This document shows positions 1 to 64,000 of a DNA stretch of 64,000 nucleotides, one piece after another. The notes beneath the pieces are model-generated. The model saw only the letters and a program-made list of their open reading frames with translations. It was not told the DNA's origin and did not search any database. Made by a program: the position numbers and the translations under genes. Location of the stretch: the IMG/VR virus record IMGVR_UViG_3300017780_003104, positions 64,001 through 128,000 of that record; one strand, given 5' to 3'. Position 1 is the stretch's first letter. Each line of letters starts with the position of its first letter. This stretch comes from a virus. Taxonomy: Duplodnaviria > Caudoviricetes.

Positions 1-33
1 TGGTGATCGAGACTTAGATTTTGAAGAAATGGA

Positions 34-61
34 TTGACATTCACTCCTTTTATGATATTTT
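34..61 (+). promoter_or_regulatory. Sigma70-type promoter, no box
   Basis: TTGACA-N16-TATTTT-N6-ATG68. Confidence 0.55.
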
Positions 62-67
62 ATCTAG

Positions 68-523
68 ATGAAGACGTTTGTAAAACATAATTGGGTTAAT
101 ATATTGGTCGGAGTTATCGTAGCTGGCTGTGTTTCATATGGAATTAGTGGTTACGTCCCATATGATAAATCCTTAGCTTTATCAATCCCATTAATTTTAA
201 TGGGATTGTATTTCTTCGATAATAAAACCGTAGTTACTGAAGAATCGTCTAAATTACTTGAGATTTTAGATGAAACGGTTAAGGAACAAGCCACTATATT
301 AGACGAATACGAACAAATTTTCGATTCCCAATTGGTTAAATTGCCCTGTGTGTGCGGTGGAAATACCTTCGAAGGGTTATTTTCCCCAAATACCGAAAAT
401 GTGGTTGAATGTGAAAAATGTAAAAATATGTATCGAGTAAATATCAATTATGATACGGTATTAGTATCTAAGCCTTTGGATTTAAACCAAACCTTTGAGG
501 ATCTCGTTGGAAAAACTGATTAA
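68..523 (+). CDS. Hypothetical membrane protein with C-terminal Zn-ribbon
   Basis: Two N-terminal hydrophobic segments; CVC...CEKC cysteine pairs; preceded by TTGACA-N16-TATTTT-N6-ATG. Confidence 0.7.
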   Translation: MKTFVKHNWVNILVGVIVAGCVSYGISGYVPYDKSLALSIPLILMGLYFFDNKTVVTEESSKLLEILDETVKEQATILDEYEQIFDSQLVKLPCVCGGNTFEGLFSPNTENVVECEKCKNMYRVNINYDTVLVSKPLDLNQTFEDLVGKTD

Positions 524-541
524 TTAAAACCGAGTTATAAT
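520..541 (+). promoter_or_regulatory. Box promoter
   Basis: TTAATTAAAACCGAGT-TATAAT-N8-ATG550. Confidence 0.8.
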
Positions 542-549
542 AAGACCAT

Positions 550-780
550 ATGATAACGATAGAGAAGAAAAATGGTGAAGTTGTTGAGATGACAACAGAT
601 GAATTCAGCAGATGGATGTGTTTAGCTGAAGCATTCTACTTCATTGAAGAAAAAGCAAATGAACTTAAAATAGATGTATCAGATTTATTGAAACCTTTAG
701 CCATTGATGGATATATAAAGGAACGATTTGATGCAATGCGTCATGATATTGGTTGTGAGTTGGCACTTGGTAATCTATAA
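550..780 (+). CDS. Hypothetical protein
   Basis: 76-aa ORF directly downstream of a conserved box promoter. Confidence 0.7.
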   Translation: MITIEKKNGEVVEMTTDEFSRWMCLAEAFYFIEEKANELKIDVSDLLKPLAIDGYIKERFDAMRHDIGCELALGNL

Positions 781-1607
781 ATAGATTCCAATTCTAAATC
801 GATTGAACTTATGTAATCTTGTGTGATTACTGATTTAAACTCATTTAATAATTGGGTTTTATCTAAACCAAGCTCAGTAAACCCAATATAAAAGTTTCTA
901 AATCTTTCTTTTAAATTATTTGGATAAGTTGTACCATTCGGTCTTTCGAATTTATGCATCCATCGTAAAAATGGTAAGCATATTACTTTCTTACCATTTT
1001 TTCTATATTTTTCGTGGATATAGCCTTCCTCACCACCGAATCCTGTAAAATTCTTGTTGAAACCCAGCCAAGAATCAGTTCTACACGAAAAAAGACCCAT
1101 TCCTTGTGCTGGAATCTCAAATGGGGAGTCATCTATATTCATGCCCTTACCATCACTAGCCCATTTCCCCCACATATAACTCCCCCAATGACTTAAATCA
1201 AAATAAGTGCTGACGGTCTTATTATCATCGTATAATAATGGACCATGTAATAGATTTCCATCATCTTCACCAGATTCATAGTAATCTATTAATTTTTTCA
1301 AAGATCCCGGTTCAAGTAAAACGTGGGAATCGATACACATTGTATATGGAGTGTCTGATAATGCAAAAACTTTACCTTTTAGCATACTTGACTGGTAATT
1401 AACAAATGGAAGATACTGAATTGGCTCAGTTACCCAATTTAAAAGTTTTTTAACGGATTCGCCATGTTTACCAGTTGGATTATTATCAACTATTACAAAT
1501 TCGATATCATCCAACACTTCTTTATGATACATTCTAATCGATTGAATTGTAAAATAAAGTCCGTCAAAGTCATCGTGGGTTGCCACACCAATAGTAAGCT
1601 TTCTCAT
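741..1607 (-). CDS. Glycosyltransferase family 2 (GT-A fold)
   Basis: N-terminal LTIGVAT..D, FVIVDNN, DxH/DxD-like CIDSH, GMGLFS and GFGGEE motifs; TAAATA-N6-ATG upstream. Confidence 0.85.
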   Translation of the reverse strand: MRKLTIGVATHDDFDGLYFTIQSIRMYHKEVLDDIEFVIVDNNPTGKHGESVKKLLNWVTEPIQYLPFVNYQSSMLKGKVFALSDTPYTMCIDSHVLLEPGSLKKLIDYYESGEDDGNLLHGPLLYDDNKTVSTYFDLSHWGSYMWGKWASDGKGMNIDDSPFEIPAQGMGLFSCRTDSWLGFNKNFTGFGGEEGYIHEKYRKNGKKVICLPFLRWMHKFERPNGTTYPNNLKERFRNFYIGFTELGLDKTQLLNEFKSVITQDYISSIDLELESIYRLPSANSQPIS

Positions 1608-1619
1608 TGGTGATATTTA

Positions 1620-2483
1620 TTAAAATTTTAATGTTTTACAAGAATATAAACACACTGTGGTATTTGATGTAGTAGTGACCAGTGTTGGTGGTTGTGTGGT
1701 TGTTGTTTCTGGTGGTAATGTAGTGGTTACAGTTATATTTGAGAAATTATTCCCATCTCTCTCATTAGTATTGAATATTAAAGGTGTTGGAGAATTTGGT
1801 GATATCAGAATATTAGTTACATCATAGTTAGGCGAGACTATAAGCGTAGTTGGAACGGGCCAAGCACAACAATCCCTATCATCATCAATAGTCCCCCAGC
1901 TATCTTCACCTGATAATGGTATAGATGGGGTAGTAGTAGGACTATTAGGATCTATAGTTGTTGTAGTTGTTGTAGTGGGAGCTACAGTAGTAGTTGTAGT
2001 GGGAGCTACAGTAGTAGTTGTAGTGGGAGCTACAGTAGTAGTTGTAGTGGGAGCTACAGTAGTAGTTGTAGTGGGAGCTACAGTAGTAGTTGTAGTAGTT
2101 GTGGGTGAAGGAATCTTCAATACATTCCAAAGATCTATTAGATTTTTATCAAAGTCATATACAGAACTTAATGGGATTGCTGACCCCATTCCAAATGCTC
2201 CAAATTTAGTAATACTAAATTCGAGGGGGTAACGTCCACTCCTTCTTCCATTGCTCGCCATGAAATACATATTAGCAAGTGGAGGATCGAATATTGGAAC
2301 ATATGACGAACTTAATAATATATTACCACTGAGACTTGTACTTACATTATATACATAATGAGTGTCAGAATTAACTATGCTATTAATTACACCATCACTA
2401 CTAGATAATAAAGACGAAGCTGTTTGGGACCATCCAAAAGCTGATCCAGACGAAGTAGAAGTTTTGAATATACCAAATGCCAT
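1620..2483 (-). CDS. Thr/Pro-rich (mucin-like) putative virion protein
   Basis: (VAPTTTTT)x5 tract, CC pair, second Thr tract, C-terminal CLYSCKTLKF; located in tail-appendage operon. Confidence 0.7.
   Translation of the reverse strand: MAFGIFKTSTSSGSAFGWSQTASSLLSSSDGVINSIVNSDTHYVYNVSTSLSGNILLSSSYVPIFDPPLANMYFMASNGRRSGRYPLEFSITKFGAFGMGSAIPLSSVYDFDKNLIDLWNVLKIPSPTTTTTTTVAPTTTTTVAPTTTTTVAPTTTTTVAPTTTTTVAPTTTTTTTIDPNSPTTTPSIPLSGEDSWGTIDDDRDCCAWPVPTTLIVSPNYDVTNILISPNSPTPLIFNTNERDGNNFSNITVTTTLPPETTTTQPPTLVTTTSNTTVCLYSCKTLKF
1969..2088. repeat. Perfect 24-bp tandem repeat x5 (GTTGTAGTGGGAGCTACAGTAGTA)
   Basis: Read directly; encodes VAPTTTTT on the minus strand. Confidence 0.95.
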
Positions 2484-2486
2484 TAT

Positions 2487-3614
2487 TTAATATGGTGTTT
2501 CAACAAATAGTTGAGCCGTATTTTTAAATGATAGGACTTTATTTACTGGTATATTTACTGGTGTATCGTAATTAATCACATTGATAATTGAGGTTGTAGA
2601 ACCAGAAAAATATCCAAGTATTATTTGTGATATATCACTACCTCCAACAGTAACCAGTCCATATACGTTTGTATTAGCTGTTGAATTGTTGGTAATAGTT
2701 GGTAATCTATCAGATGTAATATCTAAAGCCGTAATGGTTTCAGTTGGGATATTACTGGCAGCTACGTATATAGTTGAGCTGTAAGGAATACCTGAAATTG
2801 ACGATACTTTGTTAGCATTATTCATTAGTAATATTCTATTTGGAATATTACTAGCTGTGCTTATATCTGTGGTTAAATGGAGAAATCTTTGGAGTGTTCC
2901 ACTCCCACTTAAACCTTGTATGTAATCATCATTTGTAAAGGGTCTAGGTATTCCAATGTCAATAGTAAATGTATTTTTAAAATCACGTATAATTAGAGAA
3001 TCTCCGATACTTAAAGTAATAGCTGGGGTTAGCATGATATAAGCACTAATACTTTGAGTCGGAGCGTATACGATAGTATTAATGGTTTGTGGGACAACTA
3101 CTGGGGCAAATAATCCAGATAACGATCTAGACACTGAACTAGGTGTTGTGGTTAGTGTATTTGAGAAAACTGCTGCTTGGTAAGAACCAGTAACCTCACC
3201 ACCATTAAATGGATTAGTTCCAGTTTTATTACGTATTAATTGTGATGGAGTTGTTACACTACCAGATAGAGATATCTGAATAGTGCTTAGATTTCTAACT
3301 AATACGTAAGCTTTTTCACCTGATGGGAATTGCACATGATCCCCAACATTCATACCAGATGCGCTATTGAATATCACATTACCAGTCTGTCTATATACTG
3401 TATTACCCGATAATGTATAAGTTCCAGTCAATAATTCACTTCCGAGTTGGTTGTGGGTCCAGAAGAGAGTATTATTGATACCCATATATATTTGGCGACC
3501 TGCATTAACTGCCCAACTAGACCATATATTATGTCTTTTACCATAATCAACTATAGTTCCATCCTTTTTTAATATCGCCAAATCGATAACTGCTCCTAAT
3601 ATTGGATCTTTCAT
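2487..3614 (-). CDS. Putative tail appendage/fibre protein (paralog A)
   Basis: Beta-rich S/T/G composition; N-terminus LGAVID..KKDGTIVDYGK.HN and C-terminus VETP shared with 3652-4803; TATAAATA-N7-ATG. Confidence 0.6.
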   Translation of the reverse strand: MKDPILGAVIDLAILKKDGTIVDYGKRHNIWSSWAVNAGRQIYMGINNTLFWTHNQLGSELLTGTYTLSGNTVYRQTGNVIFNSASGMNVGDHVQFPSGEKAYVLVRNLSTIQISLSGSVTTPSQLIRNKTGTNPFNGGEVTGSYQAAVFSNTLTTTPSSVSRSLSGLFAPVVVPQTINTIVYAPTQSISAYIMLTPAITLSIGDSLIIRDFKNTFTIDIGIPRPFTNDDYIQGLSGSGTLQRFLHLTTDISTASNIPNRILLMNNANKVSSISGIPYSSTIYVAASNIPTETITALDITSDRLPTITNNSTANTNVYGLVTVGGSDISQIILGYFSGSTTSIINVINYDTPVNIPVNKVLSFKNTAQLFVETPY

Positions 3615-3651
3615 ATATTCTTATTTATAATTAATGTTTATATAGTAAACC

Positions 3652-4803
3652 TTATGGAGTTTCAACGTCCAATTTTAAAGTTGAGTAAATAGTTAAGTTT
3701 CTACTACCCGCTGCTATTGCTATTGGTGTATCATATTCGATTATACATGATATTACGGGTGGTACTGATGCATCACCGACCAATATTTGTTTAATTGGAG
3801 TTGCATCAGATGTGAATGCTCCAAATGCACTTAATAGACTGGTTGCATTATAGTCAATATCAGCTAGGTTATTTCTGGTGGTTGTGCTTATTGTATATTT
3901 CGCAGTCACACTTGGTCTATATGTGGTGGATCGCATCGCTGATAAAAATGGTACTTTATTTGCATCAGTTAGTAGATAAATTCTAGTATTGACCCCAGTA
4001 TGTCCTGTGCCAAGAGAGTATTCATCTCTATCATATGGAATGGTTCGTTGCATTTTACCAGATCCCACCAATCCAGTTATGGGTGATACCGCAAATACTC
4101 TCGGAGCGTCTACATTAAATGTTATTGAATACTGGTAGTCTGGTATCACAAGAGCATCACCCACATCCAACCTTATAGGTGGAACGATATCTATATACCC
4201 TCCATGGAAACTAGTATCATGATATGTTATTCGATATATATCATATGTCGAGAATGTCGGTGGGAATTGGGCAGATAAATTTACACTATATATTCCAGAT
4301 GTGCTTAATGAGGTATAATATGGATCAGTAGTAATTACACCTAGGTTTGTTTGCTTCACTAAAGTATTCGATGTCATATTAATTCCATATCCAACGGATT
4401 CTGTTTTGTGTAATCGAACTATCGAACTTGGTTCAGATCCAGTTACACTAATAGGACAAGATGAGAATGTTGTCGTTCCAGTAGTTTTGTAACATTTAAA
4501 ACCAGATGGGAATTCGAACAACGACCCATTGGGGATAGTTAAAAGTGATACGGGGTTGATACCATATAATATTTTGCCTGTTACATAGTAAGTTCCAGAT
4601 AATGTCGAGGAACCATACCCAAGATCATCGGTGTTATCATATGTTGAGAAGGTTCTAGGGTCAGACATGTAAAGTCTTCTCCATGTTAAACCCTTATTCA
4701 CTAATCCCCCCAATACGTTATGGTATTTTCCATAATTCACCAATGATCCATCATTTTTTATGACAGATATATCTATAACCGCTCCTAATTTCGCATTATT
4801 CAT
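3652..4803 (-). CDS. Putative tail appendage/fibre protein (paralog B)
   Basis: N-terminus LGAVID..KNDGSLVNYGK.HN, C-terminus VETP; paralog of 2487-3614. Confidence 0.6.
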   Translation of the reverse strand: MNNAKLGAVIDISVIKNDGSLVNYGKYHNVLGGLVNKGLTWRRLYMSDPRTFSTYDNTDDLGYGSSTLSGTYYVTGKILYGINPVSLLTIPNGSLFEFPSGFKCYKTTGTTTFSSCPISVTGSEPSSIVRLHKTESVGYGINMTSNTLVKQTNLGVITTDPYYTSLSTSGIYSVNLSAQFPPTFSTYDIYRITYHDTSFHGGYIDIVPPIRLDVGDALVIPDYQYSITFNVDAPRVFAVSPITGLVGSGKMQRTIPYDRDEYSLGTGHTGVNTRIYLLTDANKVPFLSAMRSTTYRPSVTAKYTISTTTRNNLADIDYNATSLLSAFGAFTSDATPIKQILVGDASVPPVISCIIEYDTPIAIAAGSRNLTIYSTLKLDVETP

Positions 4804-4810
4804 CTTATAA

Positions 4811-5389
4811 TTATGTCAATCTTCCAGCTAAGTTCCATATTGCTCCAGTATTATCACTCAAGGAATCGAATATAACATCACCCATAATACCAGATAATCC
4901 ATATACCATACCAGAAGTATCAGTCTCTGTCACATCATATGTATTCCCCATAATACCAGATAATCCATATACCATACCAGAAGTATCAGTTAATATAATA
5001 TCGGATTCGTTTTGACCAACTCCATATAATGTCCCATTTTGCGGGGATTCTAAAACTAATGAAAATACATGAGTGCTACTAACTCCCAAATAGGCTGATG
5101 AGGATTTACCACTATCAAAGTATTGAGAAGACCCATTACCCATAACATACCCACTAATACTATGAGTTGCACTATTTGGATAAGACCCACTGGTACCAGT
5201 TTTTAAACATATCGAATTTGCAGTCGCATTTCCCCAAACTGGGAACCACATAAAGTTATGTAAAGACCATCTACCAGATACTTTCTCGGCAAAAATGAAA
5301 TAATCAATGGCACTTATTTTAAATTCTGGAACCGCTGATCCCATAGCACTTTCAATTGCAGCTACATATATGAGAGTTTCGGGTTCCAT
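4811..5389 (-). CDS. Putative virion protein, lectin-like N-terminal region plus duplicated C-terminal peptide
   Basis: FPVWGNATANSICLK..GNGSSQYFDSG resembles a beta-sandwich module recalled from aquatic phage tail proteins; TDTSGMVYGLSGIMG occurs twice. Confidence 0.55.
   Translation of the reverse strand: MEPETLIYVAAIESAMGSAVPEFKISAIDYFIFAEKVSGRWSLHNFMWFPVWGNATANSICLKTGTSGSYPNSATHSISGYVMGNGSSQYFDSGKSSSAYLGVSSTHVFSLVLESPQNGTLYGVGQNESDIILTDTSGMVYGLSGIMGNTYDVTETDTSGMVYGLSGIMGDVIFDSLSDNTGAIWNLAGRLT
4881..4990. repeat. 44-bp exact direct repeat, period 66 bp
   Basis: CCCATAATACCAGATAATCCATATACCATACCAGAAGTATCAGT at 4881-4924 and 4947-4990. Confidence 0.9.
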
Positions 5390-5391
5390 TT

Positions 5392-6591
5392 TTAGAATTT
5401 AAGTTTTTCACATCCATCATCACACTTTATTATAGTGGTTGTTGTGGTTGTAGTGGTTGTAGTGGTTGTAGTTGTCGTAGTTGTCGGTGCTAATGTAGTT
5501 ATGATAGGTTTAAACTTATCAATATTTAATGGTGGGTTGGTTGATATCAACTGAGGATTAGATAACTGGGATTTTGGTAATATATATTTTGGATATTCTG
5601 TATTATATTCTGGAACTCTTTTAGAGCATGGGCATGCTATATTAGTAGGTTCTGGTGTTGTTGTTGTAGTAGTAGTAGGTTCTGGTGTTGTTGTTATTGT
5701 TGTTATTGGTGTAGGATCTACTATACAAATTTTATTAATCCAAAGATTACCTTGTGGGACGTAATGAGTTCTCTGATATAGTCCCGTATAGGTCCATATA
5801 GCACTTATATGATTATTGGTGAAAACTTCGCTTTCACCATATAGAGTTTCATTGAAGGATGGTAATACTATAATGGTTGGTGTTGGTATTGGTGCTGGGT
5901 TAACGTTTTGTAACACATAGTCATAAGATATATTTGCTAATACGAACCCCACTCCAACAGTCCTTTCAATTAATTCATCCCCATAAGAAGGGTTATATAC
6001 ATCACCTTTATATAAGCTTATTGTAGGCCCCAAACTCCTATACCAAGTTTCATCTGGTTTTGGAAATCCTCCCTCAGTGTTTTCTGGTACGAATGTAATT
6101 TCAACATAGTGTGGAGATGAGATCACTCCACTAACAGATCTTGCATAGTACAATATCGGGTAATCATCTAGTATATTGACAGTAACTGGTAATCTAACTT
6201 CAATATAATTTGGGTTAAACACCTCCCAACCCAACCCAACCCCAACAGTTTGAGTGATGGTAACATCTCCTAAATTATAAGTGTGACCAGCAGTAACATG
6301 TATTGATGGATCTGTAGGTATAAGAAATTGATACTCATTATTAATACCATCAATATTAAGTAGATCGTATGTCCCATCGGCGCAATACTTAACACCTTCC
6401 ACTGTTATCGTTGTATTCTCAATGGTATCGTCATAACCAAGTGCAACTTGGCCATCTATAGCCACAGTCATGATAGACATTTCACCATTAAGATAGCTAA
6501 TATCTGTAGATATAAATGATCGAATAACCCCATAATTACAATAATGGTAATCTTTTGGATCTGGGTATTGTATACTAGGATCTGTTGGCAT
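5392..6591 (-). CDS. Thr/Pro-rich (mucin-like) putative virion protein
   Basis: Two Thr tracts, CPC motif, C-terminal CDDGCEKLKF; N-region similar to 6595-7773 (TTITVEGVKY..DG vs TTIDVVGTKY..DG). Confidence 0.7.
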   Translation of the reverse strand: MPTDPSIQYPDPKDYHYCNYGVIRSFISTDISYLNGEMSIMTVAIDGQVALGYDDTIENTTITVEGVKYCADGTYDLLNIDGINNEYQFLIPTDPSIHVTAGHTYNLGDVTITQTVGVGLGWEVFNPNYIEVRLPVTVNILDDYPILYYARSVSGVISSPHYVEITFVPENTEGGFPKPDETWYRSLGPTISLYKGDVYNPSYGDELIERTVGVGFVLANISYDYVLQNVNPAPIPTPTIIVLPSFNETLYGESEVFTNNHISAIWTYTGLYQRTHYVPQGNLWINKICIVDPTPITTITTTPEPTTTTTTTPEPTNIACPCSKRVPEYNTEYPKYILPKSQLSNPQLISTNPPLNIDKFKPIITTLAPTTTTTTTTTTTTTTTTTIIKCDDGCEKLKF

Positions 6592-6594
6592 AAT

Positions 6595-7773
6595 TTAAAA
6601 CTTTAAAACTTTACAATTATTTAAACATTCGGTAGTTGGTATTAGGGTTGTGGTGGTTGTGGTGGTTGTAGTGGTTGTAGTTGGCTTTAGTGTAGTTGTT
6701 ACGATTATACCCGTATATATCTGTTTCTGGGGAGGATTATTTAAATTTATAATGGGTTGATCAATATATATTGAGTTATCGAATTTAAAATTTGGATTTC
6801 CAGATGGTGTCGATGGAACCTCTGGTAAACATACCTCACAAGGACCAGATGATGGGGAGGGTGTAGTAGTGGTAGTAGTGGTAGTAGTAGTAGTTGGTAT
6901 TGGGGTGGTACCAATAGGCGGAATAACATCACAATTCACCGTCATATCACCAACCGAACATGCAAATCTTGAATGATTATATATTGGTAGCCCTTGTGGT
7001 GGTTGTACATCCCATCCAAGATCACCTTCACCATATACATGAATATATATGGTGTAAGGTAAGTATACTTGCTTAGTTAAATATCCATCGGGCCTAGCTC
7101 CTTCAATGTCTACTTGATTTGTATACGGTATAGTTACCCTAACTGTTGTATTAGTGGTTTCACATGGATGTAATGATTTTAGATTAATCGATTGTAAAGT
7201 TCCTTCGGGGTCATCTAGTAAACCCCCCGAATGGCTAAAAATTACAAAAGATGATGTTCCGCCTATTGTTGGGGTTATCGTCGCTTCCTCTACTAATTCT
7301 GCCGCATAATTATTGTAAGAACTACCAAATGTTGGATTATTATTATTAATATTTCCAGATATTGTCATGACAATATACACAAGATATTCAACTCTATCGT
7401 ATTTTGCACCACCATTGAATCCTTCGCCGAATTCATCGCCAAGGTAGTACTCGTAATCATGATCCGGTAGAGGTATACTGGTTGTGGTTGGCGGATTTAG
7501 TGGTGTATTTACACCATAATCTGTTTTATATATCCAGTAGTTAAATCCTCCGTATATAAGATTAAGAGAATTTATTAATCCATCCCTTATATATTTCGTA
7601 CCTACTACATCTATCGTGGTGTCGGTATGGGGGCCATATAAGGGATCACCGGGAGCTACACATGGTTCAGATGTGAATGCTGTGATGCGCTGGTCTATTA
7701 ATGCATTATAATTTCCATCAGTTGGGTGGAGCCAACTAACTTCGGGTCTATGCACTATAAATGTCGAAGGCAT
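6595..7773 (-). CDS. Thr/Pro-rich (mucin-like) putative virion protein
   Basis: Two Thr tracts, CEVC motif, C-terminal CLNNCKVLKF. Confidence 0.7.
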   Translation of the reverse strand: MPSTFIVHRPEVSWLHPTDGNYNALIDQRITAFTSEPCVAPGDPLYGPHTDTTIDVVGTKYIRDGLINSLNLIYGGFNYWIYKTDYGVNTPLNPPTTTSIPLPDHDYEYYLGDEFGEGFNGGAKYDRVEYLVYIVMTISGNINNNNPTFGSSYNNYAAELVEEATITPTIGGTSSFVIFSHSGGLLDDPEGTLQSINLKSLHPCETTNTTVRVTIPYTNQVDIEGARPDGYLTKQVYLPYTIYIHVYGEGDLGWDVQPPQGLPIYNHSRFACSVGDMTVNCDVIPPIGTTPIPTTTTTTTTTTTPSPSSGPCEVCLPEVPSTPSGNPNFKFDNSIYIDQPIINLNNPPQKQIYTGIIVTTTLKPTTTTTTTTTTTTLIPTTECLNNCKVLKF

Positions 7774-8472
7774 TTACACTGGATTTGCTGTTATACCAGA
7801 TATTGTGGTATATTGATTAATTATATACGAACTTAGCGGTATATATGGAATCGTCTCATACGTTGGGGCTATTATACCTCCTTGAGCATGGAAATCTTTA
7901 ACGAACATAGTCGATGGAGTTACAACAGTATTAATCGGGGAGCAGAATGTGAATCCGGGGTGAAGTGGAAGACTTAAATTTGGCGAAGTTAACGCCACAC
8001 TGGTCAATGTTATATAATTGGATGTTCCAACCCTATAATCGACAGATATTTTCTTTCCACCATTAGTATATCTAAATCTGAGAGTCTGGAATGTTTTATC
8101 TGGTTGTGTTAATATAAAATCTTTAGATAATGATGATAGAGACTCATTTAAAATGACTTCATTGCTAGAATTTCTTATAATTAAGGCATTTTGCTTAATT
8201 GCACTTAGAGCAACACCCGGATGCGGACCTATTGGTAGAGCAAACCTGCCAGTTGTATCAAAAGCAACTGCAAATATACCATTTGGCACGTTTGTATTAC
8301 TATAATAACCTAGTGAATCACCCCCAACGCACGATAATGCGGTGTTACTTAGACTTAAAAATGATGTAAATCCATGTTCCTCACCAGATAATGAGAATGT
8401 GAAACTCCATGCTATATCCCAATGTGGATTATAGTCGTATTTACTGTCTAAAAATCCATATAATTTATCCAT
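7774..8472 (-). CDS. L-type (legume/ConA-like) lectin domain protein
   Basis: HGFTSFL and FAVAFDTTG match the DG-F-F and AVEFDT motifs of legume-lectin folds. Confidence 0.6.
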   Translation of the reverse strand: MDKLYGFLDSKYDYNPHWDIAWSFTFSLSGEEHGFTSFLSLSNTALSCVGGDSLGYYSNTNVPNGIFAVAFDTTGRFALPIGPHPGVALSAIKQNALIIRNSSNEVILNESLSSLSKDFILTQPDKTFQTLRFRYTNGGKKISVDYRVGTSNYITLTSVALTSPNLSLPLHPGFTFCSPINTVVTPSTMFVKDFHAQGGIIAPTYETIPYIPLSSYIINQYTTISGITANPV

Positions 8473-8473
8473 T

Positions 8474-9559
8474 TTAGAAATCTATGGTTAGGCATATATT
8501 AGCATTTTTAGTCACACCAGAAGAATTTATAACTTTAATTTCACATGATGATAGATCTGTTGCCGTCACTCTGGCCGAACAATCCAAGGCATCAGAACCA
8601 ACTATAGTAGCCATTGGGATATAATTAGTAGTTATAGGGAGGAATGTGACTTTATAATGACCAGTGGCTAGTGTTGAGTAACTTATAACATGTCTACTAA
8701 ATACACCACCTCCAGATAATGCATTATACTTAAATAAAAGTTTACTACTACGAATGGTTACATTATTAGTTAATGTTGAGATTTCTGTCCCAGTTGATGT
8801 TAATCCGTTAACCAATGAATATAATCCATGTTCGATAGTGACAGTTTTATCTGATACGAGACTTGCAGGAATATTACCCAAAGCAATCTTCCCATTTTGG
8901 ATATATAACGGTGATGATAGAGCATCTTGGGATATACTATAAGAAGATAATGGATTTAGTGCTATTTTTCCACCAATAACTGATAGGGGTGAGGTTACTG
9001 CGCTATTCGATATATAACCAGCAGGAATACTACCCAATACTATCTTACCATTTTGGATATATAAAGGTGCTGAAAGGGCATCTTGTGATATGCTATAAGC
9101 CGATAATGGATTTAGTGCTATTCTTCCACCACTAACTGATAGGGGTGAGGTTAATAAATCCTGAGATATTGAATTGGCTGATAATGGATTTAAAACTATA
9201 GAATTAGCTGATGATATGGATATGAAACGAGAACCACTATATGATCCCCCAATTGATTTCCAATCACTGATAGTTGCACCATTATTAGCCGATAAAACAT
9301 ATAATGTATTATGTTGAGATGAAAATCCAAAGTCTCCAATAATTGCGGGTTGGATCGCAGAATCCGTTATCAATGGTGATATACCTTTGAACTTATTTCC
9401 TGCGATAACACCACCAACGGTGTAACCATTACCCACAAATAATCGTTCTTGATCTGTTGTAAACCCTAATTCCCCCGAATCTAGGGTAATTTGAGTTCGA
9501 TCAAAATTCGAACCTTGACGAACCTTTAATTTAATAATTGAATTGTTTAAAATTTCCAT
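8474..9559 (-). CDS. Tail fibre protein with Mtd_N/hyaluronidase-N-like domain
   Basis: IKLKVRQG...LDSGELGFTTDQERLFVGNG..GG; internal repeats of about 26/52 aa. Confidence 0.7.
   Translation of the reverse strand: MEILNNSIIKLKVRQGSNFDRTQITLDSGELGFTTDQERLFVGNGYTVGGVIAGNKFKGISPLITDSAIQPAIIGDFGFSSQHNTLYVLSANNGATISDWKSIGGSYSGSRFISISSANSIVLNPLSANSISQDLLTSPLSVSGGRIALNPLSAYSISQDALSAPLYIQNGKIVLGSIPAGYISNSAVTSPLSVIGGKIALNPLSSYSISQDALSSPLYIQNGKIALGNIPASLVSDKTVTIEHGLYSLVNGLTSTGTEISTLTNNVTIRSSKLLFKYNALSGGGVFSRHVISYSTLATGHYKVTFLPITTNYIPMATIVGSDALDCSARVTATDLSSCEIKVINSSGVTKNANICLTIDF
8850..9195. repeat. Degenerate internal repeat, period 156 bp (boundaries approximate)
   Basis: GATAATGGATTTAGTGCTAT(T/C)TTCCACCA starts at 8946 and 9102. 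Confidence 0.75.
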
Positions 9560-9565
9560 AATATA

Positions 9566-10864
9566 TTAGTAAGCGAATATTGGTATTGCAAATCTACCCA
9601 CTTGTTGACCGGATCTAGTTGTAGTATTTCCTTCAAATGTGATAAATCCAGCAGAAGATAATGTTATAACAGATCCATTTGATGATAACGCAGTAAATTG
9701 AGTTATCATCACACCAGTTAGAGGTCCATTTATAGTATGTGATGGACTACCATTAAATAATGCAGATAATGAGTTACTAGAATTGAATGAACTTAATGCG
9801 GAGTTACCGGACAGTGTTCCATATATAGAAGATACTTGAGATGTTACTCTACCAAACGTATCTACTACAATTTGTGGTAGCTGATTAGTTCCAGAAGAAT
9901 TTAAGGTACTTAAGCTTATAACACCAGCATCAGTTTTAACTATAGTATTATTATCTACGTTAGTTAGTGTAGTAGAAATCGAAGATGTGGTGGTGCTGTA
10001 AGTTAAACCACTTCCAAACCACGATGAACTTAAATCAGTGAATCTTAGACTATATGGTAATGGAATATCAGTTTTTAAGCTTATAACACCAGCATCAGTC
10101 TTTATTATAGTAGCATTATCTACGTTAGTTAGTGTGGTCGATAATGAAGATGTTGTTAAACTATAAGTTAAACCACTTCCAAACCACGATGAACTTAAAT
10201 CAGAGAATCTTAGACTATATGGTAAGGGAGTATCAGTTTTCAATGATATAAAATTACCATTAAACTTTAAGAAATTTGTATCTAGATCTACATTTACTAT
10301 ACTTCCAGATCCACCACTCAATCCAAGTCCAAAAGAAGACGATAACATCTCAACTTCTGTTACACCACCAGCTGCTAATTTTAATTTATTAGTGCTTATA
10401 GTGAAATCACCAGTGTCGTAATTCAGTTGTAATATATCTGAGTCTATTTTAATCCCATTACTGATTGTAGTTGGATCTAAATATTTAGATTTTATGGATG
10501 ATAAATTTATTACCAATTGATTGTTTGCATCATAACTAAAAATCGAAGGATCTGCCGATAATCGACCTATAATGGTCCAAGAATTTATATTACTATAATC
10601 TGGAGATGTTAATTGATATAATGTACCTTCAACCGGAACGACATCTCCGATTTCAGATTTAATTGCCAACATCGAAGAGACGGTATATCCATATGGGAAT
10701 ATTTTACTCCCGGTGGGTTTACCACCAAGAGTGACTCCATCACCAACATAAAGTCTGGTAGTGTCCAGTGTGTGTGCTAACTCGCCTTGATCAAATACTA
10801 TTAATTTTCTTTGATCATCGGTGCCTCTTCTGGCTTTTATCTTCGATATTTTAATTTCTGGCAT
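9566..10864 (-). CDS. Tail fibre protein with Mtd_N/hyaluronidase-N-like domain
   Basis: ISKIKARRG...FDQGELAHTLDTTRLYVGDG..GG; 55-aa internal duplication. Confidence 0.7.
   Translation of the reverse strand: MPEIKISKIKARRGTDDQRKLIVFDQGELAHTLDTTRLYVGDGVTLGGKPTGSKIFPYGYTVSSMLAIKSEIGDVVPVEGTLYQLTSPDYSNINSWTIIGRLSADPSIFSYDANNQLVINLSSIKSKYLDPTTISNGIKIDSDILQLNYDTGDFTISTNKLKLAAGGVTEVEMLSSSFGLGLSGGSGSIVNVDLDTNFLKFNGNFISLKTDTPLPYSLRFSDLSSSWFGSGLTYSLTTSSLSTTLTNVDNATIIKTDAGVISLKTDIPLPYSLRFTDLSSSWFGSGLTYSTTTSSISTTLTNVDNNTIVKTDAGVISLSTLNSSGTNQLPQIVVDTFGRVTSQVSSIYGTLSGNSALSSFNSSNSLSALFNGSPSHTINGPLTGVMITQFTALSSNGSVITLSSAGFITFEGNTTTRSGQQVGRFAIPIFAY
9911..10240. repeat. 165-bp near-identical tandem duplication
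   Basis: AAGCTTATAACACCAGCATCAGT starts at 9912 and 10077; encodes SLKTD.PLPYSLRF.DLSSSWFGSGLTYS...VDN.TI.KTDAGVI twice. Confidence 0.9.
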
Positions 10865-10879
10865 ATTGAATATATCTAA

Positions 10880-11542
10880 TTACGCTGTTCTCTTCCAAAT
10901 ATATAGACCAAATGATGGTGGCATGTTATTATGTGCGCCACTACCACCAGCACTTGGTAACACTCCCATATATCTTCCATCCTTTGAATCGTCCGGTCCA
11001 TCGCTTCTAAATCTCGACTCAGTGGTTGGACTTGATTCATTACGATCATTGAACAAATAGAACTGTTCTCCATCTGAAGCTTTAAGACTATGAGTGTGTG
11101 ATGGCATTTCCGATTCGGAAAGGGTGTGTCTATATTCTCCAGAATTTTCCCCCCCGGCTATAGTTACACTAACCCCATTAGAATCAACTCCAGTGCCAAT
11201 CCCTGCGACAAACATCCCCTCACTTATACGAACCCATGTTCCACCCATCGAGTAACCGGGATTTAAATCAACCGCTGTGAAATACACAGTATGGACTGGA
11301 AAAAAACGATTTAAAAGTGTCGTATACTCAGCCTCTGTGTCTACATTTTCGATAACTAACGATCCCACTGTTAATTGTCCACAAATTCTAGCCCCATTAC
11401 AAGTTCTACCTAGACTGAAGGAACTTTCGTTGCCAAGACCATCATACATGGGGGTAAGCCCAGTTTCAGGTAAAGGTTGACCCCCTGAATGTAATAAACC
11501 ATCGAAGGTATCTGCGATATATGTATCTGATAAAGAACTCAT
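10880..11542 (-). CDS. Baseplate/short-fibre protein with gp10 C-terminal-like domain
   Basis: FFPVHTVYFT...NPG..GGTWVRISEG, HTLSESEMPSHTH, HNNMPPSFGLYIWKRTA. Confidence 0.75.
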   Translation of the reverse strand: MSSLSDTYIADTFDGLLHSGGQPLPETGLTPMYDGLGNESSFSLGRTCNGARICGQLTVGSLVIENVDTEAEYTTLLNRFFPVHTVYFTAVDLNPGYSMGGTWVRISEGMFVAGIGTGVDSNGVSVTIAGGENSGEYRHTLSESEMPSHTHSLKASDGEQFYLFNDRNESSPTTESRFRSDGPDDSKDGRYMGVLPSAGGSGAHNNMPPSFGLYIWKRTA

Positions 11543-11571
11543 TGTTTTTATTTAGTTTAAGAACTGTTTTT

Positions 11572-13362
11572 TCAAGTTAATGGGATTGTTTTAGATTGTA
11601 AATTCGTAACAGATTGTGTTATTCTCTGAATTGCTGTGACATTAAAAGTTTCATTTCCATTAATATAAAAATCCTTAACATTATAATCCAAATCTGTGAT
11701 AGGTATTGTGGATACTTTAAATTCTTCAAATTTGAAAGACCCAGATGATTTATTGAAAATATTTAAAGTATCTTTCGTGTTATTTATAATAATTGTATTA
11801 AAATACACCCCCAGTGAACTATTACAGCATTTAACTGGATTTGTATATTTTATCAAGTCAATTGGAATATTTGTCATATATCTTTCAGATAATGGTTGGT
11901 GTAAAGTATATAATCTACCTATATTATGATGCAACATATACATTTTTCCATTTTTTACAGTTTCACAACTAATGATATTGTTGTAAGTATTCGACTCATG
12001 AATAGTAGATCCAAATATTATAGATGTTTGACTAAACTTTTCAAAGGCTTCATTCCATTTAAATGCGTCATGATATAACAATCTACCATTCTCCAGTCTT
12101 CCATATGGATATGATGGATGTGTTAAATATCTAGCTTGATATTCTTTACTATTATAAATATAAAAAATATTAGAATCTATTTCTGAAAATTTTATAACAT
12201 ACCAAGGCATATCCAACGATATACTTTCAAGGAGTGTATTTATTGGTGTATTATCACTTATGTTTTCAACATCTAATACCATTATATATAATTTATCAGA
12301 TATTTTATTTAATATTAAAATATTATCATCAACTGGATTGATGGATAACTCTAATATTTCCCCCACATCAAATAATGACAGATCTATGGTTTTATAAACT
12401 GTTGATGAGTATTTGACTATGATAGATAAGATACTTCCGTTAAGTGATGTTCTTATATTTTTTCCAAATTTTATAAATTTAGGATTATTATCATTGACTA
12501 TTGTATATCTATCGCCCCATTTTGCAGTAGTCCCCGAAAATTTAAAATTAACATTATTCCAAAAATATTCAGTCGTATCGGTTGGTATTAATTTTATTTT
12601 ATCTATTAATGGTAGATTATCACAATCATAAAAATTGGAAGAGTCATATATTTCTATAAAATCATCATTCACAAACACAACTTTGGAGTCTTCAACATCA
12701 TGATATATAGAATGTGTATAGTCGGGGGTTGTTGTGAAGTCTGGGTGTAGATATTTTGGATATCCATCCAAAATAGTTATTGGAGTGTCACCAATAAAAT
12801 CCCCTTTAATTATATAATTAACAAGACCTGTTGAGCATATATATTTAAATTTACCATCTCCATCCACTACAAATTCCCCAGATTTAATTCTATCTAGGAA
12901 TTCCCATTTTGTTGTATATGAAAATGGGATACTATCTGTTAATTGTGTATTAGTGTGTAAAGTCTCTAAGTCTACATCAGTGTCGGAAAATCCATAGAAA
13001 TGATTATTATTCCTCTCCATATTATAGAGATATGGATTTCCCATAATACCACCCCCAAACATTTTTAAATTATTATATTCTATAGATGTTGATAATCTAT
13101 CTATTTCTTGTTTGTTGATCAAATCAAAAACATTAGAGTAGTATGGGATTGTTTTGTTTATATTTTTATAAACATTATCTAGTTCTAATTTATTTGAGTA
13201 TACATCGGATAGTAATGTATGCTTTTTTACCAAAGGTTCCGATTTAATTGATGATAATTTCCCAGTAAACACGTTTTCATTTTCAACACTAAAAAACCCA
13301 TGATAATCGGTATCATTTAATGTAAAACTCTCACCAGATGTGTATTTATAGTATGATTTCAT
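11572..13362 (-). CDS. Putative virion structural protein
   Basis: 596-aa ORF in structural operon; no motif recognised. Confidence 0.5.
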   Translation of the reverse strand: MKSYYKYTSGESFTLNDTDYHGFFSVENENVFTGKLSSIKSEPLVKKHTLLSDVYSNKLELDNVYKNINKTIPYYSNVFDLINKQEIDRLSTSIEYNNLKMFGGGIMGNPYLYNMERNNNHFYGFSDTDVDLETLHTNTQLTDSIPFSYTTKWEFLDRIKSGEFVVDGDGKFKYICSTGLVNYIIKGDFIGDTPITILDGYPKYLHPDFTTTPDYTHSIYHDVEDSKVVFVNDDFIEIYDSSNFYDCDNLPLIDKIKLIPTDTTEYFWNNVNFKFSGTTAKWGDRYTIVNDNNPKFIKFGKNIRTSLNGSILSIIVKYSSTVYKTIDLSLFDVGEILELSINPVDDNILILNKISDKLYIMVLDVENISDNTPINTLLESISLDMPWYVIKFSEIDSNIFYIYNSKEYQARYLTHPSYPYGRLENGRLLYHDAFKWNEAFEKFSQTSIIFGSTIHESNTYNNIISCETVKNGKMYMLHHNIGRLYTLHQPLSERYMTNIPIDLIKYTNPVKCCNSSLGVYFNTIIINNTKDTLNIFNKSSGSFKFEEFKVSTIPITDLDYNVKDFYINGNETFNVTAIQRITQSVTNLQSKTIPLT

Positions 13363-15635
13363 TTATAATTTTCGAAAGTTACGGTATTTATGATAGTCGT
13401 TGATGGGAGAAATGATGCTTCATCATTTCTTATATGTTGTTCGATATTATTTTTCATATCGGGTGTTGCATTATATAGATTCTTCAATACTATATTTATA
13501 CTATTCGTTTTGAAGGTGGAATTACTACATATTTGTTGAATCGACTCAACATTATCAGTGCTATTTCTAGTACCAGATGGTAGAGTTAGGTATAATGCAT
13601 CAACTTTCGTATTACCGTTTAAAATTGGATATATTGCAGTCGCATCCAATGGAATATATGTATTCTTTAATACAATATTATCAAATCCGTCTGGTGTGTA
13701 TAATGTGATATTAATCGGTTTATCATCATTTTTATAATAATAGAAATCTCCATATAATATATTTTTATTTATATACTTATATGGCGTAACAGTGAATGTA
13801 TATATTAATGTAGTGTTTAAGTATACATACCCAATTCCATTATAACCATCAAATGAAATTGATATAAAATTAGTTTTTAGGGATTTTATAGATGCCGTAG
13901 TTGTGAATGTATCTATTTGTAAATCTGGATATAATGGATCGAATATAATATATTCAAATGATAATAACTCTCCATTTTTAATTATAGTTACACCACATGG
14001 TATTTCATTTCTATTACTTTGGACTTTCCATGATGTGTCATCTCCTTCAAAATAGAAAGATAGTGTGAATTTACTAGTATCATTAATTGATTCGAAAAAA
14101 TTACTAGGATATGTTAATTCATCCTCGGTCCTACAAATAGTATTTGGTATATTTGTTACGGAATTTTCAGATATTCTTTGATATTTATATTTTCTATTTG
14201 GTGAAAATGCTAAATCACTTCGTTTATCAAAAAATTTAGTTTGTGTTATACTGGATGAAATTCCTAAATTTCCATCTATTATAGATTCGATATAAGAATC
14301 TAATGGAGATTTAATATACATCGAGTATGCTTGCATAGCTTCTTCTTTTTCTATTAGATCTGGATAATAATATCTATCAACCCATGATATCTCTTTAGTA
14401 TCTGGATTTCTATATAGCCAAGTGCATAATAAGTGTTGATTATTATTTAAATGTGTTGAATTTTCATCTAATTTATATATTTTATCGGCATATTCTGGTG
14501 TATAATATGGGAATGCGCCAGCTTCTATAAATTTACAATCATTTATATTTATTTTAGAAAATGGATACATATTAGATGGAGTTTCAATTATATTATCACC
14601 TTCAAATATTTTATATGTTTGATTTGCGAAAGAATAATTCAATTCTAATTCATCGGATGCTTCCTTTTTAATATTTTGAAATATTGAAGTATAGTTTCTA
14701 AAGTTATCCACAAATGTAGTGTAAGTATTTCCAGATAATAATATATTTGAATTTGAAAAAGTGTCCAATGGAGTTAATTGATTTTTCAATACTATAATAT
14801 CAGTTAAATAACTATCATCTGAGTATTTCCTATGTAATAGATAGTTATTCTTTAGGTTAAATTCACTTTTATCTACATCGATGGTGTTATTATTATTATA
14901 TGTTATAAATGATGTATTGAGTAATGTATCTGGTGTCGTATATACATTTCTAGAGATTTGAAATGGATTTGAAATATAATCACTAGTATTTGAGACTAAT
15001 ATTAGTGTTGAATTATTTTTAATTAACGTGTAATTGCCTATGTTAGTCGATTTAAAAAATAATATTTTATTAGATGATTCAGAAAATAAATATGTGAAAT
15101 CTTGTGGATTTATATATTCTTCATCGAAAGATAATTTAAATTCATTTATGAAAATTATCTTGTTATCAATGTCGGAAGCCAAGTAATATGTAATATTATT
15201 TGAGGATTTATAGTATATTCTACATTTATTATCATCTAATAATTCTATATTAAATTTTATATCAGATGGGGTATTGGTGAAAATGGGTACCCCATAATTT
15301 TTAGAATCTCTAATATCCCCCTTTAATACATATGGAGTGATATCAATTTTGGAAAAATTTAAATAATAATTACCAATTATTATATCTGTGATTATATTTG
15401 TCGCTTTAAATCTTTCGGATAAAAGAGGAAATATATCGGAGAATAGGTAATTATTAGTTAGATAGAAATTACTATAGTTATTAACTTTAAAATCCTTTGA
15501 ATTGGATAAACATAATGGGAAATTCAAAGTGTAGTTTCCAAAATTTCTCTCAAATTGTAAAAAGTTAACGCCATCCACCGTAGATTGTAAAGTGGGTGAT
15601 GTTAATGCGGATAATGGATATTCTACGGAAGTCAC
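13359..15635 (-). CDS. Putative virion structural protein (possible LamG-like C-terminal half)
   Basis: 758 aa; GTG start with TAAATA-N5; beta-rich C-terminus (FTLSFYF...FISISFDG...VYLN). Confidence 0.5.
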   Translation of the reverse strand: MTSVEYPLSALTSPTLQSTVDGVNFLQFERNFGNYTLNFPLCLSNSKDFKVNNYSNFYLTNNYLFSDIFPLLSERFKATNIITDIIIGNYYLNFSKIDITPYVLKGDIRDSKNYGVPIFTNTPSDIKFNIELLDDNKCRIYYKSSNNITYYLASDIDNKIIFINEFKLSFDEEYINPQDFTYLFSESSNKILFFKSTNIGNYTLIKNNSTLILVSNTSDYISNPFQISRNVYTTPDTLLNTSFITYNNNNTIDVDKSEFNLKNNYLLHRKYSDDSYLTDIIVLKNQLTPLDTFSNSNILLSGNTYTTFVDNFRNYTSIFQNIKKEASDELELNYSFANQTYKIFEGDNIIETPSNMYPFSKININDCKFIEAGAFPYYTPEYADKIYKLDENSTHLNNNQHLLCTWLYRNPDTKEISWVDRYYYPDLIEKEEAMQAYSMYIKSPLDSYIESIIDGNLGISSSITQTKFFDKRSDLAFSPNRKYKYQRISENSVTNIPNTICRTEDELTYPSNFFESINDTSKFTLSFYFEGDDTSWKVQSNRNEIPCGVTIIKNGELLSFEYIIFDPLYPDLQIDTFTTTASIKSLKTNFISISFDGYNGIGYVYLNTTLIYTFTVTPYKYINKNILYGDFYYYKNDDKPINITLYTPDGFDNIVLKNTYIPLDATAIYPILNGNTKVDALYLTLPSGTRNSTDNVESIQQICSNSTFKTNSINIVLKNLYNATPDMKNNIEQHIRNDEASFLPSTTIINTVTFENYK

Positions 15636-15643
15636 AATATTAT

Positions 15644-16147
15644 TTAATTACCACTACGAAGTTCCAAGATTGTATTATCTACAAATGTTGATAATTGGTA
15701 TTCTTTTGGGTTCCCTTCCATTGGTAATATGTTGACATTATTCAATTGTAAATCACCAATGGACTCAAAGAAGTCATAAGTTCTAACTGATACTGGTAGT
15801 TTAAACCAAGAATAATCACCATTTGAATAACTTATATATAATTGCACATATAAATTTTTATATAATGATGTAGACGATGGATATATTTTTGTAGAATATA
15901 TTGTATTTAATACTGTATTATTATTCGCTATATTCACATTACTTGCTGTAGTCGTTGTATATACATCATTATCATAAAGTATTGGTAAACCATCTCCCCA
16001 ATCTATTTTGATAAAAATCGGAATTATATTAGAATATATACCTGAAATGTTCAATGATAATTCAGTGAAATCATCTAAATCTATTTGAGGTAGAGTTTGA
16101 ATAATATTCGAAGATGCCGAGGATATCGATACGGTGTAAGTATTCAT
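15644..16147 (-). CDS. Putative structural protein, PKD/Ig-like
   Basis: IKIDWGDG motif typical of PKD-like domains. Confidence 0.5.
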   Translation of the reverse strand: MNTYTVSISSASSNIIQTLPQIDLDDFTELSLNISGIYSNIIPIFIKIDWGDGLPILYDNDVYTTTTASNVNIANNNTVLNTIYSTKIYPSSTSLYKNLYVQLYISYSNGDYSWFKLPVSVRTYDFFESIGDLQLNNVNILPMEGNPKEYQLSTFVDNTILELRSGN

Positions 16148-18846
16148 AAAATTAATTCAGTATCTAAATAAGAAACCGATTGAGATAGAGTGGATTTTAT
16201 ATTTATTGGTATAATATTATCAAATATTGAGGTGAATGATACACCTCCGAAATTATAACTTTTTTTAGTGATGAATGTTGGATCTGGTGCTAGGTAATAA
16301 TCTAGAGTATGTAGTTGTGCTACAAAGTTTTGATCTTTCAATAAGTATGATATGCTATATACATCATTTTTACTATTATGAGTTAAGATAACATCTGATG
16401 CAGTTATATACCTAATATCCCCACCCGATACACCGAAAAAGTCAGTGATATTTTCGGGTGTTCTGGTATATATTATATTATTTGATAAATTTGCTGGATT
16501 GAATTTATAAATAATTGGGTATACATAGAAGTCGGTTGGGCTTTGTCCGGGAATGTATGCAATTTTGCAATAGGTTATTATATTATCAACCTTTAATCTA
16601 TTTGATATATGATCGAAGTCATTTTGATTATGTGTTATATAATTTAAACTGGTTTTTGGGTCTGCGTATACACCATTGCTATATATGATTTTATCAAATG
16701 TTAGATAATTATCAGTTTCGATCATCAGAATATCATTCACTATTTCAAATCGATTGATCGAAGTTTCCAATTCTGATTTTATATATTCTGAATATCTAGA
16801 ATTTAAAAATTCTAGAGAATCTAATAATGGTGCTATAGTTCTAGTTGTATTATTTCTAATCATCAGAACACTACCTTCTTGAAATTTCTCTAATGGTGAT
16901 AACTCAGTATATTCGACAAAACTATCATCATATGCATATTCTGAATAATAATCAACTGATGTATCGAATGGAACTCCAAATTTTTCACCATCTACATAAT
17001 TAATAATATCTCTATCATAATCAATAAAGGTTGCAGATAGTTGTGGGTATAGTGGATCTAATAATGCACGTTGGGTAGTGTTATATATACCACCTTCTAT
17101 TAAATCAGTATAGTAGAAGGTTCCAACAGACATTTCAAAAGCAGATAAATCCGAGGATATCGCATCTGGATATATATCATTGGTAGGGGTTGTTATAAAC
17201 CCACCTTCTAGTATTTCATATATCGTAACTAATTCATCAGATGTTGGGGTAATTGGTTGTGGATATTGTATAAATTCCGCTCCAGCAAAACTACCAAACT
17301 TTCCAAAAAATAAAGTATCAGTGGCAATAGATGATAGATTATACCCACTTACGGTAACACCAGTTCTTACAATTTCCGAATATGTGGAATAGTCCTCAAT
17401 ATCATAGTCAAACGAAAACCCACTATTATATAGATCATCATAAAATTTATATCCATCGAATATGATATTGGATTTTATTGTTGAAGATATATCGACATTG
17501 ATTGATTCCGGGGAATATATAACACCATGATCATCACTGTTTTTAAATAACCCATAGAGATTTCCATATACATCACATTTAGAATCTGAGATAATTCCGA
17601 AGTTACTCATACTATCTAAATATTTGTTATAATTTAAATCAATTTTAGATACATATCCGTAATATTTTGAATCATATTCGGATGTGGTAGGTTCATTTAT
17701 AGCATTTCCTGAAGAGGCATTCTTCTTCAGGTATGCATCATCGACATTGAATATTAGAACATCGCCATTAACTCCAATTATACTTGGATCTGGGAAGAAA
17801 TATAGAGAATTTGGTAGTAGATTATCGTAATTAAACTCAAAATTCTTTTGCAGCCCATCTAAAACGACAATTGATACTTTAGATGGTCTAAAAAATCCAT
17901 GATCTCTATGAGTTGTAAAATATTCGGTCTGTCCAGTAGATGCTGTTGTTGGATGATATCTATTTACAAAATTTAGAATCCCATTATCAACTTCAAATAA
18001 TTTACCAGATAATATATCAGTGACGGATGATCCGGTTGAAAGGAAATAATAATCAGTATATAGATATTTTTCTGTTAGTTTTCTCTTATTTTCAAATAAA
18101 AGATCAACTTCTTTAATACTCTTTAAAGTATCTGAAAATCCTGAAAATACATCTTCTATAAGATCAACATCATCTCTCAAGAAAATATTAAGTCCGTAGT
18201 CTAAATCTTTATTATCATTGATTGTATCATTTGATGGTTGATCGAAATATGTTGGATATGTGTCATATAATTCATCAATATCGACTGAGAATTTTGTCAA
18301 TACCTCGTCAAAATCGATCAACATTTTACTATCATCTAATGTTTTTAGGTATGCTAGTGATAGATCGTAAATTGTTTTAATCGACCCATAATTTGATCCA
18401 ATAAGTTTATTTCTAATATTACTAAATTTTATAGTAGATCTTCGTTCATTATAATAAGAACATAAATCAATCAACTTTTTACTATAAAACCCTAATATCA
18501 CATCCAGATCGAGGGGATCATTAAAATCTACATTGCTTAAGAATTTCTTTTCTTCTAGAGTAGAATATTGAATAATTATATCTTGTATAAATTCTCTATA
18601 TTTTTCAATTATTAAATCTTGCTCATTTACTTTTTTAGATAGATTTAAAGAATTCCAACTCTTCACATATGTATTGTAATAGTTTTGGAGGGTATCTGGA
18701 TCGAAGGATACAATTATCAATTTTATAAATTGTAAAAATGACATTGGAGATGCAACATCTAAAGCATTATGTCGATCAACACTAGGATTAGTTATTGATT
18801 TCGGAACATCTGGGAATCCTAATTGTAATGATAGTGACAATGCCAT
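16144..18846 (-). CDS. Large putative baseplate/virion protein
   Basis: 900 aa, first gene of the minus-strand structural operon; TAAATA-N7-ATG. Confidence 0.5.
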   Translation of the reverse strand: MALSLSLQLGFPDVPKSITNPSVDRHNALDVASPMSFLQFIKLIIVSFDPDTLQNYYNTYVKSWNSLNLSKKVNEQDLIIEKYREFIQDIIIQYSTLEEKKFLSNVDFNDPLDLDVILGFYSKKLIDLCSYYNERRSTIKFSNIRNKLIGSNYGSIKTIYDLSLAYLKTLDDSKMLIDFDEVLTKFSVDIDELYDTYPTYFDQPSNDTINDNKDLDYGLNIFLRDDVDLIEDVFSGFSDTLKSIKEVDLLFENKRKLTEKYLYTDYYFLSTGSSVTDILSGKLFEVDNGILNFVNRYHPTTASTGQTEYFTTHRDHGFFRPSKVSIVVLDGLQKNFEFNYDNLLPNSLYFFPDPSIIGVNGDVLIFNVDDAYLKKNASSGNAINEPTTSEYDSKYYGYVSKIDLNYNKYLDSMSNFGIISDSKCDVYGNLYGLFKNSDDHGVIYSPESINVDISSTIKSNIIFDGYKFYDDLYNSGFSFDYDIEDYSTYSEIVRTGVTVSGYNLSSIATDTLFFGKFGSFAGAEFIQYPQPITPTSDELVTIYEILEGGFITTPTNDIYPDAISSDLSAFEMSVGTFYYTDLIEGGIYNTTQRALLDPLYPQLSATFIDYDRDIINYVDGEKFGVPFDTSVDYYSEYAYDDSFVEYTELSPLEKFQEGSVLMIRNNTTRTIAPLLDSLEFLNSRYSEYIKSELETSINRFEIVNDILMIETDNYLTFDKIIYSNGVYADPKTSLNYITHNQNDFDHISNRLKVDNIITYCKIAYIPGQSPTDFYVYPIIYKFNPANLSNNIIYTRTPENITDFFGVSGGDIRYITASDVILTHNSKNDVYSISYLLKDQNFVAQLHTLDYYLAPDPTFITKKSYNFGGVSFTSIFDNIIPINIKSTLSQSVSYLDTELIL

Positions 18847-18933
18847 TTGATATTATTTATATCAAAGATCTGAATATCGTTTGGATATGAAATTATTTAG
18901 TTGAAAAACAACAATTTGGAGTAAATACGATAA

Positions 18934-19146
18934 ATGAATACTAAATTGTTTAAAAAGCTAAGGGATAAAGAGGAAAAATTATTAGACATCATCTATGAAA
19001 TTCAAGAATTACTGGATTCAACTGAAGATGAAGAGCTTTCTTCAATGGGGGTCGAATTTTGTGAAATAATGGTCGACTTCATACATTCCAATGATACAGT
19101 ATCTTTAAATGACATCAAAGAATTCATCGAAGAAAATATATCGTAA
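18934..19146 (+). CDS. Small acidic hypothetical protein
   Basis: 70-aa ORF; TAAATA-N6-ATG. Confidence 0.65.
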   Translation: MNTKLFKKLRDKEEKLLDIIYEIQELLDSTEDEELSSMGVEFCEIMVDFIHSNDTVSLNDIKEFIEENIS

Positions 19147-20020
19147 TATTTTAATATTAGGTAAGGGATATATAGGTGCTGAATTGGCTAACTTTTTATC
19201 AAAAGTCCAAGATATTAAAATATTCCATATTTCTAGGTCTGATATAGATTATCATAATATCGATATTATGAGAAAGTATATATTAAACAATGAAATCAGA
19301 TATGCAATAAATTGTTCGGGCTTTACTGGTAGACCTAATGTTGATGAAGGGGAAATTAAATCTGAAGAATGCTGGAATTTAAATGTGGTAGTCCCATTAA
19401 GACTCTCCATATTAATGGAGTCTATGGGTGTTAAATATACTCATATTAGCAGTGGCTGTATATATACTGGATATGAAAGGATTTATACGGAGACAGACGC
19501 TCCAAATTTTGGAATGTTTGATATCAGTAGCTTTTATAGTAAAAGTAAACACGCATTCGAAACCTTAGTTAAGGATATCAATATCAAAATATTAAGAATT
19601 AGAATGCCCATATGCTACAATTTAAATAATCCTAGAAATTATCTAAAGAAAATAATGGAATATCCAAATTTGATCGATTATAGAAATTCTAAAACTCTTA
19701 TACCTGAATTATGTATGTTCATTCAATCATTATTGACTGACCAAAAAACTGAGTGGTATAATGGATGTGACATTTACAATGTTGTCAATCCAGATCCATT
19801 GACAACTATGGAGGTTGTGGACCATTTAAATTATATGAACGAGGAAAATTGGAAGATGTTGAATCCTAATTGGGTAAAGATTGAAGATTTATCTATAGTG
19901 GCTCCTAGAAGTAACTGTATATTAGATAATACGAAAGCTGATAACATATTCAAACTTAGTCCAGAGAAAATAGCAATGAATAAAGTCTGCAACTATAACA
20001 ACGGGATTCAGGGAATATGA
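19109..20020 (+). CDS. NDP-4-keto-6-deoxyglucose reductase (RmlD-like; resembles bifunctional 3,5-epimerase/4-reductase)
   Basis: Rossmann GKGYIG, NCSGFTGRPNVDEGE, HISSGCIY and catalytic YSKSK motifs. Confidence 0.8.
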   Translation: MTSKNSSKKIYRNILILGKGYIGAELANFLSKVQDIKIFHISRSDIDYHNIDIMRKYILNNEIRYAINCSGFTGRPNVDEGEIKSEECWNLNVVVPLRLSILMESMGVKYTHISSGCIYTGYERIYTETDAPNFGMFDISSFYSKSKHAFETLVKDINIKILRIRMPICYNLNNPRNYLKKIMEYPNLIDYRNSKTLIPELCMFIQSLLTDQKTEWYNGCDIYNVVNPDPLTTMEVVDHLNYMNEENWKMLNPNWVKIEDLSIVAPRSNCILDNTKADNIFKLSPEKIAMNKVCNYNNGIQGI

Positions 20021-20751
20021 AAGGTATTATTCTTAGCGGTGGGCGTGGATCAAGGTTATTCCCATTAACATATGGGATTTCGAAGCAATTACTTCCGGTA
20101 TATAAACAACCCATGGTTTTTTATCCACTCAAAACTCTTATCGATATGGGTATCCATGAAGTTTTGATTATTGTCGCCTCAAAACTTCAAAAACAATTAT
20201 TTTTTGAATATTTGGGTGATGGATCTAAGTTTGGAGTTAAATTAGAGTATATCATACAAGAAAATCCAAATGGATTGGCCGAGGCATTTATAATAGGTGA
20301 AAAATTCATAGGTGGTGATGATGTCACTTTGATTTTGGGCGATAATGTATTTTTAACGAATAAAAAAATCGAAACTCAACAAAATGCTATCTTCACATAT
20401 AAAGTAAAAAACCCATCAGATTATGGTGTCATAAAACATGACGAACACGGAAACATTGAGAAGATCATCGAGAAGCCGACAGAATTTGTAAGTAATGACG
20501 CTGTAGTTGGGCTTTATGTGTTTTCAAACATGGCTATTAGCCTAGCCAAAAAGGTTAAACCATCTAAGCGTGGGGAATTGGAAATTGTAGATCTGATAAT
20601 GTTGATGGATATGTATGAGGGTGTATACTCTCAAGAATTTGATGGGGTGTGGTTTGATTGTGGAACACATGATGATTTATTAGAGTGTTCGGAGTTCGTT
20701 CGCGCTCTTGACAAGAGAACGACCCGTGATATATTTCTAAAAGAAATATGA
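20017..20751 (+). CDS. rmlA: Glucose-1-phosphate thymidylyltransferase
   Basis: MKGIILSGGRGSRLFPLT..SKQLLPVYKQPM, GLAEAF, LGDN, EKP, RGELEI and WFDCGT motifs. Confidence 0.95.
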   Translation: MKGIILSGGRGSRLFPLTYGISKQLLPVYKQPMVFYPLKTLIDMGIHEVLIIVASKLQKQLFFEYLGDGSKFGVKLEYIIQENPNGLAEAFIIGEKFIGGDDVTLILGDNVFLTNKKIETQQNAIFTYKVKNPSDYGVIKHDEHGNIEKIIEKPTEFVSNDAVVGLYVFSNMAISLAKKVKPSKRGELEIVDLIMLMDMYEGVYSQEFDGVWFDCGTHDDLLECSEFVRALDKRTTRDIFLKEI

Positions 20752-21662
20752 ATATCTGGGTAGAAAAATATAGACCACAAAAGTTAGACGATTTATGTAT
20801 TTCACCAGAAATACGGGAAATTATAGTCAATTTCAATACAAACATACCAAATCTATTATTTTGTGGTATTCAAGGGACGGGTAAAACTACATTAGCTAGA
20901 ATTATAGTTACTGATATTCTAAAGTGTGACTATTTGTATATAAATGCGTCTGATGAATCTGGTGTGGATACAATCCGAACAAAAGTTACTGGATTCTCCC
21001 AAACTAAAAGTCTAGATGGTAATATTAAAGTTGTTATACTTGATGAAGCAGACTTCTTAAGTGGCGCATCCCAAGCAGCACTTAGAAATTTAATGGAATC
21101 GTATTCAAATACTACCAGATTCATTCTTACTGGTAATTATAGACACAAAATAATTCCAGCACTACAATCAAGATGTCAAAGTTTGGATTTTAAACCATCT
21201 TTAAAGGATTCGTTTCTGAGATGTTTGAATATCCTTACTTCAGAAGGTATTCCCACAACATCTGAACAGAAAAAGCAGGTAGTAGCTCTAGTTAAAAGAT
21301 TCTCTCCTGATTTAAGGAAATGTATCAATGAGCTTCAGAAACAATGTATTGATGGAGTCTTGAAAATTAAAGAGATATCTGACAATACTGAAACTCTACA
21401 TAGAATTTGGGACAATATAATGTCAGAACAGGGATTAAAGACTAGAAAGTATCTAATTGAAAATGATGCAGTCTTTAATTCGGATTGGGATCAGTTATTG
21501 GTCGATATGTTGAATTACATATACGATGAACCTATTGATGAATCAATCAAAAAAATGATGATAATCACGATAGCTGAACACTTAGATAAAGCTACAAGAG
21601 TTAACGATAAAGAGATAAATTTCTCTGCGTGTATGCTCAAATTAGAGCAATGCTTACATTAA
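20748..21662 (+). CDS. gp44: Sliding-clamp loader AAA+ subunit (gp44/RFC-small-like)
   Basis: WVEKYRP, Walker A GIQGTGKTT, Walker B LDEAD, SRC motif. Confidence 0.93.
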   Translation: MNIWVEKYRPQKLDDLCISPEIREIIVNFNTNIPNLLFCGIQGTGKTTLARIIVTDILKCDYLYINASDESGVDTIRTKVTGFSQTKSLDGNIKVVILDEADFLSGASQAALRNLMESYSNTTRFILTGNYRHKIIPALQSRCQSLDFKPSLKDSFLRCLNILTSEGIPTTSEQKKQVVALVKRFSPDLRKCINELQKQCIDGVLKIKEISDNTETLHRIWDNIMSEQGLKTRKYLIENDAVFNSDWDQLLVDMLNYIYDEPIDESIKKMMIITIAEHLDKATRVNDKEINFSACMLKLEQCLH

Positions 21663-22306
21663 GCTGGTTGTCTAGCACCTTGGAATGCTTTCTTAGCAGC
21701 ACCACCAATTCCAGCAGTCACGCCTCGTTGTGCCGATGCAGCAGCATTACTAGCTGATACATCGCTTGATCCTTGTAGATATTCAATTAATTCAGAGATG
21801 CTCATATCTTCAAAGTTTTGACCACCTTGTAACACACCATCTTGTTCAGCTTGTTGAATGAAACCTCTCAATTGTTCAATTGCATTAAGACCTTTAGTGA
21901 GTGCTTGTGATTGTCTATGTTGGATTTGACCCTTTTGGTATATATCCCCCACATTACTAGCTACTTGTTGAACTCCTGCTTTCCCAGCAGCTACAGCACC
22001 TCTCCCAACATTTGCTGCGGATTGTGCTGCGTTCCCAACAGCAGACTTGGCGGCATTGCCAGCAGACTTCAAACCACCACCTACAGCAGACCCTACATTT
22101 TTAAGACCTGCCATCGCGCCTTGTCCCCAAAACTCATTAAGAATTCTGTCCATGACAGTGTTGATATAAGTTAATTCAGATTCTGACATCAAATGAATCC
22201 TTTTTTCTAATTGAGGAATTGTTAAATTTGGTGCCTGTTCTCTTAAAAGTCTTACATTGTAAGCCTCTTCTAAAAGAGACATATCTGATTTTGTGTATAC
22301 TGACAT
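21659..22306 (-). CDS. Gly/Ala-rich hypothetical late protein (possible internal virion protein)
   Basis: TAAATA-N5-ATG; L-x-E sites (ILNE) followed by a G/A-rich helical region. Confidence 0.6.
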   Translation of the reverse strand: MSVYTKSDMSLLEEAYNVRLLREQAPNLTIPQLEKRIHLMSESELTYINTVMDRILNEFWGQGAMAGLKNVGSAVGGGLKSAGNAAKSAVGNAAQSAANVGRGAVAAGKAGVQQVASNVGDIYQKGQIQHRQSQALTKGLNAIEQLRGFIQQAEQDGVLQGGQNFEDMSISELIEYLQGSSDVSASNAAASAQRGVTAGIGGAAKKAFQGARQPA

Positions 22307-22341
22307 ATTATTATTTAGTGGAGTTGTTTTAATATTTGAGA

Positions 22342-23145
22342 TTACAGTTTTTCAATGTAATCTAAAATGTATTTATAAATATTTTGAGCATGTGTTCTAT
22401 AGTCACCACCAAATGACTTACTAACATCTTTTCCAATTTCCAATGCTGATGATTGGGCAAAATGTTGGGCTTGTCCTTGTTTTTGGAGAGGATTTGATCT
22501 GAAACCTCCCGCGAATTTAGTTGCAATTCTACGAAGAAGACCTTCATCTAGTAATACTTTTTCGTATATTAGTGTGAAATCTATATCATTCACTTTTTCA
22601 TATAATGTAGCAATATTATCATTATCCATCTTCAATCTGGTTCCTTCACCAGCTAATTTTAGATCTGTTGGTGTATTCTTACCATTACCTTTATCGGTAA
22701 CTCTGGTGATGTTTTGTTGATCGGCTTTCCACTCTTCAGGTTTTCCATTTAAGTATTTCTCATCATCTCTATAAAATTGATCTGGAATGTCAGGAGTTGG
22801 ATTGCTAGCATCAGCGATATCAATCATCTCTGGTGAAACGGTGATAGAACCGAAATGACGCCCACCACCATGATCTCCTGCAATTGTAATTACAACATTA
22901 TCGGCTGTTTTATGATCATTAGCTGAAGATTGGTTATAAGTCTTCGATCCGACTTGAATAACTTTAATATTGAGTCCACTATTAGCTAAGTCATCGAGTT
23001 CCTTCTGCATTACTGAATGCATCGCCTTATAAGTTGGTGTAGATTTGTAGTTTGATCTAAATTTTACAATATCACCCGGAAGATAACCTCCGACTTGATA
23101 TCTAGAATTGACCGCTTCAAAAATTTTATCAAATTTCTTTCCCAT
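22342..23145 (-). CDS. Hypothetical late protein (start reassigned from 23346 to MGKKFDK)
   Basis: TAAATA-N5-ATG at 23145; the upstream extension overlaps the divergent gene. Confidence 0.65.
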   Translation of the reverse strand: MGKKFDKIFEAVNSRYQVGGYLPGDIVKFRSNYKSTPTYKAMHSVMQKELDDLANSGLNIKVIQVGSKTYNQSSANDHKTADNVVITIAGDHGGGRHFGSITVSPEMIDIADASNPTPDIPDQFYRDDEKYLNGKPEEWKADQQNITRVTDKGNGKNTPTDLKLAGEGTRLKMDNDNIATLYEKVNDIDFTLIYEKVLLDEGLLRRIATKFAGGFRSNPLQKQGQAQHFAQSSALEIGKDVSKSFGGDYRTHAQNIYKYILDYIEKL

Positions 23146-23179
23146 GATACTATTTATCGAATTAATAGTAAATATGTAT

Positions 23180-24823
23180 ATGAAGTTTGATAAACTCGTT
23201 AAAATTATTAAAGAATCACTTTCTTCACCTAAAAATAAAGGTGGGACCAGAGTATATGCGGCACAGCAATCAGCTGGTCCAAGTGGATATTCCTCTAGTC
23301 CAGTTGGTAAAACTGATGCATTAGAGTTAGCCAAACCTCTGGACAAGTGGGAGTTTAATCCAAATGAAGATATGGATAAGGGTGGTGTTAAAAAACAAGC
23401 AAAGGCTTGGAGAATACTATTTAATGCATTTTCTCTATTATCGAACGATAAAAACTTCCAAGATGAAGTTAAAACTATTTCAGATAATTTTGATAAACGT
23501 AGAGATAGTTATAAAAATATTTTGGGTATTGATGATGAGGAGGGTAATCGTGTTGGATATCAAAAATATGATGAGGAAAGTAGAGTCAATACCCTCCCAG
23601 CAACTTTAGATAAACAGAAGAGTCGAAGAACTGGATATGAAGCCGAGATATCCAAAAGACGAACCATTATCAACTATAGTAAGATGGGGCCAAGTGCTAA
23701 ATTTGATCTTGAAAGAAGTATAAAGTCGATGCAAGGTGAGAGACAGGCTATTTTAGATGAATTGAACAAAGATAAAATATCGAATATTAGAAAAACTAAA
23801 TTGGAAGGTGAACTACAAGGTATCAATAATCATATTGATAAATTGGAGACTAGATTGCAATATGCTAATATAGGAAGCACCGAATCTTTAAAATCCGACA
23901 TTGTGGATTATCAAGACAAGATAAAGGAACTTGATAAGAAAATCGAAAAGAATGAAGAGGAATTAATGATATTGACCGACAGAACAACTAAAATTCAGTC
24001 GAACAATGAGGAAAATAATGATAAAGCTATAGATGAACTGAAAGATCAGGTGAACATCAGTGCCAAAAAAATTAAAAATTCTATAATGGAGGATATTAAG
24101 GATTTGCAGCTAATGAATGATGTATCTGACATTAATTGGGATGATGTTCCTAAAGATTTCTCAACTAAAATAAAAATGTTGGAATCTCTTGAATCCACTG
24201 ATCCAAAAGTAAATCCAATATTTGGATATTTGGATTCTTTTAATAATTGGTATTACGAAACATTGGATGATAACACAAAGGGTAGAGTCAAAGACTTAGA
24301 CTCAAGAGAATTTAATCCTCAACTCAATATTACAAAAATTAGGGATTATATGTCATTGCCATTCGTTCGTGCAATGAGTATGTATGCTAGTTCAGCTATT
24401 CCAAAGATGTCACTCAAACCTGATGTGAATCTAGTTAGACACGAAGAGACATTTAATAATTTTATATCATATATTGATCAATTTCCATCTAGTAAAAATC
24501 CAGTTGATGTAGAAGCTTCGAGAAAAGCGTGGAACGACCCAGAAACTAAGGATATGCTTAGAAGTTTTATAGCTGGTATGGGTATTGAAAATAAAGATAC
24601 ACAATATAGCTTAGTCAATCGACCATTCAATATTTCAAGAAGCGGTGCCAATAACTTCTTACAGTTAAAATCATCAATAACTTCGGATATGAAGCGTTTT
24701 TATCCAAAAACAGAATCATTTGATAATATTTACAATAAAATTATAACTGAAAAGATGTGGTGTGAAGACGATTTCAAAATCGATACCATGGAACTACTAT
24801 CTTTAGTTAAACAGCGTAAATAA
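23180..24823 (+). CDS. Coiled-coil hypothetical late protein (start reassigned to MKFDKL)
   Basis: TAAATA-N5-ATG at 23180; long E/K-rich heptad region. Confidence 0.65.
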   Translation: MKFDKLVKIIKESLSSPKNKGGTRVYAAQQSAGPSGYSSSPVGKTDALELAKPLDKWEFNPNEDMDKGGVKKQAKAWRILFNAFSLLSNDKNFQDEVKTISDNFDKRRDSYKNILGIDDEEGNRVGYQKYDEESRVNTLPATLDKQKSRRTGYEAEISKRRTIINYSKMGPSAKFDLERSIKSMQGERQAILDELNKDKISNIRKTKLEGELQGINNHIDKLETRLQYANIGSTESLKSDIVDYQDKIKELDKKIEKNEEELMILTDRTTKIQSNNEENNDKAIDELKDQVNISAKKIKNSIMEDIKDLQLMNDVSDINWDDVPKDFSTKIKMLESLESTDPKVNPIFGYLDSFNNWYYETLDDNTKGRVKDLDSREFNPQLNITKIRDYMSLPFVRAMSMYASSAIPKMSLKPDVNLVRHEETFNNFISYIDQFPSSKNPVDVEASRKAWNDPETKDMLRSFIAGMGIENKDTQYSLVNRPFNISRSGANNFLQLKSSITSDMKRFYPKTESFDNIYNKIITEKMWCEDDFKIDTMELLSLVKQRK

Positions 24824-24828
24824 TAATA

Positions 24829-25314
24829 GTGAGTATTAAATTAAAATCTATTGAATCCGATTCTTTAACTAAAAAATCCCTAGATCGTGATTTTTTATAT
24901 AAGGATGTATCATTAGATTTACGTCCAACCGTTTATCTGAATAGACAATTAAATAAAAAGGAACCTTTAAAGGATATCGATGCTATATATGATGTTGAGG
25001 CAGTTAAAAATAGTATTATGACAGCTCTTACGACCTCTCCCGGTGATAAAATATTAACCCCTAAATATGGTATAGATTTGAGAAGGTATCTATTTGAACC
25101 AATAGATGATTTTATATTAGATATTATTAGAGATGATATTGAAATTCAATTACCAATAATGGAACCTAGAGTTCAGGTGGTTAATGTGGATGTTCAAGGT
25201 GAAGAGGATGCCAATGAGATCCATATAACAATGCAAATAAATATAGTTTCATTAAATGTATATGGATTGAGTATAAAATCCGTAATAAATTCCACTGGTT
25301 ATATGGTCCTCTAA
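24829..25314 (+). CDS. gp25: Baseplate wedge protein gp25-like
   Basis: AVKNSI..LTTSPGDKILTPKYGIDLRRYLFEP...EPRV motif. Confidence 0.88.
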   Translation: MSIKLKSIESDSLTKKSLDRDFLYKDVSLDLRPTVYLNRQLNKKEPLKDIDAIYDVEAVKNSIMTALTTSPGDKILTPKYGIDLRRYLFEPIDDFILDIIRDDIEIQLPIMEPRVQVVNVDVQGEEDANEIHITMQINIVSLNVYGLSIKSVINSTGYMVL

Positions 25315-25326
25315 TTAAATATAACT

Positions 25327-27135
25327 GTGGATAATAAAAGTATAGAATATAACTTACCCCAGAATGCTTACGTTAACTTTGATGCATTATCATTAAAGTC
25401 ATTCATGATTGATCAACTCAACCGAGGTGGTGTATTCGTTGATCAAAATTATAATGGAAGTAATATATCTGGAATATTGGAGATACTTGCATATTATACG
25501 CATGTTTTGATGTTTTACTTAAACCAAACATCATCTGAATCCATGTTTTCACAGACTACCGTTTATGAAAACATGAACCGAATTGTTAAACTAATAGATT
25601 ATAAACCAACTGGGAGGCAAACGTCATTAGCGTCATTGACATGTAATGCTACATCTGATCTTGTTATAGGTAGTTATAATATTAGAAAGTATAGTTATTT
25701 TCTATTGGATAATATCCAATATACATTTATCGATGATTATCCATTTGAAAAAAAACTTAGTGGGGATGAATTTATTGAGTCATTAAGCGAAACAGCAATT
25801 CTATACCAAGGAACAGTCGGTGAATATCCCACATATATATCAGAAGGATTAGATTATGAAACCATTCCAGTTGTTGTGGATAATCTAGTTTCCTCTAATG
25901 ACACTAGATTTATATCACATGGAACCATAAGTGTATATGTTAAAGAAGAAAATACAAACACTTGGTATGAATATGCTGAAGTTGAAAGTATTTTCCTAAC
26001 CACTCCAACAGATAGAATATATGATGTTAGGTTAAATGAAAATGGACATTATGAAGTTAAGTTTGGTAATGGAATTTTTGGTAGAAAATTGAATAAAGGT
26101 GATAGTGTTGCAATATATTACATATTAAGCGATGGTGATAGTGGTTTGATAAGTTCAAATGTGCTCAATGGTAAAAAATTAATGATATTCAATAGCACCA
26201 GATTCCAAGAGGTATATAGTGATGTAGTATCAAGTGACTTAACGTATACCATCACAAAATATAATAATTCATATTTAACTTTTGATAATCCTACAAATTC
26301 TACAACCATACATGATGGAGAGACGGTAGAACAGATACGAGAAAATTCACCAATATTTCTATCATCACAACTAAGATTAGTCACGGAATCTGATTATGAG
26401 AGATTTATCAAAAAAAGTGTTCCAAATATCATAAATGATGTTCGAGTTGTAGATAATAACACATATATTGGTGAATATATAAAATATTTCTACGATATTT
26501 GCGTAGATCCAAATAAAGTAAATAGAGTTATTATAAATCAAGTCAATTTCGCAGATTCTTGTGATTTTAATAATGTTAATATATTTTGTGTTCCTTCCTT
26601 CACTATAACCAAAGATGGACAATATCCAGATTTCTTAAATGATGCATTTAAGACTCTAATAAGAGATATAACTAAAGATAAGAAAATAATAAGCAATGAA
26701 GTTGTTCCGAGAGATCCCATATATATGGCACTAGATATAGGATTCACGAATGGTGTAGCTGCCAAAAGTATATCCTCTCAGTCTAAACTAGTAATAGTAA
26801 GAGATTCAAATAATAAAACAAATAAGGATAAATTAAAAAATAAGGTTGCATCTGCTATCATTGAATTCTTCGATCCATCGAATGTAAAACTTGGACATAA
26901 AATTGATTTAAATATCCTATCATCAAATATTCTAAAAATCGAAGGAATTAAGTATGTAAAGACTGTGAATGGTGATAGTTTTATTAACACCTTATCATTT
27001 GTTATGTGGAATCCAATGTTTGATGGAGTTGATGAGACGTTAGTATCTCAAACTATAACATTACCATTTTTCAAATACCCATATCTATATAATCCAGTTT
27101 CGTTGACAACAAAAATTGAAGTAATAGACGAATGA
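25327..27135 (+). CDS. gp6: Baseplate wedge protein gp6-like
   Basis: FDALSLKSFM..DQNYNGSNIS.LEILAY, YEVKFGNGIFGRK, RLVTESDYE; follows gp25. Confidence 0.88.
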   Translation: MDNKSIEYNLPQNAYVNFDALSLKSFMIDQLNRGGVFVDQNYNGSNISGILEILAYYTHVLMFYLNQTSSESMFSQTTVYENMNRIVKLIDYKPTGRQTSLASLTCNATSDLVIGSYNIRKYSYFLLDNIQYTFIDDYPFEKKLSGDEFIESLSETAILYQGTVGEYPTYISEGLDYETIPVVVDNLVSSNDTRFISHGTISVYVKEENTNTWYEYAEVESIFLTTPTDRIYDVRLNENGHYEVKFGNGIFGRKLNKGDSVAIYYILSDGDSGLISSNVLNGKKLMIFNSTRFQEVYSDVVSSDLTYTITKYNNSYLTFDNPTNSTTIHDGETVEQIRENSPIFLSSQLRLVTESDYERFIKKSVPNIINDVRVVDNNTYIGEYIKYFYDICVDPNKVNRVIINQVNFADSCDFNNVNIFCVPSFTITKDGQYPDFLNDAFKTLIRDITKDKKIISNEVVPRDPIYMALDIGFTNGVAAKSISSQSKLVIVRDSNNKTNKDKLKNKVASAIIEFFDPSNVKLGHKIDLNILSSNILKIEGIKYVKTVNGDSFINTLSFVMWNPMFDGVDETLVSQTITLPFFKYPYLYNPVSLTTKIEVIDE

Positions 27136-29189
27136 GCACACCACAAACTTATATAGATTATAGTATAATTGGATATAATGGAGTTGAGACATTATCAACT
27201 TATTCATTATCAGCAACTCCATTATTATTCGTTCCAGATATTAACCAAACAGTTGGGAATAATAATCGAGTGTTGTGGGAATTTGGAGATGGTACATCTT
27301 CTAGATCATTTTCAGCCTATAAGGTATATACAACTCCCGGTGTATATACCACTAGCATGATTATCACTGATTGTTTTAACAATGCGAAGGAATCAACATT
27401 TAAGAAAGATGTCACGGTATATGATTACATTCCAATGACATTTAGATTTTCCCTGAATGATTCCGATTATTTGAGTAGTATTGAGTTCAAATGTGGTGAA
27501 ATTTCTGGACCATTTAATATCGAATCATTCTACCCAAGTTACCAAGGGGCATCAGATATTTATTATAATATTCTTGGCAGTGCTAGTTACAATTACTGGG
27601 ATATAAACTCCAATAAATTTTCACACCTAGAGAATTATTATTCATTATATGATAAGATTTTCAATTTTGCAATTGGAGATTATCAATATCGAGAAATTGA
27701 TAAAATAACATTCACACCAGATAGATTATACGCTAAGATTCAAAACAATACAGTCATCAGATGTGGGGAGAAAGATAGTGGGGCATTTTATGTCGGATTA
27801 TCGGCTATAACACCCGTATATTTTAAAGATGATAGTTTAAGTGATATTATAGTTCTAAATTTATTTTTCGATAAACTTAACTATGATTTAAACTCTGATA
27901 ATTCAAAACCAAAATATATAAACAATTTAGGTTTATCATTATCCGCCATAGTTTTAAGAAATGACGCTAATGCATTATCCATAACATCAAATGGATTGGA
28001 CGGTGAAGGATTACTAATCGATTCTTTCAATATAAACAATTCAAAATTTGCAAAGACTTCTATACCTTTTGTTGTTAAAATAAAAGATGAAAATTGGTTT
28101 TCTGTTAAGAATTTTGAAAAAATTGAAATTGGTGATATCAATATATCTGTCCTACGCTTAAGTGGCGCAGTTCCCAGTTATACATTATCATCTATAAATT
28201 ATACACTATCATCTCAGGGTTCTGGTGGTGCATTTAGGGGTATATTATACTTTCCAAATACTACTGATGTTGTAATAGATAACTTGAAATTATCAGCTAG
28301 TGGAACATTCTCGAATGGATTGTCCACATACAATTTGAGTGGTGAATCTAATTATTTTAATATATATCCAATTGATTACTATGAGATGTATAAGAAAAAT
28401 GAAGATTTCAACGCATCTAACACATTGAGGGATATAACATTCCAAGAATCTATAGCATCTAATGATTCATTATATGATGATTTCTTTGGAGATTTATTAG
28501 GTAATGATGAATATAATCATGAGACTATTGGAGTTAAGATATATGAAAAAATTTCAAATTTCCTACAAAATACGCAAGATGTGGATACATGTGGTGTTGA
28601 TTTCTTAAATTCACTCGAAACATATTCAAATTTCAGTAATATAGATGAAGAAAACCATATATATCCAGAAACTATAAAGAGATTAGTAGATTTAGGTTCT
28701 ATAAGTCGATATAAATTATTTGGAACCCCGAATAAGTTTAAAGAAAATTTAGATATTAGAAGTAATTCCCATAAGGATGTGTATGGTAAAAATATAGGAA
28801 ATCAACTTGATACATTATCGTATCGTGTCAGTGCTGGTGTTGATATTGTTGCATTAGAAAAATTTAGCAATACATATTCTGTATTAAATACATGGCAACC
28901 CGTTTCAGCCGTAGAGACTACGATATATCCACTATCTGATTATTCTATAGATTGGGGTTGGCCGTTGGTATTGCCATTATCGATGGATTTTGGGGATATG
29001 TCGAAATATTATATATTCTTCGAATATGATTCCCAATACGATAATACACTATTGGATGGAGTTATAGATTTCGATAATGATAAAACCACAATAGCTTCCA
29101 ATCTATCATACTCAGAATTTTATTCAAATAATGGTGTATTGGATCAAATGTTTTTAAACACTCTATATAAATCGTTATCGATTATTTAA
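27132..29189 (+). CDS. PKD-domain baseplate protein (gp7-position)
   Basis: LWEFGDGT..YTTPGVYT PKD motif; follows gp6. Confidence 0.6.
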   Translation: MSTPQTYIDYSIIGYNGVETLSTYSLSATPLLFVPDINQTVGNNNRVLWEFGDGTSSRSFSAYKVYTTPGVYTTSMIITDCFNNAKESTFKKDVTVYDYIPMTFRFSLNDSDYLSSIEFKCGEISGPFNIESFYPSYQGASDIYYNILGSASYNYWDINSNKFSHLENYYSLYDKIFNFAIGDYQYREIDKITFTPDRLYAKIQNNTVIRCGEKDSGAFYVGLSAITPVYFKDDSLSDIIVLNLFFDKLNYDLNSDNSKPKYINNLGLSLSAIVLRNDANALSITSNGLDGEGLLIDSFNINNSKFAKTSIPFVVKIKDENWFSVKNFEKIEIGDINISVLRLSGAVPSYTLSSINYTLSSQGSGGAFRGILYFPNTTDVVIDNLKLSASGTFSNGLSTYNLSGESNYFNIYPIDYYEMYKKNEDFNASNTLRDITFQESIASNDSLYDDFFGDLLGNDEYNHETIGVKIYEKISNFLQNTQDVDTCGVDFLNSLETYSNFSNIDEENHIYPETIKRLVDLGSISRYKLFGTPNKFKENLDIRSNSHKDVYGKNIGNQLDTLSYRVSAGVDIVALEKFSNTYSVLNTWQPVSAVETTIYPLSDYSIDWGWPLVLPLSMDFGDMSKYYIFFEYDSQYDNTLLDGVIDFDNDKTTIASNLSYSEFYSNNGVLDQMFLNTLYKSLSII

Positions 29190-29968
29190 TAGTAATCTCC
29201 GTAAATATCATTACTCGTATTATCCATATTATATACAGTATCTTCACTAATCACATCGATATCAAATTGGTAAACCTTTGCATCGGTAGATATAGTTGGG
29301 AATAGTGTAGATTCGGACTTACCACTGAATTTATTGTCATATACTTGATCATTTCCAGATTCCATAGGTGCATTTGTCTCGTATGATGTTTCGTAACGTT
29401 TCGCTTTGAGTCTCCAGACATAATGTCCCATAACTGGATTGAGTCCATCTTGAACACTTTGATCTAATGCTTCAGTTATTCTAAAGATCTTCGATCCACG
29501 ATCTCCCGGTCTGTCACAGCCAAGTGCCGTGACTTCTATTAAATCATCTGATTTTGGTTCTATGCGTTGACCATTATCTGTAAATATAGATGCTGATTGT
29601 GAAAATATAGTAGTGAAGTCTTTAATTGCTATATATGCTGTGAGTTCATCATCCGAATTAATCCCAAATTGTGATAATGAAATACTCTCTTCCAATTCTA
29701 GATATATTTTGATAATGAATGGTCCATTATATACTTGAGTTGGATGCTCTCCATATAGCATATTCATAGCAGATAGGTTAAATCCATTTACATAATAATT
29801 AGCCTCAACTCCATAATTGTTGATCAATTCTTGAAACGCTGATCCCATTATACCTCTCTCAGCTTTAAATTTACTTGGGTCTGCAAATCCACCACAATGT
29901 GGATTATATACACCCGCAAATATATTAACGGGTTCTAGGCAAGATAGTGGTGTAGTTGGGCATCCCAT
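29186..29968 (-). CDS. gp14: Neck protein gp14-like (start reassigned to MGCPTT)
   Basis: ELINNYGVEANYY, LYGEH, SQFGI..DELTAYI, EPKSDDLI; TAAATA-N5-ATG. Confidence 0.78.
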   Translation of the reverse strand: MGCPTTPLSCLEPVNIFAGVYNPHCGGFADPSKFKAERGIMGSAFQELINNYGVEANYYVNGFNLSAMNMLYGEHPTQVYNGPFIIKIYLELEESISLSQFGINSDDELTAYIAIKDFTTIFSQSASIFTDNGQRIEPKSDDLIEVTALGCDRPGDRGSKIFRITEALDQSVQDGLNPVMGHYVWRLKAKRYETSYETNAPMESGNDQVYDNKFSGKSESTLFPTISTDAKVYQFDIDVISEDTVYNMDNTSNDIYGDYY

Positions 29969-29972
29969 ATAG

Positions 29973-30296
29973 TTATTTAATAGAAGATTTGAAAACTCTT
30001 CCAACTGGTTGTCCATTGATGCTAGTCATCTCTATACCCATCCCACTATTTTTAATATTGTTGAACACTTTACCATGCTCATATGTGATACCAAGATCTA
30101 ATAATTCATTTGGGGTTAATATACTTCCCGGAATATTCATCTTGGGGTTGGTTTTTTTATATGGTCCAACTGTATGAATATACTTCTTATCAAGTCTATT
30201 TGGGTTTTTACTATTATTCACCTGTATAGATTGGGATGGAGTATCGTCTCCTAGATTATGTCTATATTCTAAAAAGAATTGTAAGAATGATTTCAC
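29973..30296 (-). CDS. Hypothetical late protein with MKSFLQFFLE N-terminus
   Basis: TAAATA-N6-GTG; N-terminus resembles T4-type capsid-targeting peptides. Confidence 0.65.
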   Translation of the reverse strand: MKSFLQFFLEYRHNLGDDTPSQSIQVNNSKNPNRLDKKYIHTVGPYKKTNPKMNIPGSILTPNELLDLGITYEHGKVFNNIKNSGMGIEMTSINGQPVGRVFKSSIK

Positions 30297-30310
30297 TATA
30301 TCTATTTAAC

Positions 30311-30342
30311 AAAAAAGCCTATCGATTAAGATAGGCTTTTTT
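30311..30342. terminator. Intrinsic terminator (symmetric A/T tails)
   Basis: AAAAAAGCCTATC-GATTAA-GATAGGCTTTTTT, 13-bp stem, downstream of the 30366-31283 stop. Confidence 0.88.
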
Positions 30343-30365
30343 GGTTGAATTTTGTTATCTATATA

Positions 30366-31283
30366 TTACTTGAAGTAATCAGATGATTTCTTTAGAGTTG
30401 AACCGGGAACTTGGTTGTTCTTGCCTTGGAGGGCAGAGAAGTTTGGAGCACCATCTTTAGTTCCAGTTTCATCAGTCACATCTGTTTTGGCTTTCCCGCT
30501 TTTTGGTGCAGGATGACCGGAAACTTTATTTGACTTAGCTTGAAAGACTTTCTTCTTATCTGGTGCGACTTTAGTTCCTTCTTCTTCATCTTCATCAAAT
30601 GAGAAGTCATCACCTTCATCTTCGAATTCATCACCACCTTCGTCTCCGAAGTCTAGGTCATCACCTTCATCACCGAAGTCTTCTTCGCCACCTAGAGCAC
30701 CTTGAAGGACATCAATTAATTGTTGGGCAACATCTTTAGGTAATGTGAATGTTACTTCTCCTCCACCTTCTTCGTCTCCAACCTCATCATCACCAAAATC
30801 ATCTCCGAATTCGGAGTCTGGTGAGGCATCGTCTAGCCCAAGGGCATCGACATCGTTATTATCATCTTGACCGAAGTTCTCTTTGAGGACTTTATTGTAT
30901 AGTTTATCGAACACTGATTTGCTCATGGTATTATTTACCATCGAACGTATGTTTTTTTTGTTTTCTTTAATAAATTCTTCCTCTTCCGCTTCTTCTGCTG
31001 TCATTAATGATATTTGTCTTTTAATTTTTTTATTTTGATCATCTGACAAACTTCCACTATCTATTTTATCTTGAAGTTTTTTAACGGTTTTTTGACGTTT
31101 TGATTTAGGCTTACCTAAATCATCCTCTAATGCATCATTATAGCCATCTGTTTTTGGACCATTTCCTACTAATTCTGGGTGATCACCAAAAGCATTCTTA
31201 TTAGATTCTTTTAAGTTATATTTGAATGTATTCAACATTTTACCATACATATCACCTATAGATGTAGCGTCTTGTTTCTTCAT
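30366..31283 (-). CDS. Highly acidic late protein, possible prohead core/scaffold
   Basis: D/E/G/F-rich central tract, several L/I-x-E sites, TAAATA-N7-ATG, followed by a strong terminator. Confidence 0.55.
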   Translation of the reverse strand: MKKQDATSIGDMYGKMLNTFKYNLKESNKNAFGDHPELVGNGPKTDGYNDALEDDLGKPKSKRQKTVKKLQDKIDSGSLSDDQNKKIKRQISLMTAEEAEEEEFIKENKKNIRSMVNNTMSKSVFDKLYNKVLKENFGQDDNNDVDALGLDDASPDSEFGDDFGDDEVGDEEGGGEVTFTLPKDVAQQLIDVLQGALGGEEDFGDEGDDLDFGDEGGDEFEDEGDDFSFDEDEEEGTKVAPDKKKVFQAKSNKVSGHPAPKSGKAKTDVTDETGTKDGAPNFSALQGKNNQVPGSTLKKSSDYFK

Positions 31284-31316
31284 ATAATTATATTTATCCA
31301 TAAATAGTAATATATT

Positions 31317-33098
31317 ATGACCAAAGATAAAAAAGATAAGTTTTATATGGGTAATCCGAATGTCCCTGCAAGGGGAGCGGAATTCGTATACACCAGAGAA
31401 ATGGTGAGTGAACTTGAAAAATGTAAAAAAGATATTTTATACTTTGCTGAAAATTACTTCTTTATTTTAATTCCCGGTAAAGGTAAAGAGAAAATTAAAT
31501 TATATTCGGCACAGAAGAGAATTTTGAAAAAAATGAGAAAAGATAGATTTTTCATTTTGTTGGCGTCAAGACAAGTTGGTAAATCTACTCTTATGACCAT
31601 TTATCTATTGTGGACTGCATTATTCTTCAACGATGAGCGTATATTATTAGTAGCGAATAAAGAAGCAACAGCTATTGAAATTTTCGGAAGAATTAGAATG
31701 TCTTATGAATTAATGCCAAATTGGATTAAATCTCCAATTGCCGAAACGTATGGTAAGACTGGAATGGATTTAGAGAATGGTAGTAGAATCCAGATATCAA
31801 CCACAACTGGAACAGCCGCCCGTGGACAATCGGTTTCTATATTGGTTATTGATGAGTGTGCTTTCATTGAAGAACATTTAATGGACCCCTTCTGGGCATC
31901 TGTGTTTCCTATTGTATCAGCATCATCAACATCTAAAGTGTTCATATGTTCTACCGCGAACGGGACGGGAAATCTATTCCACACTTTATATACGGATTCG
32001 CTGGAAGGTAAGAATGGTTGGGTTAGCGACAAGATTTTATGGAATGAGGTTCCCGGTAGAACTCAATCATGGGCGGATAAAGTTAAAAGTGGATTAGCAT
32101 CTGATGAAAAATGGAGGCAGGAATATGGTTGCGAATTTATTAATTCGGGGACATCATCCTTGAATGAGCATCTTTACAATGAATTAAAGAAGCATATTAA
32201 ACCACCGATTGAAACATTGATGGATGGAAAATACCTCATATGGGAACATCCAAATCCAGAACGTATGTATGTTGTTGGTGTCGATGTGGCGGAAGGTGTA
32301 GGTGGTGATTATTCCGTTATTAAAGTTCTTGATATCACAGATCTAAGGGAGATAATTGAAGTTGCCGAATATTATGACAATATGATATCCGTTTCTGAAT
32401 TTTCTAATAAATTATATGAAATACTTCAACATTGGGGAAATCCTTTAGTTTGTATTGAACGTAATAATCAGGGAGGTCAAGTTGCAGATAGATTAGGTTT
32501 AGATTTTGGATATCCAAAAATGGTAAATTGGGGTTCTAAACTTGCAGGTAGGAAAAACTTAGAATTGTTCGGAATGGTATCGAGTAGAAATACAAAGTAT
32601 TACGCATGTTCCAATGCTCGCTATTATTATAGTGATAAACAATCGGTTATTTTTAGAAATGATCATTCCCTTGAGGAACTGTTTAAAGATTTCGTAAAAG
32701 TTAATGATACGTGGCAAGCTATGTCAGGAAAGCATGATGATAGGACTATGGCAATGATATGGGCATTAATGGTTCTAGATAAAGATTTATGCGAGAGATG
32801 GTTCACTATTGATGAATATGATGATTGTGGTAAACCATTAAGAATATCAACATTAGATTTCGGGATCAAATATTTCGAAAATCCAACATCTATATATACC
32901 AATGAACAAGTTGATAAGATCGAACACTCCCGACTTGCACCAATGGTGTTTGGTTCATTCGGAGAAGCTGATAATGAGTTGGCACAATTACAAAATGATG
33001 GATGGTCATTACTTGGTGGGGGTAGCATGCCTTATCAAGATCCTAGTAGGACATTATCAGATGATCAATATGCTGCAATGGGTAGGATATTTAGTTAA
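31317..33098 (+). CDS. gp17: Terminase large subunit
   Basis: Walker A SRQVGKST, Walker B ILVIDECAFI, STANG coupling motif, nuclease GVDVAEG.GGDYS and HDD. Confidence 0.96.
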   Translation: MTKDKKDKFYMGNPNVPARGAEFVYTREMVSELEKCKKDILYFAENYFFILIPGKGKEKIKLYSAQKRILKKMRKDRFFILLASRQVGKSTLMTIYLLWTALFFNDERILLVANKEATAIEIFGRIRMSYELMPNWIKSPIAETYGKTGMDLENGSRIQISTTTGTAARGQSVSILVIDECAFIEEHLMDPFWASVFPIVSASSTSKVFICSTANGTGNLFHTLYTDSLEGKNGWVSDKILWNEVPGRTQSWADKVKSGLASDEKWRQEYGCEFINSGTSSLNEHLYNELKKHIKPPIETLMDGKYLIWEHPNPERMYVVGVDVAEGVGGDYSVIKVLDITDLREIIEVAEYYDNMISVSEFSNKLYEILQHWGNPLVCIERNNQGGQVADRLGLDFGYPKMVNWGSKLAGRKNLELFGMVSSRNTKYYACSNARYYYSDKQSVIFRNDHSLEELFKDFVKVNDTWQAMSGKHDDRTMAMIWALMVLDKDLCERWFTIDEYDDCGKPLRISTLDFGIKYFENPTSIYTNEQVDKIEHSRLAPMVFGSFGEADNELAQLQNDGWSLLGGGSMPYQDPSRTLSDDQYAAMGRIFS

Positions 33099-33107
33099 AT
33101 ATAATAA

Positions 33108-33689
33108 ATGAACATCCAACAAAGCGTTTTAAACAAGGCCCGTCAGGACAAATTTATACTTGTGTTTGACTTACCTCCTATACTAAAGCCAATCGCCAAA
33201 AAATATGACAGGAATAATAGAACAATTATACCGGATAGTGTTCAATTTTCGGTGTTTGGAACTATTATACCAGAAGTAGCCGTAAAGGGTGTCGAGAATA
33301 GATATGCGGGTTCGACCTTATATATATCATCTTTTAGTAAGGATTCCCCACCACCAGTCAATATAAAGTTCAACGTTGACTCGATGTATAATAATTATTT
33401 CACTATATGGTCTTGGTTAAATTTATTACATGATCATAAAACTGGAATATATAATGAAAGAGGATTAATACCAGAAGATGCTAATTTTAATGATTATATG
33501 ACAGATTTATCAGTATATGGTCTTGATGAATTTGGTAAAAAGAGAATACACTTCAAATACATAAAAGCTTTCGTGACAAGTCTAGATGAAATAACTTATA
33601 ATCAAAAATCAGAGCAAGGTGAAGAGATCGAATCTGGTTTTACATTCCTTTATAGCCAGATGCACGTTGAAATTTTAAACGAAAATTGA
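33108..33689 (+). CDS. Tail terminator/completion protein (gp3-like, tube fold)
   Basis: IPEV...FNVD..NNYFTIWSWL..TDLSVYGLD..F..FVTSL pattern; position next to sheath. Confidence 0.6.
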   Translation: MNIQQSVLNKARQDKFILVFDLPPILKPIAKKYDRNNRTIIPDSVQFSVFGTIIPEVAVKGVENRYAGSTLYISSFSKDSPPPVNIKFNVDSMYNNYFTIWSWLNLLHDHKTGIYNERGLIPEDANFNDYMTDLSVYGLDEFGKKRIHFKYIKAFVTSLDEITYNQKSEQGEEIESGFTFLYSQMHVEILNEN

Positions 33690-33692
33690 ATT

Positions 33693-33738
33693 TGTTATTT
33701 ATCTTTTGGAAAGTTTATCAATTGAAAGATAAATAACA
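33693..33738. repeat. 14-bp perfect inverted repeat containing the sheath late promoter
   Basis: TGTTATTTATCTTT (33693-33706) / AAAGATAAATAACA (33725-33738), 18-nt spacer. Confidence 0.85.
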
Positions 33739-33740
33739 TT

Positions 33741-36164
33741 ATGGCAACTCGCACAATTTTAAGCCCCGGTGTTGAAATATTTGAAAGAGATTTATCTCTA
33801 ATAGCCCCACAAAATGTGGGAACGAATGTATTCATTGCTGGGTATGCAGCACAAGGACCAACTGATGAAGTGATTAAAATCACTACAAGAGCAGATTTGG
33901 ATCAAATTTATGGACCTCCAACTAATAGTGCTGAGAGATACTTTTACCATGGAGTTCGTGAACTTTTAAATTCACCAGCAAATATCTATACTTCAAGACT
34001 TCCATATGGATCTGGAAGTGGTGCTGGATTTGGATCTGAATATTCAGCACTGGTATATCCAGTTCAACACGTTAATGAAACTACTGTTGATAGTCTCAGT
34101 CTTGCTTCTGCATCGTTATCAGCAACTGCAATAGCTAGCTTATCTTCATCTGTTACCTCAGATCTAAATCAACTTTCTGGAACATATGTGCTAGGTGATC
34201 CAGTTCATGTAACACTTAGCGAAACTCAATATCAACTAATCCAAGAAGGTTCTCTATTTACTTGGAGTGCCAGTGCATGTGAACGAAGTCAATTAACAAC
34301 ATTTGATAATCTTGGTAGAGCTGGATTAATTATCCTTAATAAATCCCAAACAACTATCAATAGTCAATTTGAAGGTTATTATATTGGTATTGCTGATAAC
34401 ACTAATATCAACCCAGCATCTAATTATACATCGATTATTGGGGCTAAGACCGTTAGCGTATCTGCTACATATACACCAAACTTTACTAATATTCCTCTTG
34501 GAACTTTCCAATTTAGCTTAACATCTACACCAAATGGTAATTCTGGGAGTATCTCCCAAATCATGGAAAATCTTACGGATTACAACATTGATGGAAGAGA
34601 AGATGATGATTTACTTAACATTGGTATATTCAAACTTCGTAAGAGTTTCTACGCAACAGACGCTTATAAATTAGATTATGTCGTAGATAGTGCTATTGTT
34701 GGATCTATTGATAGCTTCAGAACCCGACCAAATCAATTAGGTGGTCCATTTGTATCATTTTACTTAGAGAATGAAGATAGTAACAATAGAAATGTTGAAG
34801 TCTTGGTTAATCCATATATATCTAATAAGTTTGGATCTACTGCTGTTGGTGTTGATGGAATTCCTAACAAAAAGGTTCGTATATTAACCCATGATTTGGT
34901 TAATGGTGTCAATGCTTTATACACAAACAGTGTTAATAGTTTAACAGCGACCAATCTATATGGTGTTCTTAATCCTCAAGTAGATGTATTAGTATCTAGA
35001 GTTAGTTACGCTGACAATATCTATCCAGTTGGATCATACAGTTCTGGTCAAATTACATCTAAAGTATTAGGATCGATTCCTTCTAAAATTGAGAGAGCAT
35101 TAGAAGCCGTCAAGAATGATGAGATTTATGATATAGATGTTGTCGTTGAAGCTGGTCTTGGAACCATTCATGTCATGACCAATATTCTTGGAACGGAGAA
35201 TCAATCTCTTTCAACTACATACTATGACGATACCAAATTTAGTGATGACTTAAGTAATGCCTTGGATACTATTAGAACCTCAAATCCATTAGATGAAATT
35301 GGTACAGATATTAGAAGTAATTATAGTGTGATTTTTAATGTGTTTGAAAATTTTTGTAATCTTCCATCCAATACTGGTGGTCGTGGTGACTGTATGTTTA
35401 TAGCAGACCCAATTCGTCATATCATGGTAACTGGTAAGAGTAATAAAGTTCTGTCAGATAGATCGAAGAATTTCCAAACTCATATATATTGGGCGATGAG
35501 ACATCAGTTCGAAAATGAAAATACTTCATACGCCGCAACTTATGGTAACTGGGCATTGGTTTATGATGAATTCTTAGGTGATAAAGTGTGGGTTCCATTC
35601 TCTTCAGTTGCTGGTGCAGCTTTTGCTCGTAATGATGCAGCGGAATTCCCATGGTCTGCTCCTGCTGGATACACTAGAGGTCTTGTGAGTGGAACCGTAG
35701 TTGACATTGCAATCACACCTAATCAAAAGCAACGCGATGAACTCTACAAGAGTAACATCAACCCCGTTCTTTTCTCACCATCACAAGGTATGGCAATCTT
35801 TGGTCAAAAGACTATGAGTAGAAAGCCAAGTGCCTTTGATAGAATTAATGTTCGTAGATGTTTCTTAGCTCTAGAACGTCCAACTAAAAAGGCATCTATC
35901 TTCTTCGTATTCGAACCAAACACTGAATATACTAGAACGAGATTTGTCAATACTATTAAACCAATATTTGAATATGCTAAAAATAATCAAGGAGTTTACG
36001 ACTATCTAATTGTTTGTGATGAAAGAAACAACACACCACAAGTTATTGATAGTAATGAGATGAGAGCAGATATTTATATCAAACCAGTTAGAACTGCCGA
36101 GTTTATCTTAGTATCCTTCATTGCAACTCGCACTGATGCGAATTTTGAAGAGTTGATTGGGTGA
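33741..36164 (+). CDS. gp18: Contractile tail sheath protein
   Basis: LSPGVEIFERD, FIAGYAAQGP, W.APAGYTRG, RDELYK..INP, GQKT..SAFDRINVRR, FEPNTEYTR, IKPVRTAEFI. Confidence 0.96.
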   Translation: MATRTILSPGVEIFERDLSLIAPQNVGTNVFIAGYAAQGPTDEVIKITTRADLDQIYGPPTNSAERYFYHGVRELLNSPANIYTSRLPYGSGSGAGFGSEYSALVYPVQHVNETTVDSLSLASASLSATAIASLSSSVTSDLNQLSGTYVLGDPVHVTLSETQYQLIQEGSLFTWSASACERSQLTTFDNLGRAGLIILNKSQTTINSQFEGYYIGIADNTNINPASNYTSIIGAKTVSVSATYTPNFTNIPLGTFQFSLTSTPNGNSGSISQIMENLTDYNIDGREDDDLLNIGIFKLRKSFYATDAYKLDYVVDSAIVGSIDSFRTRPNQLGGPFVSFYLENEDSNNRNVEVLVNPYISNKFGSTAVGVDGIPNKKVRILTHDLVNGVNALYTNSVNSLTATNLYGVLNPQVDVLVSRVSYADNIYPVGSYSSGQITSKVLGSIPSKIERALEAVKNDEIYDIDVVVEAGLGTIHVMTNILGTENQSLSTTYYDDTKFSDDLSNALDTIRTSNPLDEIGTDIRSNYSVIFNVFENFCNLPSNTGGRGDCMFIADPIRHIMVTGKSNKVLSDRSKNFQTHIYWAMRHQFENENTSYAATYGNWALVYDEFLGDKVWVPFSSVAGAAFARNDAAEFPWSAPAGYTRGLVSGTVVDIAITPNQKQRDELYKSNINPVLFSPSQGMAIFGQKTMSRKPSAFDRINVRRCFLALERPTKKASIFFVFEPNTEYTRTRFVNTIKPIFEYAKNNQGVYDYLIVCDERNNTPQVIDSNEMRADIYIKPVRTAEFILVSFIATRTDANFEELIG

Positions 36165-36191
36165 TAAATATAACATATACTAAATAATAAT

Positions 36192-36758
36192 ATGCCAACA
36201 AACATTAATACATTCTATAATCTTGCATCTCAAAGACAATTTGCTAGAGATTTCTTCCTGAGAGTTCACCACATTGAACTTCCCGGTATTTCACTATTCG
36301 GTGATACGGATTTAGTTTTCGCTAAAACCGCATCAATACCCGGAAGAAATATCGAGAATAAGATAGTTAATTACTCTGGACAACAATTCAATCTTAATGG
36401 TAAGTCTAGTTATCCGGGATCAGAGGCTTATAGCATTGAATTCTTTCATACTCAAGATTTAGATCTTCGTAAAAAATTAGAATATGCATCGAGACTTACA
36501 TTCGATAATGAGACTACAACGGGTCAACTTTGTATGCCGGGACCAGAATCATATATAATCCTTGATGTATTATCAGTTCCTTGTGGTCAAGGTAATCAAG
36601 GGGGTGAGGGAATGCAAGTAATTCAGCAAATCAAACTTGTTGGTGTTTCTATTAGAGAAATCGGAGAAGTCGCATATCAAATTGCTGATGGAACTGGTGA
36701 AGTTCTATCTATTCCATGCACATTCTCATATCATTGGTATGAGAATTTTTCATACTAA
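36192..36758 (+). CDS. gp19: Tail tube protein
   Basis: ARDF.F, KTASIPGR, Y.G..WT-like segment, C-terminal TFSYHWY; directly after sheath. Confidence 0.8.
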   Translation: MPTNINTFYNLASQRQFARDFFLRVHHIELPGISLFGDTDLVFAKTASIPGRNIENKIVNYSGQQFNLNGKSSYPGSEAYSIEFFHTQDLDLRKKLEYASRLTFDNETTTGQLCMPGPESYIILDVLSVPCGQGNQGGEGMQVIQQIKLVGVSIREIGEVAYQIADGTGEVLSIPCTFSYHWYENFSY

Positions 36759-36780
36759 TAGTTTAATAAATAAATCTTTT

Positions 36781-36810
36781 AAACCCAATTAATTCATTTT
36801 AATTGGGTTT
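36781..36810 (+). terminator. Intrinsic terminator after tail tube
   Basis: AAACCCAATTAA-TTCATT-TTAATTGGGTTT followed by ATTTGTTG. Confidence 0.8.
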
Positions 36811-36835
36811 ATTTGTTGTATGGGTAAATAATTAA

Positions 36836-37435
36836 GTGAATCCTAATATTTACGAATTTTTCGCTGCGTTCTCTTATGATCCCAAATTCTATTTACACTT
36901 ACCAGTTCTTTGGACTGTTTCAATTGATGGAGTAACGGAGAGATCAATTAATAATGTTTTACTTGATGCTGGGGAACAATGGATGGCTAAGACAGATCCA
37001 TGGAAAATGTCTAGAAGTGGAAATATATTAGTAGCACAGGAAGTATCACTACCACAAGAATCATCAAATTTCTCAGCATTAGAATTTGGTAGCGGGATGG
37101 GTGGATACTTACCGGGATATGCATTAAATAATAGAACTAATTTTTTAGATAGATCATTTTCAATTAATTTCATTGAAACTGAATTAGACATAGAACATAA
37201 TTTCTTCAGACCATGGTTAATTGCTCTTGGTGTTAAAGGGTTGATAGAATATGGACCATCACTAAAATCTAGTATAGAGATTAAACAATATACCAATGAT
37301 GGAATATTGATACGAGGATTCCGATTTAATAAAGCATTTCCAACTGCAATTGAAGGTTATACCCTTAATTATGAAAATACTGACATTCCAATTAAATCGG
37401 TAACATTTGGTTGTCAGAATTATGAACAAATATGA
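36836..37435 (+). CDS. Tube-fold baseplate protein (gp54/gp48-like)
   Basis: SINFIET...FFRPW...IEIKQY...FPT.I pattern of tube-initiator proteins; TAAATA-N5-GTG. Confidence 0.6.
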   Translation: MNPNIYEFFAAFSYDPKFYLHLPVLWTVSIDGVTERSINNVLLDAGEQWMAKTDPWKMSRSGNILVAQEVSLPQESSNFSALEFGSGMGGYLPGYALNNRTNFLDRSFSINFIETELDIEHNFFRPWLIALGVKGLIEYGPSLKSSIEIKQYTNDGILIRGFRFNKAFPTAIEGYTLNYENTDIPIKSVTFGCQNYEQI

Positions 37436-38220
37436 TATTATCAATTCCAAGCTTATCTGAAGAATGTAATATAAACGTATCGGAATTCACATTAGAGGAT
37501 TTCAGGAATATATCATTCCTGATCGAACAGAATAATGATAATGAATTATATAAGTTTCTAATATCTAAAATAGAGACTCCATGCAATGCATATGATAAAT
37601 TCTATGTTCTTTTTAAAATGAGAATATTATTAGTAAATGAAAATATATCATTTAATAATGGAAGAGCTAATATAAAAGTAAATTTAAAATCTTGGGATAA
37701 TACGATTTTAGATAACTATAAAGATATCAAAAAGGATATAATATTTGAGGATTTTATAGCAACAGTGAATTACCCAGAGCATATGATGTACGATAATTAT
37801 GATGATTGTGTAATGGGATGTATTGCAAAAATTTCATATAAAGGTAGAGACATTAAATTCTTCGGATTGGATAAAACTGAAAAGCTTTCAATTTTGGAGA
37901 GAATACCACCATCGTTATATATTTCAATTAAGGACTATATAACTGAACATCGCATGGATAGGTTAATTGTAATGGAGTCTAAATTAGATTTACCAGAAAT
38001 CGATATAAATATTTTCAATAATAATGCATACGAATTATTAAAAATATTATATAATTACTATAAGTATGACGATATATTAGAATTGATATTTATGCTAAGT
38101 CGAAAAATCAATGATATTGGGTATTTGAATAGTAGAAATCCAAGAGATTTGGACCTTTTAATACAAATATATTCAGAAGATGTTGAAAAAACCTCCCATG
38201 ATAGTAAATCATATATATGA
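37432..38220 (+). CDS. Putative baseplate hub/assembly protein
   Basis: Context and ATGA-type coupling only. Confidence 0.45.
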   Translation: MILSIPSLSEECNINVSEFTLEDFRNISFLIEQNNDNELYKFLISKIETPCNAYDKFYVLFKMRILLVNENISFNNGRANIKVNLKSWDNTILDNYKDIKKDIIFEDFIATVNYPEHMMYDNYDDCVMGCIAKISYKGRDIKFFGLDKTEKLSILERIPPSLYISIKDYITEHRMDRLIVMESKLDLPEIDINIFNNNAYELLKILYNYYKYDDILELIFMLSRKINDIGYLNSRNPRDLDLLIQIYSEDVEKTSHDSKSYI

Positions 38221-38939
38221 GTAAGAATCAATTACAAGACTTTCTTGATATTTTAGATAAATGTGAAGATAAATCCTTGAAGGTTAATGTATCATCTAAA
38301 GATCACGTATTAGTTTCACCCCTTTCCTTCAAACAACAAAAAACCTTAATAACAACTGGATTGGATGGTATAACTGGTGTTATGGTATTTGTTAAAAATT
38401 TAAATGATATCATTTTAAACAATTCGGATGATGAAAATCTGAAAATCTACGATAGGATTCCAATTGCATTAGCATTGAGAAAAAAATTATCAGATAAAAA
38501 AATAGAAAAAGATGAGATTAAAATAGATGTTGATGATTTAATTAATCAATTTAAAAAATTTGATCTAGATGAAACTAGACAAATAGAATTAGATGGTTAT
38601 TCTGTGAATCTTAGGATACCCACACTAAAACAAGAAAATAAATCATTATCGATATGTATTGAAGATCTGAAAAAAATGGACTCTGATAATATTGGTAAAA
38701 ATGTGGCATTGATCCTCTCCTACGAGCTTCCAAAATTTATCGATAGTATCATGTTCGGTGATAATGTGATAAAATTTGATGACATTCCAAATTCAGAAAA
38801 AATTAAAATAATGGATAAGTTGCCAGCAAATGTGACCAATAATATCACAGAATTCATCTTAAAAGTTAGAGAATATGATGAATCTCTCTTAACATGGTCT
38901 GGAATAACGGTAGATATTGATTCATCCTTCTTCGAATAA
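38217..38939 (+). CDS. Putative baseplate hub assembly protein (gp26-like)
   Basis: VSPLSFKQQKTLI, LRIPTL, C-terminal SSFF; position before tape-measure-like gene. Confidence 0.5.
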   Translation: MSKNQLQDFLDILDKCEDKSLKVNVSSKDHVLVSPLSFKQQKTLITTGLDGITGVMVFVKNLNDIILNNSDDENLKIYDRIPIALALRKKLSDKKIEKDEIKIDVDDLINQFKKFDLDETRQIELDGYSVNLRIPTLKQENKSLSICIEDLKKMDSDNIGKNVALILSYELPKFIDSIMFGDNVIKFDDIPNSEKIKIMDKLPANVTNNITEFILKVREYDESLLTWSGITVDIDSSFFE

Positions 38940-38961
38940 AGAATAAAGATTAAATACTAAT

Positions 38962-40740
38962 GTGGAATTAGTAGAACAATTTTTAGGAATTTTAGATAAA
39001 CAAACCAAACTCGTAGATGAACTTGCATCTATGAAGTCTGGTGGTAATACATTAGTATCTAAAAACATAATAAAATCAGATAATTCAACATTTGATTCGG
39101 ATAGTTCACAACCATCAAAACTGAATTCAAAGGAGAGAGCTAGAACCGCAGAGGCATCGTCTATCTTTATATCTAAATTCTTCAGTGAAGAAAAGAAACA
39201 TAGAAAAGATACAGCGGAGAAGACATCAATCTCTAAACTGGTAAAACCTACCCTTCAAACAAAAAGTAAATCATTAACAGGAATATCCGACAAAAAGGGT
39301 GGTGGTGGATTAATGGAAGCATTGATGGGTATGTTGGGTCTTGGATCACTTAGCAAACTAATAAAACCCGGAGCATTAATAAAATCATTATTCAAGAAAG
39401 GTCTAGCTACAATATCTAGTAAATTGAAGGGTGTTATATCTTCCATTTGGGGTGGCACTAAGAACTTAACATCAAAAATGATTACTAGTCTAAAAGATGT
39501 AACATCAAAAGCTTTAGATGGAGTTAAAGGTGTTTTTGGTTCAATTAAAGATAAAGCACTTGGAATGTTTGAAAAAGTTGGGACTAAAATATCTGGTCTA
39601 TGGGGAACTATAACTAATTCAAGTGCATATAAAACATTTTCTGGATTGATTGACGATGCTGCTTCTGCAATATCTAAAGTATTTCAAGGAGTTAAGAATA
39701 AAGTTGGAACCTTTATTGAGTCGGGTTCTAAACTAGTCTCTAAATACACACCAGAACCTATAAAGGCTGGTGCAGCTAAAGCTGGATCAGCTTTGAAGAC
39801 TGCTGGTAAAGCTACGAGTAGTTGGTTGGGTAGAGCTAGTGGATTTATTAAATCAACTGCTGGTGAAGCTGCTGGTGGTGCTGTTAAATATGGTAAGGCT
39901 GCTGGTGGTGCTGTTAAGGGTTTCAGTAAGGGTGCGGTTGATTCAGCTAAAGGATTAGTTGCATCGACATTTCAAAGTGCCATTAAGAAATCTGGTGGGA
40001 TGATAGGAATGATGGGAAAACTTACAGCCAAAAGTGCTAGAGGTGTAGCTAAAGTTCCAATTATAGGTCCAGCTATCGAAGCTGCATTTACAGCATATGA
40101 TATAGCTGAAATGAAAAAGAAAGGATTATCTGATTCTGAATTACAACAATTAGCTGGTAAACGAGTTATAAGTGGTGTAACTGGTATGATAGGTATGGCT
40201 AGTGGCTCCCTATTAGCTGGAGCATTGGGGAGTATTGTTCCCGGTGCTGGGACTGCATTAGGTGTTATTCTAGGTGGTATGGCTGGTGATGTAGCTGGGA
40301 GATTTTTAGGTGGTTTAGTGACCGATTATATAATCCCTAAAAAGTATACCAAAACTATCGGAGCTTTTGTGACAGGCACTCCACCACCCAGAGATGAAAT
40401 GCAAGACTTTATTATCAAGAATGGTAAAGTTCATAAATTTAGTAGTAAAGATGATGTCATGGGCATGAAAACAGGTGGGGCGATTGATGACTTCCTGAAA
40501 GGTGGTAGTGGTAATAATCAAACTATGCAGAAGATTGTCCAAGCTAATAATATATCCAATCAATATTTGAGAGCTATTGCTCATAATACCGCTATGATGG
40601 TTAATAAATTATCAAATAACTCATCAGGTGGGCGTCCAATTATAGTATCATCGCCACAATCGAAACCAGCACCTACAAAACAAATGGTGACAATTCCAAA
40701 TAATAGATCTGGTTACAGTGACAGTGCTTATGCATTATAA
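38962..40740 (+). CDS. Tape-measure/gp29-like protein
   Basis: G/A/K/S-rich helical repeats, GG..G hydrophobic segments, KVPIIGPAI. Confidence 0.65.
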   Translation: MELVEQFLGILDKQTKLVDELASMKSGGNTLVSKNIIKSDNSTFDSDSSQPSKLNSKERARTAEASSIFISKFFSEEKKHRKDTAEKTSISKLVKPTLQTKSKSLTGISDKKGGGGLMEALMGMLGLGSLSKLIKPGALIKSLFKKGLATISSKLKGVISSIWGGTKNLTSKMITSLKDVTSKALDGVKGVFGSIKDKALGMFEKVGTKISGLWGTITNSSAYKTFSGLIDDAASAISKVFQGVKNKVGTFIESGSKLVSKYTPEPIKAGAAKAGSALKTAGKATSSWLGRASGFIKSTAGEAAGGAVKYGKAAGGAVKGFSKGAVDSAKGLVASTFQSAIKKSGGMIGMMGKLTAKSARGVAKVPIIGPAIEAAFTAYDIAEMKKKGLSDSELQQLAGKRVISGVTGMIGMASGSLLAGALGSIVPGAGTALGVILGGMAGDVAGRFLGGLVTDYIIPKKYTKTIGAFVTGTPPPRDEMQDFIIKNGKVHKFSSKDDVMGMKTGGAIDDFLKGGSGNNQTMQKIVQANNISNQYLRAIAHNTAMMVNKLSNNSSGGRPIIVSSPQSKPAPTKQMVTIPNNRSGYSDSAYAL

Positions 40741-40751
40741 TAAATAAATAT

Positions 40752-41627
40752 ATGGCAATATATGATGTAGTAAAGAATTATGACTGGACCAGTGCTCCGA
40801 GAGGATCATATTACAGAAGTAATGCTCCAAAAATTTGGTTGAAATCGCATAAATTGATTTCAAATCAAATCATGTCAGCTATTAATGGATATATTGCGAT
40901 TGGTGTGAATGTTAATAAATCAGCTGAAGAATTCTACGATCAATTATATGGAGAATCTACAGAAAGGGAAGATGATTTTCTATTCCCATATTTCAGTGAT
41001 GGTGTGAGAGGTTTTGGTAATACTTTTGGTGATACTTTTCAGAGTGCTTTAGGTGGCTCTGGTGGGACATTAGCCGATGTAAATCAAGGATTTACCAAAT
41101 TCGTGGGAGGGGGTGCGGATGCGTATAATGTCGGGAAAGCTTCGTTTAATGCAGCGGGGAGTGCGGGTAAAGCATTAGGATCTATGGATTGGGGGGATGC
41201 TAAAATGCATATGTCACAAGCTCGTAGTGAATATAATGCGGGTGGGAGTCCCGGATCATATATCGAAACTCCGATGTTTTATCAATATGAAAAGAATGAT
41301 TCTACTGTTGATGTTTCTATGATTTTAGTAAACACTCTCAATGAGGATGCATACTTAGATAATATGGATTTGGTTAATAAATTAACCATTATTAATAGAC
41401 CACTAAGAAAAACCAGTATATCAGTTGAACCCCCAAGAATATATACTTTAAGAGTTCAAGGACTTCGATATATTAAATGGGCATACTGTAGTAATTTTAA
41501 TGTTAGTATGTTGGGAATGAAACGAGAAATCGATGGTGTTATAGTACCGGAAGCATATCAAATAGATATGTCATTCCAATCTCTAACAATGGAACATGCA
41601 GGATTCATGGATAGAATAATTAGTTAA
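40752..41627 (+). CDS. Baseplate tube-cap-like protein (gp48-like)
   Basis: YIETPMFY..PPRIYT..WAY.SNFNV..PEAYQIDMSF; after tape measure. Confidence 0.5.
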   Translation: MAIYDVVKNYDWTSAPRGSYYRSNAPKIWLKSHKLISNQIMSAINGYIAIGVNVNKSAEEFYDQLYGESTEREDDFLFPYFSDGVRGFGNTFGDTFQSALGGSGGTLADVNQGFTKFVGGGADAYNVGKASFNAAGSAGKALGSMDWGDAKMHMSQARSEYNAGGSPGSYIETPMFYQYEKNDSTVDVSMILVNTLNEDAYLDNMDLVNKLTIINRPLRKTSISVEPPRIYTLRVQGLRYIKWAYCSNFNVSMLGMKREIDGVIVPEAYQIDMSFQSLTMEHAGFMDRIIS

Positions 41628-41628
41628 T

Positions 41629-42027
41629 ATGATAGAGATTGGAACATACCAAAACGATATAACAGACTTGTCAATTTTAAGTATTGAGAATTATGAACGT
41701 ATATTCAAGATATTTAAATCATCAATTGATGATAGGGATTTTTATGTTTATAATATCTTGAAAACAATCGAATTCCCGTCTATAGATGAGAAGTATATAA
41801 ATTATCATACTGTAGATTCTAAAATATCATTAACAATATTGTCTTATAAATTATATGGTGATTTGAAAAGTTGGTGGATGCTTTATCTAATGAATAAAGA
41901 TGTATTTGAAGGTGCTCCATTTTACATTAATGGTGGTGTTAAAATAAAATATATCAAAGACGAAGTTAGAACTTTAATATACAATGATATAACTAACTCA
42001 ACCATATATGGAGGTAAACATTACTAA
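41629..42027 (+). CDS. gp53: Baseplate wedge protein gp53-like (LysM-like)
   Basis: LTILSYKLYGD..WWML..N motif. Confidence 0.78.
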   Translation: MIEIGTYQNDITDLSILSIENYERIFKIFKSSIDDRDFYVYNILKTIEFPSIDEKYINYHTVDSKISLTILSYKLYGDLKSWWMLYLMNKDVFEGAPFYINGGVKIKYIKDEVRTLIYNDITNSTIYGGKHY

Positions 42028-43337
42028 TGGCTAATGTTTTTAAAATAAATAATGTTGATTATGATTGTGAATTTAAACTGACTAATAAAGATAAGCAGGA
42101 AATAAAATTCACAAAATCAGCTATTCGTGGAATGACGATTGTTGATAATATATTTGAACCATTCATGTCAGGTTCGATATCTATTGCGAACCCTTATGAC
42201 TTTATCGAAAATGATTTATTCATACGAGGGGATGGGACTGATGAAATTCTCATTAAGTTTAAACCTAAAGAATCTAAAGGATTTGAGGATGAGGGATTTG
42301 AACAAACTTTTGTTATTGTAGATGATTCCGATATTGTAAATCCAGAAGTTCGATCAGAAAATGTTAAAGTTTTTGCATTAGTTGTGAAGGATGCAATCCC
42401 ATTTTCTGATAAAGTCCCATATAATAAAATATATACAGGTAAAGTTGGAGATATACTCAAAAAGATATTCCAAGAAGTTGGTGTGCCAACTGGAAGATGG
42501 GCATCTGGTGATTTTGAGGTAACATATATACCTCCAGCAACATTTAGATATATGGATGTTCTGAGATATCTATTAAGATTGTTTTATGCTAAATCGTCTG
42601 GTATTCACGTTAAAGGATTTATAGATTTTAATAAGAAAACTAAAGTATATGAATTTGATTTAATTTCTAATATATTTCAAAATAATAAAAAATTAACTAT
42701 GGAGGCTTTTATTGTTGGGGATATAACTTCGGATATAAGATTTAATAATCCAAACAACCCAATCAGTGGTCCTAAATTTGGAGAGTATATAGGTCAAGTT
42801 AAAAACTTAGGTTACTCAACCCCAATGTATTCATGGTCAACTGACTTTTTCTTAAATTCATTAGTTATGGGGTATGATCAGAAAATGGGTCAGATGAGAA
42901 TGGAAAAGATCAAATTTGAAGAATTTAAAAGTGCATGGAGTGGTGTATTCTCAGAACCATTTCAATCTATTGGTGGTGGTGGTAAAACATTTGCAATTGA
43001 GAGAAATAAAGATGTATTTAAAAGATTTAAATTCCCATATCCAGTAGAAGATGGAGTTGGAATGGTCGAATCCGAGATGGCTAATGCTCTAATATTCTAT
43101 AATTTACAATTATCATTTTCGAATATAGGTAATACCTCAAGAACTTCAAATAGATTTATCGATATAGTTTCACCTAGATCCGCAAAGGATAGGGAGAGGG
43201 AAAGTTTAAAGAGCGAAGAAAAGATATTAGGTCGTTGGTATGTTACGGAACTACACCACATCTTTAGTGGTGACTTATATACTAATAATATTTTAGCAAC
43301 TAAGACTTATATAGGTCCAACATCAACAGTGATATAA
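42027..43337 (+). CDS. Baseplate hub protein (gp27-like)
   Basis: MTIVDNIF..FMSGSI.I..D, GN..R....IDI, GRWYVTELHHIF. Confidence 0.65.
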   Translation: MANVFKINNVDYDCEFKLTNKDKQEIKFTKSAIRGMTIVDNIFEPFMSGSISIANPYDFIENDLFIRGDGTDEILIKFKPKESKGFEDEGFEQTFVIVDDSDIVNPEVRSENVKVFALVVKDAIPFSDKVPYNKIYTGKVGDILKKIFQEVGVPTGRWASGDFEVTYIPPATFRYMDVLRYLLRLFYAKSSGIHVKGFIDFNKKTKVYEFDLISNIFQNNKKLTMEAFIVGDITSDIRFNNPNNPISGPKFGEYIGQVKNLGYSTPMYSWSTDFFLNSLVMGYDQKMGQMRMEKIKFEEFKSAWSGVFSEPFQSIGGGGKTFAIERNKDVFKRFKFPYPVEDGVGMVESEMANALIFYNLQLSFSNIGNTSRTSNRFIDIVSPRSAKDRERESLKSEEKILGRWYVTELHHIFSGDLYTNNILATKTYIGPTSTVI

Positions 43338-43338
43338 G

Positions 43339-44235
43339 ATGAACAATAAAATAGAAACACTCAGAGCTACTTGGTTCACGAAAGATGAATCGCCTGAGAT
43401 ACAGGGATTTGATTTCAGCGAAGATGATAAGAAATTAGTAGAAGAGTTTAAAAAAATATATGAATTAGGCATACCCCAATTACAGAAATTTATATCTATA
43501 TTGGATCAATCGGACGATACATATAATATTCTATATTTTAAAAGTGTATTAAGAAATGGTCCATTCAAAGCACAAGTAGAACCATTGATAAAAGCTTCTA
43601 AAAAGCTTAAAGATTTAAGTGATAATATGGGTAATGTTGGAATACCAGTGTATAGTATGCAGAATGTAGTTGTATTCGAAGGGACAGAATGTGGTGAGTT
43701 GTCTAAGACAGTTAGTAGTAAATTACCTAAATTTATGGATGATGTATTCAAATCATCCATAAAAGTGGCTGAAGATGTATTTAGGGGTGGTGTGACCAGT
43801 TCAGCTTCTATAGATAATACATTACCAATAGAAGATAAGAGGAACCAAGCAAGATATGGAGCGGAACCATCTGGTGGATGGACCAGTGATCCAAATGCAA
43901 ATTACATGGTAAAGGATCGTTATTTCTATTTACAGATACAAAGTATCGAAAGCCAAATAAAGGGGAAAGTTGATGCATATATACAGGAGAGAACTAAGAT
44001 CCTTGAGGATATTAAAGATTATAATCCATTCGAGAAGGATAAGAATAAATCACTAGCAGCGACCCCAAAGAAAAATAAAATAACTGAAAAGGTTGATGGA
44101 GAAGAGATGGAATTAGATCTAATGGGTGATATTATGGTTACTAAAAAACAATTAAATAAAAAAGTTAAAATATCATCTAAAACATCCAATAAGCAAATTA
44201 ATCCAAATACAAATAAGGGACAATTGGATAGTTAA
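43339..44235 (+). CDS. Hypothetical protein
   Basis: 298-aa ORF in operon. Confidence 0.6.
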   Translation: MNNKIETLRATWFTKDESPEIQGFDFSEDDKKLVEEFKKIYELGIPQLQKFISILDQSDDTYNILYFKSVLRNGPFKAQVEPLIKASKKLKDLSDNMGNVGIPVYSMQNVVVFEGTECGELSKTVSSKLPKFMDDVFKSSIKVAEDVFRGGVTSSASIDNTLPIEDKRNQARYGAEPSGGWTSDPNANYMVKDRYFYLQIQSIESQIKGKVDAYIQERTKILEDIKDYNPFEKDKNKSLAATPKKNKITEKVDGEEMELDLMGDIMVTKKQLNKKVKISSKTSNKQINPNTNKGQLDS

Positions 44236-44254
44236 ATATATATATATATATATA
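44236..44254. repeat. (AT)9A dinucleotide microsatellite in lysozyme leader
   Basis: ATATATATATATATATATA between TAAATA (44233-44238) and ATG 44257. Confidence 0.9.
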
Positions 44255-44256
44255 CG

Positions 44257-44934
44257 ATGAACGAAGAACTTTTAAATGAAAAGGTTAGAGATATGGTTAT
44301 GGCGTTATTGTCAATGGCTGCTACCGCATATGAGGTTAATTACATTTCCAATTATCTAGATAGTAGACCTGAACCAATTGAACAGAAAATAGAGGCATTG
44401 AAACAAGCAGATCAGGAGATAGATAATCCAGAATTTGATAATGCTGCAAGTAAAATTTTAAAATATTATGTTAATAAAGGTAAAAAGAAGTTACAGCCAA
44501 TTGTCATAGGGCAACCATCTATAAATAATACATTAATCAATTTTATAAAAAAATATGAACAATTTTCATCAAAACCATATTGGGATTATAAGCAGTATTC
44601 AATCGGGTATGGAACGAAGGCTAAACCTAATGATAGGGTTATATCAAAGGCTGATGCAGTTAATAGATTGAATTCCGAAGTTGCAAAGCATAGAAAAAAG
44701 ACTATCGAAGATGGGAAAAGATGGGGATATAAGTGGACACCGAAACAAATCGACGCATTGACTAGTTTTAGTTACAATGTTGGAAGTTTAAGTGGTTTAA
44801 CCGATAATGGCAGTAGACCTAATAATGTCATATCTAAGAAAATATTAGAGTATAATAAAGCAGATGGTAAGCCATTACCCGGTTTAACTAAGCGTAGAGT
44901 TGCAGAACGTAATATGTTTATAGCAAAAAATTAA
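44257..44934 (+). CDS. Phage lysozyme (GH24) with N-terminal extension
   Basis: FIKKYE..(D)..SIGYGT, QIDALTSFSYNVG, YNKADGKPLPGLTKRRVAE. Confidence 0.9.
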   Translation: MNEELLNEKVRDMVMALLSMAATAYEVNYISNYLDSRPEPIEQKIEALKQADQEIDNPEFDNAASKILKYYVNKGKKKLQPIVIGQPSINNTLINFIKKYEQFSSKPYWDYKQYSIGYGTKAKPNDRVISKADAVNRLNSEVAKHRKKTIEDGKRWGYKWTPKQIDALTSFSYNVGSLSGLTDNGSRPNNVISKKILEYNKADGKPLPGLTKRRVAERNMFIAKN

Positions 44935-45407
44935 ATATCGATTGCTGCTGGTTCCACTGGTTCCACTACCGTATCATTCTTATCGAACAGACGTTTAACG
45001 ACTTCTTCTCTACTTAAATAGAACCCAACACCAGTGCTGTTCGATTCATTAGTAGATTTAGCATCAATATCCATTTGTTTTATTTCTTTTTGACCTTTAA
45101 TCTTATCATCAGATAATTTAAGTTTGGAGAGAGAGTCGATAGCACCTGTAACAGCTTTGACCAATTCTGCCGTAGATTCAATAATTTTAGAATCACCCCC
45201 AGCCATTACATCTAATTTTAAACTTTCAATCATTTCAATAGATGATGATACAACAGACACGGCATTATCTATAATGAATTTTTCCAAATCTTCTTTTTGG
45301 AGATCTGGTCGTTCTTTTTCGATATTTTTTAGAGATTTTCCTTGATTTTTGATTTGGGATATAATTGAATCTACATCCCGATCAATTTCAGCATCTTCGT
45401 ATTCCAT
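44931..45407 (-). CDS. Helical late protein (possible terminase small subunit); start reassigned to MEYED
   Basis: TAAATA-N5-ATG at 45407; all-helical pattern; function is inference only. Confidence 0.45.
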   Translation of the reverse strand: MEYEDAEIDRDVDSIISQIKNQGKSLKNIEKERPDLQKEDLEKFIIDNAVSVVSSSIEMIESLKLDVMAGGDSKIIESTAELVKAVTGAIDSLSKLKLSDDKIKGQKEIKQMDIDAKSTNESNSTGVGFYLSREEVVKRLFDKNDTVVEPVEPAAIDI

Positions 45408-45451
45408 AGGGATATTTACTCTTGACATGTCCACTATATTAAATAAAGTAG

Positions 45452-45676
45452 ATGTCAAATGCTAAAGACCATGTGAAATATAAGATTTCCAGACAGAATG
45501 ACGGCACTTATGCAATCTTAAAAAAAAGTATAAATGGAAAAAACGTTGACATCCATTCAACTCATGATACATATGATGAAGCGAAGGATGAATTGACTGA
45601 TATTCATCACAAACCCAATCAGGTGGAGACAATGATATTCTTAAATGACCTGAAAGATTCAATAAAAAATATATGA
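45452..45676 (+). CDS. Hypothetical protein
   Basis: TAAATA-N6-ATG; coupled to next gene. Confidence 0.6.
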   Translation: MSNAKDHVKYKISRQNDGTYAILKKSINGKNVDIHSTHDTYDEAKDELTDIHHKPNQVETMIFLNDLKDSIKNI

Positions 45677-46758
45677 ACGTAAAAGAGCAAGTAATACAGG
45701 CAAGACATAATGGTTATACATATAGTCAAATAACAGACCATTTTGGTATAGCTAAGTCAACAGCCCAAGGTTGGTATGGTAAGTATATAGAAGATCTAGG
45801 TGAAAATGTGACACAAGGATATTATGAACATAGTGCTCCCGTCGTTAATGCTTATGTCAACGACAATCTCCAAAGAGATAAGCCACAGCGATTTAAAAAA
45901 AGTGAAGATGAGGTTCTCGAATTTCTTTCCCAATTAGCACCTATTAAAGTTTCACCCCGTTATGAAAAAGAGTCAAAAATGACTTTAAATGATTATGCGG
46001 TTGTTGGATCTGATTTCCATTTTGGTTGTCATGATAATAAGGCTATTGATATCTTTCTAGAGACGATCTTTCAATTGAAACCAAAGACTATTATTCTCAA
46101 TGGCGATACCATGGATTTCCTAGCGATTTCAAAGTATCCCAAAGATATGAAGCATAATTGGTCCTTACAGACTGAACGTGTTGAATATCATGCATTCTTG
46201 GATGAATTGATTAATATTTCGGGCGGTGCTGAAATATTTGAAACTGTATCTAATCACTCCGGTCAAAGTATTGGTGGTAGATGGAGACGGTACTTAGCAG
46301 ATAGAATTGGCGAACTTGCATGTTTACCAGAAATCACTGAAACATTATCATACGAAAATGTGTTTATGGGCGATTACAAAAATAGAATTAAACATGTTGA
46401 TTACGTCGATTTGAATGGATTGATTGTTACACACGGGGAAACCGTTCGAAAAAATGGTGGAGCATCTGCCAGAGGAGAAATTGATAAGTGGCACACTTCT
46501 ATATTACATGGTCATACACACAGAATCGGGGCAACTTGCCAGAGAATTCCGACAATCGCTGGAAGAGAAGAAAAACAATTAATTGGAATTGAGGGTGGGT
46601 GTTTGTGTGATTTAAAGGCACTATATGGGTCTGCCATGAATTGGCAACAAGGATTCAATATTGTATCACTTGCAGAAGATACCTTCGGGGTAGAGCAAGT
46701 TTACATCAACAATGGGGTAGCGAATATTTCCACTCTTGGGGCAACTATTAAGTCTTGA
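45673..46758 (+). CDS. Calcineurin-like metallophosphoesterase with N-terminal HTH
   Basis: SDFH, NGDTMD, SNH, THG, HGHTHR motifs; YTYSQI..FGIAKSTAQGW HTH. Confidence 0.85.
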   Translation: MNVKEQVIQARHNGYTYSQITDHFGIAKSTAQGWYGKYIEDLGENVTQGYYEHSAPVVNAYVNDNLQRDKPQRFKKSEDEVLEFLSQLAPIKVSPRYEKESKMTLNDYAVVGSDFHFGCHDNKAIDIFLETIFQLKPKTIILNGDTMDFLAISKYPKDMKHNWSLQTERVEYHAFLDELINISGGAEIFETVSNHSGQSIGGRWRRYLADRIGELACLPEITETLSYENVFMGDYKNRIKHVDYVDLNGLIVTHGETVRKNGGASARGEIDKWHTSILHGHTHRIGATCQRIPTIAGREEKQLIGIEGGCLCDLKALYGSAMNWQQGFNIVSLAEDTFGVEQVYINNGVANISTLGATIKS

Positions 46759-46782
46759 CATTAATTAAAACCGAATCATGAT
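46755..46782 (+). promoter_or_regulatory. Box promoter with -35
   Basis: TTGACA-TTAATTAAAACCGAAT-CATGAT-N6-ATG46789. Confidence 0.85.
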
Positions 46783-46788
46783 CGAGAC

Positions 46789-47298
46789 ATGGAATTTTTA
46801 ATATCTAATATAGGCGAGGAGTGGATGGATCTGGTTAATGAGTTTCCAGAATTCATTCTGGAACTGTCTCCATACACCAATGAGTGGTATTGTGAACATG
46901 TATTATATGCCAAGAATTTTAATCGTATTCCACCATCAAAGGAACTTATATGTAATCTTAGATACGGATTCGAATGTGGTATTGGATGGAAAAATATTAT
47001 TCGTGACTATTTCTTTCAAATTAGAAATCTATTGAATACCGCCAAAGAGAACGGAGACGAGATTCATTATAAGACATTTATTTTTAAAGAAAAATTTGGA
47101 GAACTTCGGGATCAGGGGGATTTCTATGGACCCGCTAGGATAGAATATTGGGACGATTACGTTAAATTGGATAAAATCTTATTATCGAAGTCTGTATCGG
47201 TATGTGAAGTTTGTGGGGATGATGGTGCATTAATGAGAAGAGGTGGTCGGTTAAAAACTGTATGCCCTCAACATGCAGTTGAGAATGATTATAAATAA
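46789..47298 (+). CDS. Hypothetical protein with C-terminal Zn-ribbon-like CxxC
   Basis: FECGIGW, KEKFGELR, CEVCG..G..TVC; box promoter upstream. Confidence 0.7.
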   Translation: MEFLISNIGEEWMDLVNEFPEFILELSPYTNEWYCEHVLYAKNFNRIPPSKELICNLRYGFECGIGWKNIIRDYFFQIRNLLNTAKENGDEIHYKTFIFKEKFGELRDQGDFYGPARIEYWDDYVKLDKILLSKSVSVCEVCGDDGALMRRGGRLKTVCPQHAVENDYK

Positions 47299-47321
47299 TA
47301 TATTAAATATTAAATATATTA

Positions 47322-48215
47322 ATGATTCCATTTAATTTATTCTTAGAACGAAAACAAAGAAATCCTCTTAGGAAAGAGGAATTGGCTGCGTCTGGAAGCG
47401 AAGATATTATGTCACCGAAATTCTGGGAGACATATAGAACATATTATAGAAAATATCCAGTAGAATCTATGCCAGATCCTTCTGACCAAGTTATTAAGAG
47501 AAAATATGATGATTTATTTAAATCATCAGAAGCTTTAGCCGAAAAGTATTTGGATTCTGAGATAATGAAAATTATCAATAAACTCAAAAGACCAACCACT
47601 AAGGAATATAAAAAGGTATATGAGTATCAAGGAGTTCAAGTATTTGTAGATGAGGTAAATGTCGAAGATACTAATTATGCTCCGGGGTCATATAATTATA
47701 GAATGGTTAAACATAATGTATTAGTCATGTTGACATATGTTAGGGATATATTGCCAAATAGAAAACCTAGAATAGTTATAACTAGTTTAGCAAAAAACCC
47801 ACACACAAAAGATTCATATGATCCAAGCAATCCATCTGCTGGTATGGCATATAGTAAATTAATTTATATTGATGAGAACCATATGGATGATTCTGTATAT
47901 TATGTACATGAATATGCTCATTGGGTTGCTGATCTAATACCCGCACAAACACAAGAAATGCTAATTAAAGCATTTAAGAAATTTATCGATTTATATTATA
48001 AGAAACAAAATCTTAAAAAGTCTCAAGATAGACAAAAAGAATTAACGGATTCTCAGAGAATTAAGATTGCAGCAAAGTTAGGATTCCCCGAATACGGACT
48101 GACCAACCATGATGAATTCTTTGCAGTATTAATTGAAAATTGGAAACAATTACCTAATAATAAAATGACATATAAATTTAAATCTTTGGTTAAGAATGTA
48201 ATAACAAGGCTATAA
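47322..48215 (+). CDS. Zincin-like metallopeptidase domain late protein
   Basis: HEYAH plus downstream DEFFAV; TAAATA-N5-ATG. Confidence 0.65.
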   Translation: MIPFNLFLERKQRNPLRKEELAASGSEDIMSPKFWETYRTYYRKYPVESMPDPSDQVIKRKYDDLFKSSEALAEKYLDSEIMKIINKLKRPTTKEYKKVYEYQGVQVFVDEVNVEDTNYAPGSYNYRMVKHNVLVMLTYVRDILPNRKPRIVITSLAKNPHTKDSYDPSNPSAGMAYSKLIYIDENHMDDSVYYVHEYAHWVADLIPAQTQEMLIKAFKKFIDLYYKKQNLKKSQDRQKELTDSQRIKIAAKLGFPEYGLTNHDEFFAVLIENWKQLPNNKMTYKFKSLVKNVITRL

Positions 48216-48219
48216 TAGA

Positions 48220-48411
48220 ATGAAAGTAATACACGAAGGAGTAATTGGAAGTCATAGTTTCCAAATGGTAGATAATACAACGATTGAGGTTTGGAGTGAT
48301 TTTGATAACGATCAACCAGAATCTTACATATTTGTAAATGAGGGGGCTGTAAATGATGAAAAGTCATTTCATGCGGAAATTTCATATTGGTACATGAAAA
48401 ATGTGGGGTAA
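48220..48411 (+). CDS. Hypothetical protein
   Basis: 63-aa ORF. Confidence 0.55.
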   Translation: MKVIHEGVIGSHSFQMVDNTTIEVWSDFDNDQPESYIFVNEGAVNDEKSFHAEISYWYMKNVG

Positions 48412-48616
48412 ATCATCAACTGAATCTTGGTATATTGAGGAGAATGAAAAACTCCGAGAATATTTAAAATGGACACTTGAAATGTTGAAACATTTTCCCA
48501 TGGAAGCTTCTCATGAAGGTGGTTGCTCTCCACCAATGACTCCTTGCGATGGGGGATGTTCAGCCGCATACCATTTCCATAAAACTATTAATGAAATTGA
48601 GGATATGTTGAATTAA
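48401..48616 (+). CDS. Hypothetical protein
   Basis: 71-aa ORF; C..P..PC.GGC cluster. Confidence 0.55.
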   Translation: MWGKSSTESWYIEENEKLREYLKWTLEMLKHFPMEASHEGGCSPPMTPCDGGCSAAYHFHKTINEIEDMLN

Positions 48617-48634
48617 TTAAAACCGAAATATCGT
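48613..48634 (+). promoter_or_regulatory. Box promoter
   Basis: TTAATTAAAACCGAAA-TATCGT-N6-ATG48641. Confidence 0.85.
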
Positions 48635-48640
48635 AGGCCC

Positions 48641-49555
48641 ATGAACTTGGACCTAAAACAAACACCATTTATGAAGGTGTCGGATATTGTAATACCTGAC
48701 ACCTTCTATAATAGGCTTAAAACGGGCATAGATGCGCTTGATAACATATTTGGTATGGGATTACTTCCCGGATCAACAATCACGCTCAAGGCACTACCGG
48801 GAGTCGGAAAGAGTGTATTCTCTTTAACTCTATCTGAGATGCTTACCGATTGTGGTTATAAAGTTGGATATACTTCGGGCGAGGAGGATATTCGTCAACT
48901 TGCGTATAATTGTAAGAGACTTGGGATTGAAAATACTGAAATTAGCAATATCACTGATATTGACGAAATTTTAAGTATAATGCCAGATAAGGATTTCATG
49001 GTTATTGATTCATTTCAAACATTAACGACAACTAGAAAATTAAATTCTAGAGAAAGGATCAAATATTTCAATGACAATCTTGTAAGAGTCGCTAAGGAAC
49101 ACGAATGCACCATATTATTCGTCGTTCAAGAATTGGCCGATGGAACGATCAGAGGTGGCACTTCCCTATTATATGCGGTGGATGTCAATATGCAGATATT
49201 AAAAAACAAGGAAGATAAAAATTCTAGAATTTTTGATGTTTACAAGAATAGATTTGGTGCTACAATGCAACACGAAGCGAGATTCGGACCTTCAGGTTAT
49301 GAATTTGTGGGTGAATATAGCGAAACAGAAGATATGGAAGACGAAAAAACTAAGAAAGCCCCAGTAAAGGAGAGTCGAAAATCCGATATCCTTAGTATGG
49401 ATGAGCCACCATTAATTACCGTTAAACGTGTAATGGATGAATTAGATATCAAAGAACAAACTGCAAAATTGCTCCTATCTGAACTTGAGAATGATATGAA
49501 ACTTATCAAGTATGGTAGAGGGATGGATGCTATTTGGAAATTTTATAAACAATGA
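48641..49555 (+). CDS. RadA/Sms-like RecA-family ATPase (no Zn finger or Lon domain)
   Basis: ALPGVGKS, YTSGEE, VIDSFQ, GGTSLLYAVDV, KNRFG. Confidence 0.82.
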   Translation: MNLDLKQTPFMKVSDIVIPDTFYNRLKTGIDALDNIFGMGLLPGSTITLKALPGVGKSVFSLTLSEMLTDCGYKVGYTSGEEDIRQLAYNCKRLGIENTEISNITDIDEILSIMPDKDFMVIDSFQTLTTTRKLNSRERIKYFNDNLVRVAKEHECTILFVVQELADGTIRGGTSLLYAVDVNMQILKNKEDKNSRIFDVYKNRFGATMQHEARFGPSGYEFVGEYSETEDMEDEKTKKAPVKESRKSDILSMDEPPLITVKRVMDELDIKEQTAKLLLSELENDMKLIKYGRGMDAIWKFYKQ

Positions 49556-49773
49556 GTGATATAACACTACCAATAGAAATGGCTCAATTATCAGTTGAGG
49601 AAATTGGCTCAATTTTCTTAGTTATGGCTATGCCTAAGTTATCCGAGGAAACTAGAATCAGATTATCCAAGGATGAGGTTTTTACCAAAACACTAAAATC
49701 AATGATAGAGGAAGAAATTATAATCATCAATGAAGATGGTGGTGGTGTAGATATAGATTTAACTTGGTTATGA
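49552..49773 (+). CDS. Hypothetical protein
   Basis: 73-aa coupled ORF. Confidence 0.6.
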   Translation: MSDITLPIEMAQLSVEEIGSIFLVMAMPKLSEETRIRLSKDEVFTKTLKSMIEEEIIIINEDGGGVDIDLTWL

Positions 49774-50309
49774 GCAATGAATGGCACGGCGGTAAGGGTA
49801 GTAAATCTAGAGTGTCTGATATGAAGTCATATTGGAATAGTTCACTTTGGGATAAAAGTAATACAGAAAAAAAAGATATGACAGAAATAAAAAGATTCTT
49901 ATTTTTAGATGATGTGAGAGATGTGCCACATGCATATCTATGGGATGATAATATATCGTTATTATCTAAATCTGGAATTCCTGCTTATAAATGGGATATC
50001 GTAAGATCTTACGATGAATTTGTAAGTTATATTGATTTAAAGGGAATACCAGATGTTGTTAGTTTTGATAATGATTTGTGGGATGTTTCACATGAACTTG
50101 CTACAAATCCTAGTAGTGAAGAACTCACAAAACAATTCTTGATGGAAGGTTGGGAAGACTTTTCAATTAAAACCGGAGCACACTGCGCGGAGTATTTGGT
50201 GGCTGCGTGTAAATTAAAAAATACTCCAATACCAACTTACTATGTCCATTCTGCGAATGGAACTGCAAGACCAATAATTAGAAAGATTTTAGAAAATGGG
50301 AAATTATAA
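49770..50309 (+). CDS. Cyclic-phosphate-processing receiver-like (cREC) domain protein
   Basis: LFLDDVR, VRSYDEF, VSFDNDL, KTG..CA.YL, VHSAN..R motifs. Confidence 0.8.
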   Translation: MSNEWHGGKGSKSRVSDMKSYWNSSLWDKSNTEKKDMTEIKRFLFLDDVRDVPHAYLWDDNISLLSKSGIPAYKWDIVRSYDEFVSYIDLKGIPDVVSFDNDLWDVSHELATNPSSEELTKQFLMEGWEDFSIKTGAHCAEYLVAACKLKNTPIPTYYVHSANGTARPIIRKILENGKL

Positions 50310-51024
50310 ATTTAGATCAAATGAAATAATATTACTTGGGGATACTCATAGTACGAGTGTTGTTCGGGATATAATTGCAACAAGAATCCCAGATGGGAGC
50401 GATATCATTCATTTGGGTGATGTTGGTCTTGGATTTGGAGACTTGTCATATTCTATCGATAACGCACTATCATGGCTTGGTATTTTCAATAAGCTATGTA
50501 GTAAACTTAACATTAATCTATACCTAATTCGCGGTAATCATGATAATACATCATTGAAGATTTGGGACTCTAAGTGGTCTAATGTCTTTTTGATCCATAA
50601 CAATGCCTATGCAACTTTCCCGAATGGAAAGAAGGTATTGTTTCTTGGTGGTGGTATAAGTATTGATAGAATTATAAGAACTCTCGATAATGATTATTGG
50701 GTCGATGAAGCTACACATCCCATTGAGACTGTTGAAAAATGTGATATCATATTTTCTCATGATTGTCCAGAAATCTTCAATCACTCATCTCATACTATTC
50801 CAACTCATTGGAAGACATATAATGACAAAGATGTGACATTATATGATGATTGCGTTAATCAACGTAAAGTGATAGGTGATATAGTGAATAAATCGGAAGC
50901 GTCTACTATATTTTATGGACATTTCCATAACCGGATCAGACAACAAATAGACGGTGTATACGCTCGTTGTGTGGATATAAACGAATTGGAATTTTTTGAT
51001 GCTAACAAAACATACACGATATGA
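50296..51024 (+). CDS. Calcineurin-like metallophosphoesterase
   Basis: GDTH, GDVG, GNHD, SHD, GHFH. Confidence 0.88.
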   Translation: MGNYKFRSNEIILLGDTHSTSVVRDIIATRIPDGSDIIHLGDVGLGFGDLSYSIDNALSWLGIFNKLCSKLNINLYLIRGNHDNTSLKIWDSKWSNVFLIHNNAYATFPNGKKVLFLGGGISIDRIIRTLDNDYWVDEATHPIETVEKCDIIFSHDCPEIFNHSSHTIPTHWKTYNDKDVTLYDDCVNQRKVIGDIVNKSEASTIFYGHFHNRIRQQIDGVYARCVDINELEFFDANKTYTI

Positions 51025-51593
51025 AAAAGAAATTATTTTTAGATTTTGATAATACATTGGCACACTCGCTATATGCTTCCAATAAAAAACATGCAGATGA
51101 TTTAATTTACGAGTATGGTGAGGTGTTTGAAGGTGAAAAATTCCATCTTAGGGGTGATGGGTGGATGACTACATTTAAAAGATCATGGACTGACGAACTT
51201 CTAAGATTCTCTAGAGAATTATACGGTGAGGATAATGTATATATTTTAACAACTGGAACAGTAGACTACATCGGATGGTGTAATGTTGTATTAAAATTGG
51301 AATTTGATCCTAATACGAATATTTTCGGTAGAGAGGATATAGTCAGACAAGATATTCATCCAAAATTCGTAGATACATTCAATGTATTAGTCGATGATCT
51401 GTTATACTATGATCATAGTATAGGTGATAGGTGTAAGGTAAATTTCCTAAACAAGATACCACCAGAACAATTCATTAACGTGGAGTATTTTAGTGTGCAT
51501 CAAACATCAACCCTAATAAGTGATAAGGATTATATCAAAGAACTCAAATGTAGAATTGTAGAAGCATTCGAATCAATTAAAACCGAAATATAA
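51021..51593 (+). CDS. HAD-superfamily phosphatase (NIF/FCP1-like)
   Basis: LFLDFDNTL motif I; LVDD motif IV. Confidence 0.75.
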   Translation: MKKKLFLDFDNTLAHSLYASNKKHADDLIYEYGEVFEGEKFHLRGDGWMTTFKRSWTDELLRFSRELYGEDNVYILTTGTVDYIGWCNVVLKLEFDPNTNIFGREDIVRQDIHPKFVDTFNVLVDDLLYYDHSIGDRCKVNFLNKIPPEQFINVEYFSVHQTSTLISDKDYIKELKCRIVEAFESIKTEI

Positions 51594-51594
51594 T
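51573..51594 (+). promoter_or_regulatory. Box promoter
   Basis: TCAATTAAAACCGAAA-TATAAT-N6-ATG51601. Confidence 0.85.
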
Positions 51595-51600
51595 TGCGAC

Positions 51601-51789
51601 ATGATCAAAGAACTATTACGAGAAATTAAGGAAACTTGGGGATATGAGACTGAGGAGTTGAATGATATCCGAGAAAAAATGGAAGAAGTAGGACATTCAT
51701 ATTTTTGGATGGGTTATGGTGAACGAACAGAGGAAATGCGAGAAGCTTCTGTATTTACAGGATACGGAAAACCGGAAGACTTTGAATAA
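51601..51789 (+). CDS. Hypothetical protein
   Basis: 62 aa; box promoter N6-ATG. Confidence 0.65.
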   Translation: MIKELLREIKETWGYETEELNDIREKMEEVGHSYFWMGYGERTEEMREASVFTGYGKPEDFE

Positions 51790-52019
51790 TGAGTGCTAAG
51801 AAAAAAACCAAAACTATGGTTAACGAGGATTTATATGAACAGGATGAAACCTTGATAGCTTTGAAAGAGAGATATTTCAAACTTCTACGACAAGAGAATT
51901 ATCCAAAGACTAAGCAACTAACAAACACATTAGATAAATTGGAAGTCGCTATAAATTCAAGAAAATTAGAAATTGTCACAAACAAGGGAAAGGAAACAAT
52001 ACCAGATGAAATTACCTGA
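51789..52019 (+). CDS. Hypothetical protein
   Basis: 76-aa coupled ORF. Confidence 0.55.
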   Translation: MSAKKKTKTMVNEDLYEQDETLIALKERYFKLLRQENYPKTKQLTNTLDKLEVAINSRKLEIVTNKGKETIPDEIT

Positions 52020-52401
52020 ACTCACCGGAAGAATATATAAACCATTTGATATATACGGTTGGGTCATGTGTATTCTTGGATTATCACTACTCTGTAAATT
52101 TGGAGGGGTTGGTTGGTTATTCGGAACCGATAAAAATTGGTGGTTATTCGCCTTTACCTTCTTTATTTTTATGGAATTCGCACTCCGAGTCGCATTGGGG
52201 AGAATTTATAAATTTGTTTATTATGATACTATTTTAAATGACATGTATGAATTGGATATTTCCGGCGAGCAATTCTTCGTATGTGCGGCTGGTTTAGACG
52301 AACTGAATTTATATATGGAAACAATACATCCAACACTAGAATATAAGATTGTGAATGATACTTTAGTTGAATCATTCGTAAAAACAGAACAACACCAATG
52401 A
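52006..52401 (+). CDS. Hypothetical membrane protein
   Basis: Two hydrophobic segments; likely start MKLPEL. Confidence 0.6.
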   Translation: MKLPELTGRIYKPFDIYGWVMCILGLSLLCKFGGVGWLFGTDKNWWLFAFTFFIFMEFALRVALGRIYKFVYYDTILNDMYELDISGEQFFVCAAGLDELNLYMETIHPTLEYKIVNDTLVESFVKTEQHQ

Positions 52402-52943
52402 AAAATTTTAAAGGAGATTTATTAGAATCTAATTGTGATATGCTTGTACATTGTGCCAATTTATATCATACGTTTGGATCGGGAATCGCTTATTTCATTA
52501 AGAGGAAATTCCCAGAGGCTTATCAAGCTGACCTAGAAACTGAAAACGGCTGTGAAAGTAGATTAGGGACATATTCCAAAGCGAGTATATCCAATAACAG
52601 AGTTCTCTATAATTTGTATGCTATGGTTGGTATTGGTAACTCAGGACATCCAATAGATAGAAATCTATCATATGACCATTTTTATAATGGTTTATATAAT
52701 GTTTGTGTCGATGCTATGCATAGTTATAAAGGTATCACACCACTTGTAGTGGGAGTCCCAAAATATATAGGATGTGCTAGGGCTGGTGGTAATTGGACTA
52801 TTGTTGAAACTATTCTAAATGAAATCGAAAGTGAATTTGAAGATAAAATTGAGATTCATGTATATGAACTAGAGGAACCGGAGGTGAACCCTAAAAGCAC
52901 CTTGCCACAAAATTTTAATCCAAATCTTGGTATTTTTTACTAA
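52398..52943 (+). CDS. Macro domain protein (ADP-ribose binding/hydrolase)
   Basis: KGDLL, VHCANL.HTFGSGIA..I..KFP, PKYIGCARAGG.W. Confidence 0.88.
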   Translation: MKNFKGDLLESNCDMLVHCANLYHTFGSGIAYFIKRKFPEAYQADLETENGCESRLGTYSKASISNNRVLYNLYAMVGIGNSGHPIDRNLSYDHFYNGLYNVCVDAMHSYKGITPLVVGVPKYIGCARAGGNWTIVETILNEIESEFEDKIEIHVYELEEPEVNPKSTLPQNFNPNLGIFY

Positions 52944-52951
52944 GCCGAATT

Positions 52952-53221
52952 ATGAAAATTAACATAAGTCCGACTAGTGGTGATATAACTATATTTGCTG
53001 AATCTAGTGATTCCTTTAATAGTTTTGGTGGGGAGTATTGGGATGATATATCACATTATGCTGAATATGGCTTAGATTTAGGTGATATATCAATCAATAG
53101 CATATCACCTAAGCAATTTAAACAGTTGGCGATTTCTATGATCAATCATCTCATGATTAATGGTCATGATTTTTCAATTGGTGATGATGTAAATGGATCA
53201 TATATTAGATCCATTAATTAA
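52952..53221 (+). CDS. Hypothetical protein
   Basis: 89-aa ORF. Confidence 0.55.
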   Translation: MKINISPTSGDITIFAESSDSFNSFGGEYWDDISHYAEYGLDLGDISINSISPKQFKQLAISMINHLMINGHDFSIGDDVNGSYIRSIN

Positions 53222-53235
53222 AACCGAAGTATACT
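53214..53235 (+). promoter_or_regulatory. Box promoter
   Basis: TTAATTAAAACCGAAG-TATACT-N6-ATG53242. Confidence 0.85.
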
Positions 53236-53241
53236 ATACCC

Positions 53242-54345
53242 ATGAGATTACCCACACTTTATTCCCGAACAAATACCGGAGCAGTCCAAACATGGACAGT
53301 TGAAATCCAAGGCGACTCATATAGAACCATTCATGGTCAATTAGATGGTAAATTACAAATCACTGAGTGGACTGTTTGTATTGTCACTAATGAAGGTCGT
53401 GCTAATGAGAGAAATCCCGAGCAACAGAGTATATTCGAATCTACTGCGATGTTCACTAAAAAGAAAGATACTGGATACTTTGAAAGACTTGAAGATATCG
53501 ATACATCTTTTTATGTTGAACCCATGCTTGCTAAAAAGTGGGAAGATCGTAAAGACAAGGTAAAATTTCCTGTATATTGTCAACCAAAACTTGATGGTAT
53601 GCGAGCAGTTATCACTAGAAATGGTGCTAAGTCTCGTAATGGTAAACCTTGGGTGACTATTCCACACATTTTAGAAGCATTAGAACCTGTCTTTGACAAG
53701 TATCCAGACTTGGTATTGGATGGTGAACTATATAACCATGATTTGAAGTTTGACTTTAATAAGATTTCGTCTTTGATTAAGAAGACGAAACCAACGCCAC
53801 AGGATTTGGAAGAAAGTGCTAAACTTGTGCAATTCTGGTGGTATGATACAGCTAGTGATAAACACACATTTACTCAACGTGCTAGTTGGATTAATACTTT
53901 ACATGATCGTTATGAATTGGATGAGTGTATTCAAATGGTATGCACCCATAAAGTGAGAGATAATAGTGAACTTGATGCATGGTATGATACATATCTCGCA
54001 CATGGCTATGAAGGTCAAATGATTCGTCTTGATACACCTTATGAATTTAAGCGTTCTGCCAATCTTCTCAAGAGAAAAGAGTTTCAAGATGAAGAGTATA
54101 AGATTCTCGATATCGTGGAAGGTGTTGGTAATCGTGCGGGATTAGCTGGTGCTATGGTTTTTGAAAATGAACTAGGACACCAATTCAATTCCAATATTAA
54201 GGGGGATAGAAAATATCTAAAAGAATTGTTGGTATATGCAGATTCATATATTGGGAAATTGGCAACAGTTGTATTCTTTAATAAAACTCCCGATAGGCAA
54301 ATTCCACGTTTCCCATTCGTTCATAGTATCCGCGATTTTGAATAA
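53242..54345 (+). CDS. ATP-dependent DNA ligase
   Basis: Motif I QPKLDGMR, LDGELY, EGQMIR, RS..LLKRK, PRFP. Confidence 0.95.
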   Translation: MRLPTLYSRTNTGAVQTWTVEIQGDSYRTIHGQLDGKLQITEWTVCIVTNEGRANERNPEQQSIFESTAMFTKKKDTGYFERLEDIDTSFYVEPMLAKKWEDRKDKVKFPVYCQPKLDGMRAVITRNGAKSRNGKPWVTIPHILEALEPVFDKYPDLVLDGELYNHDLKFDFNKISSLIKKTKPTPQDLEESAKLVQFWWYDTASDKHTFTQRASWINTLHDRYELDECIQMVCTHKVRDNSELDAWYDTYLAHGYEGQMIRLDTPYEFKRSANLLKRKEFQDEEYKILDIVEGVGNRAGLAGAMVFENELGHQFNSNIKGDRKYLKELLVYADSYIGKLATVVFFNKTPDRQIPRFPFVHSIRDFE

Positions 54346-54354
54346 ATGTGGAAA

Positions 54355-54391
54355 TCTTGGTATCTGAGACTAAATAGTTTCATGGCCAAGA
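54355..54391 (+). promoter_or_regulatory. Hairpin with late promoter in the loop, sequestering the endonuclease start codon
   Basis: TCTTGG..TGAGACT-AAAT-AGTTTCA-TGG-CCAAGA; ATG 54382 lies in the 3' arm. Confidence 0.6.
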
Positions 54392-55104
54392 AAAAATATG
54401 ATCATATATTAATAGAAGACGTAATCAAAGAATATGTAGAAGACTTATACTCCACCATTCAACTAGCAGAGAAATATAATGTTAGTGAATGGTGGATAGC
54501 TGATAGGTTGAAAAAAGCTGGAGTAAAAATAAGAAACCGTGGAGGTGGAGTTCATATGGTGGATATATCTGGAGAACGATTCGGATATTATACAGTAATA
54601 AACAAATTAGAAAAGGAGAATAATAATAGAGGTGCAATATGGCAGGTAGTATGTGACTGTGGTAATGTTCGTGAGGTTCTTAGTTATCACCTAAGATCTG
54701 GAGAATCGAAATCATGTGGAGATTGTTTAGAACATCATAATTGGAAAGGTGTTGGTGAGATGAGTGGAAATGATTTCGCTAATATTCGAAGAGGCGCAGA
54801 GAAACGAAATATGATATTTGATATAAGTAAGGAATATGTATGGGACTTATATTTAAAACAAGATAAAAAATGCGCTTTAACTGGATTAGATATAAGATTT
54901 GTGAGAGGATATGAAAACCATAGGAAAGCAGCAAAAACAGCATCTCTAGATAGAATAAATTCAAAATTGGGATATGTCAAGGGTAATGTTCAATGGATTC
55001 ATAAAGTGGTGAATATTATGAAATGGCACTTGGATGAAGATTACTTTATAGAAATGTGTAGAAAAGTAGTAGAATATAACGAAAGTGAAATCTCTATTAA
55101 TTAA
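54382..55104 (+). mobile_element. Free-standing homing endonuclease (His-Me finger/HNH-like)
   Basis: HTH N-terminus, VCDCG..SCGDC, CALTG, SLDRINSKLGYVKGNVQWIH..N.MK; own TAAATA-N5-ATG. Confidence 0.82.
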
Positions 55105-55118
55105 AACCGAAATACAAT
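55097..55118 (+). promoter_or_regulatory. Box promoter
   Basis: TTAATTAAAACCGAAA-TACAAT-N6-ATG55125. Confidence 0.85.
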
Positions 55119-55124
55119 ATCGAT

Positions 55125-55751
55125 ATGGTAGAATACCCATCAATACAGAATAGTTCAAAAGCCCCCCGTAAAGAATGTATAGCATTCGATAAACTTGATG
55201 GGTCTAATTTTAGAGCTAAATGGACTAAGAAACAAGGATTCTCTACGTTTGGAACTAGAACACAGTTGATAGATGAAACTACACCTTTTTGGTGTGATAT
55301 GGTTTATCGATTTAAGAATAATCTTAGCGAAACTTTAGAGAAGCTTATTCTTAAGGAATATCAAAATGAAAGAGAAGTGATAGTATTCGGTGAATATTTC
55401 GGGGAAAATAGTTTCGCTGGGAGGCACGAAGAAGAAGACCATAAAATTGTAGTATTCGATGTTTTAGTAGGACATAAGAATCGAAAATTTATTAAACCTA
55501 GAGATTTTGTAAAATTACTTTCAGATAAGATTGAGATACCTAGAATAGTTTATGAGGGTAATCTAAATGATGATCTTATTAAGAGAGTCAGATCAGATGA
55601 ATTTAATACCTTTGAGGGAGTTATCTGTAAAGGAACACAATCGGTAGGCAATGCTATGGGTGGTATATGGATGGCTAAGATTAAAACACAAAAATACCTA
55701 GATAGTCTTAAAACTAGATTTGGAGAAGATTGGGTGAAATACGCAGAATAA
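55125..55751 (+). CDS. RNA ligase (Rnl2-like nucleotidyltransferase, minimal)
   Basis: KLDGSN, FGEYFG, FDV, EGVI, AKIK motifs. Confidence 0.8.
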   Translation: MVEYPSIQNSSKAPRKECIAFDKLDGSNFRAKWTKKQGFSTFGTRTQLIDETTPFWCDMVYRFKNNLSETLEKLILKEYQNEREVIVFGEYFGENSFAGRHEEEDHKIVVFDVLVGHKNRKFIKPRDFVKLLSDKIEIPRIVYEGNLNDDLIKRVRSDEFNTFEGVICKGTQSVGNAMGGIWMAKIKTQKYLDSLKTRFGEDWVKYAE

Positions 55752-55756
55752 AAAAT

Positions 55757-55972
55757 ATGAGAAAATTAGAAACGACTAAGATGGAGTGGATTTCTGTAGA
55801 AGATGGATTACCGCCAAATTATGAAAGAGGTGGTGGATTTAAATATTATCTAGTTAGACTTGATGAATATTATCCAAATTTTGATAGAGGAATTTTGATA
55901 GATGGTGAATGGTGTCCCGATTTCACTATGATCTTTAAAACTAAGGTTACTCATTGGTGTGATGTTCCATGA
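55757..55972 (+). CDS. DUF551-like small protein
   Basis: MEWISVEDGLP...VTHW. Confidence 0.65.
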   Translation: MRKLETTKMEWISVEDGLPPNYERGGGFKYYLVRLDEYYPNFDRGILIDGEWCPDFTMIFKTKVTHWCDVP

Positions 55973-56151
55973 TGGAAACCGATCCATACAAACTCAAAAG
56001 AATCTACGCAAAACGCTTGATGAATGCCAAGGGTTATGTTATGTTTTGGGAGATTCATGTCAAAAAGCATCCAGATACATTTGCACTTAATATGCTGGAA
56101 GTGGCTAAAAAAATATTACTAAAAACAGAAAAGGAAATAGATAAACTATGA
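55969..56151 (+). CDS. Hypothetical protein
   Basis: 60-aa coupled ORF. Confidence 0.55.
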   Translation: MMETDPYKLKRIYAKRLMNAKGYVMFWEIHVKKHPDTFALNMLEVAKKILLKTEKEIDKL

Positions 56152-56387
56152 TTATAAATTCAATATCAGGGGATGACAATATCAATAAAGTTTTAAACGC
56201 ATCTTTATATGCCACCTTAAAGACATTAACTGCCGAAAAATATATAACTCCCGAACAGTCGAAGGAATTTGGGGAAAATTACGTTGCGGTCTTTGTAAAG
56301 AAGGACGGAGGATTTGTTGAATGGATGAAAGCTAAATTTGGAAAAACTTCTGATATGGTTGTAGTGATGAAAACGTTTGTTGATTAA
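56148..56387 (+). CDS. Hypothetical protein
   Basis: 79-aa coupled ORF. Confidence 0.55.
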   Translation: MIINSISGDDNINKVLNASLYATLKTLTAEKYITPEQSKEFGENYVAVFVKKDGGFVEWMKAKFGKTSDMVVVMKTFVD

Positions 56388-56401
56388 AACCGAAATATAA
56401 T
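56380..56401 (+). promoter_or_regulatory. Box promoter
   Basis: TTGATTAAAACCGAAA-TATAAT-N6-ATG56408. Confidence 0.85.
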
Positions 56402-56407
56402 CGCACC

Positions 56408-56626
56408 ATGAAAAGAAGTTTTTGGTTCCATTATAATAAGCCTGAATCCCGTAAAGTGGGAAAGCCTCAGATTACCGTTCACTATATGGGTGCTTGTCAC
56501 ATAGTTGACAATTTAAAATGTAATGTTCCAATAGCTGGAAAGCTTAGAAAGACACAACCCTTTTGGGTTATAGCTGGGAAAACATCTTCCATCGAATTTG
56601 AAGATGGATTAGCAACTATTAATTAA
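56408..56626 (+). CDS. Hypothetical protein
   Basis: 72 aa; flanked by two box promoters. Confidence 0.7.
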   Translation: MKRSFWFHYNKPESRKVGKPQITVHYMGACHIVDNLKCNVPIAGKLRKTQPFWVIAGKTSSIEFEDGLATIN

Positions 56627-56640
56627 AACCGAAATATAAT
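56619..56640 (+). promoter_or_regulatory. Box promoter
   Basis: TTAATTAAAACCGAAA-TATAAT-N6-ATG56647. Confidence 0.85.
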
Positions 56641-56646
56641 CACACT

Positions 56647-58029
56647 ATGAAATTGAAAATCACAGAAGGAGCAGATCCAAATTATTTGGCAACTGTTGTA
56701 AAAGTTCCCACTATTAAGGAACATCCAAATGCTGATAAATTGGAAATTGTCGATGTTTTTGGTAATTCTATTATTATTGGTAAGGGTTCTTACACTGAAG
56801 GTGAACTCGTTGTTTACTTTCCAATCGAGAGTGCCATTTCTCTTAAGTTTTTGTCTTGGGCAAACCTAAGAGATAGTGCCGAAATGAATGCAGATGGTAA
56901 GACTAAGGGTTTCTTTGGAAAACATGGCCGAGTCAAGGCTATTAGTCTTAGAAGCATTCCATCACAAGGCTTTCTATTTAAAGTATCTGAACTAGTAAAA
57001 TATTATGAAATTGATGAAAACACGTTTAATCTTGGGGATACTTTTGATACTGTCGGTGATGATATCTTGGTTAAGAAATATATTAAAGGAACCGACAGAG
57101 GACAAGGTGAACAAAACGTAAAGAAGACCCGTGTTCCGAAATGGTTAGATAAGACCATTGGAGTTATGCCAAGACCTATTCGTAGAAATGCTTATATTTT
57201 TATTAATTCTTGGTATAATCGAAATAGCGAAGGTATTAAATCTCAAATCGTAGATGGAGAATTTAGATTCCACTACAAGACAGAACAACTTGGCCGAAAT
57301 ATTTTCATATTGAAGCCTGAAGATTCTATAACTATATCTAGTAAGATGCATGGAACTTCTGCAATCTTATCTAATATCGTTTGTAAGAAACCATTCAATC
57401 CAATTAGAAGTATTGGAAATAAATTTGGTGCGAAGATTCCATCGACTGAATATAAATTTGTGTATAGTTCAAGGTCTGTATTGAAAAATCGTCGTGATGG
57501 AAAATTTACAGACGATGTTTGGGGTATTATTGCGTCTGAATTAAAGGATGAAATTCCAGAAGGTTATACTGTATATGGCGAAATTGTGGGGTATACTCCC
57601 GGTGGTGCTATGGTTCAGAAGAATTACGATTATGGTATAACTAGGGGTAAGTGTGAATTTTTTGTATATCGAATCACATATAATCTATCCGATGGAAAGG
57701 TTAAGGAATTGGAATGGTATGAAATCGAAGAATTTTGTTATGAGCATGGTATGAGGAATGTTAAGGTTTATTACAATGGTTTGGCAAGTGATCTATTTGA
57801 TATTCCACTTGATAATGATTGGCATGAAACCTTTTTATCTAAACTCAAAGATAATCACCTTGATAATGTTTGTGAACAATGCACCACAGGTTCTATTAAT
57901 GAGGGTATTGTTCTTAGAATTGAAAGTAGTGAAAAGAAAACTGCATTAAAATTTAAAAGTCCTAAGTTCTTGATTCAAGAGTCGGCAGCAAGAGATAATA
58001 ACGAGGAAGACATGGAGGACGATAGTTAA
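56647..58029 (+). CDS. RNA ligase, DRB0094-like family
   Basis: N-terminal IKEHPNADKLE..G..VVYFP..S, KMHGTS motif I, YGEIVG, EGIVLR. Confidence 0.85.
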   Translation: MKLKITEGADPNYLATVVKVPTIKEHPNADKLEIVDVFGNSIIIGKGSYTEGELVVYFPIESAISLKFLSWANLRDSAEMNADGKTKGFFGKHGRVKAISLRSIPSQGFLFKVSELVKYYEIDENTFNLGDTFDTVGDDILVKKYIKGTDRGQGEQNVKKTRVPKWLDKTIGVMPRPIRRNAYIFINSWYNRNSEGIKSQIVDGEFRFHYKTEQLGRNIFILKPEDSITISSKMHGTSAILSNIVCKKPFNPIRSIGNKFGAKIPSTEYKFVYSSRSVLKNRRDGKFTDDVWGIIASELKDEIPEGYTVYGEIVGYTPGGAMVQKNYDYGITRGKCEFFVYRITYNLSDGKVKELEWYEIEEFCYEHGMRNVKVYYNGLASDLFDIPLDNDWHETFLSKLKDNHLDNVCEQCTTGSINEGIVLRIESSEKKTALKFKSPKFLIQESAARDNNEEDMEDDS

Positions 58030-58033
58030 AATT

Positions 58034-58147
58034 ATGATAGAACAAATTATTAGAGGATTATTTGGATGTATAGGTGCAACAATTACATTGTATTGCTTAT
58101 GTACAGTATATACAAAACATATAAAGAAAGAGGATGATGAAATCTGA
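58034..58147 (+). CDS. Small membrane protein (37 aa, not in ORF track)
   Basis: MIEQIIRGLFGCIGATITLYCLCTVYTKHIKKEDDEI; fills the gap between two genes. Confidence 0.5.
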   Translation: MIEQIIRGLFGCIGATITLYCLCTVYTKHIKKEDDEI

Positions 58148-58724
58148 AGATTACGGATATATAGTGAAGAATAACTTGTGCCTTTTTCAAAAAGGTCCAC
58201 TATCTCAATGGTGGGGCGGTTTTAAAGGACAGGATTCATCTTTTAAGGTTGATATAAATGAATTATATAGTTATTATACTGGTGACAATAGTGGATTACT
58301 AAGTAATATCTCAAGGGAATATAAACACTTATATTTTAATTGTTGTGAGCAATGGATGATGGCATGTAAGGCTATTTTATTTGATGATGTTGATACCTTT
58401 AAATTGATAATGGATGAAAAATCACCATCTAAACAGAAAAATTTAGGCAGAGTCGTATCAAACTATGATCAAGAAGTTTGGGAGATTTATAAATACAGTA
58501 TTGTTCTCCGAGGTAATGAACATAAATTTGAACAAAATCCAGAATTGAAAGAATTCTTAATGAGTTTCAATTATTTTACTATATTTGCCGAAGCTGCGCC
58601 ATGGGATAAAGTTTGGGGAATTGGTCTAGGTCCAGAAGACCCCAAATCATTAGATATTAATACATGGCAAGGTGAGAATCTTTTAGGTAAAGTATTAATG
58701 GATGTGAGACGTAGTATTGATTAA
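58134..58724 (+). CDS. NADAR family protein (YbiA-like)
   Basis: LSQW, EQWMM..KA.LF.D, KNLGR.V, GNEHKF.QN, EAAPWD.VWGIG, G.NLLG..LM. Confidence 0.92.
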   Translation: MMKSEDYGYIVKNNLCLFQKGPLSQWWGGFKGQDSSFKVDINELYSYYTGDNSGLLSNISREYKHLYFNCCEQWMMACKAILFDDVDTFKLIMDEKSPSKQKNLGRVVSNYDQEVWEIYKYSIVLRGNEHKFEQNPELKEFLMSFNYFTIFAEAAPWDKVWGIGLGPEDPKSLDINTWQGENLLGKVLMDVRRSID

Positions 58725-58738
58725 AACCGAATTATAAT
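58717..58738 (+). promoter_or_regulatory. Box promoter
   Basis: TTGATTAAAACCGAAT-TATAAT-N6-ATG58745. Confidence 0.85.
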
Positions 58739-58744
58739 AACGAT

Positions 58745-59434
58745 ATGAGTGAAGTATATCAAATAATTACAGACGAAGCAGCCCTTCGAGAATATATCGA
58801 ATGGTTGCCTGATTGTAAAGAAAACGAGCAGTTTTATTTGACACTGTTTTCCCGAAAGAAGTATTGTCCAGAGATGCCTTGGATCAAAAGTGACAAAGGA
58901 CAACTTGCTAGAAAGACTAGTTCTAAAGATTATCTTTATGATAAGATCGCTCAAATGGAGTGTAAGGTTGGTGCTTATAGAATGGAGGGCAATCCCGTTC
59001 CACAAAAAGCACTGGCTTGTTATGTATCAGTGAATCCGAGAGACTTGTGGAGAGCTACGCTTCGTAGTATCGGTAAGTTGGCTACGGTGCTGGAATGTGG
59101 TGGTAGGAACTCCAATCCCCATCAAGAAGTAATGTCTGAAATTCAGAAGAACACGGGTACACGTAAGTATATCGGATTTGATATCGATGATAAAGACGAA
59201 ACACTAATTCGGAATTGTATCGATACCGCTAGTGGTATGTGTGATGTGGTAGAAACCCGTGGTGGTTATCATCTATTTGTCCATAAGGATAAAGTTGATA
59301 AGATCAAGGGTAAGAACACTTGGTATCAGGAGTTGTCTAAACATTCTGATGTTCAAGGTGATATCATGTCACCTCCTTGTGGAACATACCAAGGTGGGCA
59401 TACGGTCAGGTTTAAATATAGGTGTAAAGACTAA
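58745..59434 (+). CDS. Putative AEP/PrimPol-like nucleotidyltransferase
   Basis: hhhDxD (IGFDIDD) and T.GG.H (ETRGGYH) motifs. Confidence 0.5.
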   Translation: MSEVYQIITDEAALREYIEWLPDCKENEQFYLTLFSRKKYCPEMPWIKSDKGQLARKTSSKDYLYDKIAQMECKVGAYRMEGNPVPQKALACYVSVNPRDLWRATLRSIGKLATVLECGGRNSNPHQEVMSEIQKNTGTRKYIGFDIDDKDETLIRNCIDTASGMCDVVETRGGYHLFVHKDKVDKIKGKNTWYQELSKHSDVQGDIMSPPCGTYQGGHTVRFKYRCKD

Positions 59435-59438
59435 AGTT

Positions 59439-59837
59439 ATGACCATTAAAGAACATTTAGAAAAAATCAAGAGTTTGTCCGAAGAAATAGACACTCTCAA
59501 AGATAAAATAGATTCCCATGTAGTAGATGTGGCCTATAGATTCTCTAGAGTGAATCCAAACGAGCATAATAGACCATCATCCAAGGAAAATTTTGGAGAT
59601 TGGTATATTGGGGAAAATACGGTTATATGTAATTGGATTAATTTTTGGTCTTATGGTGGGTATGATGAAGGGACTGTTAGTGTTCCGATTGATTATATCT
59701 ATGATAATGAGAGATTCGAAGAGTTTATACACCAGTGCGAAATCACTAAAAAAACTCAAAAATTACTATCAGAAAGACATGTGTTACAACAGAAAAGGTT
59801 GTTTTTTGATCAATTGAAAAGGGAGTTGGGTCAATAA
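59439..59837 (+). CDS. Hypothetical protein (start reassigned to MTIKE)
   Basis: ATG 4 nt after upstream stop. Confidence 0.6.
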   Translation: MTIKEHLEKIKSLSEEIDTLKDKIDSHVVDVAYRFSRVNPNEHNRPSSKENFGDWYIGENTVICNWINFWSYGGYDEGTVSVPIDYIYDNERFEEFIHQCEITKKTQKLLSERHVLQQKRLFFDQLKRELGQ

Positions 59838-59843
59838 TCTAGC

Positions 59844-59871
59844 TTGACATTAATTAAAACCAAATTACAAT
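59844..59871 (+). promoter_or_regulatory. Box promoter with -35
   Basis: TTGACA-TTAATTAAAACCAAAT-TACAAT-N13-ATG59885. Confidence 0.85.
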
Positions 59872-59884
59872 ACGAGTCATCCTT

Positions 59885-60226
59885 ATGAAAATATATGATA
59901 TTGAAGCTTATATGGCCCCACCTATCGATAAGTGGTCAAAACTTATAGGGTTTCAATATATGAGAAAATCATATGCTGAAGGTGCATGGGCTATGCTTAA
60001 ATCGCATTATAACCAAAGGACTGAACATCGTCTATTATGTGATGGTGTGGCTGTTGAACAGGTTGGTAAACAAACAGTAAAGGTTAATTCTGTGGTTGTT
60101 GATATCAAAGTTTGTGAAAATTGCTTTCAAAAAGTTAATATAGATGATAATACTGGACACGGTATGTATTGCGACTATGTATATGGGCGAAGAGGGTGGC
60201 GACAATTAGGGGCATACGACGGTTAA
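59885..60226 (+). CDS. Hypothetical protein
   Basis: 113 aa; TTGACA-box-TACAAT promoter upstream. Confidence 0.65.
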   Translation: MKIYDIEAYMAPPIDKWSKLIGFQYMRKSYAEGAWAMLKSHYNQRTEHRLLCDGVAVEQVGKQTVKVNSVVVDIKVCENCFQKVNIDDNTGHGMYCDYVYGRRGWRQLGAYDG

Positions 60227-60231
60227 TTTAT

Positions 60232-60672
60232 ATGAACACAAAACAGGTAATAGTAATTCGAAAAGACCTCAATATGAGGAAGGGTAAGATGTGTGCTCAA
60301 GCTAGTCACGCATCTATGTCATTTTTAACAAAAGATGGATACCCTAAACATGACGTTGAATATGGTTCTGGGCATGAAAATGATTTTCATGCATTCTACT
60401 TCGCCAATTATTCTCTTCAAATAGAAAAACATTTTTATGAAATTGATCATTGGATTAAAAACTCCTTCCGTAAAATCTGCGTCTATGTAAATTCTGAAGA
60501 GGAATTAGATGCCCTTCACCAAAAGGCTCTTGACAAAGGACTCATATCACATATGATTATTGATAATGGAGTGACTGAATTCAATGGAGTTGCAACAAAG
60601 ACTTGTCTAGCAATCGGTCCCCATGAAGACTCCAAGTTTATTGGTTTGACTGACCATCTTCCTCTTCTTTAG
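60232..60672 (+). CDS. pth2: Peptidyl-tRNA hydrolase, Pth2 family
   Basis: KQVIVIRKDL.M.KGK..AQ.SHA, RKI, I.DNG.TE, T.LAIGP, TDHLPLL. Confidence 0.92.
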   Translation: MNTKQVIVIRKDLNMRKGKMCAQASHASMSFLTKDGYPKHDVEYGSGHENDFHAFYFANYSLQIEKHFYEIDHWIKNSFRKICVYVNSEEELDALHQKALDKGLISHMIIDNGVTEFNGVATKTCLAIGPHEDSKFIGLTDHLPLL

Positions 60673-61342
60673 GTTTCCAACCTTTATGAGATTTATGTCT
60701 ATCGGGTTTGGTGAAGAGTCTATGTATTATTCGGGCATTTAAATGATATTTGCGTGCAAATTCACACATATTTTCTCCGACGATAATATCTCCAAAATCC
60801 TTATGGGTCAAAACTCTTGTTTTTCTATTAAATTCAGATTCTGGGTATGATATATTGGCCGAGCACCACCCCTTCATCTGTTTCTTTTTCCCTTTAAGTA
60901 TCTTAGACATGGAAGATCGATCAACTCCGATATAATTAGAAGCCTCTGTCATCGAAGCAAAACTTATAATCTCACCAGTCTGAATATTTTTAATAGCACA
61001 GGGAATTTTTAATAATTCTGAACATCTATATTCATTTCCGAGGGTCATGTTGAAATTGGGTTTAATATTTGCGTTATATCTTTTAATATAAACTTCTTCT
61101 TTCAAAGCAATTTCATTATCTGTCAAATATGATAATTCCTCTATTATAGTGTAAATAAAATCAGACTTCCCATATTTATTGTAATGATTTTGTAGATATG
61201 GATTTTTATGTTTGTTGGTTTTAAGATAATATCTATGATTGCTCCATCTAATTTTTATATTTGTGGAATATCCGATATAAATTCTTCCCGTCGATACACT
61301 TTTAATATGATAAATTCCTCGAATTTGGGGTCCAATAGCCAT
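60638..61342 (-). mobile_element. Free-standing GIY-YIG homing endonuclease
   Basis: GIYHI..GRIYIGYS, E..YI, FN motif, NUMOD-like C-terminus; TAAATA-N5-ATG; 3' end overlaps pth2 antisense. Confidence 0.88.
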
Positions 61343-61356
61343 ACATTTATTTAGTC

Positions 61357-61384
61357 TTGACACTCATTAAAACCATGATAAAAT
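61357..61384 (+). promoter_or_regulatory. Degenerate box promoter with -35 at the edge of the GIY-YIG insertion
   Basis: TTGACA-CTCATTAAAACCATGA-TAAAAT. Confidence 0.7.
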
Positions 61385-61428
61385 ATGAAAAATTTGAAGA
61401 AGTCACAGATCACTTACCACTATTATGA
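61375..61428 (+). pseudogene. Displaced duplicate pth2 3' end (KFEEVTDHLPLL*)
   Basis: 9/12 aa identical to the pth2 C-terminus KFIGLTDHLPLL; its TGA overlaps the ATG of the next gene. Confidence 0.8.
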
Positions 61429-61877
61429 GTATGTTCGACAAATATAAATTTCTACATGGATTACCATTAGAAGGTCAAAAAATAATCTTTAAAAGATGTC
61501 CTATGAGTTGGTTTACCAATGTAGTAGAGGATTCTAAAAGATTGGTAATTGATCAGGAATACACGGTCAGGAAAACCCAATTAAACTCTTCATCTACGTA
61601 TGTTTGGTTAGAGGAGTTTCCAAATATTTTTGATCCTAATGATCTTAATGATGGAAGGGATCAACCATTTTTTTGTATGAGTAGTTTTGAGTGGATTAAG
61701 CCCGAACCTAAATTAGAGGATTTAATAGGATTTAATGTTAGAGACTTAGCAACCATTAATAATATTTTTGGATGGGGTGTTGAACTAGATGGTAAAGTTT
61801 GGTTATGTGGTGATCCCATGTTAATAATTGAATATGGAATTCATAACACTGTTGTAACAGCTAAATTTAAAGAATAA
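61425..61877 (+). CDS. Hypothetical protein
   Basis: 150-aa ORF; ATGA overlap with the pth2 relic. Confidence 0.65.
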   Translation: MSMFDKYKFLHGLPLEGQKIIFKRCPMSWFTNVVEDSKRLVIDQEYTVRKTQLNSSSTYVWLEEFPNIFDPNDLNDGRDQPFFCMSSFEWIKPEPKLEDLIGFNVRDLATINNIFGWGVELDGKVWLCGDPMLIIEYGIHNTVVTAKFKE

Positions 61878-61881
61878 TAAT

Positions 61882-62076
61882 ATGAATATGATTAGTGAAA
61901 TGTGTGAAAATAGTAAACCAACACCGGAACAAATTTCGGAATATAAAAATGAGAGTGATCATGATAAGAGGATTGAATTAGCTTATGAATATCAAATCTC
62001 TAAAGCGGATTTGTGTTCGGAAGATTACATTGAAATCTTAGATGATATGTATAAAGCTTTAAATGAAACATTATAA
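61882..62076 (+). CDS. Hypothetical protein
   Basis: 64-aa ORF. Confidence 0.55.
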   Translation: MNMISEMCENSKPTPEQISEYKNESDHDKRIELAYEYQISKADLCSEDYIEILDDMYKALNETL

Positions 62077-62763
62077 ATCTAAATCCCTTTTTATTTCCAT
62101 GATTAATGATTGTATGTTGTCGATATTGATCCTATTACCTTTGGATATATTCTCTTTAGCCCACATGGGTTGTAGGTTTTTATAGTAAAAACATATTTTT
62201 TGATGATCATCTTTGGTGAAATCAAAAAAACTACAAGGGATAATGTGATCTATATGCCAACCATCATGACCATAATTATCCCATGACATTCCCATAGTAA
62301 ATTTAGACTCTAAATTTATTTTCAATTCTTCAAATGAGATACCAGTCATATTAAGAGTGGATTCCTTTTTACTTCTTCCCTTTAATGCAGATCTCATCCT
62401 ATCTCTCATATTTTTAGCGATTTTGTTGGTAGGATTTTTTAGCCAGTTATTTCTTTGTATTCTTGCTTTAATCTTATAATCTTCGGATGAAGATCTTTTC
62501 CTTTTTTCGATTAAAAATTTTTCTCTATATTCAGGATCAGTTGACATTCTTAGTTTAAAATATGCATTAGTTTTTTTAATTTCTTCTACGGTCTTTTTCT
62601 TTATTTTTTCTGGATGATTTGATCTATATTTCTTAATACTAAGTTGATTACAGGATTTACAATAACTCCTGATACCACTTTTTCCTAATTTTTGTTTGCT
62701 AAAATTATCCAACGTTTTCTCTATCTCACATTGACTACATCGCTTGACATTTACTTCACACAT
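62071..62763 (-). mobile_element. Free-standing HNH homing endonuclease
   Basis: CSQC..CKSC Zn finger, WHIDHIIP..F..C..Y.NLQPMW..EN..KGN; TAAATA-N5-ATG. Confidence 0.85.
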
Positions 62764-62813
62764 GCTATTATTTAATATATTCGGTTCGAAAACCGAAGGA
62801 AATACTCAAAATT

Positions 62814-63479
62814 ATGAACTTATTTATTATTCGTCACGGTGAGTCTGTTGGAAACAAGTCACCATCGGTTTATTTTGAAAAACTTGATTGTCAAATTGAG
62901 TTGACTGAAAAAGGAGAAGAAGATGCGGGAAGCGCATACAATTCTATATTAAGTATTTGTGATCAACTTTGGTTAGATAAATATCAAGACAATCCAATTT
63001 TACGAGAACCGATACATTTTAATATGTATTATAGTCCATATGTTAGATCACAGCAGACTGCTAATATCATTTGTAATAAGATTAGCACAACTCCGGGATA
63101 TACGGTAAATCAATATATAGAAAGTCCATTATGCAGAGAACGCGAATGGGGCGGTCTTAGAGATATTGTGAATATGGGTAAGAAAACGGAAGACCATTTT
63201 AATTTCTTCTATAGACCTACCAATGGAGAATCATTTGCTGATTGCTTTCAAAGAGTTGCGATATTTCACCAATGGCTATCGAGCAATACCAAATATGAAA
63301 ATAATATTATAGTAGCTCATGGGGAATTTAATAAATTATATTTGATGTATTTGCTTGGGTGGGATGTTGAAGAGTTTAATAAATGGAAGACCCCCAGAAA
63401 TGGCGAAGTGTATTTGATACGAGATGGGGTTCTGAGTAGTATAACACCGTTGACCCATAAATATATAAATGGAAAATAA
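62814..63479 (+). CDS. Histidine phosphatase (phosphoglycerate mutase superfamily)
   Basis: RHGES, SPY.R..QTA, EREWG, GES, VAHG. Confidence 0.9.
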   Translation: MNLFIIRHGESVGNKSPSVYFEKLDCQIELTEKGEEDAGSAYNSILSICDQLWLDKYQDNPILREPIHFNMYYSPYVRSQQTANIICNKISTTPGYTVNQYIESPLCREREWGGLRDIVNMGKKTEDHFNFFYRPTNGESFADCFQRVAIFHQWLSSNTKYENNIIVAHGEFNKLYLMYLLGWDVEEFNKWKTPRNGEVYLIRDGVLSSITPLTHKYINGK

Positions 63480-64000
63480 AAGATATTATGCTGGGATCGG
63501 GTCTAGATCGGCCCCAACAAATATTCAAAAGGTTATGACCGAATTAGCCAGTGAACTATGTGATATGGGATACTGGCTAAGATCTGGAAATGCCGATGGA
63601 AGTGATCAAGCTTTTGCTAAAGGTGTTTACGATAAAAAAGCTCAGATATGGCTACCGTGGAAAGATTTCAATTTTACATTTCAATTAGCTCATCCTAAAC
63701 ATACATATAAAGTTATTAGAGATGATGATTCGGACGCATTTAAATCGATAGAGAAGTTTCATCCCAAACCATCGAGATTAGGTGGTTTTGGTATTAAGCT
63801 TATGGCTAGAAATTATAGACAAATGATTGGAGAAAACGAACCCGATTCACAATTTGTTATATGTTGGACTACTGATGGAAATATGGTCGGTGGAACGGGA
63901 CAAGCATGGAGAATTGCTTTACATTCCAAAATTCCAGTGTATAATCTTCACGATATGTCGAAGGATCAAGTGATCAAAGAGATTCAAAAATTAAACTTAT
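63469..64000 (+). CDS. SLOG/DprA-like protein (partial, runs off window)
   Basis: Translated by hand: MENKRYYAGIGSRSAP...LRSGNADGSDQAFAKG...WT..G..GGTGQA. Confidence 0.75.
   Translation, partial: MENKRYYAGIGSRSAPTNIQKVMTELASELCDMGYWLRSGNADGSDQAFAKGVYDKKAQIWLPWKDFNFTFQLAHPKHTYKVIRDDDSDAFKSIEKFHPKPSRLGGFGIKLMARNYRQMIGENEPDSQFVICWTTDGNMVGGTGQAWRIALHSKIPVYNLHDMSKDQVIKEIQKLNL

Follow-up and report, generated by a model that had tools for sequence, protein, structure and literature searches.

Start-codon-abutting promoters and predicted leaderless gene expression in a freshwater phage of the T4 superfamily

A 211,724-bp freshwater myovirus genome, placed as a distant member of the T4 superfamily by its terminase and sheath, was found to carry three classes of promoter (P1, P2, and P3) that directly abut start codons. 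We consider it likely that these classes yield leaderless mRNAs and that the promoterless genes are coupled to their neighbors, all without Shine-Dalgarno (SD) sites. Here, transcription starts and the leaderless state are inferred from the -10-to-start-codon spacing and the pyrimidine at -1; among the public sequencing runs containing this DNA, none is recorded as RNA. A preliminary description of one 64,000-nucleotide stretch of the genome (the window) had proposed such a program, and this interpretation is supported in silico by a gp55 homolog, the T4 numbering of the late box, its depletion inside genes, P1 ahead of a tRNA gene, adjoining terminators, conservation in relatives, and the lack of SD sites. 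In silico tests of a start-codon promoter against chance or an mRNA-level ribosome signal all favored the promoter.

Gene starts were called with simple ORF rules (n = 288 genome-wide), and part of them were compared with orthologs. The labels early and late are based on gene content alone, and the timing suggested for the promoter classes is presumptive. A start-abutting promoter was assigned to approximately 47% of genes, and approximately 35% were tightly coupled, whereas 52 of 288 (approximately 18%) had neither; some genes outside the model, such as terminase (N10), imply short leaders. The 134 promoter-abutted starts comprised 126 ATG, 8 GTG, and no TTG codons, all being purine-initial.

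Promoter classes P1 and P3

P1, AATTAAAACCGAAnTAnAAT-N6-ATG, occurs in approximately 50 copies in the genome and precedes small genes of the early region. Its 20-nt conserved box occupies the -35/-10 spacer, and in almost every copy AAACCGA stands at precisely 21 nt from the ATG. The -10 hexamer keeps T-12, A-11, and T-7, and in two copies it is preceded by TTGACA at a distance of precisely 16 nt. Of 52 copies, 51 have a pyrimidine (C or T) at -1. P1 stands ahead of RNA genes too, namely before tRNA(CUA) and before a non-coding stretch located 5' of tRNA-Lys, which was counted as evidence that P1 is a promoter.

P3, TTGACA-N16-TAnnnT-N5-9-ATG, was found at approximately 20 sites, most of them with N16, and precedes DNA-metabolism genes, including those of DNA polymerase, helicase, and thymidylate kinase. 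It looks like a host sigma70-type promoter. Both P1 and P3 agree with the sigma70-type pattern, defined as a TAnnnT -10 hexamer with TTGACA, where present, 16-18 nt upstream. All nine TAnnnT sites that had been listed 6 nt before an ATG do exist, but their class and one hexamer required correction. Eight of them share the longer box AATTAAAACCGAAnTAnAAT, among which that at 46789 reads CATGAT rather than TAnnnT, and the ninth, at 68, is not of this class but has the P3 form TTGACA-N16-TATTTT-N6-ATG.

The late box P2 and a gp55-type sigma factor

The distance-histogram check suggested in the preliminary description gave a clear result. Genome-wide, TAAATA-to-ATG distances peaked sharply at 5 nt and nowhere else: 43 sites fall there, 40 of them at the head of an ORF of 50 aa or more, whereas other distances had 2-14 sites each. 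Order-3 Markov simulations (n = 30) produced on average 10, and at most 18, TAAATA-N5-ATG sites. TAAATA was the rarest among the 15 A4T2 hexamers. Compared with synonymous-codon shuffles, it was depleted inside genes on both the sense (0.68-fold, z -5.3) and the antisense strand (0.72-fold, z -4.0), whereas five same-composition hexamers (ten counts) showed no depletion inside genes. The depletion on both strands indicated that TAAATA is a DNA-level signal.

In the window, ORFs of 50 aa or more begin at 28 TAAATA-N5-7-(A/G)TG sites (Table 1), with N5 at 18, N6 at 7, and N7 at 3 sites, and with 22 ATG and 6 GTG codons. Leaving out the in-gene site 30924-30937 gives 27 gene starts in the whole window, and dropping site 63458, which lies past the 34-62774 range, leaves 26, six of them GTG; this is exactly the number originally reported with TAAATA 5-7 nt before the start.

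Across the P2 sites, the 3' hexamer TAAATA does not vary; the base at -13 is usually A, and that at -12 differs between sites, giving the form (A)nTAAATA. No conserved -35 was seen overall, TTGACA lying at N16-17 in 5 of 57 sites, and the spacer is AT-rich. A pyrimidine occupies -1 at 37 of 57 P2 starts, a weaker preference than that of P1. P2 boxes stand on both strands ahead of the sheath, tube, baseplate wedge, and adjoining structural genes, and precede consecutive genes in same-strand clusters. Between the genes of seven divergent late pairs lie 28-87 nt (28-44 nt in six pairs), a space occupied by two opposed boxes and nothing else. Two boxes directly follow terminators (hairpin plus T-run), at 17 and 24 nt from the start codon.

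A homolog of the T4 late sigma factor gp55 was detected as a 150-aa ORF at genome positions 43030-43482. T4 gp55 matched it by BLAST at 43129-43398 (38% identity, E 2.7e-13), and the ORF matched phrog_234, 'late sigma transcription factor' (E 3.9e-26), and weakly Sigma70_r2. The T4 late box TATAAATA spans -13 to -6 (PMC2988020), and TAAATA corresponds to its positions -11 to -6; by this numbering, N5 would set +1 on the start-codon A or G. P2 is probably read by the phage gp55-type sigma. As in T4, gp55 is accompanied by a TAAATA core, no conserved -35 overall, an AT-rich spacer, and boxes on both strands at virion genes. Positions -13/-12, however, are A/n rather than the T/A of T4, close to the variant of phage Aeh1, the known variants being A(-13) and, in Aeh1, (a/g)C (PMC2988020). 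In T4 and Pelagibacter phage Mosig, moreover, the box lies approximately 14-34 nt upstream of the ATG, with an SD-containing leader, whereas the present phage has it at 5 nt and lacks SD. T4 late transcription also uses gp33 and the gp45 clamp; neither gave a BLAST match to the T4 proteins or a match to PF02916 or PF09116 in this phage, so the late machinery may differ from that of T4, although homologs could possibly have diverged beyond detection. What gp33 homologs do in T4-related phages is less evident (PMC2988020).

Table 1. Candidate promoter elements at start codons, in window coordinates. TAAATA entries are late boxes (P2); N, nucleotides between the element and the next one or the start codon.
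Span	Strand	Element	Start	Remark
34..70	+	P3 TTGACA-N16-TATTTT-N6-ATG	68	sigma70-type
526..552	+	P1 box AAAACCGAgtTATAAT-N8-ATG	550	spacing exception
1605..1619	-	TAAATA-N6-ATG	1607	
3612..3627	-	TAAATA-N7-ATG	3614	
11540..11554	-	TAAATA-N6-ATG	11542	
15633..15646	-	TAAATA-N5-GTG	15635	
18844..18859	-	TAAATA-N7-ATG	18846	900-aa protein; divergent partner 18934
18922..18936	+	TAAATA-N6-ATG	18934	
22304..22317	-	TAAATA-N5-ATG	22306	box kept in relatives
23143..23182	.	two opposed TAAATA boxes, both N5	23145 (-), 23180 (+)	34-nt intergenic gap
24817..24831	+	TAAATA-N6-GTG	24829	overlaps upstream stop codon
25316..25329	+	TAAATA-N5-GTG	25327	baseplate wedge phrog_219; GTG kept in relatives
29966..29979	-	TAAATA-N5-ATG	29968	
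30294..30345	-	terminator hairpin + T-run, then at once TAAATA-N6-GTG	30296	
30924..30937	-	TAAATA-N5-ATG		in frame within gene 30366..31283; possible internal start or chance
31281..31296	-	TAAATA-N7-ATG	31283	divergent from terminase gene
31301..31319	+	TAAATA-N10-ATG	31317	terminase large subunit; short-leader exception
33096..33110	+	TAAATA-N6-ATG	33108	
33730..33743	+	TAAATA-N5-ATG	33741	tail sheath
36181..36194	+	TAAATA-N5-ATG	36192	tail tube
36775..36838	+	terminator hairpin + T-run, then TAAATA-N5-GTG	36836	
38951..38964	+	TAAATA-N5-GTG	38962	
40741..40754	+	TAAATA-N5-ATG	40752	
45405..45454	.	two opposed TAAATA boxes, N5 (-) and N6 (+)	45407 (-), 45452 (+)	44-nt gap
46767..46791	+	P1 CATGAT-N6-ATG	46789	TTGACA 16 nt upstream of -10 hexamer
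47311..47324	+	TAAATA-N5-ATG	47322	last of three tandem boxes
48619..48643	+	P1 AAAACCGAaaTATCGT-N6-ATG	48641	
51579..51603	+	P1 TATAAT-N6-ATG	51601	
53220..53244	+	P1 TATACT-N6-ATG	53242	
54371..54384	+	TAAATA-N5-ATG	54382	
55103..55127	+	P1 TACAAT-N6-ATG	55125	
56386..56410	+	P1 TATAAT-N6-ATG	56408	
56625..56649	+	P1 TATAAT-N6-ATG	56647	
58723..58747	+	P1 TATAAT-N6-ATG	58745	
61340..61353	-	TAAATA-N5-ATG	61342	
62761..62774	-	TAAATA-N5-ATG	62763	
63458..63471	+	TAAATA-N5-ATG	63469	just past 34-62774 range

Conservation, SD absence, and translational coupling

At orthologous starts in relatives whose terminases are 64-85% identical, the hexamer and its spacing were kept while the flanks varied, and GTG starts were kept as well; the terminase box, at N10 in this phage, lies at N6-N12 in these relatives. 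Exact P1-N6-ATG copies number 42 in the closest complete relative, versus none for a reversed-pattern control. Of seven start positions that the promoter rule had been said to correct, four (23145, 23180, 29968, and 31283) gained support from orthologs; the other three (45407, 54382, and 61342) lie outside the compared loci.

The reported scarcity of SD sites was borne out. An SD-like 4-mer at -18 to -4 was present at 23 of 288 starts (8%), compared with 11% upstream of internal ATGs, and at 3 of 96 P1 and P2 starts; the identical pipeline detected SD-like sites at 67% of T4 starts, and the figure for Mosig was 69%. Coupling through ATGA-type overlaps or short gaps held up as well: 30 of the 38 window genes that have no start-abutting promoter are no more than 12 nt away from the preceding gene on the same strand, and genome-wide there are 46 gene pairs with 4-nt overlaps and 102 coupled genes.

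Under the leaderless model, a -10 element at N6 (TAnnnT) or N5 (TAAATA) would make the initial base of the start codon +1. The mRNAs would thus have 5'-AUG or GUG ends and undergo leaderless translation without an SD interaction. For promoterless genes, the model invokes termination-reinitiation at ATGA-type overlaps or few-nucleotide gaps, again independent of SD. Nested late mRNAs are expected, since many adjoining late genes have their own box with few intervening terminators; each box-bearing gene would then be the 5'-proximal one on one of the transcripts.

Alternative readings and known leaderless systems

An alternative that we judge unlikely, yet the strongest of those considered, is that the promoters are real but transcription begins a few nucleotides short of the start codon and yields near-leaderless mRNAs with 1-8-nt leaders, on which ribosomes might load by a different route. 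The N6/N7 late-box variants at 10 of the 28 window sites, the variable spacing of the terminase box here and in relatives, and the P3 spacers of 5 to 9 nt would fit such leaders. However, the dominant N5 (TAAATA) and N6 (TAnnnT) are the canonical -10-to-+1 distances, the pyrimidine(-1)/A(+1) rule held in all but one P1 copy, and pyrimidine-initial start codons did not occur.

It is distinctly improbable that TAAATA is an AU-rich, non-SD mRNA signal for ribosome loading or regulator binding, set at a constant 5 nt from the start codon and carried on transcripts that begin further upstream. TAAATA does occupy the position of a ribosome-binding site ahead of consecutive same-strand genes, and SD is absent, hence another start signal might be expected; an RNA signal, however, does not predict depletion of the hexamer on the antisense strand. 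TAAATA is, moreover, the core of the T4-family late promoter in a phage that encodes gp55, and its invariant sequence and rigid spacing are unlike degenerate AU-rich enhancers. Boxes directly follow terminators and fill the 28-44-nt divergent gaps, the coupled genes are presumably translated without TAAATA, and a RegA homolog was looked for in the phage and not found. Finally, that the pattern is a by-product of AT-richness or of upstream TAA stops adjoining the next start has a negligible probability and was refuted by the simulations, which never approached the observed N5 count, and by the same-composition hexamers, which behaved differently: although the genome is 66% A+T and some boxes overlap the upstream stop (e.g., 24817-24823), the TAA of the box is itself that stop only where the gap is 8 nt, which is rare, and boxes also stand at divergent starts without an upstream same-strand gene.

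The start-codon promoter geometry has experimental precedents in Thermus phages. In Lalka27a, transcription begins six base pairs downstream of TAnnnT, and most transcripts have the start-codon A or G as their first base (bioRxiv 10.64898/2026.04.20.719267); phiYS40 behaves likewise, with mostly leaderless transcripts (PMC3594737). Both phages, whose host phylum is known for wide leaderless mRNA use, share with the present one a phage-wide layout, a -10 six base pairs from a start site on the start-codon A/G, dense late promoters, and opposed pairs in divergent gaps. They are not reported as T4-like, however, and the late -10 of Lalka27a is TAGGGT, whereas the late class here is gp55-type; their start sites were mapped experimentally, whereas those of this phage are predicted. 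Our literature search found no report of a start-abutting leaderless layout in the T4 family, the layout being known from Thermus phages.

Leaderless genes with an adjoining -10 are also known from Deinococcus-Thermus, Mycobacterium, and Deinococcus deserti (PMC12340547, PMC4007540, PMC4633059). As in this phage, TAnnnT lies directly upstream of ATG/GTG in these cellular systems, where the RNA 5' end is the start codon and roughly a quarter to 60% of genes are leaderless; here, in contrast, the genome is viral and has three promoter classes, one of them probably specified by a phage sigma. The classic leaderless phage mRNA is that of lambda cI, which is transcribed from PRM with a 5'-terminal AUG and translated without SD. 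The cI gene, however, is a single gene in an SD-using phage, whereas leaderless expression would be the default for about half of the genes in this one.

Motifs adjoining the gene starts

To define the layout of the late promoter box TAAATA (P2), its distance to the start codon was examined, with gene starts assigned by simple ORF rules. In the window, 28 TAAATA-N5-7-(A/G)TG sites opened ORFs of at least 50 aa, with N5 at 18, N6 at 7 and N7 at 3 of them and GTG as the start codon at six; with one intragenic site and one site beyond position 62774 removed, these are the 26 genes counted in the preliminary description. Genome-wide, 336 TAAATA sites were present on the two strands, and the histogram of distances to the next ATG had a single sharp peak at 5 nt (43 sites; 2–14 at other distances), whereas 30 order-3 Markov genomes averaged 10 such sites and never exceeded 18. 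Forty of the 43 peak sites likewise opened ORFs of 50 aa or more. Overlap with an upstream stop codon was tried as the source of the motif and rejected. Seven divergent late gene pairs were separated by gaps of 28–87 nt (six by 28–44 nt) that contained only two opposed boxes. Two late boxes stood immediately behind a terminator hairpin with its T-run, at 17 and 24 nt from the start codon. Short leaders are probable for terminase and some other genes.

Nine TAnnnT hexamers lying 6 nt before ATG had been described as -10 elements. All nine exist; eight of them proved to be part of a longer box, AATTAAAACCGAAnTAnAAT (P1), of which the genome holds approximately 50 copies, and the ninth, at start 68, reads TTGACA-N16-TATTTT-N6-ATG and belongs to a sigma70-like class of approximately 20 sites, TTGACA-N16-TAnnnT-N5-9-ATG (P3). 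AAACCGA occurred exactly 21 nt from ATG in almost every P1 copy, and in two copies TTGACA stood exactly 16 nt upstream of the -10 hexamer, indicating that the conserved box occupies the spacer of a sigma70-type promoter. In 51 of 52 P1 copies a pyrimidine (C or T) stood before ATG, in line with the usual pyrimidine(-1)/purine(+1) rule for transcription starts. Furthermore, the 134 promoter-abutted start codons were all purine-initial (126 ATG, 8 GTG and no TTG).

Among the 288 genes, P1 preceded 52 (9 in the window), the late box 57 (25 in the window), and P3 or a bare -10 hexamer at 5–8 nt 25 (2 in the window). A further 102 genes started within 12 nt of an upstream same-strand gene, 46 of these coupled genes having a 4-nt, ATGA-like overlap, and 52 fell in none of these classes. 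The corresponding window counts, 30 coupled genes versus 7 in no class, agree with the earlier statement that most remaining genes are coupled. P3 was found upstream of DNA polymerase, helicase, thymidylate kinase and sugar-modifying enzyme genes, P2 upstream of virion genes, and P1 upstream of small genes of unknown function at 110–172 kb and approximately 195 kb; from this gene content we infer the temporal labels of the classes. P1 also lies upstream of a tRNA(CUA) gene and of a non-coding stretch preceding tRNA-Lys.

Several individual arrangements were recorded (see the table). The box inside the gene at 30366..31283 could be the own late promoter of an internal 186-aa isoform or a chance site, and the box before the endolysin-like gene may serve as a late promoter that produces a leader or is prone to slippage. 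The P1 sub-variant may represent a separate temporal subclass. With P1 and a TTGACA-type promoter in succession, the 551-aa gene has two promoters, one leadered (approximately 48 nt) and one leaderless. The CUA tRNA was labelled 'tRNA-Pyl' by ARAGORN; TAG ended only 13 of the 288 genes, fewer than any other stop codon, and the tRNA may be a suppressor.

Coordinates of promoter arrangements and associated features (window, position in the window; genome, position in the whole viral record)
Feature	Position	Strand	Remarks
Intrinsic-terminator-like hairpin and T-run immediately upstream of late box	window 30309-30345	-	arrangement kept in relatives
Intrinsic-terminator-like hairpin and T-run immediately upstream of late box	window 36775-36824	+	arrangement kept in relatives
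TAAATA-N5-ATG	window 30924-30937	-	in frame within gene 30366..31283
Large terminase gene	window 31317-33098		
TAAATA, then (TA)n run	window 44233-44256	+	18-nt spacer; endolysin-like gene starts at 44257
Three tandem TAAATA boxes	window 47292-47316	+	gene start 47322; N5 at last box only
Tandem repeat (AAAGGAATAG)n	genome 19817-19860	-	outside window; directly upstream of ATG of 380-aa gene
P1, small hairpin, then TTGACA-N16-TAAGAT-N6-ATG	genome 150600-150676	+	outside window; before 551-aa gene
P1 sub-variant AATTAAAACCAAAnTAAGAT-N6-ATG	genome 172000-178200	+	outside window; heads run of about ten small genes
tRNA gene, anticodon CUA (amber-reading)	genome 196159-196232	-	about 68 kb past window end; P1 with TTGACA -35

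Shine-Dalgarno sites and comparison with other phages

The viral record, of which the window covers 64,001–128,000 (211,724 bp in all, direct terminal repeats, approximately 34% G+C, 22 tRNA genes), encodes a large terminase with approximately 31% identity to its counterparts in T4-like cyanomyoviruses, and its tail sheath, tube and baseplate genes also matched T4-type families. Megablast found no near relative among 50,697 deposited phage records, and at least 10 metagenome studies of freshwater, rivers, runoff and soil contained near-identical DNA. All public sequencing runs in which this DNA was located are of DNA type. In the search for a host, no terminase relative was found in 185,579 prokaryote genomes, the atlas neighbours of the aminotransferase were mostly viral, and neither WhiB, an actinophage marker, nor psbA, a cyanophage marker, was found in the phage.

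A Shine-Dalgarno (SD)-like 4-mer preceded only 8% of the starts (23/288), versus 11% in the internal-ATG control and 67% in T4 (86/128; 70–169 kb), in keeping with the absence of such sites noted in the preliminary description. Relatives whose terminases are 64–85% identical had the same N5 peak between late box and ATG and SD-like 4-mers at 0–15% of starts, and in the closest complete relative (206,590 bp) exact P1-N6-ATG occurred 42 times, with none for the reversed-pattern control. In T4 the late box lies 14–34 nt from the start (two at 52 and 73) and never at 5, and in Pelagibacter phage Mosig it lies at approximately 14–28 nt, with one at 5 and an SD-like 4-mer at 69% of starts (33/48). 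This comparison indicates that the start-abutting layout is a derived trait of the clade, not a general T4-family feature. Relatives with terminases 46–47% identical (loci L030-L036) mixed N5 and N6 with leaders of approximately 19 nt, and SD-like 4-mers stood at 7–15% of their starts. This more distant clade, likewise without SD, has the approximately 19-nt leader at the sheath gene and an N5–N9 mix elsewhere, and possibly represents a step on the way to the leaderless layout.

Promoter or ribosome signal

A number of findings, independent of one another, favour promoters acting at the DNA level. They include the features described above: P1 ahead of a tRNA gene, its two TTGACA copies, the pyrimidine before ATG with purine-initial start codons, the terminators next to late boxes and the opposed boxes in divergent gaps. 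The phage also encodes a gp55-type late sigma factor (phrog_234, E 3.9e-26). The T4 late box TATAAATA spans -13 to -6, with A(-13) and (a/g)C(-13/-12) variants known (PMC2988020); on this numbering TAAATA corresponds to -11 to -6, and a 5-nt spacer would make the start codon's first base +1. Position -13 of the late boxes here was mostly A. Moreover, of the 15 A4T2 hexamers none was as rare as TAAATA, and its intragenic count relative to synonymous-codon shuffles was 0.68-fold on the sense strand (z -5.3) and 0.72-fold on the antisense strand (z -4.0), whereas five control hexamers of the same composition were depleted in none of ten counts. Since avoidance of an mRNA signal would not extend to the antisense strand, this result argues for a promoter. 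At orthologous starts, checked for 15 window genes, hexamer and spacing were constant in relatives, flanks and spacer sequence varied, and GTG starts were retained.

Bacteroidota promoters carry TTTG at -35 and TAnnTTTG at -10. Because SD sites are absent, an AU-rich start signal of the Bacteroidota type was considered, and it was rejected since the elements found are TTGACA and TAnnnT and TAAATA is depleted on the antisense strand. A T7-like RNA polymerase, a possible reader of P1, gave no match in a search whose weight is small because the control matched in no genome either. The co-activator gp33, the gp45 clamp, IF3, RegA and a second sigma factor beyond gp55 were not detected in the phage.

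Proposed leaderless expression and its implications

In the proposed mechanism, P3 would be read by the host sigma70-type holoenzyme, P1 likewise or via an unknown factor recognising the conserved spacer box, and the late box by the gp55 homolog. For all three classes transcription would begin on the start codon itself, at its A or G, making the mRNA leaderless, and ribosomes would reinitiate on downstream cistrons where these overlap or are separated by tiny gaps, again without SD. With late promoters dense and terminators few, nested transcripts should result, with a different gene at each 5' end. With transcription start sites that we infer from sequence geometry, leaderless mRNA plus translational coupling, as originally proposed, is the best-supported explanation and probably the correct one.

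A near-leaderless variant of this layout appears unlikely. Also unlikely is a more far-reaching reading, in which leaderless initiation would be the clade's only mode and would serve to take over the cell. The host's own mRNAs would then normally be leadered and possibly SD-dependent, the phage would use factors or a ribosome modification to reprogramme initiation in favour of 5'-AUG/GUG phage transcripts alone, and the P1 spacer box would be where a new sigma-appropriation factor acts. Such a take-over would be the T4-family counterpart of the IF2/IF3 shift reported for phiYS40.

The preferred reading, leaderless mRNA with coupling, has experimental precedent for its start-codon geometry. Thermus phage Lalka27a initiates transcription six base pairs downstream of TAnnnT, and the initiator codon's A or G is the first base of most transcripts (bioRxiv 10.64898/2026.04.20.719267); phiYS40 is reported to behave likewise (PMC3594737). 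A -10 region adjoining ORFs is also known in Deinococcus-Thermus bacteria (PMC12340547). Thus, given the Thermus phages, a phage-wide leaderless programme is not new in kind. Our literature search turned up no leaderless T4-like phage, nor any T4-superfamily clade that combines fusion of a gp55-type late box to its starts with complete loss of SD and a new 20-nt promoter class.

The sequence rule fixes gene starts in the clade, including GTG starts and those that ORF callers put too far upstream. The P1 and late boxes are handles for finding related phages and, at 20 nt and 6 bp, compact candidate parts for SD-free expression. The host would have to translate 5'-AUG/GUG mRNAs and reinitiate without SD. 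If the reading is true, this is a T4-superfamily lineage without 5' leaders and SD sites, in which the start codons are fused to promoters of three classes, one of them gp55-type and late, and the T4 late-transcription module would be compatible with leaderless translation.

Follow-up and report, generated by a model that had tools for sequence, protein, structure and literature searches.

How is transcription started at a phage promoter that carries a strictly conserved box beside its −10 hexamer and mostly lacks a −35 element, and what reads that box? The question arises from a 64,000-nt stretch (the window) of the genome of an uncultured freshwater T4-like phage (211,724 bp, ~212 kb), for which an earlier note had listed ten copies of the box and a degenerate one at 61363. 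All of these were verified: seven are exact matches to TTRATTAAAACCGAA, all on the + strand, against none in 100 shuffles of the window, and three carry a single mismatch (see the table). A further copy, overlooked in the note, lies at 50163, within an ORF and without a downstream ATG; in total, 11 good copies and a decayed one are present in the window, with 11 sites of at least 12 bits. After the box come one free base and a TAnnnT hexamer, which is weak at the 46761 copy (CATGAT) and reads CACACT at the 50163 copy, and in 8 of 11 window copies an ATG stands exactly 28 nt from the box start, that is, 6 nt past the −10. As the note had also stated, TTGACA adjoins the box, at a 16-nt spacer, at three positions only (46755, 59844 and 61357), the remaining window copies being without a −35. 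Its assignment of the box to a distinct promoter class at early or middle genes holds for a RadA/KaiC-like ATPase, a DNA ligase and two RNA ligases, which are predicted to be pre-replicative, while its label ‘AEP-like’ for 58745-59434 found no support in Pfam.

Box promoters and related features in the window; the match is to TTRATTAAAACCGAA
Feature	Coordinates	Strand	Box start (match)	Remarks
Box promoter	520..552	+	520 (one mismatch)	Box 520-534, −10 TATAAT 536-541; 29.0 bits; predicted +1 (548) is ATA; ATG at 550 opens a 76-aa ORF
Composite promoter	46755..46791	+	46761 (exact)	TTGACA 46755-46760, box 46761-46775, weak −10; ATG 46789 at predicted +1; 169-aa ORF without family
Box promoter, RadA/KaiC-like ATPase	48613..48643	+	48613 (exact)	ATG 48641 at predicted +1; box contains TAA of preceding ORF
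Decayed or internal box copy	50163..50184	+	50163	TCAATTAAAACCGGA + CACACT, inside ORF 49764-50309; 20.4 bits
Box promoter, 62-aa ORF	51573..51603	+	51573 (one mismatch)	ATG 51601 at predicted +1
Box promoter, ATP-dependent DNA ligase	53214..53244	+	53214 (exact)	ATG 53242 at predicted +1
Box promoter, RNA ligase PF09414	55097..55127	+	55097 (exact)	ATG 55125 at predicted +1
Box promoter, 72-aa ORF	56380..56410	+	56380 (exact)	ATG 56408 at predicted +1
Box promoter, OB-fold + RNA ligase (460 aa)	56619..56649	+	56619 (exact)	ATG 56647 at predicted +1
Box promoter, 229-aa ORF without Pfam family	58717..58747	+	58717 (exact)	ATG 58745 at predicted +1
Composite promoter	59844..59887	+	59850 (one mismatch)	TTGACA 59844-59849, box 59850-59864 (CCAAA variant), −10 TACAAT; ATG at 59885, predicted 7-nt leader
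Host-type promoter, degenerate box in spacer	61357..61384	+	61363 (degenerate)	TTGACA, 16 nt including TG, TAAAAT; box 11.5 bits; next long ORF begins 61425

The note had proposed a motif scan of the full genome, and its outcome exceeds the scale claimed there: with a position-weight matrix, a cut-off of 12 bits and shuffled sequence as control, we found 70 sites in the 211,724-bp genome where the shuffles predict 0.7. In the early, hyperplastic region there is about one box promoter for each gene or small group of genes; outside the window they serve rIIA/rIIB, denV, a Dda-like helicase and tRNAs, and a Ro60-like gene is also preceded by one. Two tRNA genes have the promoter 6-8 nt upstream, and other tRNAs have it farther upstream. 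The box is 13-15 bp long and spans −28 to −14, with its core at −26 to −16 and ATTAAAACCGAA at −25 to −14; after it come one free base, a sigma70-type −10, 6 nt and the ATG. No information is seen above −29, and the profile then consists of the box, T−12, A−11 and T−7, a pyrimidine at −1 and an A at +1. The three hexamer positions (TAnAAT) are near-invariant, which is the signature of sigma70 region 2, and TTGAC accompanies only 4 of the 70 promoters and TG at −15/−14 a single one.

The A of the ATG coincides with the predicted +1 at 54 of the 70 sites, and the stop codon of the preceding ORF falls within the promoter at 46. Shine-Dalgarno sequences are near-absent from the genome and no terminators or stem-loops were found between its box cassettes, both of which fit a leaderless mRNA per gene. 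Judged from this layout, one near-invariant promoter, in which the usual −35 gives way to a phage-specific box, should start ~70 genes with predicted leaderless mRNAs. Neither the fixed leaderless geometry nor its extent across genome and clade appeared in the earlier account.

The distance from −10 to ATG is common to three promoter classes of the phage: box, host-type and late. The host-type class, TTGACn-N16-TAnnnT, is over-represented in all genomes of the clade and carries TG in 26-66% of cases against a background of 7-10%; its grammar is identical across sister phages, and it shows the elements normally used by the host enzyme. Since box promoters lack the −35 and TGn that this class has, the box appears to substitute for the usual needs of the host enzyme. 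Where TTGACA accompanies the box, its spacing is 16 nt in type I boxes and 17 nt in type II boxes, which are themselves 1 nt longer, so the box fits normal sigma70 geometry. The late TAAATA boxes form a separate class that peaks 5 nt before ATGs, and gp55-like and gp33-like genes are present in the genome.

Lineage-specific forms of the box (CCGAA, ACTAGA, CACTA, CGTTAG) occur at orthologous genes in related phages, in 40-70 copies per genome, and at least five or six specificity types are seen in the clade. Their own genome's variant is found at 17 of 22 orthologous genes in G009 and at 10 of 18 in G016, and from one sister phage to the next the box changes base by base and concertedly. That the layout is shared while the boxes differ indicates that a phage factor probably reads the box. 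No near-identical phage record was found, and for the large terminase the best cultured matches, mostly from cyanophages, reach only ~31% identity, with one Rhizobium phage at 33.6%. As to the host, neither psbA nor WhiB was found in the genome, and protein matches are split, the metallophosphoesterase leading to actinophages and a GP88-like protein to pelagiphages.

The core sequence of the box occurs in no relevant paper in the literature, and several known systems resemble parts of the arrangement. T4 middle promoters (Hinton, 2010; PMC2988021) likewise combine, in a T4-type phage using the host polymerase, a host −10 with a phage box that replaces the −35, and they too come in dozens of copies, with rIIA/rIIB, dda, tRNAs and repair and nucleotide functions as shared targets. 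However, the MotA box, (a/t)(a/t)(a/t)TGCTTtA, is centred at −30, 11-13 bp from the −10, whereas the box described here is unrelated to it, lies beside the −10 and is much more strictly conserved; TGn is present in about half of the T4 middle promoters but in 1 of 70 here, the start codon is fixed at the predicted +1 only here, and neither motA nor asiA, which the T4 middle system has, was found in the phage genome. The closest match, in geometry only, is the ‘sigma adaptation’ by mycobacterial PafBC (Muller et al., 2021; PMC8635444), in which a protein inserted between DNA and the housekeeping sigma recognises a −26 element (−23 to −28) at promoters with a canonical −10 and no −35. The PafBC motif, tGTCgg-N10-TAnnnT, leaves ~10 free bases before the −10, in contrast to a box conserved up to −14, and PafBC is a cellular stress regulator with HTH-WYL domains, of which we recognised no counterpart in the phage. 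PeSL cassettes (PMC2839356, PMC4122927) are also near-identical, lineage-variable and placed between small ORFs of the hyperplastic region of T4-type phages, where they may drive modular gene shuffling, but they consist of a stem-loop terminator, a −35/−10 sigma70 promoter and a Shine-Dalgarno sequence; the cassettes of this phage have no stem-loop, −35 or Shine-Dalgarno sequence, and the spacer is conserved instead. The T4 early ‘uber’ promoters (UP/−35/TGn/−10) differ from a class that has no −35, TGn or UP, the separate host-type class being the one with −35 and TGn; T4 late promoters (gp55/gp33/gp45) have a TATAAATA-type −10 without an upstream element, which the box class does not match; and extended −10 promoters need TGn at −15 to −13, which is missing here. 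Genes of Actinobacteria, of Deinococcus-Thermus and of Thermus phages can be leaderless, with 6-7 nt between the −10 and the start codon and no Shine-Dalgarno sequence. Such promoters share the geometry from −10 to ATG but not a conserved spacer box.

As for the reader, the earlier note had named a phage activator, a phage-encoded or modified sigma factor, or an unusual host element; of these three, a phage-encoded factor is favoured by the promoter evidence. In the sigma and MotA-like gene search that the note had called for, Pfam detected no sigma gene in the genome except a gp55 homologue, and all six frames of the complete genome, searched with the MotA and AsiA families (PF09114, PF09158, PF09010), yielded nothing at E<=1, although very divergent analogues could escape such a search. 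No phage RNA polymerase family was found by Pfam in the genome either, so the host polymerase must serve.

Individual candidates were set aside in turn. The gene with a Sigma70_r4 match encodes an HNH endonuclease; a 164-aa basic protein, conserved in the clade and behind a host-type promoter, has a predicted fold like that of T4 RNase H/FEN (1tfr_A: VIA Z 9.5, rmsd 3.4, 137 residues aligned); a 113-aa protein is gp33-like by eye; and a 129-aa protein looks UvsY-like when compared by eye with the T4 sequence. An HTH-metallophosphoesterase (window 45673-46758) is preceded by a conserved late TAAATA box, and the recognition helix of this protein is constant across box types. YopX, 2H-phosphoesterase-like, kinase, phosphatase and rII proteins were also discarded as readers, and small proteins of 63, 81, 103, 107 and 112 aa had no family match. 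A 172-aa early protein conserved in 208 relatives is a lead rather than a result: its structure model (pLDDT 79) found no match with Foldseek, and its best VIA matches are the WYL domains of CapW, PafBC, BrxR and DriD, with Z values (3.8-4.3) that do not rise above noise.

It would be unlikely, in our view, that the box substitutes for the −35 as a direct spacer contact or an element of DNA shape, read by the host holoenzyme in its unmodified form, by itself or helped by a general host factor, with the variants as adaptations to different hosts. The canonical −10, the compatibility of the box with a correctly placed TTGACA and the lack of a detected phage factor in the genome all speak for it, as does the fact that small hyperplastic-region ORFs and tRNAs are early genes in T4, whose early promoters carry consensus beyond the standard elements (PMC2988021); the genome-wide leaderless design could also mean a host with normal −10-only promoters. 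Yet the host-type promoters of the same genomes depend on TTGAC and TG, the box promoters have neither, and the box varies between sister phages despite their identical host-type grammar. Nor do bacterial genomes hold clustered copies of the box (185,579 species representatives; exact matches only, a weak test), the 105 matches being scattered, single and mostly in low-GC taxa. We know of no sigma70 holoenzyme that reads ~11 bp of spacer base-specifically. Phage sigmas are often too divergent for Pfam, and one relative, G001, has a second gp55-like gene, found only there, within its tRNA region, so that a divergent sigma-like protein could read both the −10-like hexamer and the box, displacing host sigma70. 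This we consider improbable: the sole sigma-like gene of the genome under study is the gp55 homologue, which matches the separate late class, the paralogue is missing from G000, G015, G016 and the G011 fragment (fragments of G005 and G009 gave no gp55-like match), and the T-A...T hexamer profile and the 16/17-nt TTGACA spacing point to host sigma70.

About equally doubtful is that the box does not activate at all, being either a phage repressor operator or a PeSL-like cassette kept uniform by gene conversion, with the −10 alone driving transcription. One-per-gene cassettes in a variable region do resemble PeSL elements (PMC4122927), decayed boxes without a −10 flank GC-rich inserts in G005, and gene content at box junctions, like the sets of orthologues, differs between relatives. 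The stem-loop, conserved −35 and Shine-Dalgarno sequence of PeSLs are absent, however; gene conversion alone can explain neither the exact conservation of the box between phages ~73% identical in aligned DNA nor its fixed register to the −10, and a −10-only promoter would probably not be strong enough, given that the host class has −35 and TG. That the conserved sequence acts in RNA, as a non-Shine-Dalgarno translation initiation region, is the least probable of these readings by far: it is A/U-rich and directly precedes start codons in a genome with scarce Shine-Dalgarno sequences, but the occurrence of the box before tRNA and other RNA genes indicates a signal that works in transcription, the hexamer is conserved in a promoter-type pattern, and TTGACA lies upstream at promoter spacing.

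The reading we prefer, at a probability of roughly 55%, is a ‘middle-like’ class read by the host holoenzyme together with a putative phage adaptor, resembling MotA/AsiA or PafBC but a member of neither. The host sigma70-type holoenzyme would contact the −10 hexamer only, and the box at −28 to −14 would stand in for both −35 and TGn. A specificity factor encoded by the phage, either an activator or a sigma adaptor, would bind the box and keep polymerase on an otherwise too weak promoter. This factor would be made early from host-type promoters or brought in with the virion, and transcription would begin at the A of the ATG, giving each gene its own leaderless mRNA. We infer the start of RNA at the predicted +1, the ‘middle-like’ character of the class and a phage protein as its reader. 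The gene set (rIIA, rIIB, Dda-like helicase, denV, ligases, tRNAs) overlaps the T4 middle-promoter genes (PMC2988021). On the other side, each candidate reader examined either proved to have another identity or could not be clearly judged; a host that naturally uses −10-only promoters, as Actinobacteria do, would weaken the need for an activator; differences in box type could in principle track different hosts; and a factor whose own gene had only a box promoter would have to be made at a basal level or delivered in the virion.

Sigma appropriation by T4 MotA/AsiA is the textbook case of a phage redirecting the host polymerase. To our knowledge, most environmental T4-like phages lack both motA and asiA, and in pelagimyophages the prediction of middle promoters was reported as unsuccessful (PMC7029224). 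A sigma-adaptor system, if real, would supply the ‘middle mode’ that is missing in non-enteric T4-like phages. At slightly less than even odds, a large aquatic T4-like clade without MotA/AsiA may run its pre-replicative programme through an unrelated sigma adaptor, a phage protein that docks on the spacer, co-evolves with 50-70 sites per genome and yields one leaderless mRNA per gene. In this clade the cis-element is sharply defined and comes in natural specificity variants at orthologous promoters, so that the trans factor can be sought by direct tests. With stop codon, promoter and start codon held in 28 bp, the promoter is compact, and it would be useful for RBS-free expression parts if the box reader were found; the strict leaderless design of one promoter per gene informs how phages express their genes in hosts with little Shine-Dalgarno use.

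The array of 11 box copies that the earlier note had described in the window was borne out: the 15-mer TTRATTAAAACCGAA occurs there exactly seven times, always on the + strand, and never in shuffles, and it is accompanied by one-mismatch and degenerate copies as well as by one internal copy that the note had missed (see table). TTGACA precedes three of the window copies, with the box exactly filling the 16-nt spacer, and further such cases are found elsewhere. The virus record of which the window covers bases 64001-128000 (G000) spans 211,724 bp with direct terminal repeats and is that of a T4-like phage; it carries large terminase (T4-type) and tail sheath genes, rIIA/rIIB, denV, a Dda-like helicase, RNA ligase genes and 22 tRNA genes, and SD-like sequences are rare throughout.

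Extended to the whole genome, a scan with a weight matrix covering −29 to −7 (cut-off of at least 12 bits) yielded 70 sites versus 0.7 in shuffled sequence, and the 12-mer core of the box has 43 exact copies, its reversed control none. Sixty-four of the sites lie on the + strand, nearly all within 110.7-178 kb; the other six, at 192-199 kb in the tRNA region, are on the − strand. The information profile of these promoters holds nothing upstream of −29, then the box (−28 to −14), one free base and the hexamer, and further downstream a pyrimidine at −1 and an A at +1. Within the hexamer, T-12, A-11 and T-7 hardly ever change and positions 3 and 4 do (TATAAT 28, TACAAT 15, TAAGAT 11), the pattern recognised by sigma70 region 2. 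At 54 of the 70 sites an ATG begins exactly 6 nt past the hexamer, so that its A is the predicted start point, and at 46 the stop codon of the upstream ORF falls within the promoter. The median promoter-to-promoter spacing is ~700 bp, and no terminators were found between the box-promoter cassettes of this genome. In sitting between small variable genes they resemble the PeSL cassettes of T4-type phages (PMC4122927), but the stem-loop, −35 and SD of the latter are absent. The distal early region contains a box sub-class, ATTAAAACCAAA with the −10 TAAGAT, four of whose promoters lie inside 300 bp, upstream of short GC-rich stretches that are possibly non-coding; an analogous distal sub-class, with −10 TAAAAT or TAGAAT, is seen in the related phage G009.

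Features of the box, host-type and late promoter classes and of genes associated with them or considered as box readers
Feature	Position	Strand	Remarks
One-mismatch box copies	window 520, 51573, 59850		
Degenerate box copy	window 61363		
Internal box copy	window 50163-50184		apparently decayed; inside ORF 49764-50309 (cREC_REC domain protein); no start codon after it
Large ORF	window 47693-50263		headed by a host-type promoter; probably DNA polymerase
Two-gene operon (74-aa ORF, 361-aa protein)	window 45452-46758	+	361-aa protein with N-terminal HTH_28/HTH_23 and metallophosphoesterase domain
ATG at +1 of a host-type promoter	window 68		TTGACA-N16(TG)-TATTTT
ATG at or up to 3 nt from the predicted start of host-type promoters	G000:C1:21513, 39488, 181934		examples
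164-aa basic early protein	G000:C1:38994-39488	−	
Distal early region	G000:C1:172200-177850	+	beyond the window
tRNA with CUA anticodon	G000:C1:196159-196232	−	ARAGORN prediction (amber-reading, 'Pyl'-type call); beyond the window, phage tRNA cluster
Second, shorter gp55-like gene	G001:C1:24657-25001		114 aa; tRNA region
Box arrays without −10	G005 (L138) ~31300-34600	−	flanking GC-rich inserted genes

Two tRNAs, tRNA-Glu and the one with the CUA anticodon, have a box promoter 6-8 nt before their predicted 5' ends; other tRNAs have one at a greater distance, and a Ro60-like gene is preceded by one as well. Since the same element precedes tRNA genes, and TTGACA stands at promoter spacing upstream of some copies, a role of the box in translation is essentially excluded, and its placement marks it as a probable transcription signal. 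The promoter of the CUA-anticodon tRNA, which may be a suppressor, is a TTGACA and box composite 8 nt upstream.

A separate, host-type class (TTGACn-16 nt-TAnnnT) is strongly over-represented in this genome and its relatives compared to spacers of 15, 17 and 18 nt, with TG at −15/−14 in 26-66% of sites against a background of 7-10%; besides the large ORF in the window, it heads nucleotide-kinase, glycosyltransferase, UvsY-like and RNase H-like genes. Among the 70 box promoters TTGAC occurs four times and TG once. The −10 hexamer is thus the only host signal that they retain, and it is mainly this that suggests that the box supplies the missing binding energy by a route other than sigma regions 4 and 3.

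Viral-contig scans and marker-protein searches brought together a large clade of aquatic relatives that share this architecture. G001 (206.6 kb, ~73% nucleotide identity across 46% of the genome) has the same box in 60 copies. In G005 the core AATTAAAACCG occurs in 39 copies, in which −15/−14 is GG or AC. The box of G009 (69% terminase identity), ATTAAAAACTA(G/A)A in 73 copies, is one base longer, with a 17-nt spacer where TTGAC occurs, and its type recurs in G015; the box of G016 is AT(T/A)AAACACTA, and other contigs carry TTAAAACTAGA, AATAAAACGTTAG and AAgAAACTAAAC. More distant relatives, at a terminase identity of 46%, lack both the box and the TTGACn-N16 class. In G005 we also observed arrays of 3-4 TTAAATTAAAACC boxes, ~45 nt apart, which recombination may have left behind as decayed cassettes or which may be additional binding sites. 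At orthologous genes the box matched the type of the resident genome in 19 of 23 cases (G001), 17 of 22 (G009) and 10 of 18 (G016), and the host-type grammar is identical among all box types. That 50-70 sites in each genome have changed in concert, with the host-type grammar left as it was, is what would be expected if the box co-evolves with a DNA-binding specificity encoded by the phage.

We therefore favour, with a probability of roughly 0.55, a middle-like, factor-dependent promoter class that would give leaderless mRNAs and be served by a presumed trans-acting factor. The earlier note had left the choice between a phage activator, a phage sigma factor and a host element. Direct reading of the box by the host enzyme would agree with the sigma70-type hexamer, but a concerted box change is hard to ascribe to a conserved host polymerase, and a search for exact matches across 185,579 prokaryote species (one genome each) gave isolated hits but nowhere a cluster of copies; we consider this reading unlikely. 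An unrecognised phage sigma is less probable still: a gp55 homologue does exist, next to two long ORFs, one of them helicase-like, but this sole sigma-like gene fits the separate TAAATA late class. We give equally little credit to the box being an operator or a recombination element, given its regular junction with a −10 hexamer.

T4 middle promoters combine a host −10 with a MotA box at −30, read via AsiA-remodelled sigma70 (PMC2988021); the promoters of PafBC 'sigma adaptation' in mycobacteria lack a −35 and have a −26 element besides their canonical −10 (PMC8635444). The layout found here would work like both, PafBC being nearer in geometry, and the class is a member of neither system, because the box has another sequence and another position and none of the proteins that define them was recognised.

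MotA and AsiA, in line with the functional analogy first proposed, were sought and not found in G000, nor was a T7-type or multisubunit RNA polymerase; a gp55 paralogue was detected in G001 only, and not in G000 or five other relatives checked. Among candidate readers, the 164-aa basic early protein was rejected because its predicted fold resembles that of T4 RNase H/FEN (Z 9.5); it is about half as large, has no conserved acidic cluster and may represent a FEN derivative that is not catalytic. Two more clade-specific candidates were set aside by eye as presumably UvsY-like and gp33-like. The 361-aa HTH-metallophosphoesterase, which is clade-specific and whose cultured homologues are for the most part metallophosphoesterase or 'RDF' proteins of actinophages, was dismissed for its predicted expression from a late TAAATA box, which is kept upstream of the operon in most relatives checked, and for its lack of variation with box type. 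A 172-aa early protein is kept in >200 relatives, and its modelled WYL-domain similarity lies at noise level.

Host-type promoters are mostly predicted to be leaderless as well, and late TAAATA boxes lie most commonly 5 nt before the ATG. Because this ATG placement is shared by host-type, late and box promoters, all three promoter classes of the phage would be laid out for leaderless mRNAs.

Follow-up and report, generated by a model that had tools for sequence, protein, structure and literature searches.

A candidate mucin-type protein O-glycosylation module in the tail-fibre operon of an uncultured T4-like phage

Introduction

Polypeptide GalNAc-transferases (ppGalNAc-Ts, CAZy family GT27) are found in animals and apicomplexans. 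The animal enzymes start mucin glycosylation. In Toxoplasma, TgGalNAc-T3 glycosylates Thr stretches and binds Mn through D276-S277-H278 and H414 (PMC11074326).

The mycobacteriophages Che8, Corndog and Myrna carry glycans on the C-termini of their capsid and tail-tube subunits (Freeman et al. 2023, as cited in PMC12619734). In such systems, glycosyltransferases encoded by the phage have been proposed or demonstrated to modify its structural proteins in the cytoplasm of the host. TarP and TarS are wall-teichoic-acid GlcNAc-transferases. TarP is prophage-encoded, contains a DxD motif and a trimerisation domain, and uses a polyol-phosphate acceptor.

The locus described here belongs to an uncultured T4-like phage whose 212-kb genome was treated as complete; the window analysed is a 64,000-nt stretch of it. 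A GT2 glycosyltransferase gene adjoins genes for Thr-tract, mucin-like proteins, and on balance the locus is best read as a phage-encoded mucin-type protein O-glycosylation module, as judged from gene content and predicted structures. No published description of such a GT2/Thr-tract module was found. Unlike the ppGalNAc-Ts, GT2 lacks a ricin-type lectin domain and a signal anchor, and its setting would be the bacterial cytoplasm instead of the secretory pathway. Unlike the mycobacteriophage systems, the candidate acceptors are dedicated mucin-like proteins of the fibre operon with a 4-Cys C-terminal module; the enzyme resembles ppGalNAc-Ts, and aquatic bacteria are the hosts.

The tail-fibre operon and its surroundings

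The tail-fibre operon is composed of 15 late-type genes on the minus strand, and GT2 is the final gene. The features of the locus are as follows.

741..1607, minus strand: GT2, 288 aa (PF00535, 29.7 bits against a cut-off of 23.3)
1614..1619, minus strand: TAAATA late-type box, 6 nt ahead of the GT2 ATG and immediately following the upstream gene's stop codon
1620..2483, minus strand: Thr-tract protein 3, 287 aa, with VAPTTTTT repeats and a C-terminal tag
2487..4803, minus strand: two paralogues of 375 and 383 aa, 32% identical, between Thr-tract genes; no match in Pfam and PHROG searches
4811..5389, minus strand: 192-aa protein of no recognised family, in a variable slot
5392..6591, minus strand: Thr-tract protein 2, 399 aa, with T7 and T17 runs and the tag
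6595..7773, minus strand: Thr-tract protein 1, 392 aa, with T11 and T12 runs and the tag
7774..8472, minus strand: conserved 232-aa protein with a predicted L-type (legume) lectin fold (AF2 model and fold alignment)
8474..10864, minus strand: two fibre-like proteins of 361 and 432 aa with Mtd_N at the N-terminus (PF18454, 28.1 and 24.9 bits)
10880..11542, minus strand: baseplate Gp10 C-terminal domain protein (PF21939, 66.1 bits; PHROG tail and tail-fibre families)
11572..18846, minus strand: four operon genes encoding 596, 758, 167 and 900 aa, no family match
18854..18861, minus strand: exact TATAAATA late promoter box at the operon head, 7 nt before the ATG at 18846
18922..18927, plus strand: TAAATA box pointing away from the operon, followed after 6 nt by a 70-aa ORF (18934-19146)
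19109..20020, plus strand: weakly RmlD-like NAD-dependent sugar reductase/epimerase with a YxxxK motif (PF04321, 52 bits)
20017..20751, plus strand: sugar-1-phosphate nucleotidylyltransferase, best match RmlA (PF00483, 190.6 bits)

A TAAATA box lies 5-7 nt ahead of the start codon in 19 of the 78 window genes, against ~0.23 expected, and gp25, tail sheath and fibre genes are among those with a positioned box. The original prediction had given GT2 its own late promoter and placed three Thr-tract proteins in one operon upstream of it. The box before GT2 agrees with the first point, and ORF and repeat analysis confirmed the second.

In relatives, the four genes at the operon head are also conserved upstream of fibre genes, and the lectin-fold gene lies directly upstream of the mucin-like gene or genes. 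The model of the lectin-fold protein (AF2 pLDDT 80) aligned with 7exo, peanut lectin and ERGIC-53 at VIA Z of 14.3, 14.2 and 13.9, respectively.

GT2 and its fold relatives

In its predicted structure, GT2 is a soluble GT-A glycosyltransferase closest in fold to the polypeptide GalNAc-transferases. When the AF2 model (pLDDT 87) was compared with the PDB by Foldseek, the top 49 matches were all ppGalNAc-Ts (E ~1e-13). An independent all-against-48k alignment gave VIA Z of 21.8 for GalNAc-T1 (262 aa, rmsd 3.4) and 21.4 for TgGalNAc-T3, with the next family at only 17.7; these values describe a predicted model, on a scale where every GT-A enzyme scores above 12. The ppGalNAc-T structures compared included mouse GalNAc-T1 (8v9q), human GalNAc-T2 and Toxoplasma GalNAc-T3 (8uhv), and this best fold match covers 255-262 of the 288 GT2 residues. 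Sequence identity to the GalNAc-Ts is just 14-17%, and a sequence search of PDB chains with GT2 detected none of them. Its sole match was TarP, in the GT-A/GT2 N-terminal half (E 2e-4, N-terminal 114 aa). The TarP fold match is weaker (Z 15.3 vs 21.8), and RmlT, TarS and WrtF are also among the fold matches.

Across 19 sequences, the invariant GT2 columns are D93, H95, F190-G191, E193-E194 and H218. G192 is nearly invariant, and S94 is invariant or nearly so. Alignment with TarP sets D93-x-H95 at the DxD position, and this Asp-Ser-His together with the distal invariant His resembles the Mn site of TgGalNAc-T3. The FGGEE stretch is presumably akin to the WGGEN 'Gal/GalNAc-T motif'. No transmembrane segment was predicted in GT2 or in the Thr-tract acceptors.

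The likeness to TarP raises an alternative in which the Thr tracts are flexible, unglycosylated fibre linkers and GT2 targets other Ser/Thr sites of the fibres or a host envelope glycopolymer. Action on the envelope would block superinfection or alter receptors. This reading draws on a prophage-encoded teichoic-acid GlcNAc-transferase being the only PDB sequence match and on the presence of RmlT, TarS and WrtF among the fold matches, but protein O-GalNAc-transferases are closer in fold by ~4 Z units, GT2 has no membrane segment, and its gene is under a late box in the structural operon of a lytic-type phage. Together with the gene neighbourhoods described below, this makes the linker alternative quite unlikely.

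Phage DNA is an extremely improbable target. Phage glycosyltransferases often modify DNA (as cited in PMC12619734), the T4 glucosyltransferases and other DNA-hypermodifying enzymes being the model here, and this phage has T4-like replication genes. Against this, the complete genome contains no gene of the thymidylate-synthase or dCMP-hydroxymethylase families, GT2 is late, in a structural operon and nearest in fold to protein glycosyltransferases, and its bacterial homologues sit in peptide-modification contexts.

The Thr-tract proteins

The three Thr-tract proteins end in a consensus tag, C-x3-C-[KE]-x-L-K-F. Their N-terminal domains differ, and they have in common a C-terminal module that runs from an S/T tract through a Cys pair, a Pro-rich segment and poly-Thr to the tag. 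In protein 1, the Cys pair is CEVC (312-315) and the tag is CLNNCKVLKF; in protein 2, these are CPC (320-322) and CDDGCEKLKF; and in protein 3, CC (205-206) and CLYSCKTLKF. Protein 3 is 22% Thr and has five to six VAPTTTTT units at residues 128-176, encoded by a 24-nt tandem repeat (x5.6, 99% identity). Thr runs of T5 or longer are confined to these three among the 557 genome ORFs with a length of 60 aa or more, and the scan found no Thr tract in the capsid and tube proteins. Of 1063 genome ORFs, only 3 have the tag; these coincide with the poly-Thr genes and lie no more than 6.2 kb from GT2.

The Thr-tract products are somewhat more probably virion parts than not, as suggested by their genomic context. 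Their genes lie inside the late operon between the baseplate/fibre genes and the operon end, the tagged protein of marine relatives is fibre-sized (1000-2000 aa), and the conserved 4-Cys C-terminal module could be an attachment domain. These points weigh against an unlikely alternative in which GT2 glycosylates the Thr proteins, and these either act inside the infected cell or are freed at lysis as mucin-like glycoproteins, e.g. decoys or matrix/aggregation factors. The alternative is in keeping with many relatives, where the acceptor is 113-270 aa, 35-44% Thr, and has no folded N-terminal domain. The acceptors of some relatives are almost pure S/T tracts with no obvious virion-binding domain, no virion fold was recognisable in the N-terminal domains of the proteins described here, and the bacterial counterparts resemble Tat-exported small proteins, not structural subunits.

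Co-occurrence in phages and bacteria

The phage probably sugar-coats its Thr-tract proteins, because the pairing of GT2 with a Thr-tract gene is seen repeatedly, in hundreds of contigs from phages and in many bacteria. In 80 related viral loci, with the upstream ORF scored in 79, a Thr run of at least 4 is present in the ORF directly upstream of GT2 in 62/79, compared to 25/1016 other ORFs. The tag is present in about 68 of these 79 upstream ORFs, which range from 74 to 2027 aa. A search with the tag's DNA pattern returned 11 real tag-bearing ORFs, nine of them with GT2 12 nt downstream, and in clusters anchored on the lectin gene, mucin tracts occur in 14/16 GT2-positive vs 3/8 GT2-negative cases. 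The original prediction had named co-occurrence across related phages as a check, and GT2 and Thr-rich genes do co-occur there.

The association is statistical, not absolute. Two lineages (L147/L154 and the L170 group) have GT2 without a nearby Thr-tract gene, and some giant fibres that are Thr-rich or tagged have no GT2 within 9 kb (the L184 group; L156, L159, L160 and L161), both of which suit the linker alternative. Moreover, the viral loci share ancestry, so gene order passed down among them accounts for some of the adjacency. What disfavours that alternative is that GT2 tightly adjoins Thr-tract genes over very different architectures and that its PqqD-fused bacterial homologues adjoin poly-Thr precursors.

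The bacterial homologues, which are uncharacterised, are 43-51% identical across the whole phage enzyme; members of the same clade share 48% identity over GT2 residues 3-277. They are fused to PqqD, GT25, GT10, sulfotransferase or HPr-kinase-like domains, and their genes adjoin small leader and poly-Thr/Pro proteins, e.g. '...TTTVAPTTTPAPTTTPAPTTT'. A T-rich ORF on the same strand within 700 nt is present in 32/77 bacterial loci vs 15/2273 distant ORFs. As in the phage, Thr-tract protein genes are adjacent. The phage enzyme is a bare catalytic domain, whereas the bacterial enzymes carry the peptide-binding PqqD (RiPP recognition element) and extra transferase domains. The bacterial substrates are small proteins in which a twin-arginine-like leader ending in PAHA precedes poly-Thr; the phage acceptors have a C-terminal Cys tag instead.

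The core of the original prediction, that GT2 glycosylates Thr proteins of its own operon, is thus backed by co-occurrence, by the ppGalNAc-T-like fold and metal motif, and by the independent bacterial pairs, and it is likely that GT2 acts on the Thr tracts. GT2 would be a small enzyme with an Asp-x-His...His metal site, active late in infection in the host cytoplasm without a lectin domain or membrane anchor. It would attach the first sugar to the Thr tracts of the three proteins whose genes are transcribed with its own. Judging from operon context alone, these proteins would most likely be tail or baseplate appendages, and therefore the virion would bear glycan-brush filaments.

Nucleotide sugar genes

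The original prediction also tied GT2 to rhamnose or another dTDP-sugar, and this part found no support as stated. The phage genome has an RmlA-like and an RmlB-like gene, in common with the RmlABCD pathway of dTDP-L-rhamnose. Unlike that pathway, RmlC is absent from the complete genome, and the 'RmlD' matches only as a short-chain reductase of generic type (TIGR01214, 57 bits vs a cut-off of 224). The RmlA-like product has rmlA (TIGR01207) as its best NCBIfam match at 250 bits, under the cut-off of 360.65. The 4,6-dehydratase is missing from the window, as had been noted, and the suggested genome-wide search found an RmlB-like gene at genome 25200-26183. It belongs to an island at genome 23-34 kb with RfbH (480 bits, above cut-off), split TPP-E1 enzymes, DUF5672 and two more GT2-like genes, surrounded by non-structural genes. 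The clustering of RmlB with an RfbH-type 3-dehydratase and TPP enzymes suggests another deoxy sugar or a branched one.

The chances are even that the RmlA-like/reductase pair and the island form a separate pathway that might remodel a host surface polysaccharide or build another glycoconjugate; this would leave the GT2 and Thr-tract reading untouched. The pair is 17.5 kb from GT2 on the opposite strand, and UDP-sugars are the donors of ppGalNAc-T-like enzymes (PMC11074326). In the complete relative G005, GT2 and the mucin gene are retained and no RmlA-, RmlB- or RmlD-like gene is present, so in relatives this pairing does not depend on the rml genes. Because G005 lacks them and RmlC is absent here, the sugar pathway is not tied to GT2, and a dTDP-sugar as the donor is doubtful. 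On the other side, the rml pair is retained in 4/5 large relatives that also carry GT2, a late-type box precedes the small ORF ahead of it, and the extra glycosyltransferases could lengthen a glycan started by GT2. In the glycosylation module proposed here, the RmlA-like and reductase genes may supply sugar for the glycan or lengthen it, together with the distant RmlB/RfbH island.

The box at 18922, which the original prediction placed at the head of the rml genes, is real, and the ORF immediately downstream of it is the 70-aa ORF. As the box precedes this ORF upstream of the pair, late expression of the pair is plausible. The promoter scan also marked a sigma-70-like promoter at 20708-20735, inside the 3' end of the RmlA-like gene, which overlaps the start of the gp44 clamp-loader gene.

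The fibre operon and its predicted late promoters

The genome to which the window belongs is 211,724 bp long, has direct terminal repeats, and is complete according to CheckV. It encodes T4-like replication and morphogenesis proteins, including the gp44 clamp loader, gp25, the tail sheath, and a T4-type terminase. By sequence comparison, this phage is very distant from all cultured phages. A megablast search with 21 kb of the window found no cultured-phage nucleotide match, and identity of its gp44 clamp loader to cultured-phage proteins does not exceed 40%. A tblastn search with the glycosyltransferase GT2 also found no cultured-phage match.

A minus-strand operon of 15 genes runs from 18846 down to 741, and GT2 is its final gene. 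No PHROGs match was found for GT2, the threonine (Thr)-tract proteins, or the neighbours in 2487-10864.

Features of the minus-strand operon
18854-18861, minus strand: late promoter box, exact TATAAATA, 7 nt ahead of the operon's first ATG
10880-11542, minus strand: protein with a Gp10 C-terminal domain, operon member
8474-10864, minus strand: two Mtd_N fibre-like proteins, operon members
6595-7773, 5392-6591 and 1620-2483, minus strand: Thr-tract proteins, operon members
741-1607, minus strand: GT2 (PF00535, 29.7 bits), starting 12 nt after the preceding gene

GT2 also has a TAAATA box of its own, 6 nt ahead of its ATG. This box is not noise because 19 of the 78 window genes carry TAAATA 5-7 nt ahead of the start codon, against approximately 0.23 expected. 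Genes with such a positioned box include gp25, the sheath, GT2, and several fibre genes. As expected of T4-type late promoters, which are predicted here from sequence, TATAAATA-like boxes lie just upstream of late genes. GT2, the three Thr-tract proteins, the late boxes, and the sugar genes were all found where the original prediction had placed them.

Operon context is the basis on which we infer that the Thr-tract products are virion parts. This context consists of the late boxes, the baseplate and fibre neighbours, a lectin-fold protein encoded just upstream, and, in marine relatives, tagged proteins as large as fibres. The conserved lectin-fold protein (7774-8472, minus strand; 232 aa) precedes the mucin-like genes and is L-type (legume)/ERGIC-53-like, with a Z of ~14. 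Going by its modeled fold, it could bind host glycans or possibly the glycosylated Thr tracts of the phage itself.

Two tandem paralogues of 375 and 383 aa, 32% identical and without a family match, lie within 2487-4803 (minus strand) between Thr-tract genes. With these two genes and 4811-5389, the variable slot of this phage reaches a length of six genes, compared to one or two in most relatives. Convergent to GT2 is a 151-aa gene (68-523, plus strand) whose product has one transmembrane helix and a CxC...CxxC motif. This gene adjoins GT2 in 70 of 80 related loci, and a locus search with it as a single-protein query returned no match.

Thr-tract proteins and their C-terminal module

Of 557 genome ORFs with a length of 60 aa or more, only three contain runs of five or more Thr, and all three belong to the fibre operon. 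A 24-nt tandem repeat (5.6 copies, 99% identity) encodes the VAPTTTTT units. A C-terminal motif, C-x3-C-[KE]-x-L-K-F, hereafter the tag, ends 3 of 1063 genome ORFs, exactly the three Thr proteins. Their N-terminal domains are unrelated, and their last ~80 residues can be aligned. The resulting C-terminal module is composed of an S/T tract, a Cys pair (CC, CPC or CEVC), a Pro-rich stretch, poly-Thr, and the tag, in that order. The upstream Cys pair is found ~70 residues ahead of the tag in 36 of 58 distinct tagged proteins of relatives, and the commonest Cys count per protein is exactly four. For two of the Thr proteins, the ESM Atlas gave low-confidence models with no usable match, and no fold could be recognised for the N-terminal domains.

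A lineage of giant fibres (up to ~1800 aa) in related viral loci ends in CDDEEDC[ND]KLGF (L096:11171-14476; L113:1-1470; L160:9822-15155; L161:9822-15263). No GT2 homologue was found near these giants in L096, L113, L156 and L159-L161, either in the contig fragment or within 9 kb. Strict dependence of the tag on GT2 is ruled out by these giants because their available contig fragments lack a GT2 homologue.

To our knowledge, only a few mycobacteriophages have been shown to glycosylate their virions, with acceptors other than those described here. Their glycans are attached at the C-terminal ends of capsid and tail-tube proteins (Freeman et al. 2023, as cited in PMC12619734). The acceptor tracts of that system are at the C-termini of the major capsid and tail-tube proteins, whereas the long Thr runs of this phage are confined to the fibre operon.

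GT2 resembles polypeptide GalNAc-transferases

Residues 6-121 of GT2 match the Pfam family Glycos_transf_2 (PF00535) at 29.7 bits, above the gathering threshold of 23.3. An AlphaFold2 model was built from 19 homologues (pLDDT 87, pTM 0.87). When this model was compared to the PDB with Foldseek, the 49 best matches were all polypeptide GalNAc-transferases. VIA, a structural aligner independent of Foldseek, was run against 48,161 representative chains. Its best match was mouse GalNAc-T1 (Z 21.8 over 262 residues, rmsd 3.4), followed by Toxoplasma GalNAc-T3 (Z 21.4). Other families began ~4 Z lower: K4CP (17.7), WrtF (17.6), RmlT (17.3), and TarP (15.3). In the model, the catalytic domain is therefore most similar to GT27 structures. 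Identity to the GalNAc-transferases in the structural alignments is 14-17%, and a profile search of PDB sequences (E<=1) matched TarP and TarS only.

Among 19 GT2-family sequences, D93, H95, F190-G191, E193-E194, and H218 are invariant, and G192 is nearly so. The FGGEE of GT2 may resemble WGGEN, the 'Gal/GalNAc-T motif'. D93-S94-H95 aligns with the DxD motif of TarP. The Mn2+ ligands of GT27 enzymes are a DXH motif and a distal His, which are D276-S277-H278 and H414 in TgGalNAc-T3, an enzyme that glycosylates Thr runs (PMC11074326). The putative counterparts in GT2 are D93-S94-H95 and H218. On the grounds of fold and active site, GT2 is predicted to work like a ppGalNAc-transferase. By architecture, it falls outside GT27 because it is a bare catalytic domain of 288 aa that has no lectin domain, membrane anchor, or hydrophobic segment (maximum 19-residue hydropathy 0.91). 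A complex prediction of GT2 with the C-terminal 45 residues of its putative acceptors scored 0.00, with a partner pLDDT below 40, and this model speaks neither for nor against an interaction.

Glycosylation of phage DNA by GT2 is unlikely because the genome contains no gene of the ThyA or hydroxymethylase families.

GT2 and Thr-rich genes co-occur in phages

The GT2 family consists of 1,593 proteins in a database clustered at 90% and is present on at least 544 viral contigs. Adjacency was sampled in the best 80 of the contigs that hold family members. The ORF directly upstream of GT2 has a Thr run of at least four in 62 of 79 loci, compared to 25 of 1016 other ORFs, and ends in the tag in ~68 of 79, at lengths of 74-2027 aa. 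Most of the apparent exceptions keep a Thr-rich ORF nearby, even where GT2 is inverted. In the reciprocal direction, a DNA pattern for CNKLGF-stop retrieved 11 genuine tagged ORFs, 9 of which have GT2 12 nt downstream. A third comparison used alignment of the lectin-fold gene (7774-8472) as an anchor, which samples loci with and without GT2. After clustering at 60% identity, mucin tracts were found in 14 of 16 GT2-positive clusters versus 3 of 8 GT2-negative clusters. Co-occurrence of GT2 and Thr-rich genes, which the original prediction named as a check, is positive in each comparison, with exceptions.

Among these exceptions, L147/L154 and the L170 group have GT2 and no Thr gene, the L184 group has a 1176-aa protein of 27% Thr and no GT2, and L156 and L159-L161 have tagged giants and no GT2. 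Because exceptions run both ways, the link between GT2 and Thr tracts is strong but statistical. Part of the adjacency is inherited synteny because the viral loci are related to one another.

One short contig, L201 (JAYVIK010000200.1, 3.6 kb), is in a Flavobacterium MAG bin and encodes a GT2 that is 68% identical to that of the phage. L201 is probably a phage fragment, and it gives a faint hint of the host group.

Bacterial relatives pair the enzyme with poly-Thr proteins

An exhaustive profile search of the protein library with the GT2 clade yielded 1,931 representatives (50% identity clusters), and most of its top matches are bacterial proteins of 400-1350 aa. The bacterial GT domain is 48% identical to phage GT2 over residues 3-277 and is fused to PqqD, GT25, GT10, sulfotransferase, methyltransferase, or HPr-kinase-like domains. 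PqqD is the peptide-binding element of RiPP pathways. A GT2 relative is found in 269 bacterial species genomes, and cultured carriers include Oricola indica, Yoonia tamlensis, Desulfofustis glycolicus, and Bradyrhizobium.

One sediment bacterium has, immediately ahead of the enzyme gene, a gene for a 101-aa protein that ends in '...GTTTTGLPTTTVAPTTTPAPTTTPAPTTTVPVT'. The same arrangement of enzyme and poly-Thr protein occurs in three further contexts that differ in GC content. In 32 of 77 bacterial loci, the enzyme gene has a Thr-rich ORF on its own strand no more than 700 nt away, compared to 15 of 2273 more distant ORFs. The recurrent precursor has a twin-arginine-like leader, W-x-K-P-V-V...P-A-H-A, and poly-Thr. 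The bacterial loci are not syntenic with the phage locus, and they are the best evidence that the acceptor of this GT clade is a Thr tract. A host-envelope target for GT2 is less likely, since it agrees poorly with the enzyme's fold, its gene pairing, and the fusions in bacteria.

In several phyla, the leader-poly-Thr genes encode an RRxxLK leader, a hydrophobic stretch, W-x-K-P-V-V..P-A-H-A, and a tail of poly-Thr/Pro alone, and some occur as tandem copies. These genes adjoin multidomain enzymes of the GT clade (PqqD, GT25, GT10, sulfotransferase or HPr-kinase-like).

Bacterial leader-poly-Thr loci
L194:3228-3533
L197:2-145
L199:3005-3862
L200:470-1183
L226:2158-2896
L258:2385-2898
L277:2710-2934
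L279:2140-2905

This arrangement looks like an undescribed system of leader-guided poly-Thr glycosylation and export. In a literature search that covered a minority of subscription journals, no description was found of a bacterial PqqD-GT/poly-Thr system or of a ppGalNAc-transferase-like enzyme with dedicated mucin-like proteins in phages.

A broader and tentative reading, with clearly less than even chances, is that mucin-type O-glycosylation, with a GT27-like initiator and dedicated poly-Thr scaffolds, may be a native prokaryotic system of at least eight phylum- or class-level bacterial groups and of a large group of T4-like phages from aquatic habitats. The bacterial acceptors, small poly-Thr proteins with Tat-type leaders, would be glycosylated by a PqqD-guided multi-transferase and then exported. 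Phages would have acquired the catalytic domain alone and used it to build glycan-brush appendages. The phage acceptors would be marked by the four-Cys C-terminal module and partnered with the conserved L-type lectin-fold protein. If true, this would be a prokaryotic and viral counterpart, possibly an ancestor, of mucin-type glycosylation, whose evolutionary origin could then be tested in tractable bacteria. Abundant aquatic phages would display mucin-like glycoprotein filaments, which would matter for adsorption and grazing, for how sticky the particles are, and for their recognition by immune or defence systems. The enzyme and acceptor form a compact, recognisable pair in the at least 544 viral contigs, and a 288-aa soluble Thr-tract glycosyltransferase would become available for glyco-engineering.

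Sugar genes and the donor

The original prediction proposed that the phage may decorate its tail appendages with rhamnose or another 6-deoxyhexose made by late-expressed dTDP-sugar enzymes, and labeled the reductase gene rmlD-like. The gene is present, and the label is generous: the reductase scores 57 bits against the RmlD equivalog TIGR01214 (cut-off 224) and 52 bits against Pfam RmlD_sub_bind. The RmlA-like protein, a nucleotidylyltransferase, scores 250 bits against TIGR01207, below the cut-off of 360.65, yet this is its best-scoring family (PF00483, 190.6 bits). An RmlB-like gene, which had been missing from the window, was found elsewhere in the genome at 25200-26183 (TIGR01181, 298.5 bits; cut-off 365.1). 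No PF00908 match for RmlC was detected in the complete genome at E<=0.1, and 11 of 14 control genomes were positive. With an RmlB-like gene and no RmlC match, the genome lacks a complete dTDP-L-rhamnose pathway.

As no RmlC was detected, L-rhamnose is rejected in the form proposed and is unlikely to be the sugar; better candidates are other sugars of the 6-deoxy, 3,6-dideoxy, or branched type. The rhamnose proposal also finds no support in the complete relative G005 (202 kb), which lacks the reductase, RmlA-like, and RmlB-like genes and keeps GT2 and a tagged 172-aa mucin-like protein. Among five large relatives, the reductase/RmlA pair is kept in four and the RmlB-like gene in three. Of the original interpretation, the core, GT2 acting on Thr tracts, is strongly supported by co-occurrence, fold, and the bacterial pairs; the dTDP-rhamnose link is not supported.

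The RmlB-like gene is part of a sugar island outside the window, at genome 23262-32353 (L003:6262-15353).

Genes of the sugar island
RmlB-like gene; RfbH-type 3-dehydratase (480 bits, above cut-off); split TPP-dependent E1-like pair
Two more SDR enzymes/reductases; 532-aa DUF5672 protein; two GT2-like genes

Its gene content suggests that this island may make and transfer an unusual deoxy or branched sugar.

Promoter ahead of the reductase and RmlA-like genes
18922, plus strand: TAAATA box, divergent, ahead of a 70-aa ORF, then the reductase and the RmlA-like gene

A near-consensus sigma-70-like promoter (TTGACA-16-TATATT with TG) is located at 20708-20735 (plus strand), in the 3'-terminal part of the RmlA-like gene and 13 nt before the start of the gp44 clamp-loader gene, which overlaps the RmlA-like gene. 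The pair therefore need not share the early expression of gp44, and its late expression from the box at 18922 is plausible.

Follow-up and report, generated by a model that had tools for sequence, protein, structure and literature searches.

The window, the whole stretch of 64,000 nucleotides that was analysed, belongs to the genome of an uncultured freshwater T4-like phage (211,724 bp). It contains three open reading frames, here called A, B and C, all on the minus strand, whose coordinates and last residues were correctly given by a first-pass annotation (Table 1). Their layout is also as described there: a head, a Thr tract, a Cys pair (CC at residues 205-206 in A, CPC at 320-322 in B, CEVC at 312-315 in C), some 45 aa of spacer, another Thr tract, and C-x3-C-x2-LKF just before the stop codon. 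Among all stop-to-stop ORFs of at least 30 aa in the whole 211,724-bp genome, this end was confined to A, B and C; from the amino-acid composition, 2e-5 such ends were expected by chance for the 301 ORFs of at least 100 aa. Thr runs of at least 5 were likewise found in A, B and C alone among the ORFs of the genome.

Table 1. Features of the module gene region, in window coordinates.
Feature	Length	Position	Strand	Description
GT2-family glycosyltransferase	288 aa	741..1607	(-)	Pfam PF00535, E 7e-7
Protein A	287 aa	1620..2483	(-)	head of ~125 aa, Thr-rich linker, CC-type module
Module of A	88 aa	1623..1886	(-)	CC 1866-1871, Pro-rich segment, Thr tract, end CLYSCKTLKF 1623-1652
Outer Thr linker of A		1963..2096	(-)	tandem repeat, 24 nt x 5.6 copies, 99% match (TRF)
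Two paralogous genes		2487..4803	(-)	2487-3614 and 3652-4803, module-free, between B and A
192-aa ORF	192 aa	4811..5389	(-)	module-free, between B and the paralog pair; no family match
Protein B	399 aa	5392..6591	(-)	orphan head of ~290 aa, Thr linker, CPC-type module
Module of B	85 aa	5395..5649	(-)	CPC 5626-5634, end CDDGCEKLKF 5395-5424
Protein C	392 aa	6595..7773	(-)	orphan head of ~285 aa, Thr linker, CxxC-type module
Module of C	86 aa	6598..6855	(-)	CEVC 6829-6840, end CLNNCKVLKF 6598-6627
Legume-lectin-like (ConA-like) fold protein	232 aa	7774..8472	(-)	AF2 and Foldseek

The genes lie at the far end of a baseplate/fibre operon, between a lectin-fold gene and a GT2 gene. The order Gp10_C baseplate protein, Mtd_N and Mtd_N fibres, legume-lectin-fold protein, module protein(s), GT2 is kept in relatives. 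The 232-aa protein directly preceding the first module gene, in relatives as well as here, was modelled by AF2 with pLDDT 72 and pTM 0.75, and its top 50 Foldseek matches in the PDB are nearly all legume lectins (for example 2pel, E 1e-6, TM 0.54). In a 213,620-bp relative, the sole gene between the lectin-fold gene and GT2 encodes a headless module of 98 aa. Five related loci (L089, L090, L091, L097, L104) have the lectin-fold gene directly before GT2, with no module gene, so that the module is dispensable for the particle. The two paralogs separating B from A are 32% identical (BLASTP E 5e-38), and a homolog is found in locus L066 just upstream of its A-like gene. Placement in the ESM Atlas is in viral-only clusters, with a fibre family (gp80) as the lead at 0.85; the pair probably encodes fibre-like virion proteins. 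Several genes of the operon are immediately preceded by a T4-type late promoter box (TATAAATA or TAAATA), in line with late expression, and GT2 starts behind a TAAATA box, 13 nt past the stop of A. In 20 related loci, an ORF carrying the module lies upstream of GT2 and its end is within 30 nt of the GT2 start, and the same spacing is seen in the window and in loci L063, L064 and L153.

The conserved unit was at first taken to be the last 9 residues. It is in fact a module of about 85 residues, of which 38 examples could be aligned almost without gaps: a Cys element, a hydrophobic Pro-rich segment that is conserved, a Thr tract whose length is constrained, a two-Cys loop and a free [NK]-x-L-x-[FYW] carboxyl end. 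The Cys element is followed by Pro and comes as CxPC-[YLF]P, as CC-xWP or as a single Cys. In 54 non-redundant ends, Leu is present at position -3 and an aromatic residue at -1 without exception, N or K occupies -5 in 49, and the terminal Cys loop measures 3, 4, 5, 6 or 9 residues; the pattern C-x3-C-x2-LKF, put forward as a fixed signature, is thus replaced by C-x(3-9)-C-[NK]-x-L-x-[FYW]-COOH. Distance is conserved as well: in 37 of 47 members, 76-88 residues separate the nearest upstream Cys from the end. Because module length is so tightly conserved, the former reading of the inner Thr tract as a free flexible stalk fits poorly.

With the module HMM, all three proteins were readily detected (E 4e-15 for A, over residues 204-288 of its 288-codon stop-to-stop frame, longer than the protein by one codon; 9e-21 for B; 1e-23 for C). 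By BLASTP, A and C matched over the last 10 residues alone (E 0.024), and B and C gave only weak matches, one over 22 aa of the head (E 0.016), the other over the last 78 aa (E 0.07). The head of A had been called unrelated to those of B and C, which holds for A versus C, the pair that the comparison covered.

When 1.84 billion proteins were searched exhaustively with the module profile, 32 matches were obtained at E <=1e-3, and all 32 end at the last residue of the protein, in agreement with the strictly C-terminal signature first claimed. A DNA pattern scan, which also gave 62 chance matches in short ORFs, identified two syntenic viral contigs sharing the end after Pro/Thr tracts, and a search anchored on the GT2 gene yielded 24 distinct ends, from contigs of marine and of freshwater origin. 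The module is carried by related phages of both environments. Across 24 relatives, five different codons are used for Leu -3; the last sense codon is TTT, TTC, TAT, TAC or TGG, and each of the three stop codons occurs. Such variation at a conserved end points to selection on the protein and not on a DNA element, and comparison of the relatives thereby shows the module to be under protein-level selection. Sequence searches of Pfam, PHROGs and the PDB gave no relative of the module, in keeping with the initial remark that the motif was not recognised from any described family, and tblastn with GT2 and the lectin-fold protein gave no match in 50,697 GenBank phage records. A, B and C are members of an undescribed family of putative phage appendage proteins, defined by its C-terminal module, for which we propose the name stalk-and-clasp.

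What precedes the module is highly variable. The 31 heads of at least 60 aa split into 23 groups unrelated by BLAST, which supports the earlier idea of interchangeable heads; two heads contain PKD domains. The heads of A and of L066 393-1457 share 49% identity, the head of B had no homolog among 5.8 billion cluster representatives, and the sole homolog of C (P0001) joins a different head to a module 68-69% identical. Ten of the 43 non-redundant complete members are headless. The module is thus more than the tag that it had been taken for: it forms the core of these proteins.

Gene position and the late-promoter-like boxes suggest that these proteins associate with the virion, and the heads, being hypervariable or missing, would not be the anchor. 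Judged from sequence, it is an evenly balanced proposition that the module proteins form an appendage family that the module holds to some part of the baseplate and fibre apparatus of the virion. The Pro/Thr segment would be an extended spacer of fixed length, probably stiffened by O-glycans; for adding them to the Thr tracts, the adjacent GT2 is the candidate enzyme. The Cys element and the terminal Cys loop would act as clasps, through metal sites or through disulfides, the latter possible only after lysis since the proteins are made in the reducing cytoplasm. The terminal L-x-aromatic carboxylate may insert as a hydrophobic plug or add a strand. The two Cys sites are a near-constant 76-88 residues apart, which suggests either two-point attachment at a fixed distance or pairing of chains in register. 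Members with a single upstream Cys occur, so that a fixed four-Cys site is not universal. As an AF2 monomer, the module of C is predicted to be extended, with no tertiary fold and a single helix at residues 75-83 (pLDDT 78, pTM 0.20).

Rather than attaching the protein, the clasp could be an oligomerisation or folding nucleus whose Cys sites hold together two or three chains, parallel and in register, virion attachment residing elsewhere in the module; the IgG hinge, the collagen III and FACIT knots and the T4 fibritin foldon, described below, would be comparable cases. We find this rather unlikely, although adjacent CC and CxPC before Pro make poor intrachain partners and resemble known interchain staples, and the distance between both Cys sites is fixed. 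Several module types can also be encoded by the same genome (the window has CC, CPC and CxxC, L063 has CC and CxxC), and in-register hetero-oligomers would account for the module length shared by paralogs. However, homo-oligomers need no length constraint, yet genomes with a single module keep the same length. In the predicted helix of the C-type end, C77, C81 and L84 lie on one face, but loop spacings of 3 to 9, often with Pro, indicate that such a helix is not general, and the single-Cys variants also speak against stapling. The module might otherwise serve mainly the adjacent GT2, as its acceptor and recognition handle: the Pro-rich segment and the clasp would bring in the enzyme to glycosylate the Thr tract, and the end would serve substrate targeting and not assembly. 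The close spacing of the two genes, the presence of every Thr tract of the genome in the three module proteins, and headless members that are little more than a Thr tract with its flanks all fit this, as does the case of the mycobacteriophages, whose own glycosyltransferases modify C-terminal extensions of virion proteins (Freeman et al. 2023, Cell Host Microbe 31:1216, as relayed in PMC12619734 and PMC12582341). We nevertheless judge it unlikely: GT2 homologs 50-61% identical follow clasp-free Thr/Ser-rich proteins (L067, L070, L071) or the lectin-fold gene directly, so that GT2 is independent of the clasp; the exact position at the carboxyl end, kept in every member found, would be unnecessary for a recognition handle; and glycosylation of the Thr tracts is itself putative.

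That the proteins are not part of the virion at all, being late soluble or host-surface products such as mucin-like decoys or adhesins freed at lysis, and that the end contributes to their stability or localisation, seems very unlikely. Glycosyltransferases of the pelagimyophage host-recognition cluster have been read as host-surface modifiers (PMC7029224), but here the genes are packed, starting directly past the stops of baseplate, fibre and lectin-fold genes, their position is the same in more than 25 loci, and no obvious signal peptide or membrane segment was seen by eye at the N-termini of A, B and C. Practically no credence can be given to a shared end that is a functionless by-product of recent duplication or low-complexity sequence. 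B and C are adjacent and have the weak head similarity mentioned above, but the end is kept on unrelated heads in marine and freshwater relatives whose GT2 is 54-70% identical, with synonymous codon turnover, and chance would produce almost no such ends. The terminal profile matches, the conservation of 54 ends, the codon variation and the 23 head groups contradict this reading.

Several known systems share features with the module. Modular receptor-binding proteins such as tail fibres and tailspikes attach to the virion by conserved N-terminal anchors, and the decoration protein T4 Hoc binds the capsid by its C-terminal domain while Ig-like domains project. Here too, a conserved terminal module is combined with exchangeable hypervariable domains, some PKD/Ig-like, and the genes lie in the structural module. 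In contrast with these anchors, what is conserved here is a non-globular C-terminal part, rich in Pro and Thr and with a predicted extended shape; it has two Cys sites, an invariant L-x-aromatic carboxyl end, headless members, and no match in Pfam, PHROGs or PDB sequences. T4 fibritin (wac) ends in a C-terminal foldon, similarly a short, strictly C-terminal element with a hydrophobic end, in a protein whose gene follows those for the baseplate and short fibres in a T4-type operon; however, the module has no sequence likeness to it and no coiled-coil shaft, and the foldon lacks Cys. Extended polyproline-type segments carry interchain cystine staples in the IgG hinge (CPPCP), the C-terminal CC knot of collagen III and the CxxxxC of FACIT collagens. 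The paired Cys of the module (CxPC, CC, Cx3-9C) similarly adjoin Pro-rich extended sequence at the stalk ends, but without Gly-X-Y repeats or immunoglobulin domains and with single-Cys variants. As in mycobacteriophage O-glycosylation, a phage glycosyltransferase gene lies beside structural genes whose products bear Ser/Thr-rich extensions at the C-terminus; according to PMC12619734 and PMC12582341, the substrates there are capsid and tail-tube subunits, whereas in the T4-like myoviruses of aquatic bacteria described here they would be accessory proteins of their own, which combine long poly-Thr tracts with Cys clasps and variable heads.

The outer linker of A is built from the 8-aa unit APTTTTTV, and contigs from two other freshwater metagenomes have a one-codon insertion in it, at 2057. 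Unlike the inner Thr tract, this linker varies in length.

Proteins A, B and C of the window end in a common module of about 85 residues, made up of a Cys element, a Pro-rich segment, a Thr tract and a two-Cys end, and preceded by a variable N-terminal part, the head. The layout proposed in the first-pass annotation (head, Thr tract, Cys pair, spacer, Thr tract, end) was present in all three. The upstream Cys element, of the CC, CPC and CxxC type respectively, lies 83/82 residues from the end in A, 80/78 in B and 81/78 in C, and each protein has C-x(3-9)-C-[NK]-x-L-x-[FYW] at its exact carboxyl end. Among the ORFs of the whole genome, the terminal signature is confined to A, B and C, for a composition-based expectation of 2e-5, and matches to a module profile and Thr runs of five or more were likewise found in these three only. 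Coordinates are collected in the table.

Features of the fibre region and of two related contigs (window coordinates unless another contig is named)
Feature	Coordinates	Strand	Remarks
151-aa protein	68-523	plus	N-terminal hydrophobic segments; CxC...CxxC C-terminus
76-aa protein	550-780	plus	
Glycosyltransferase GT2	741-1607	minus	PF00535
TAATTA/TAAATA box	1608-1619		same place in L064, L066 and L073-L105
Protein A	1620-2483	minus	287 aa; end CLYSCKTLKF
Outer linker of A	1963-2096		perfect tandem array, 24 nt x 5.6, 99% identity
Paralog next to A	2487-3614	minus	
Paralog nearer B	3652-4803	minus	
Protein B	5392-6591	minus	399 aa; end CDDGCEKLKF
Protein C	6595-7773	minus	392 aa; end CLNNCKVLKF
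Lectin-fold protein	7774-8472	minus	232 aa
Fibre with Mtd_N N-terminus	8474-9559		family search
Fibre with Mtd_N N-terminus	9566-10864		family search
Gp10_C baseplate protein	10880-11542		family search
GT2 and larger glycosyltransferase, P0004 contig	8330-9091 and 9081-10832		back to back
Fusion protein, L110	6085-9960	plus	1291 aa

By BLASTP, the similarity between A and C is limited to the last 10 residues, and B and C give weak local matches, nothing more. The claim that the head of A is unrelated to the two others thus stood for C, A versus C being the only comparison that bears on it. The outer linker of A varies in length, whereas the length inside the module is fixed: contigs of two other metagenomes carry one extra codon, at position 2057. 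Metagenome contigs over the region yielded this codon and no further variation in the length of outer or inner Thr tracts; because the assemblies are interrupted wherever A, B or C has a Thr tract, the comparison of outer with inner tracts is uninformative beyond it.

The motif is not a peculiarity of this genome. A back-translated DNA pattern of the terminal signature, scanned against viral contigs, hit 64 loci, of which 62 were chance matches in short ORFs and two (L063 and L064) were real, both syntenic with the window. L063 encodes two members, a bare module of 93 aa (8799-9080; CVPC ... CDTGCNVLKF) and a 250-aa A-type protein (CCPWP ... CDSYCNALNF). Anchoring the search of viral and metagenome contigs on the adjoining GT2 brought out 24 distinct ends, of marine and freshwater origin. 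Finally, a profile built from ten modules and searched against 1.84 billion representative proteins gave 32 matches at E 1e-3 or better, all of which finish at the last residue of the protein. The motif is therefore present in homologs, and its absence there, which would have spoken against the first-pass annotation, did not hold. With protein C as query, no related locus was found in viral contigs.

In 54 non-redundant ends, the loop between the two Cys has 3 residues in 36 cases, and 4, 5, 6 or 9 residues in 5, 7, 3 and 3 cases. Position -5 is N or K in 49 of them. Position -3 is always Leu (54/54) and position -1 is F, Y or W (41, 11 and 2), part of this set having been chosen by a pattern that demands a hydrophobic -3 and an aromatic -1, a choice that does not apply to the 32 profile matches. 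For 37 of 47 members, the distance from the nearest upstream Cys to the end is 76-88 residues; Pro follows the Cys element, and then come the Pro-rich segment and the inner Thr tract. Thirty-eight modules could be aligned nearly without gaps, giving the consensus CxPC-[YLF]P-xVPxTP-xxPP[FI]-xLPTT ... PxxNPLTxxI, then about 20 Thr-rich residues and the end. Leu(-3) is encoded by five codons, the last residue by five codons, and all three stops occur, so that selection acts at the protein level. The idea that the LKF-stop codons are constrained by a downstream promoter box was rejected, as the box lies past the stop and the codons vary synonymously.

Heads were counted on 43 non-redundant complete members. 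Ten of these are headless (78-119 aa), and the 31 heads of at least 60 aa fall into 23 groups unrelated by BLAST, with PKD domains in two heads. This supports the proposal that the heads are interchangeable, the module being carried by 23 unrelated groups or by no head at all. Among 5.8 billion cluster representatives, C has one homolog, the database protein P0001, whose head is unrelated and whose module is 68-69% identical. A word-based homolog search with the heads of B and A returned nothing beyond themselves; the head of A has a 49% match in L066. In the ESM Atlas, searches with the heads of B and C yielded no match that could be used, and the Atlas models had a pLDDT of about 0.25. What we observe is a new module, always C-terminal and constant in length, whose heads are exchangeable or absent.

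Its gene keeps one position in the fibre operon, next to the lectin-fold gene and GT2, and some loci lack it. The kept order is Gp10_C, two Mtd_N fibres, a protein of about 240 aa (the lectin-fold protein), one or more module proteins, and GT2, followed on the opposite strand by homologs of the 76-aa and 151-aa proteins. It holds in the window, in L063, L068, L078, L095, L096, L098 and L153, and in the contig of the module-bearing protein P0004, so that the module gene lies between the lectin-fold gene and GT2, where the baseplate and fibre operon ends. In the P0004 contig, a relative of 213,620 bp, a headless 98-aa module is the sole gene between a 246-aa protein and GT2. GT2 starts 13 nt past A in the window, and in 20 loci the module ORF ends at most 30 nt from the start of a GT2 that is 54-70% identical to that of the window. 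Thus a glycosyltransferase gene adjoins a putative structural gene with a Ser/Thr-rich C-terminal region in at least 20 loci. As exceptions, the ~240-aa gene stands directly before GT2, without a module, in L089, L090, L091, L097 and L104, and GT2 stands behind Thr/Ser-rich proteins without the clasp in L067, L070 and L071. In L110, a large protein has the ~240-aa domain at its N-terminus and Thr tracts between its later domains, again without the clasp; this protein may be a fused counterpart of the lectin-fold and module protein pair. Judged by eye, its C-terminal region is leucine-rich-repeat-like. That the lectin-fold and module genes are fused by read-through was rejected, since their relative frame changes from locus to locus.

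T4-type late promoter boxes were found ahead of several operon genes. One TAATTA/TAAATA box is conserved in more than 20 loci immediately behind the stop of the module gene, 5-9 nt before the start of GT2, and resembles a late promoter that serves the glycosyltransferase alone. The only PDB sequence that GT2 resembles is the TarP GlcNAc-transferase, weakly and in the N-terminal part (E 1.6e-3), and a match of this kind does not identify the sugar or acceptor of GT2. In the P0004 contig, a second, larger glycosyltransferase, which matches Glyco_transf_25 and Glyco_transf_61, lies back to back with GT2, and this suggests that some relatives would build a longer glycan. The 151-aa and 76-aa proteins form a divergent pair beside GT2 in most related loci, and may belong to the same system.

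The lectin-fold protein was modelled by AF2 with 12 homologs (pLDDT 72, pTM 0.75). In a Foldseek search of the PDB, legume lectins made up nearly all of the 50 best matches to the model (E 1e-6 to 3e-5, TM up to 0.56), and the predicted fold is thus legume-lectin-like (ConA-like). Pfam gave no match for this protein, lectin families included. It has an AFDT motif, which we take to resemble the EFDT motif of lectins, with an invariant Asp (D72) and a Glu position that is not kept. Even where a locus has no module protein, a homolog of it adjoins GT2. The final ~30 residues of the lectin-fold protein, modelled as disordered, have the consensus PLSxNPNTxxTTVSxITA, loosely like the central NPLTxxITTT of the module. 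The C-type module itself, modelled by AF2 from an alignment of 34 sequences, was an extended chain (pTM 0.20) with no strands and one helix over Cx3C. The mean pLDDT was nevertheless 78, which points to a stiff Pro-rich rod, neither a globule nor a fully disordered tail. A complex prediction of the lectin-fold protein with the C-type module scored 0.01 against a mark of 0.32, a value that we count neither for nor against a contact.

The first-pass annotation recognised the motif from no described family, and our searches agree: Pfam-A and PHROGs gave no family for A, B and C at E 0.01 or better, the module profile had no match in the PDB at E 0.1 or better, and literature searches found no description of the motif. 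Known C-terminal signals differ from it. The LPXTG signal is LPXTG followed by a hydrophobic stretch and a basic tail, PEP-CTERM a PEP motif with a membrane helix, the T9SS CTD an 80-aa beta-sandwich, and CaaX a Cys at -4; the module ends that we inspected contain no LPXTG, no PEP motif and no terminal hydrophobic helix, their last Cys is at -6, not -4, and A, B and C have no CTD match in Pfam. Nor is there a sequence or profile likeness to the T4 fibritin foldon, no fibritin family being matched in Pfam. Cys spacing beside Pro-rich sequence is all that recalls the collagen/FACIT cystine knot, as none of the aligned modules contains Gly-X-Y repeats. A conserved anchor with variable domains is a known principle; this putative anchor itself is new.

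Whether the module anchors proteins of the A, B and C type to the virion we put at about even. Since the head is either hypervariable or absent, the part that keeps these proteins in position would have to lie inside the module, and the gene position points to the baseplate and fibre apparatus as the holding place. The Thr tract would be the likely acceptor for GT2, while both Cys sites and the L-x-aromatic carboxyl terminus would act as clasps. The fixed length of the module suggests two-point attachment, or else in-register pairing of chains. That the module is a staple for oligomers is possible, although distinctly less probable than anchoring. We find it unlikely that it is a handle for GT2, and more doubtful still that the module proteins are non-virion products. 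The chance that the shared end is an artefact is negligible.

A bolder reading, to which we give little credence, joins GT2, the module and the lectin-fold protein in one device that assembles itself. Sugars placed by GT2 would cover the Thr tract of fixed length; the lectin-fold protein, at the fibre end, would bind either this glycan or the Pro-rich segment; and closure of the Cys clasps after lysis would secure the joint. If so, any head, or a bare glyco-stalk, could be hung on the tail via a lectin-glycan joint. To our knowledge, phage assembly on such a principle has not been described.

In a survey of pelagimyophages, glycosyltransferases, concanavalin-A domains and Mtd domains occur in host-recognition clusters, the glycosyltransferases being taken as modifiers of the host surface (PMC7029224). 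Mycobacteriophage glycosyltransferases, according to two articles that cite the work, act on C-terminal Ser/Thr-rich parts of virion proteins (Freeman et al. 2023, in PMC12619734, PMC12582341). Among demonstrated systems, this is the nearest; the window is likened to it by gene layout, and its glycan is a predicted one. With the module constantly paired with GT2 and a lectin-fold protein, aquatic myoviruses offer a direct test of whether phages encode a mucin-type glycosylation of their virion appendages. If the module is a virion anchor, it marks an exchange point for host-interaction domains and offers a natural handle for the display of foreign domains on such particles. It also provides a rule for finding accessory appendage proteins, namely a terminal C-loop and L-x-aromatic after a Pro/Thr stalk, beside lectin-fold and GT2 genes, which helps annotation because the heads are otherwise orphan sequences.

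The window spans bases 64001-128000 of a single contig of 211,724 bp with 34% G+C, and family searches found a T4-type terminase and tail sheath in it. The terminase is no more than ~32% identical to those of T4-like cyanophages. Among 50,697 GenBank phage records, neither megablast of 1500-8500 nor tblastn of GT2 and of the lectin-fold protein gave a match, and no annotated relative was found in this way. On these sequence comparisons, we assign the phage to an uncultured clade of the T4 superfamily. The module, absent from the family catalogues, is common to T4-like phages of an uncultured clade that is widespread in marine and fresh waters.

Near-identical contigs are present in freshwater metagenomes from several studies. 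Between B and A lie two paralogs, 32% identical to each other, which belong to viral-only clusters and for which a fibre family is a lead. Three other freshwater studies contain near-identical strains in which unlike sequence (~2665-2733 and ~3289-3522) replaces the middle of the paralog next to A, while protein C has few differences. It is this paralog, rather than A, B or C, that looks like the fast-diversifying gene.
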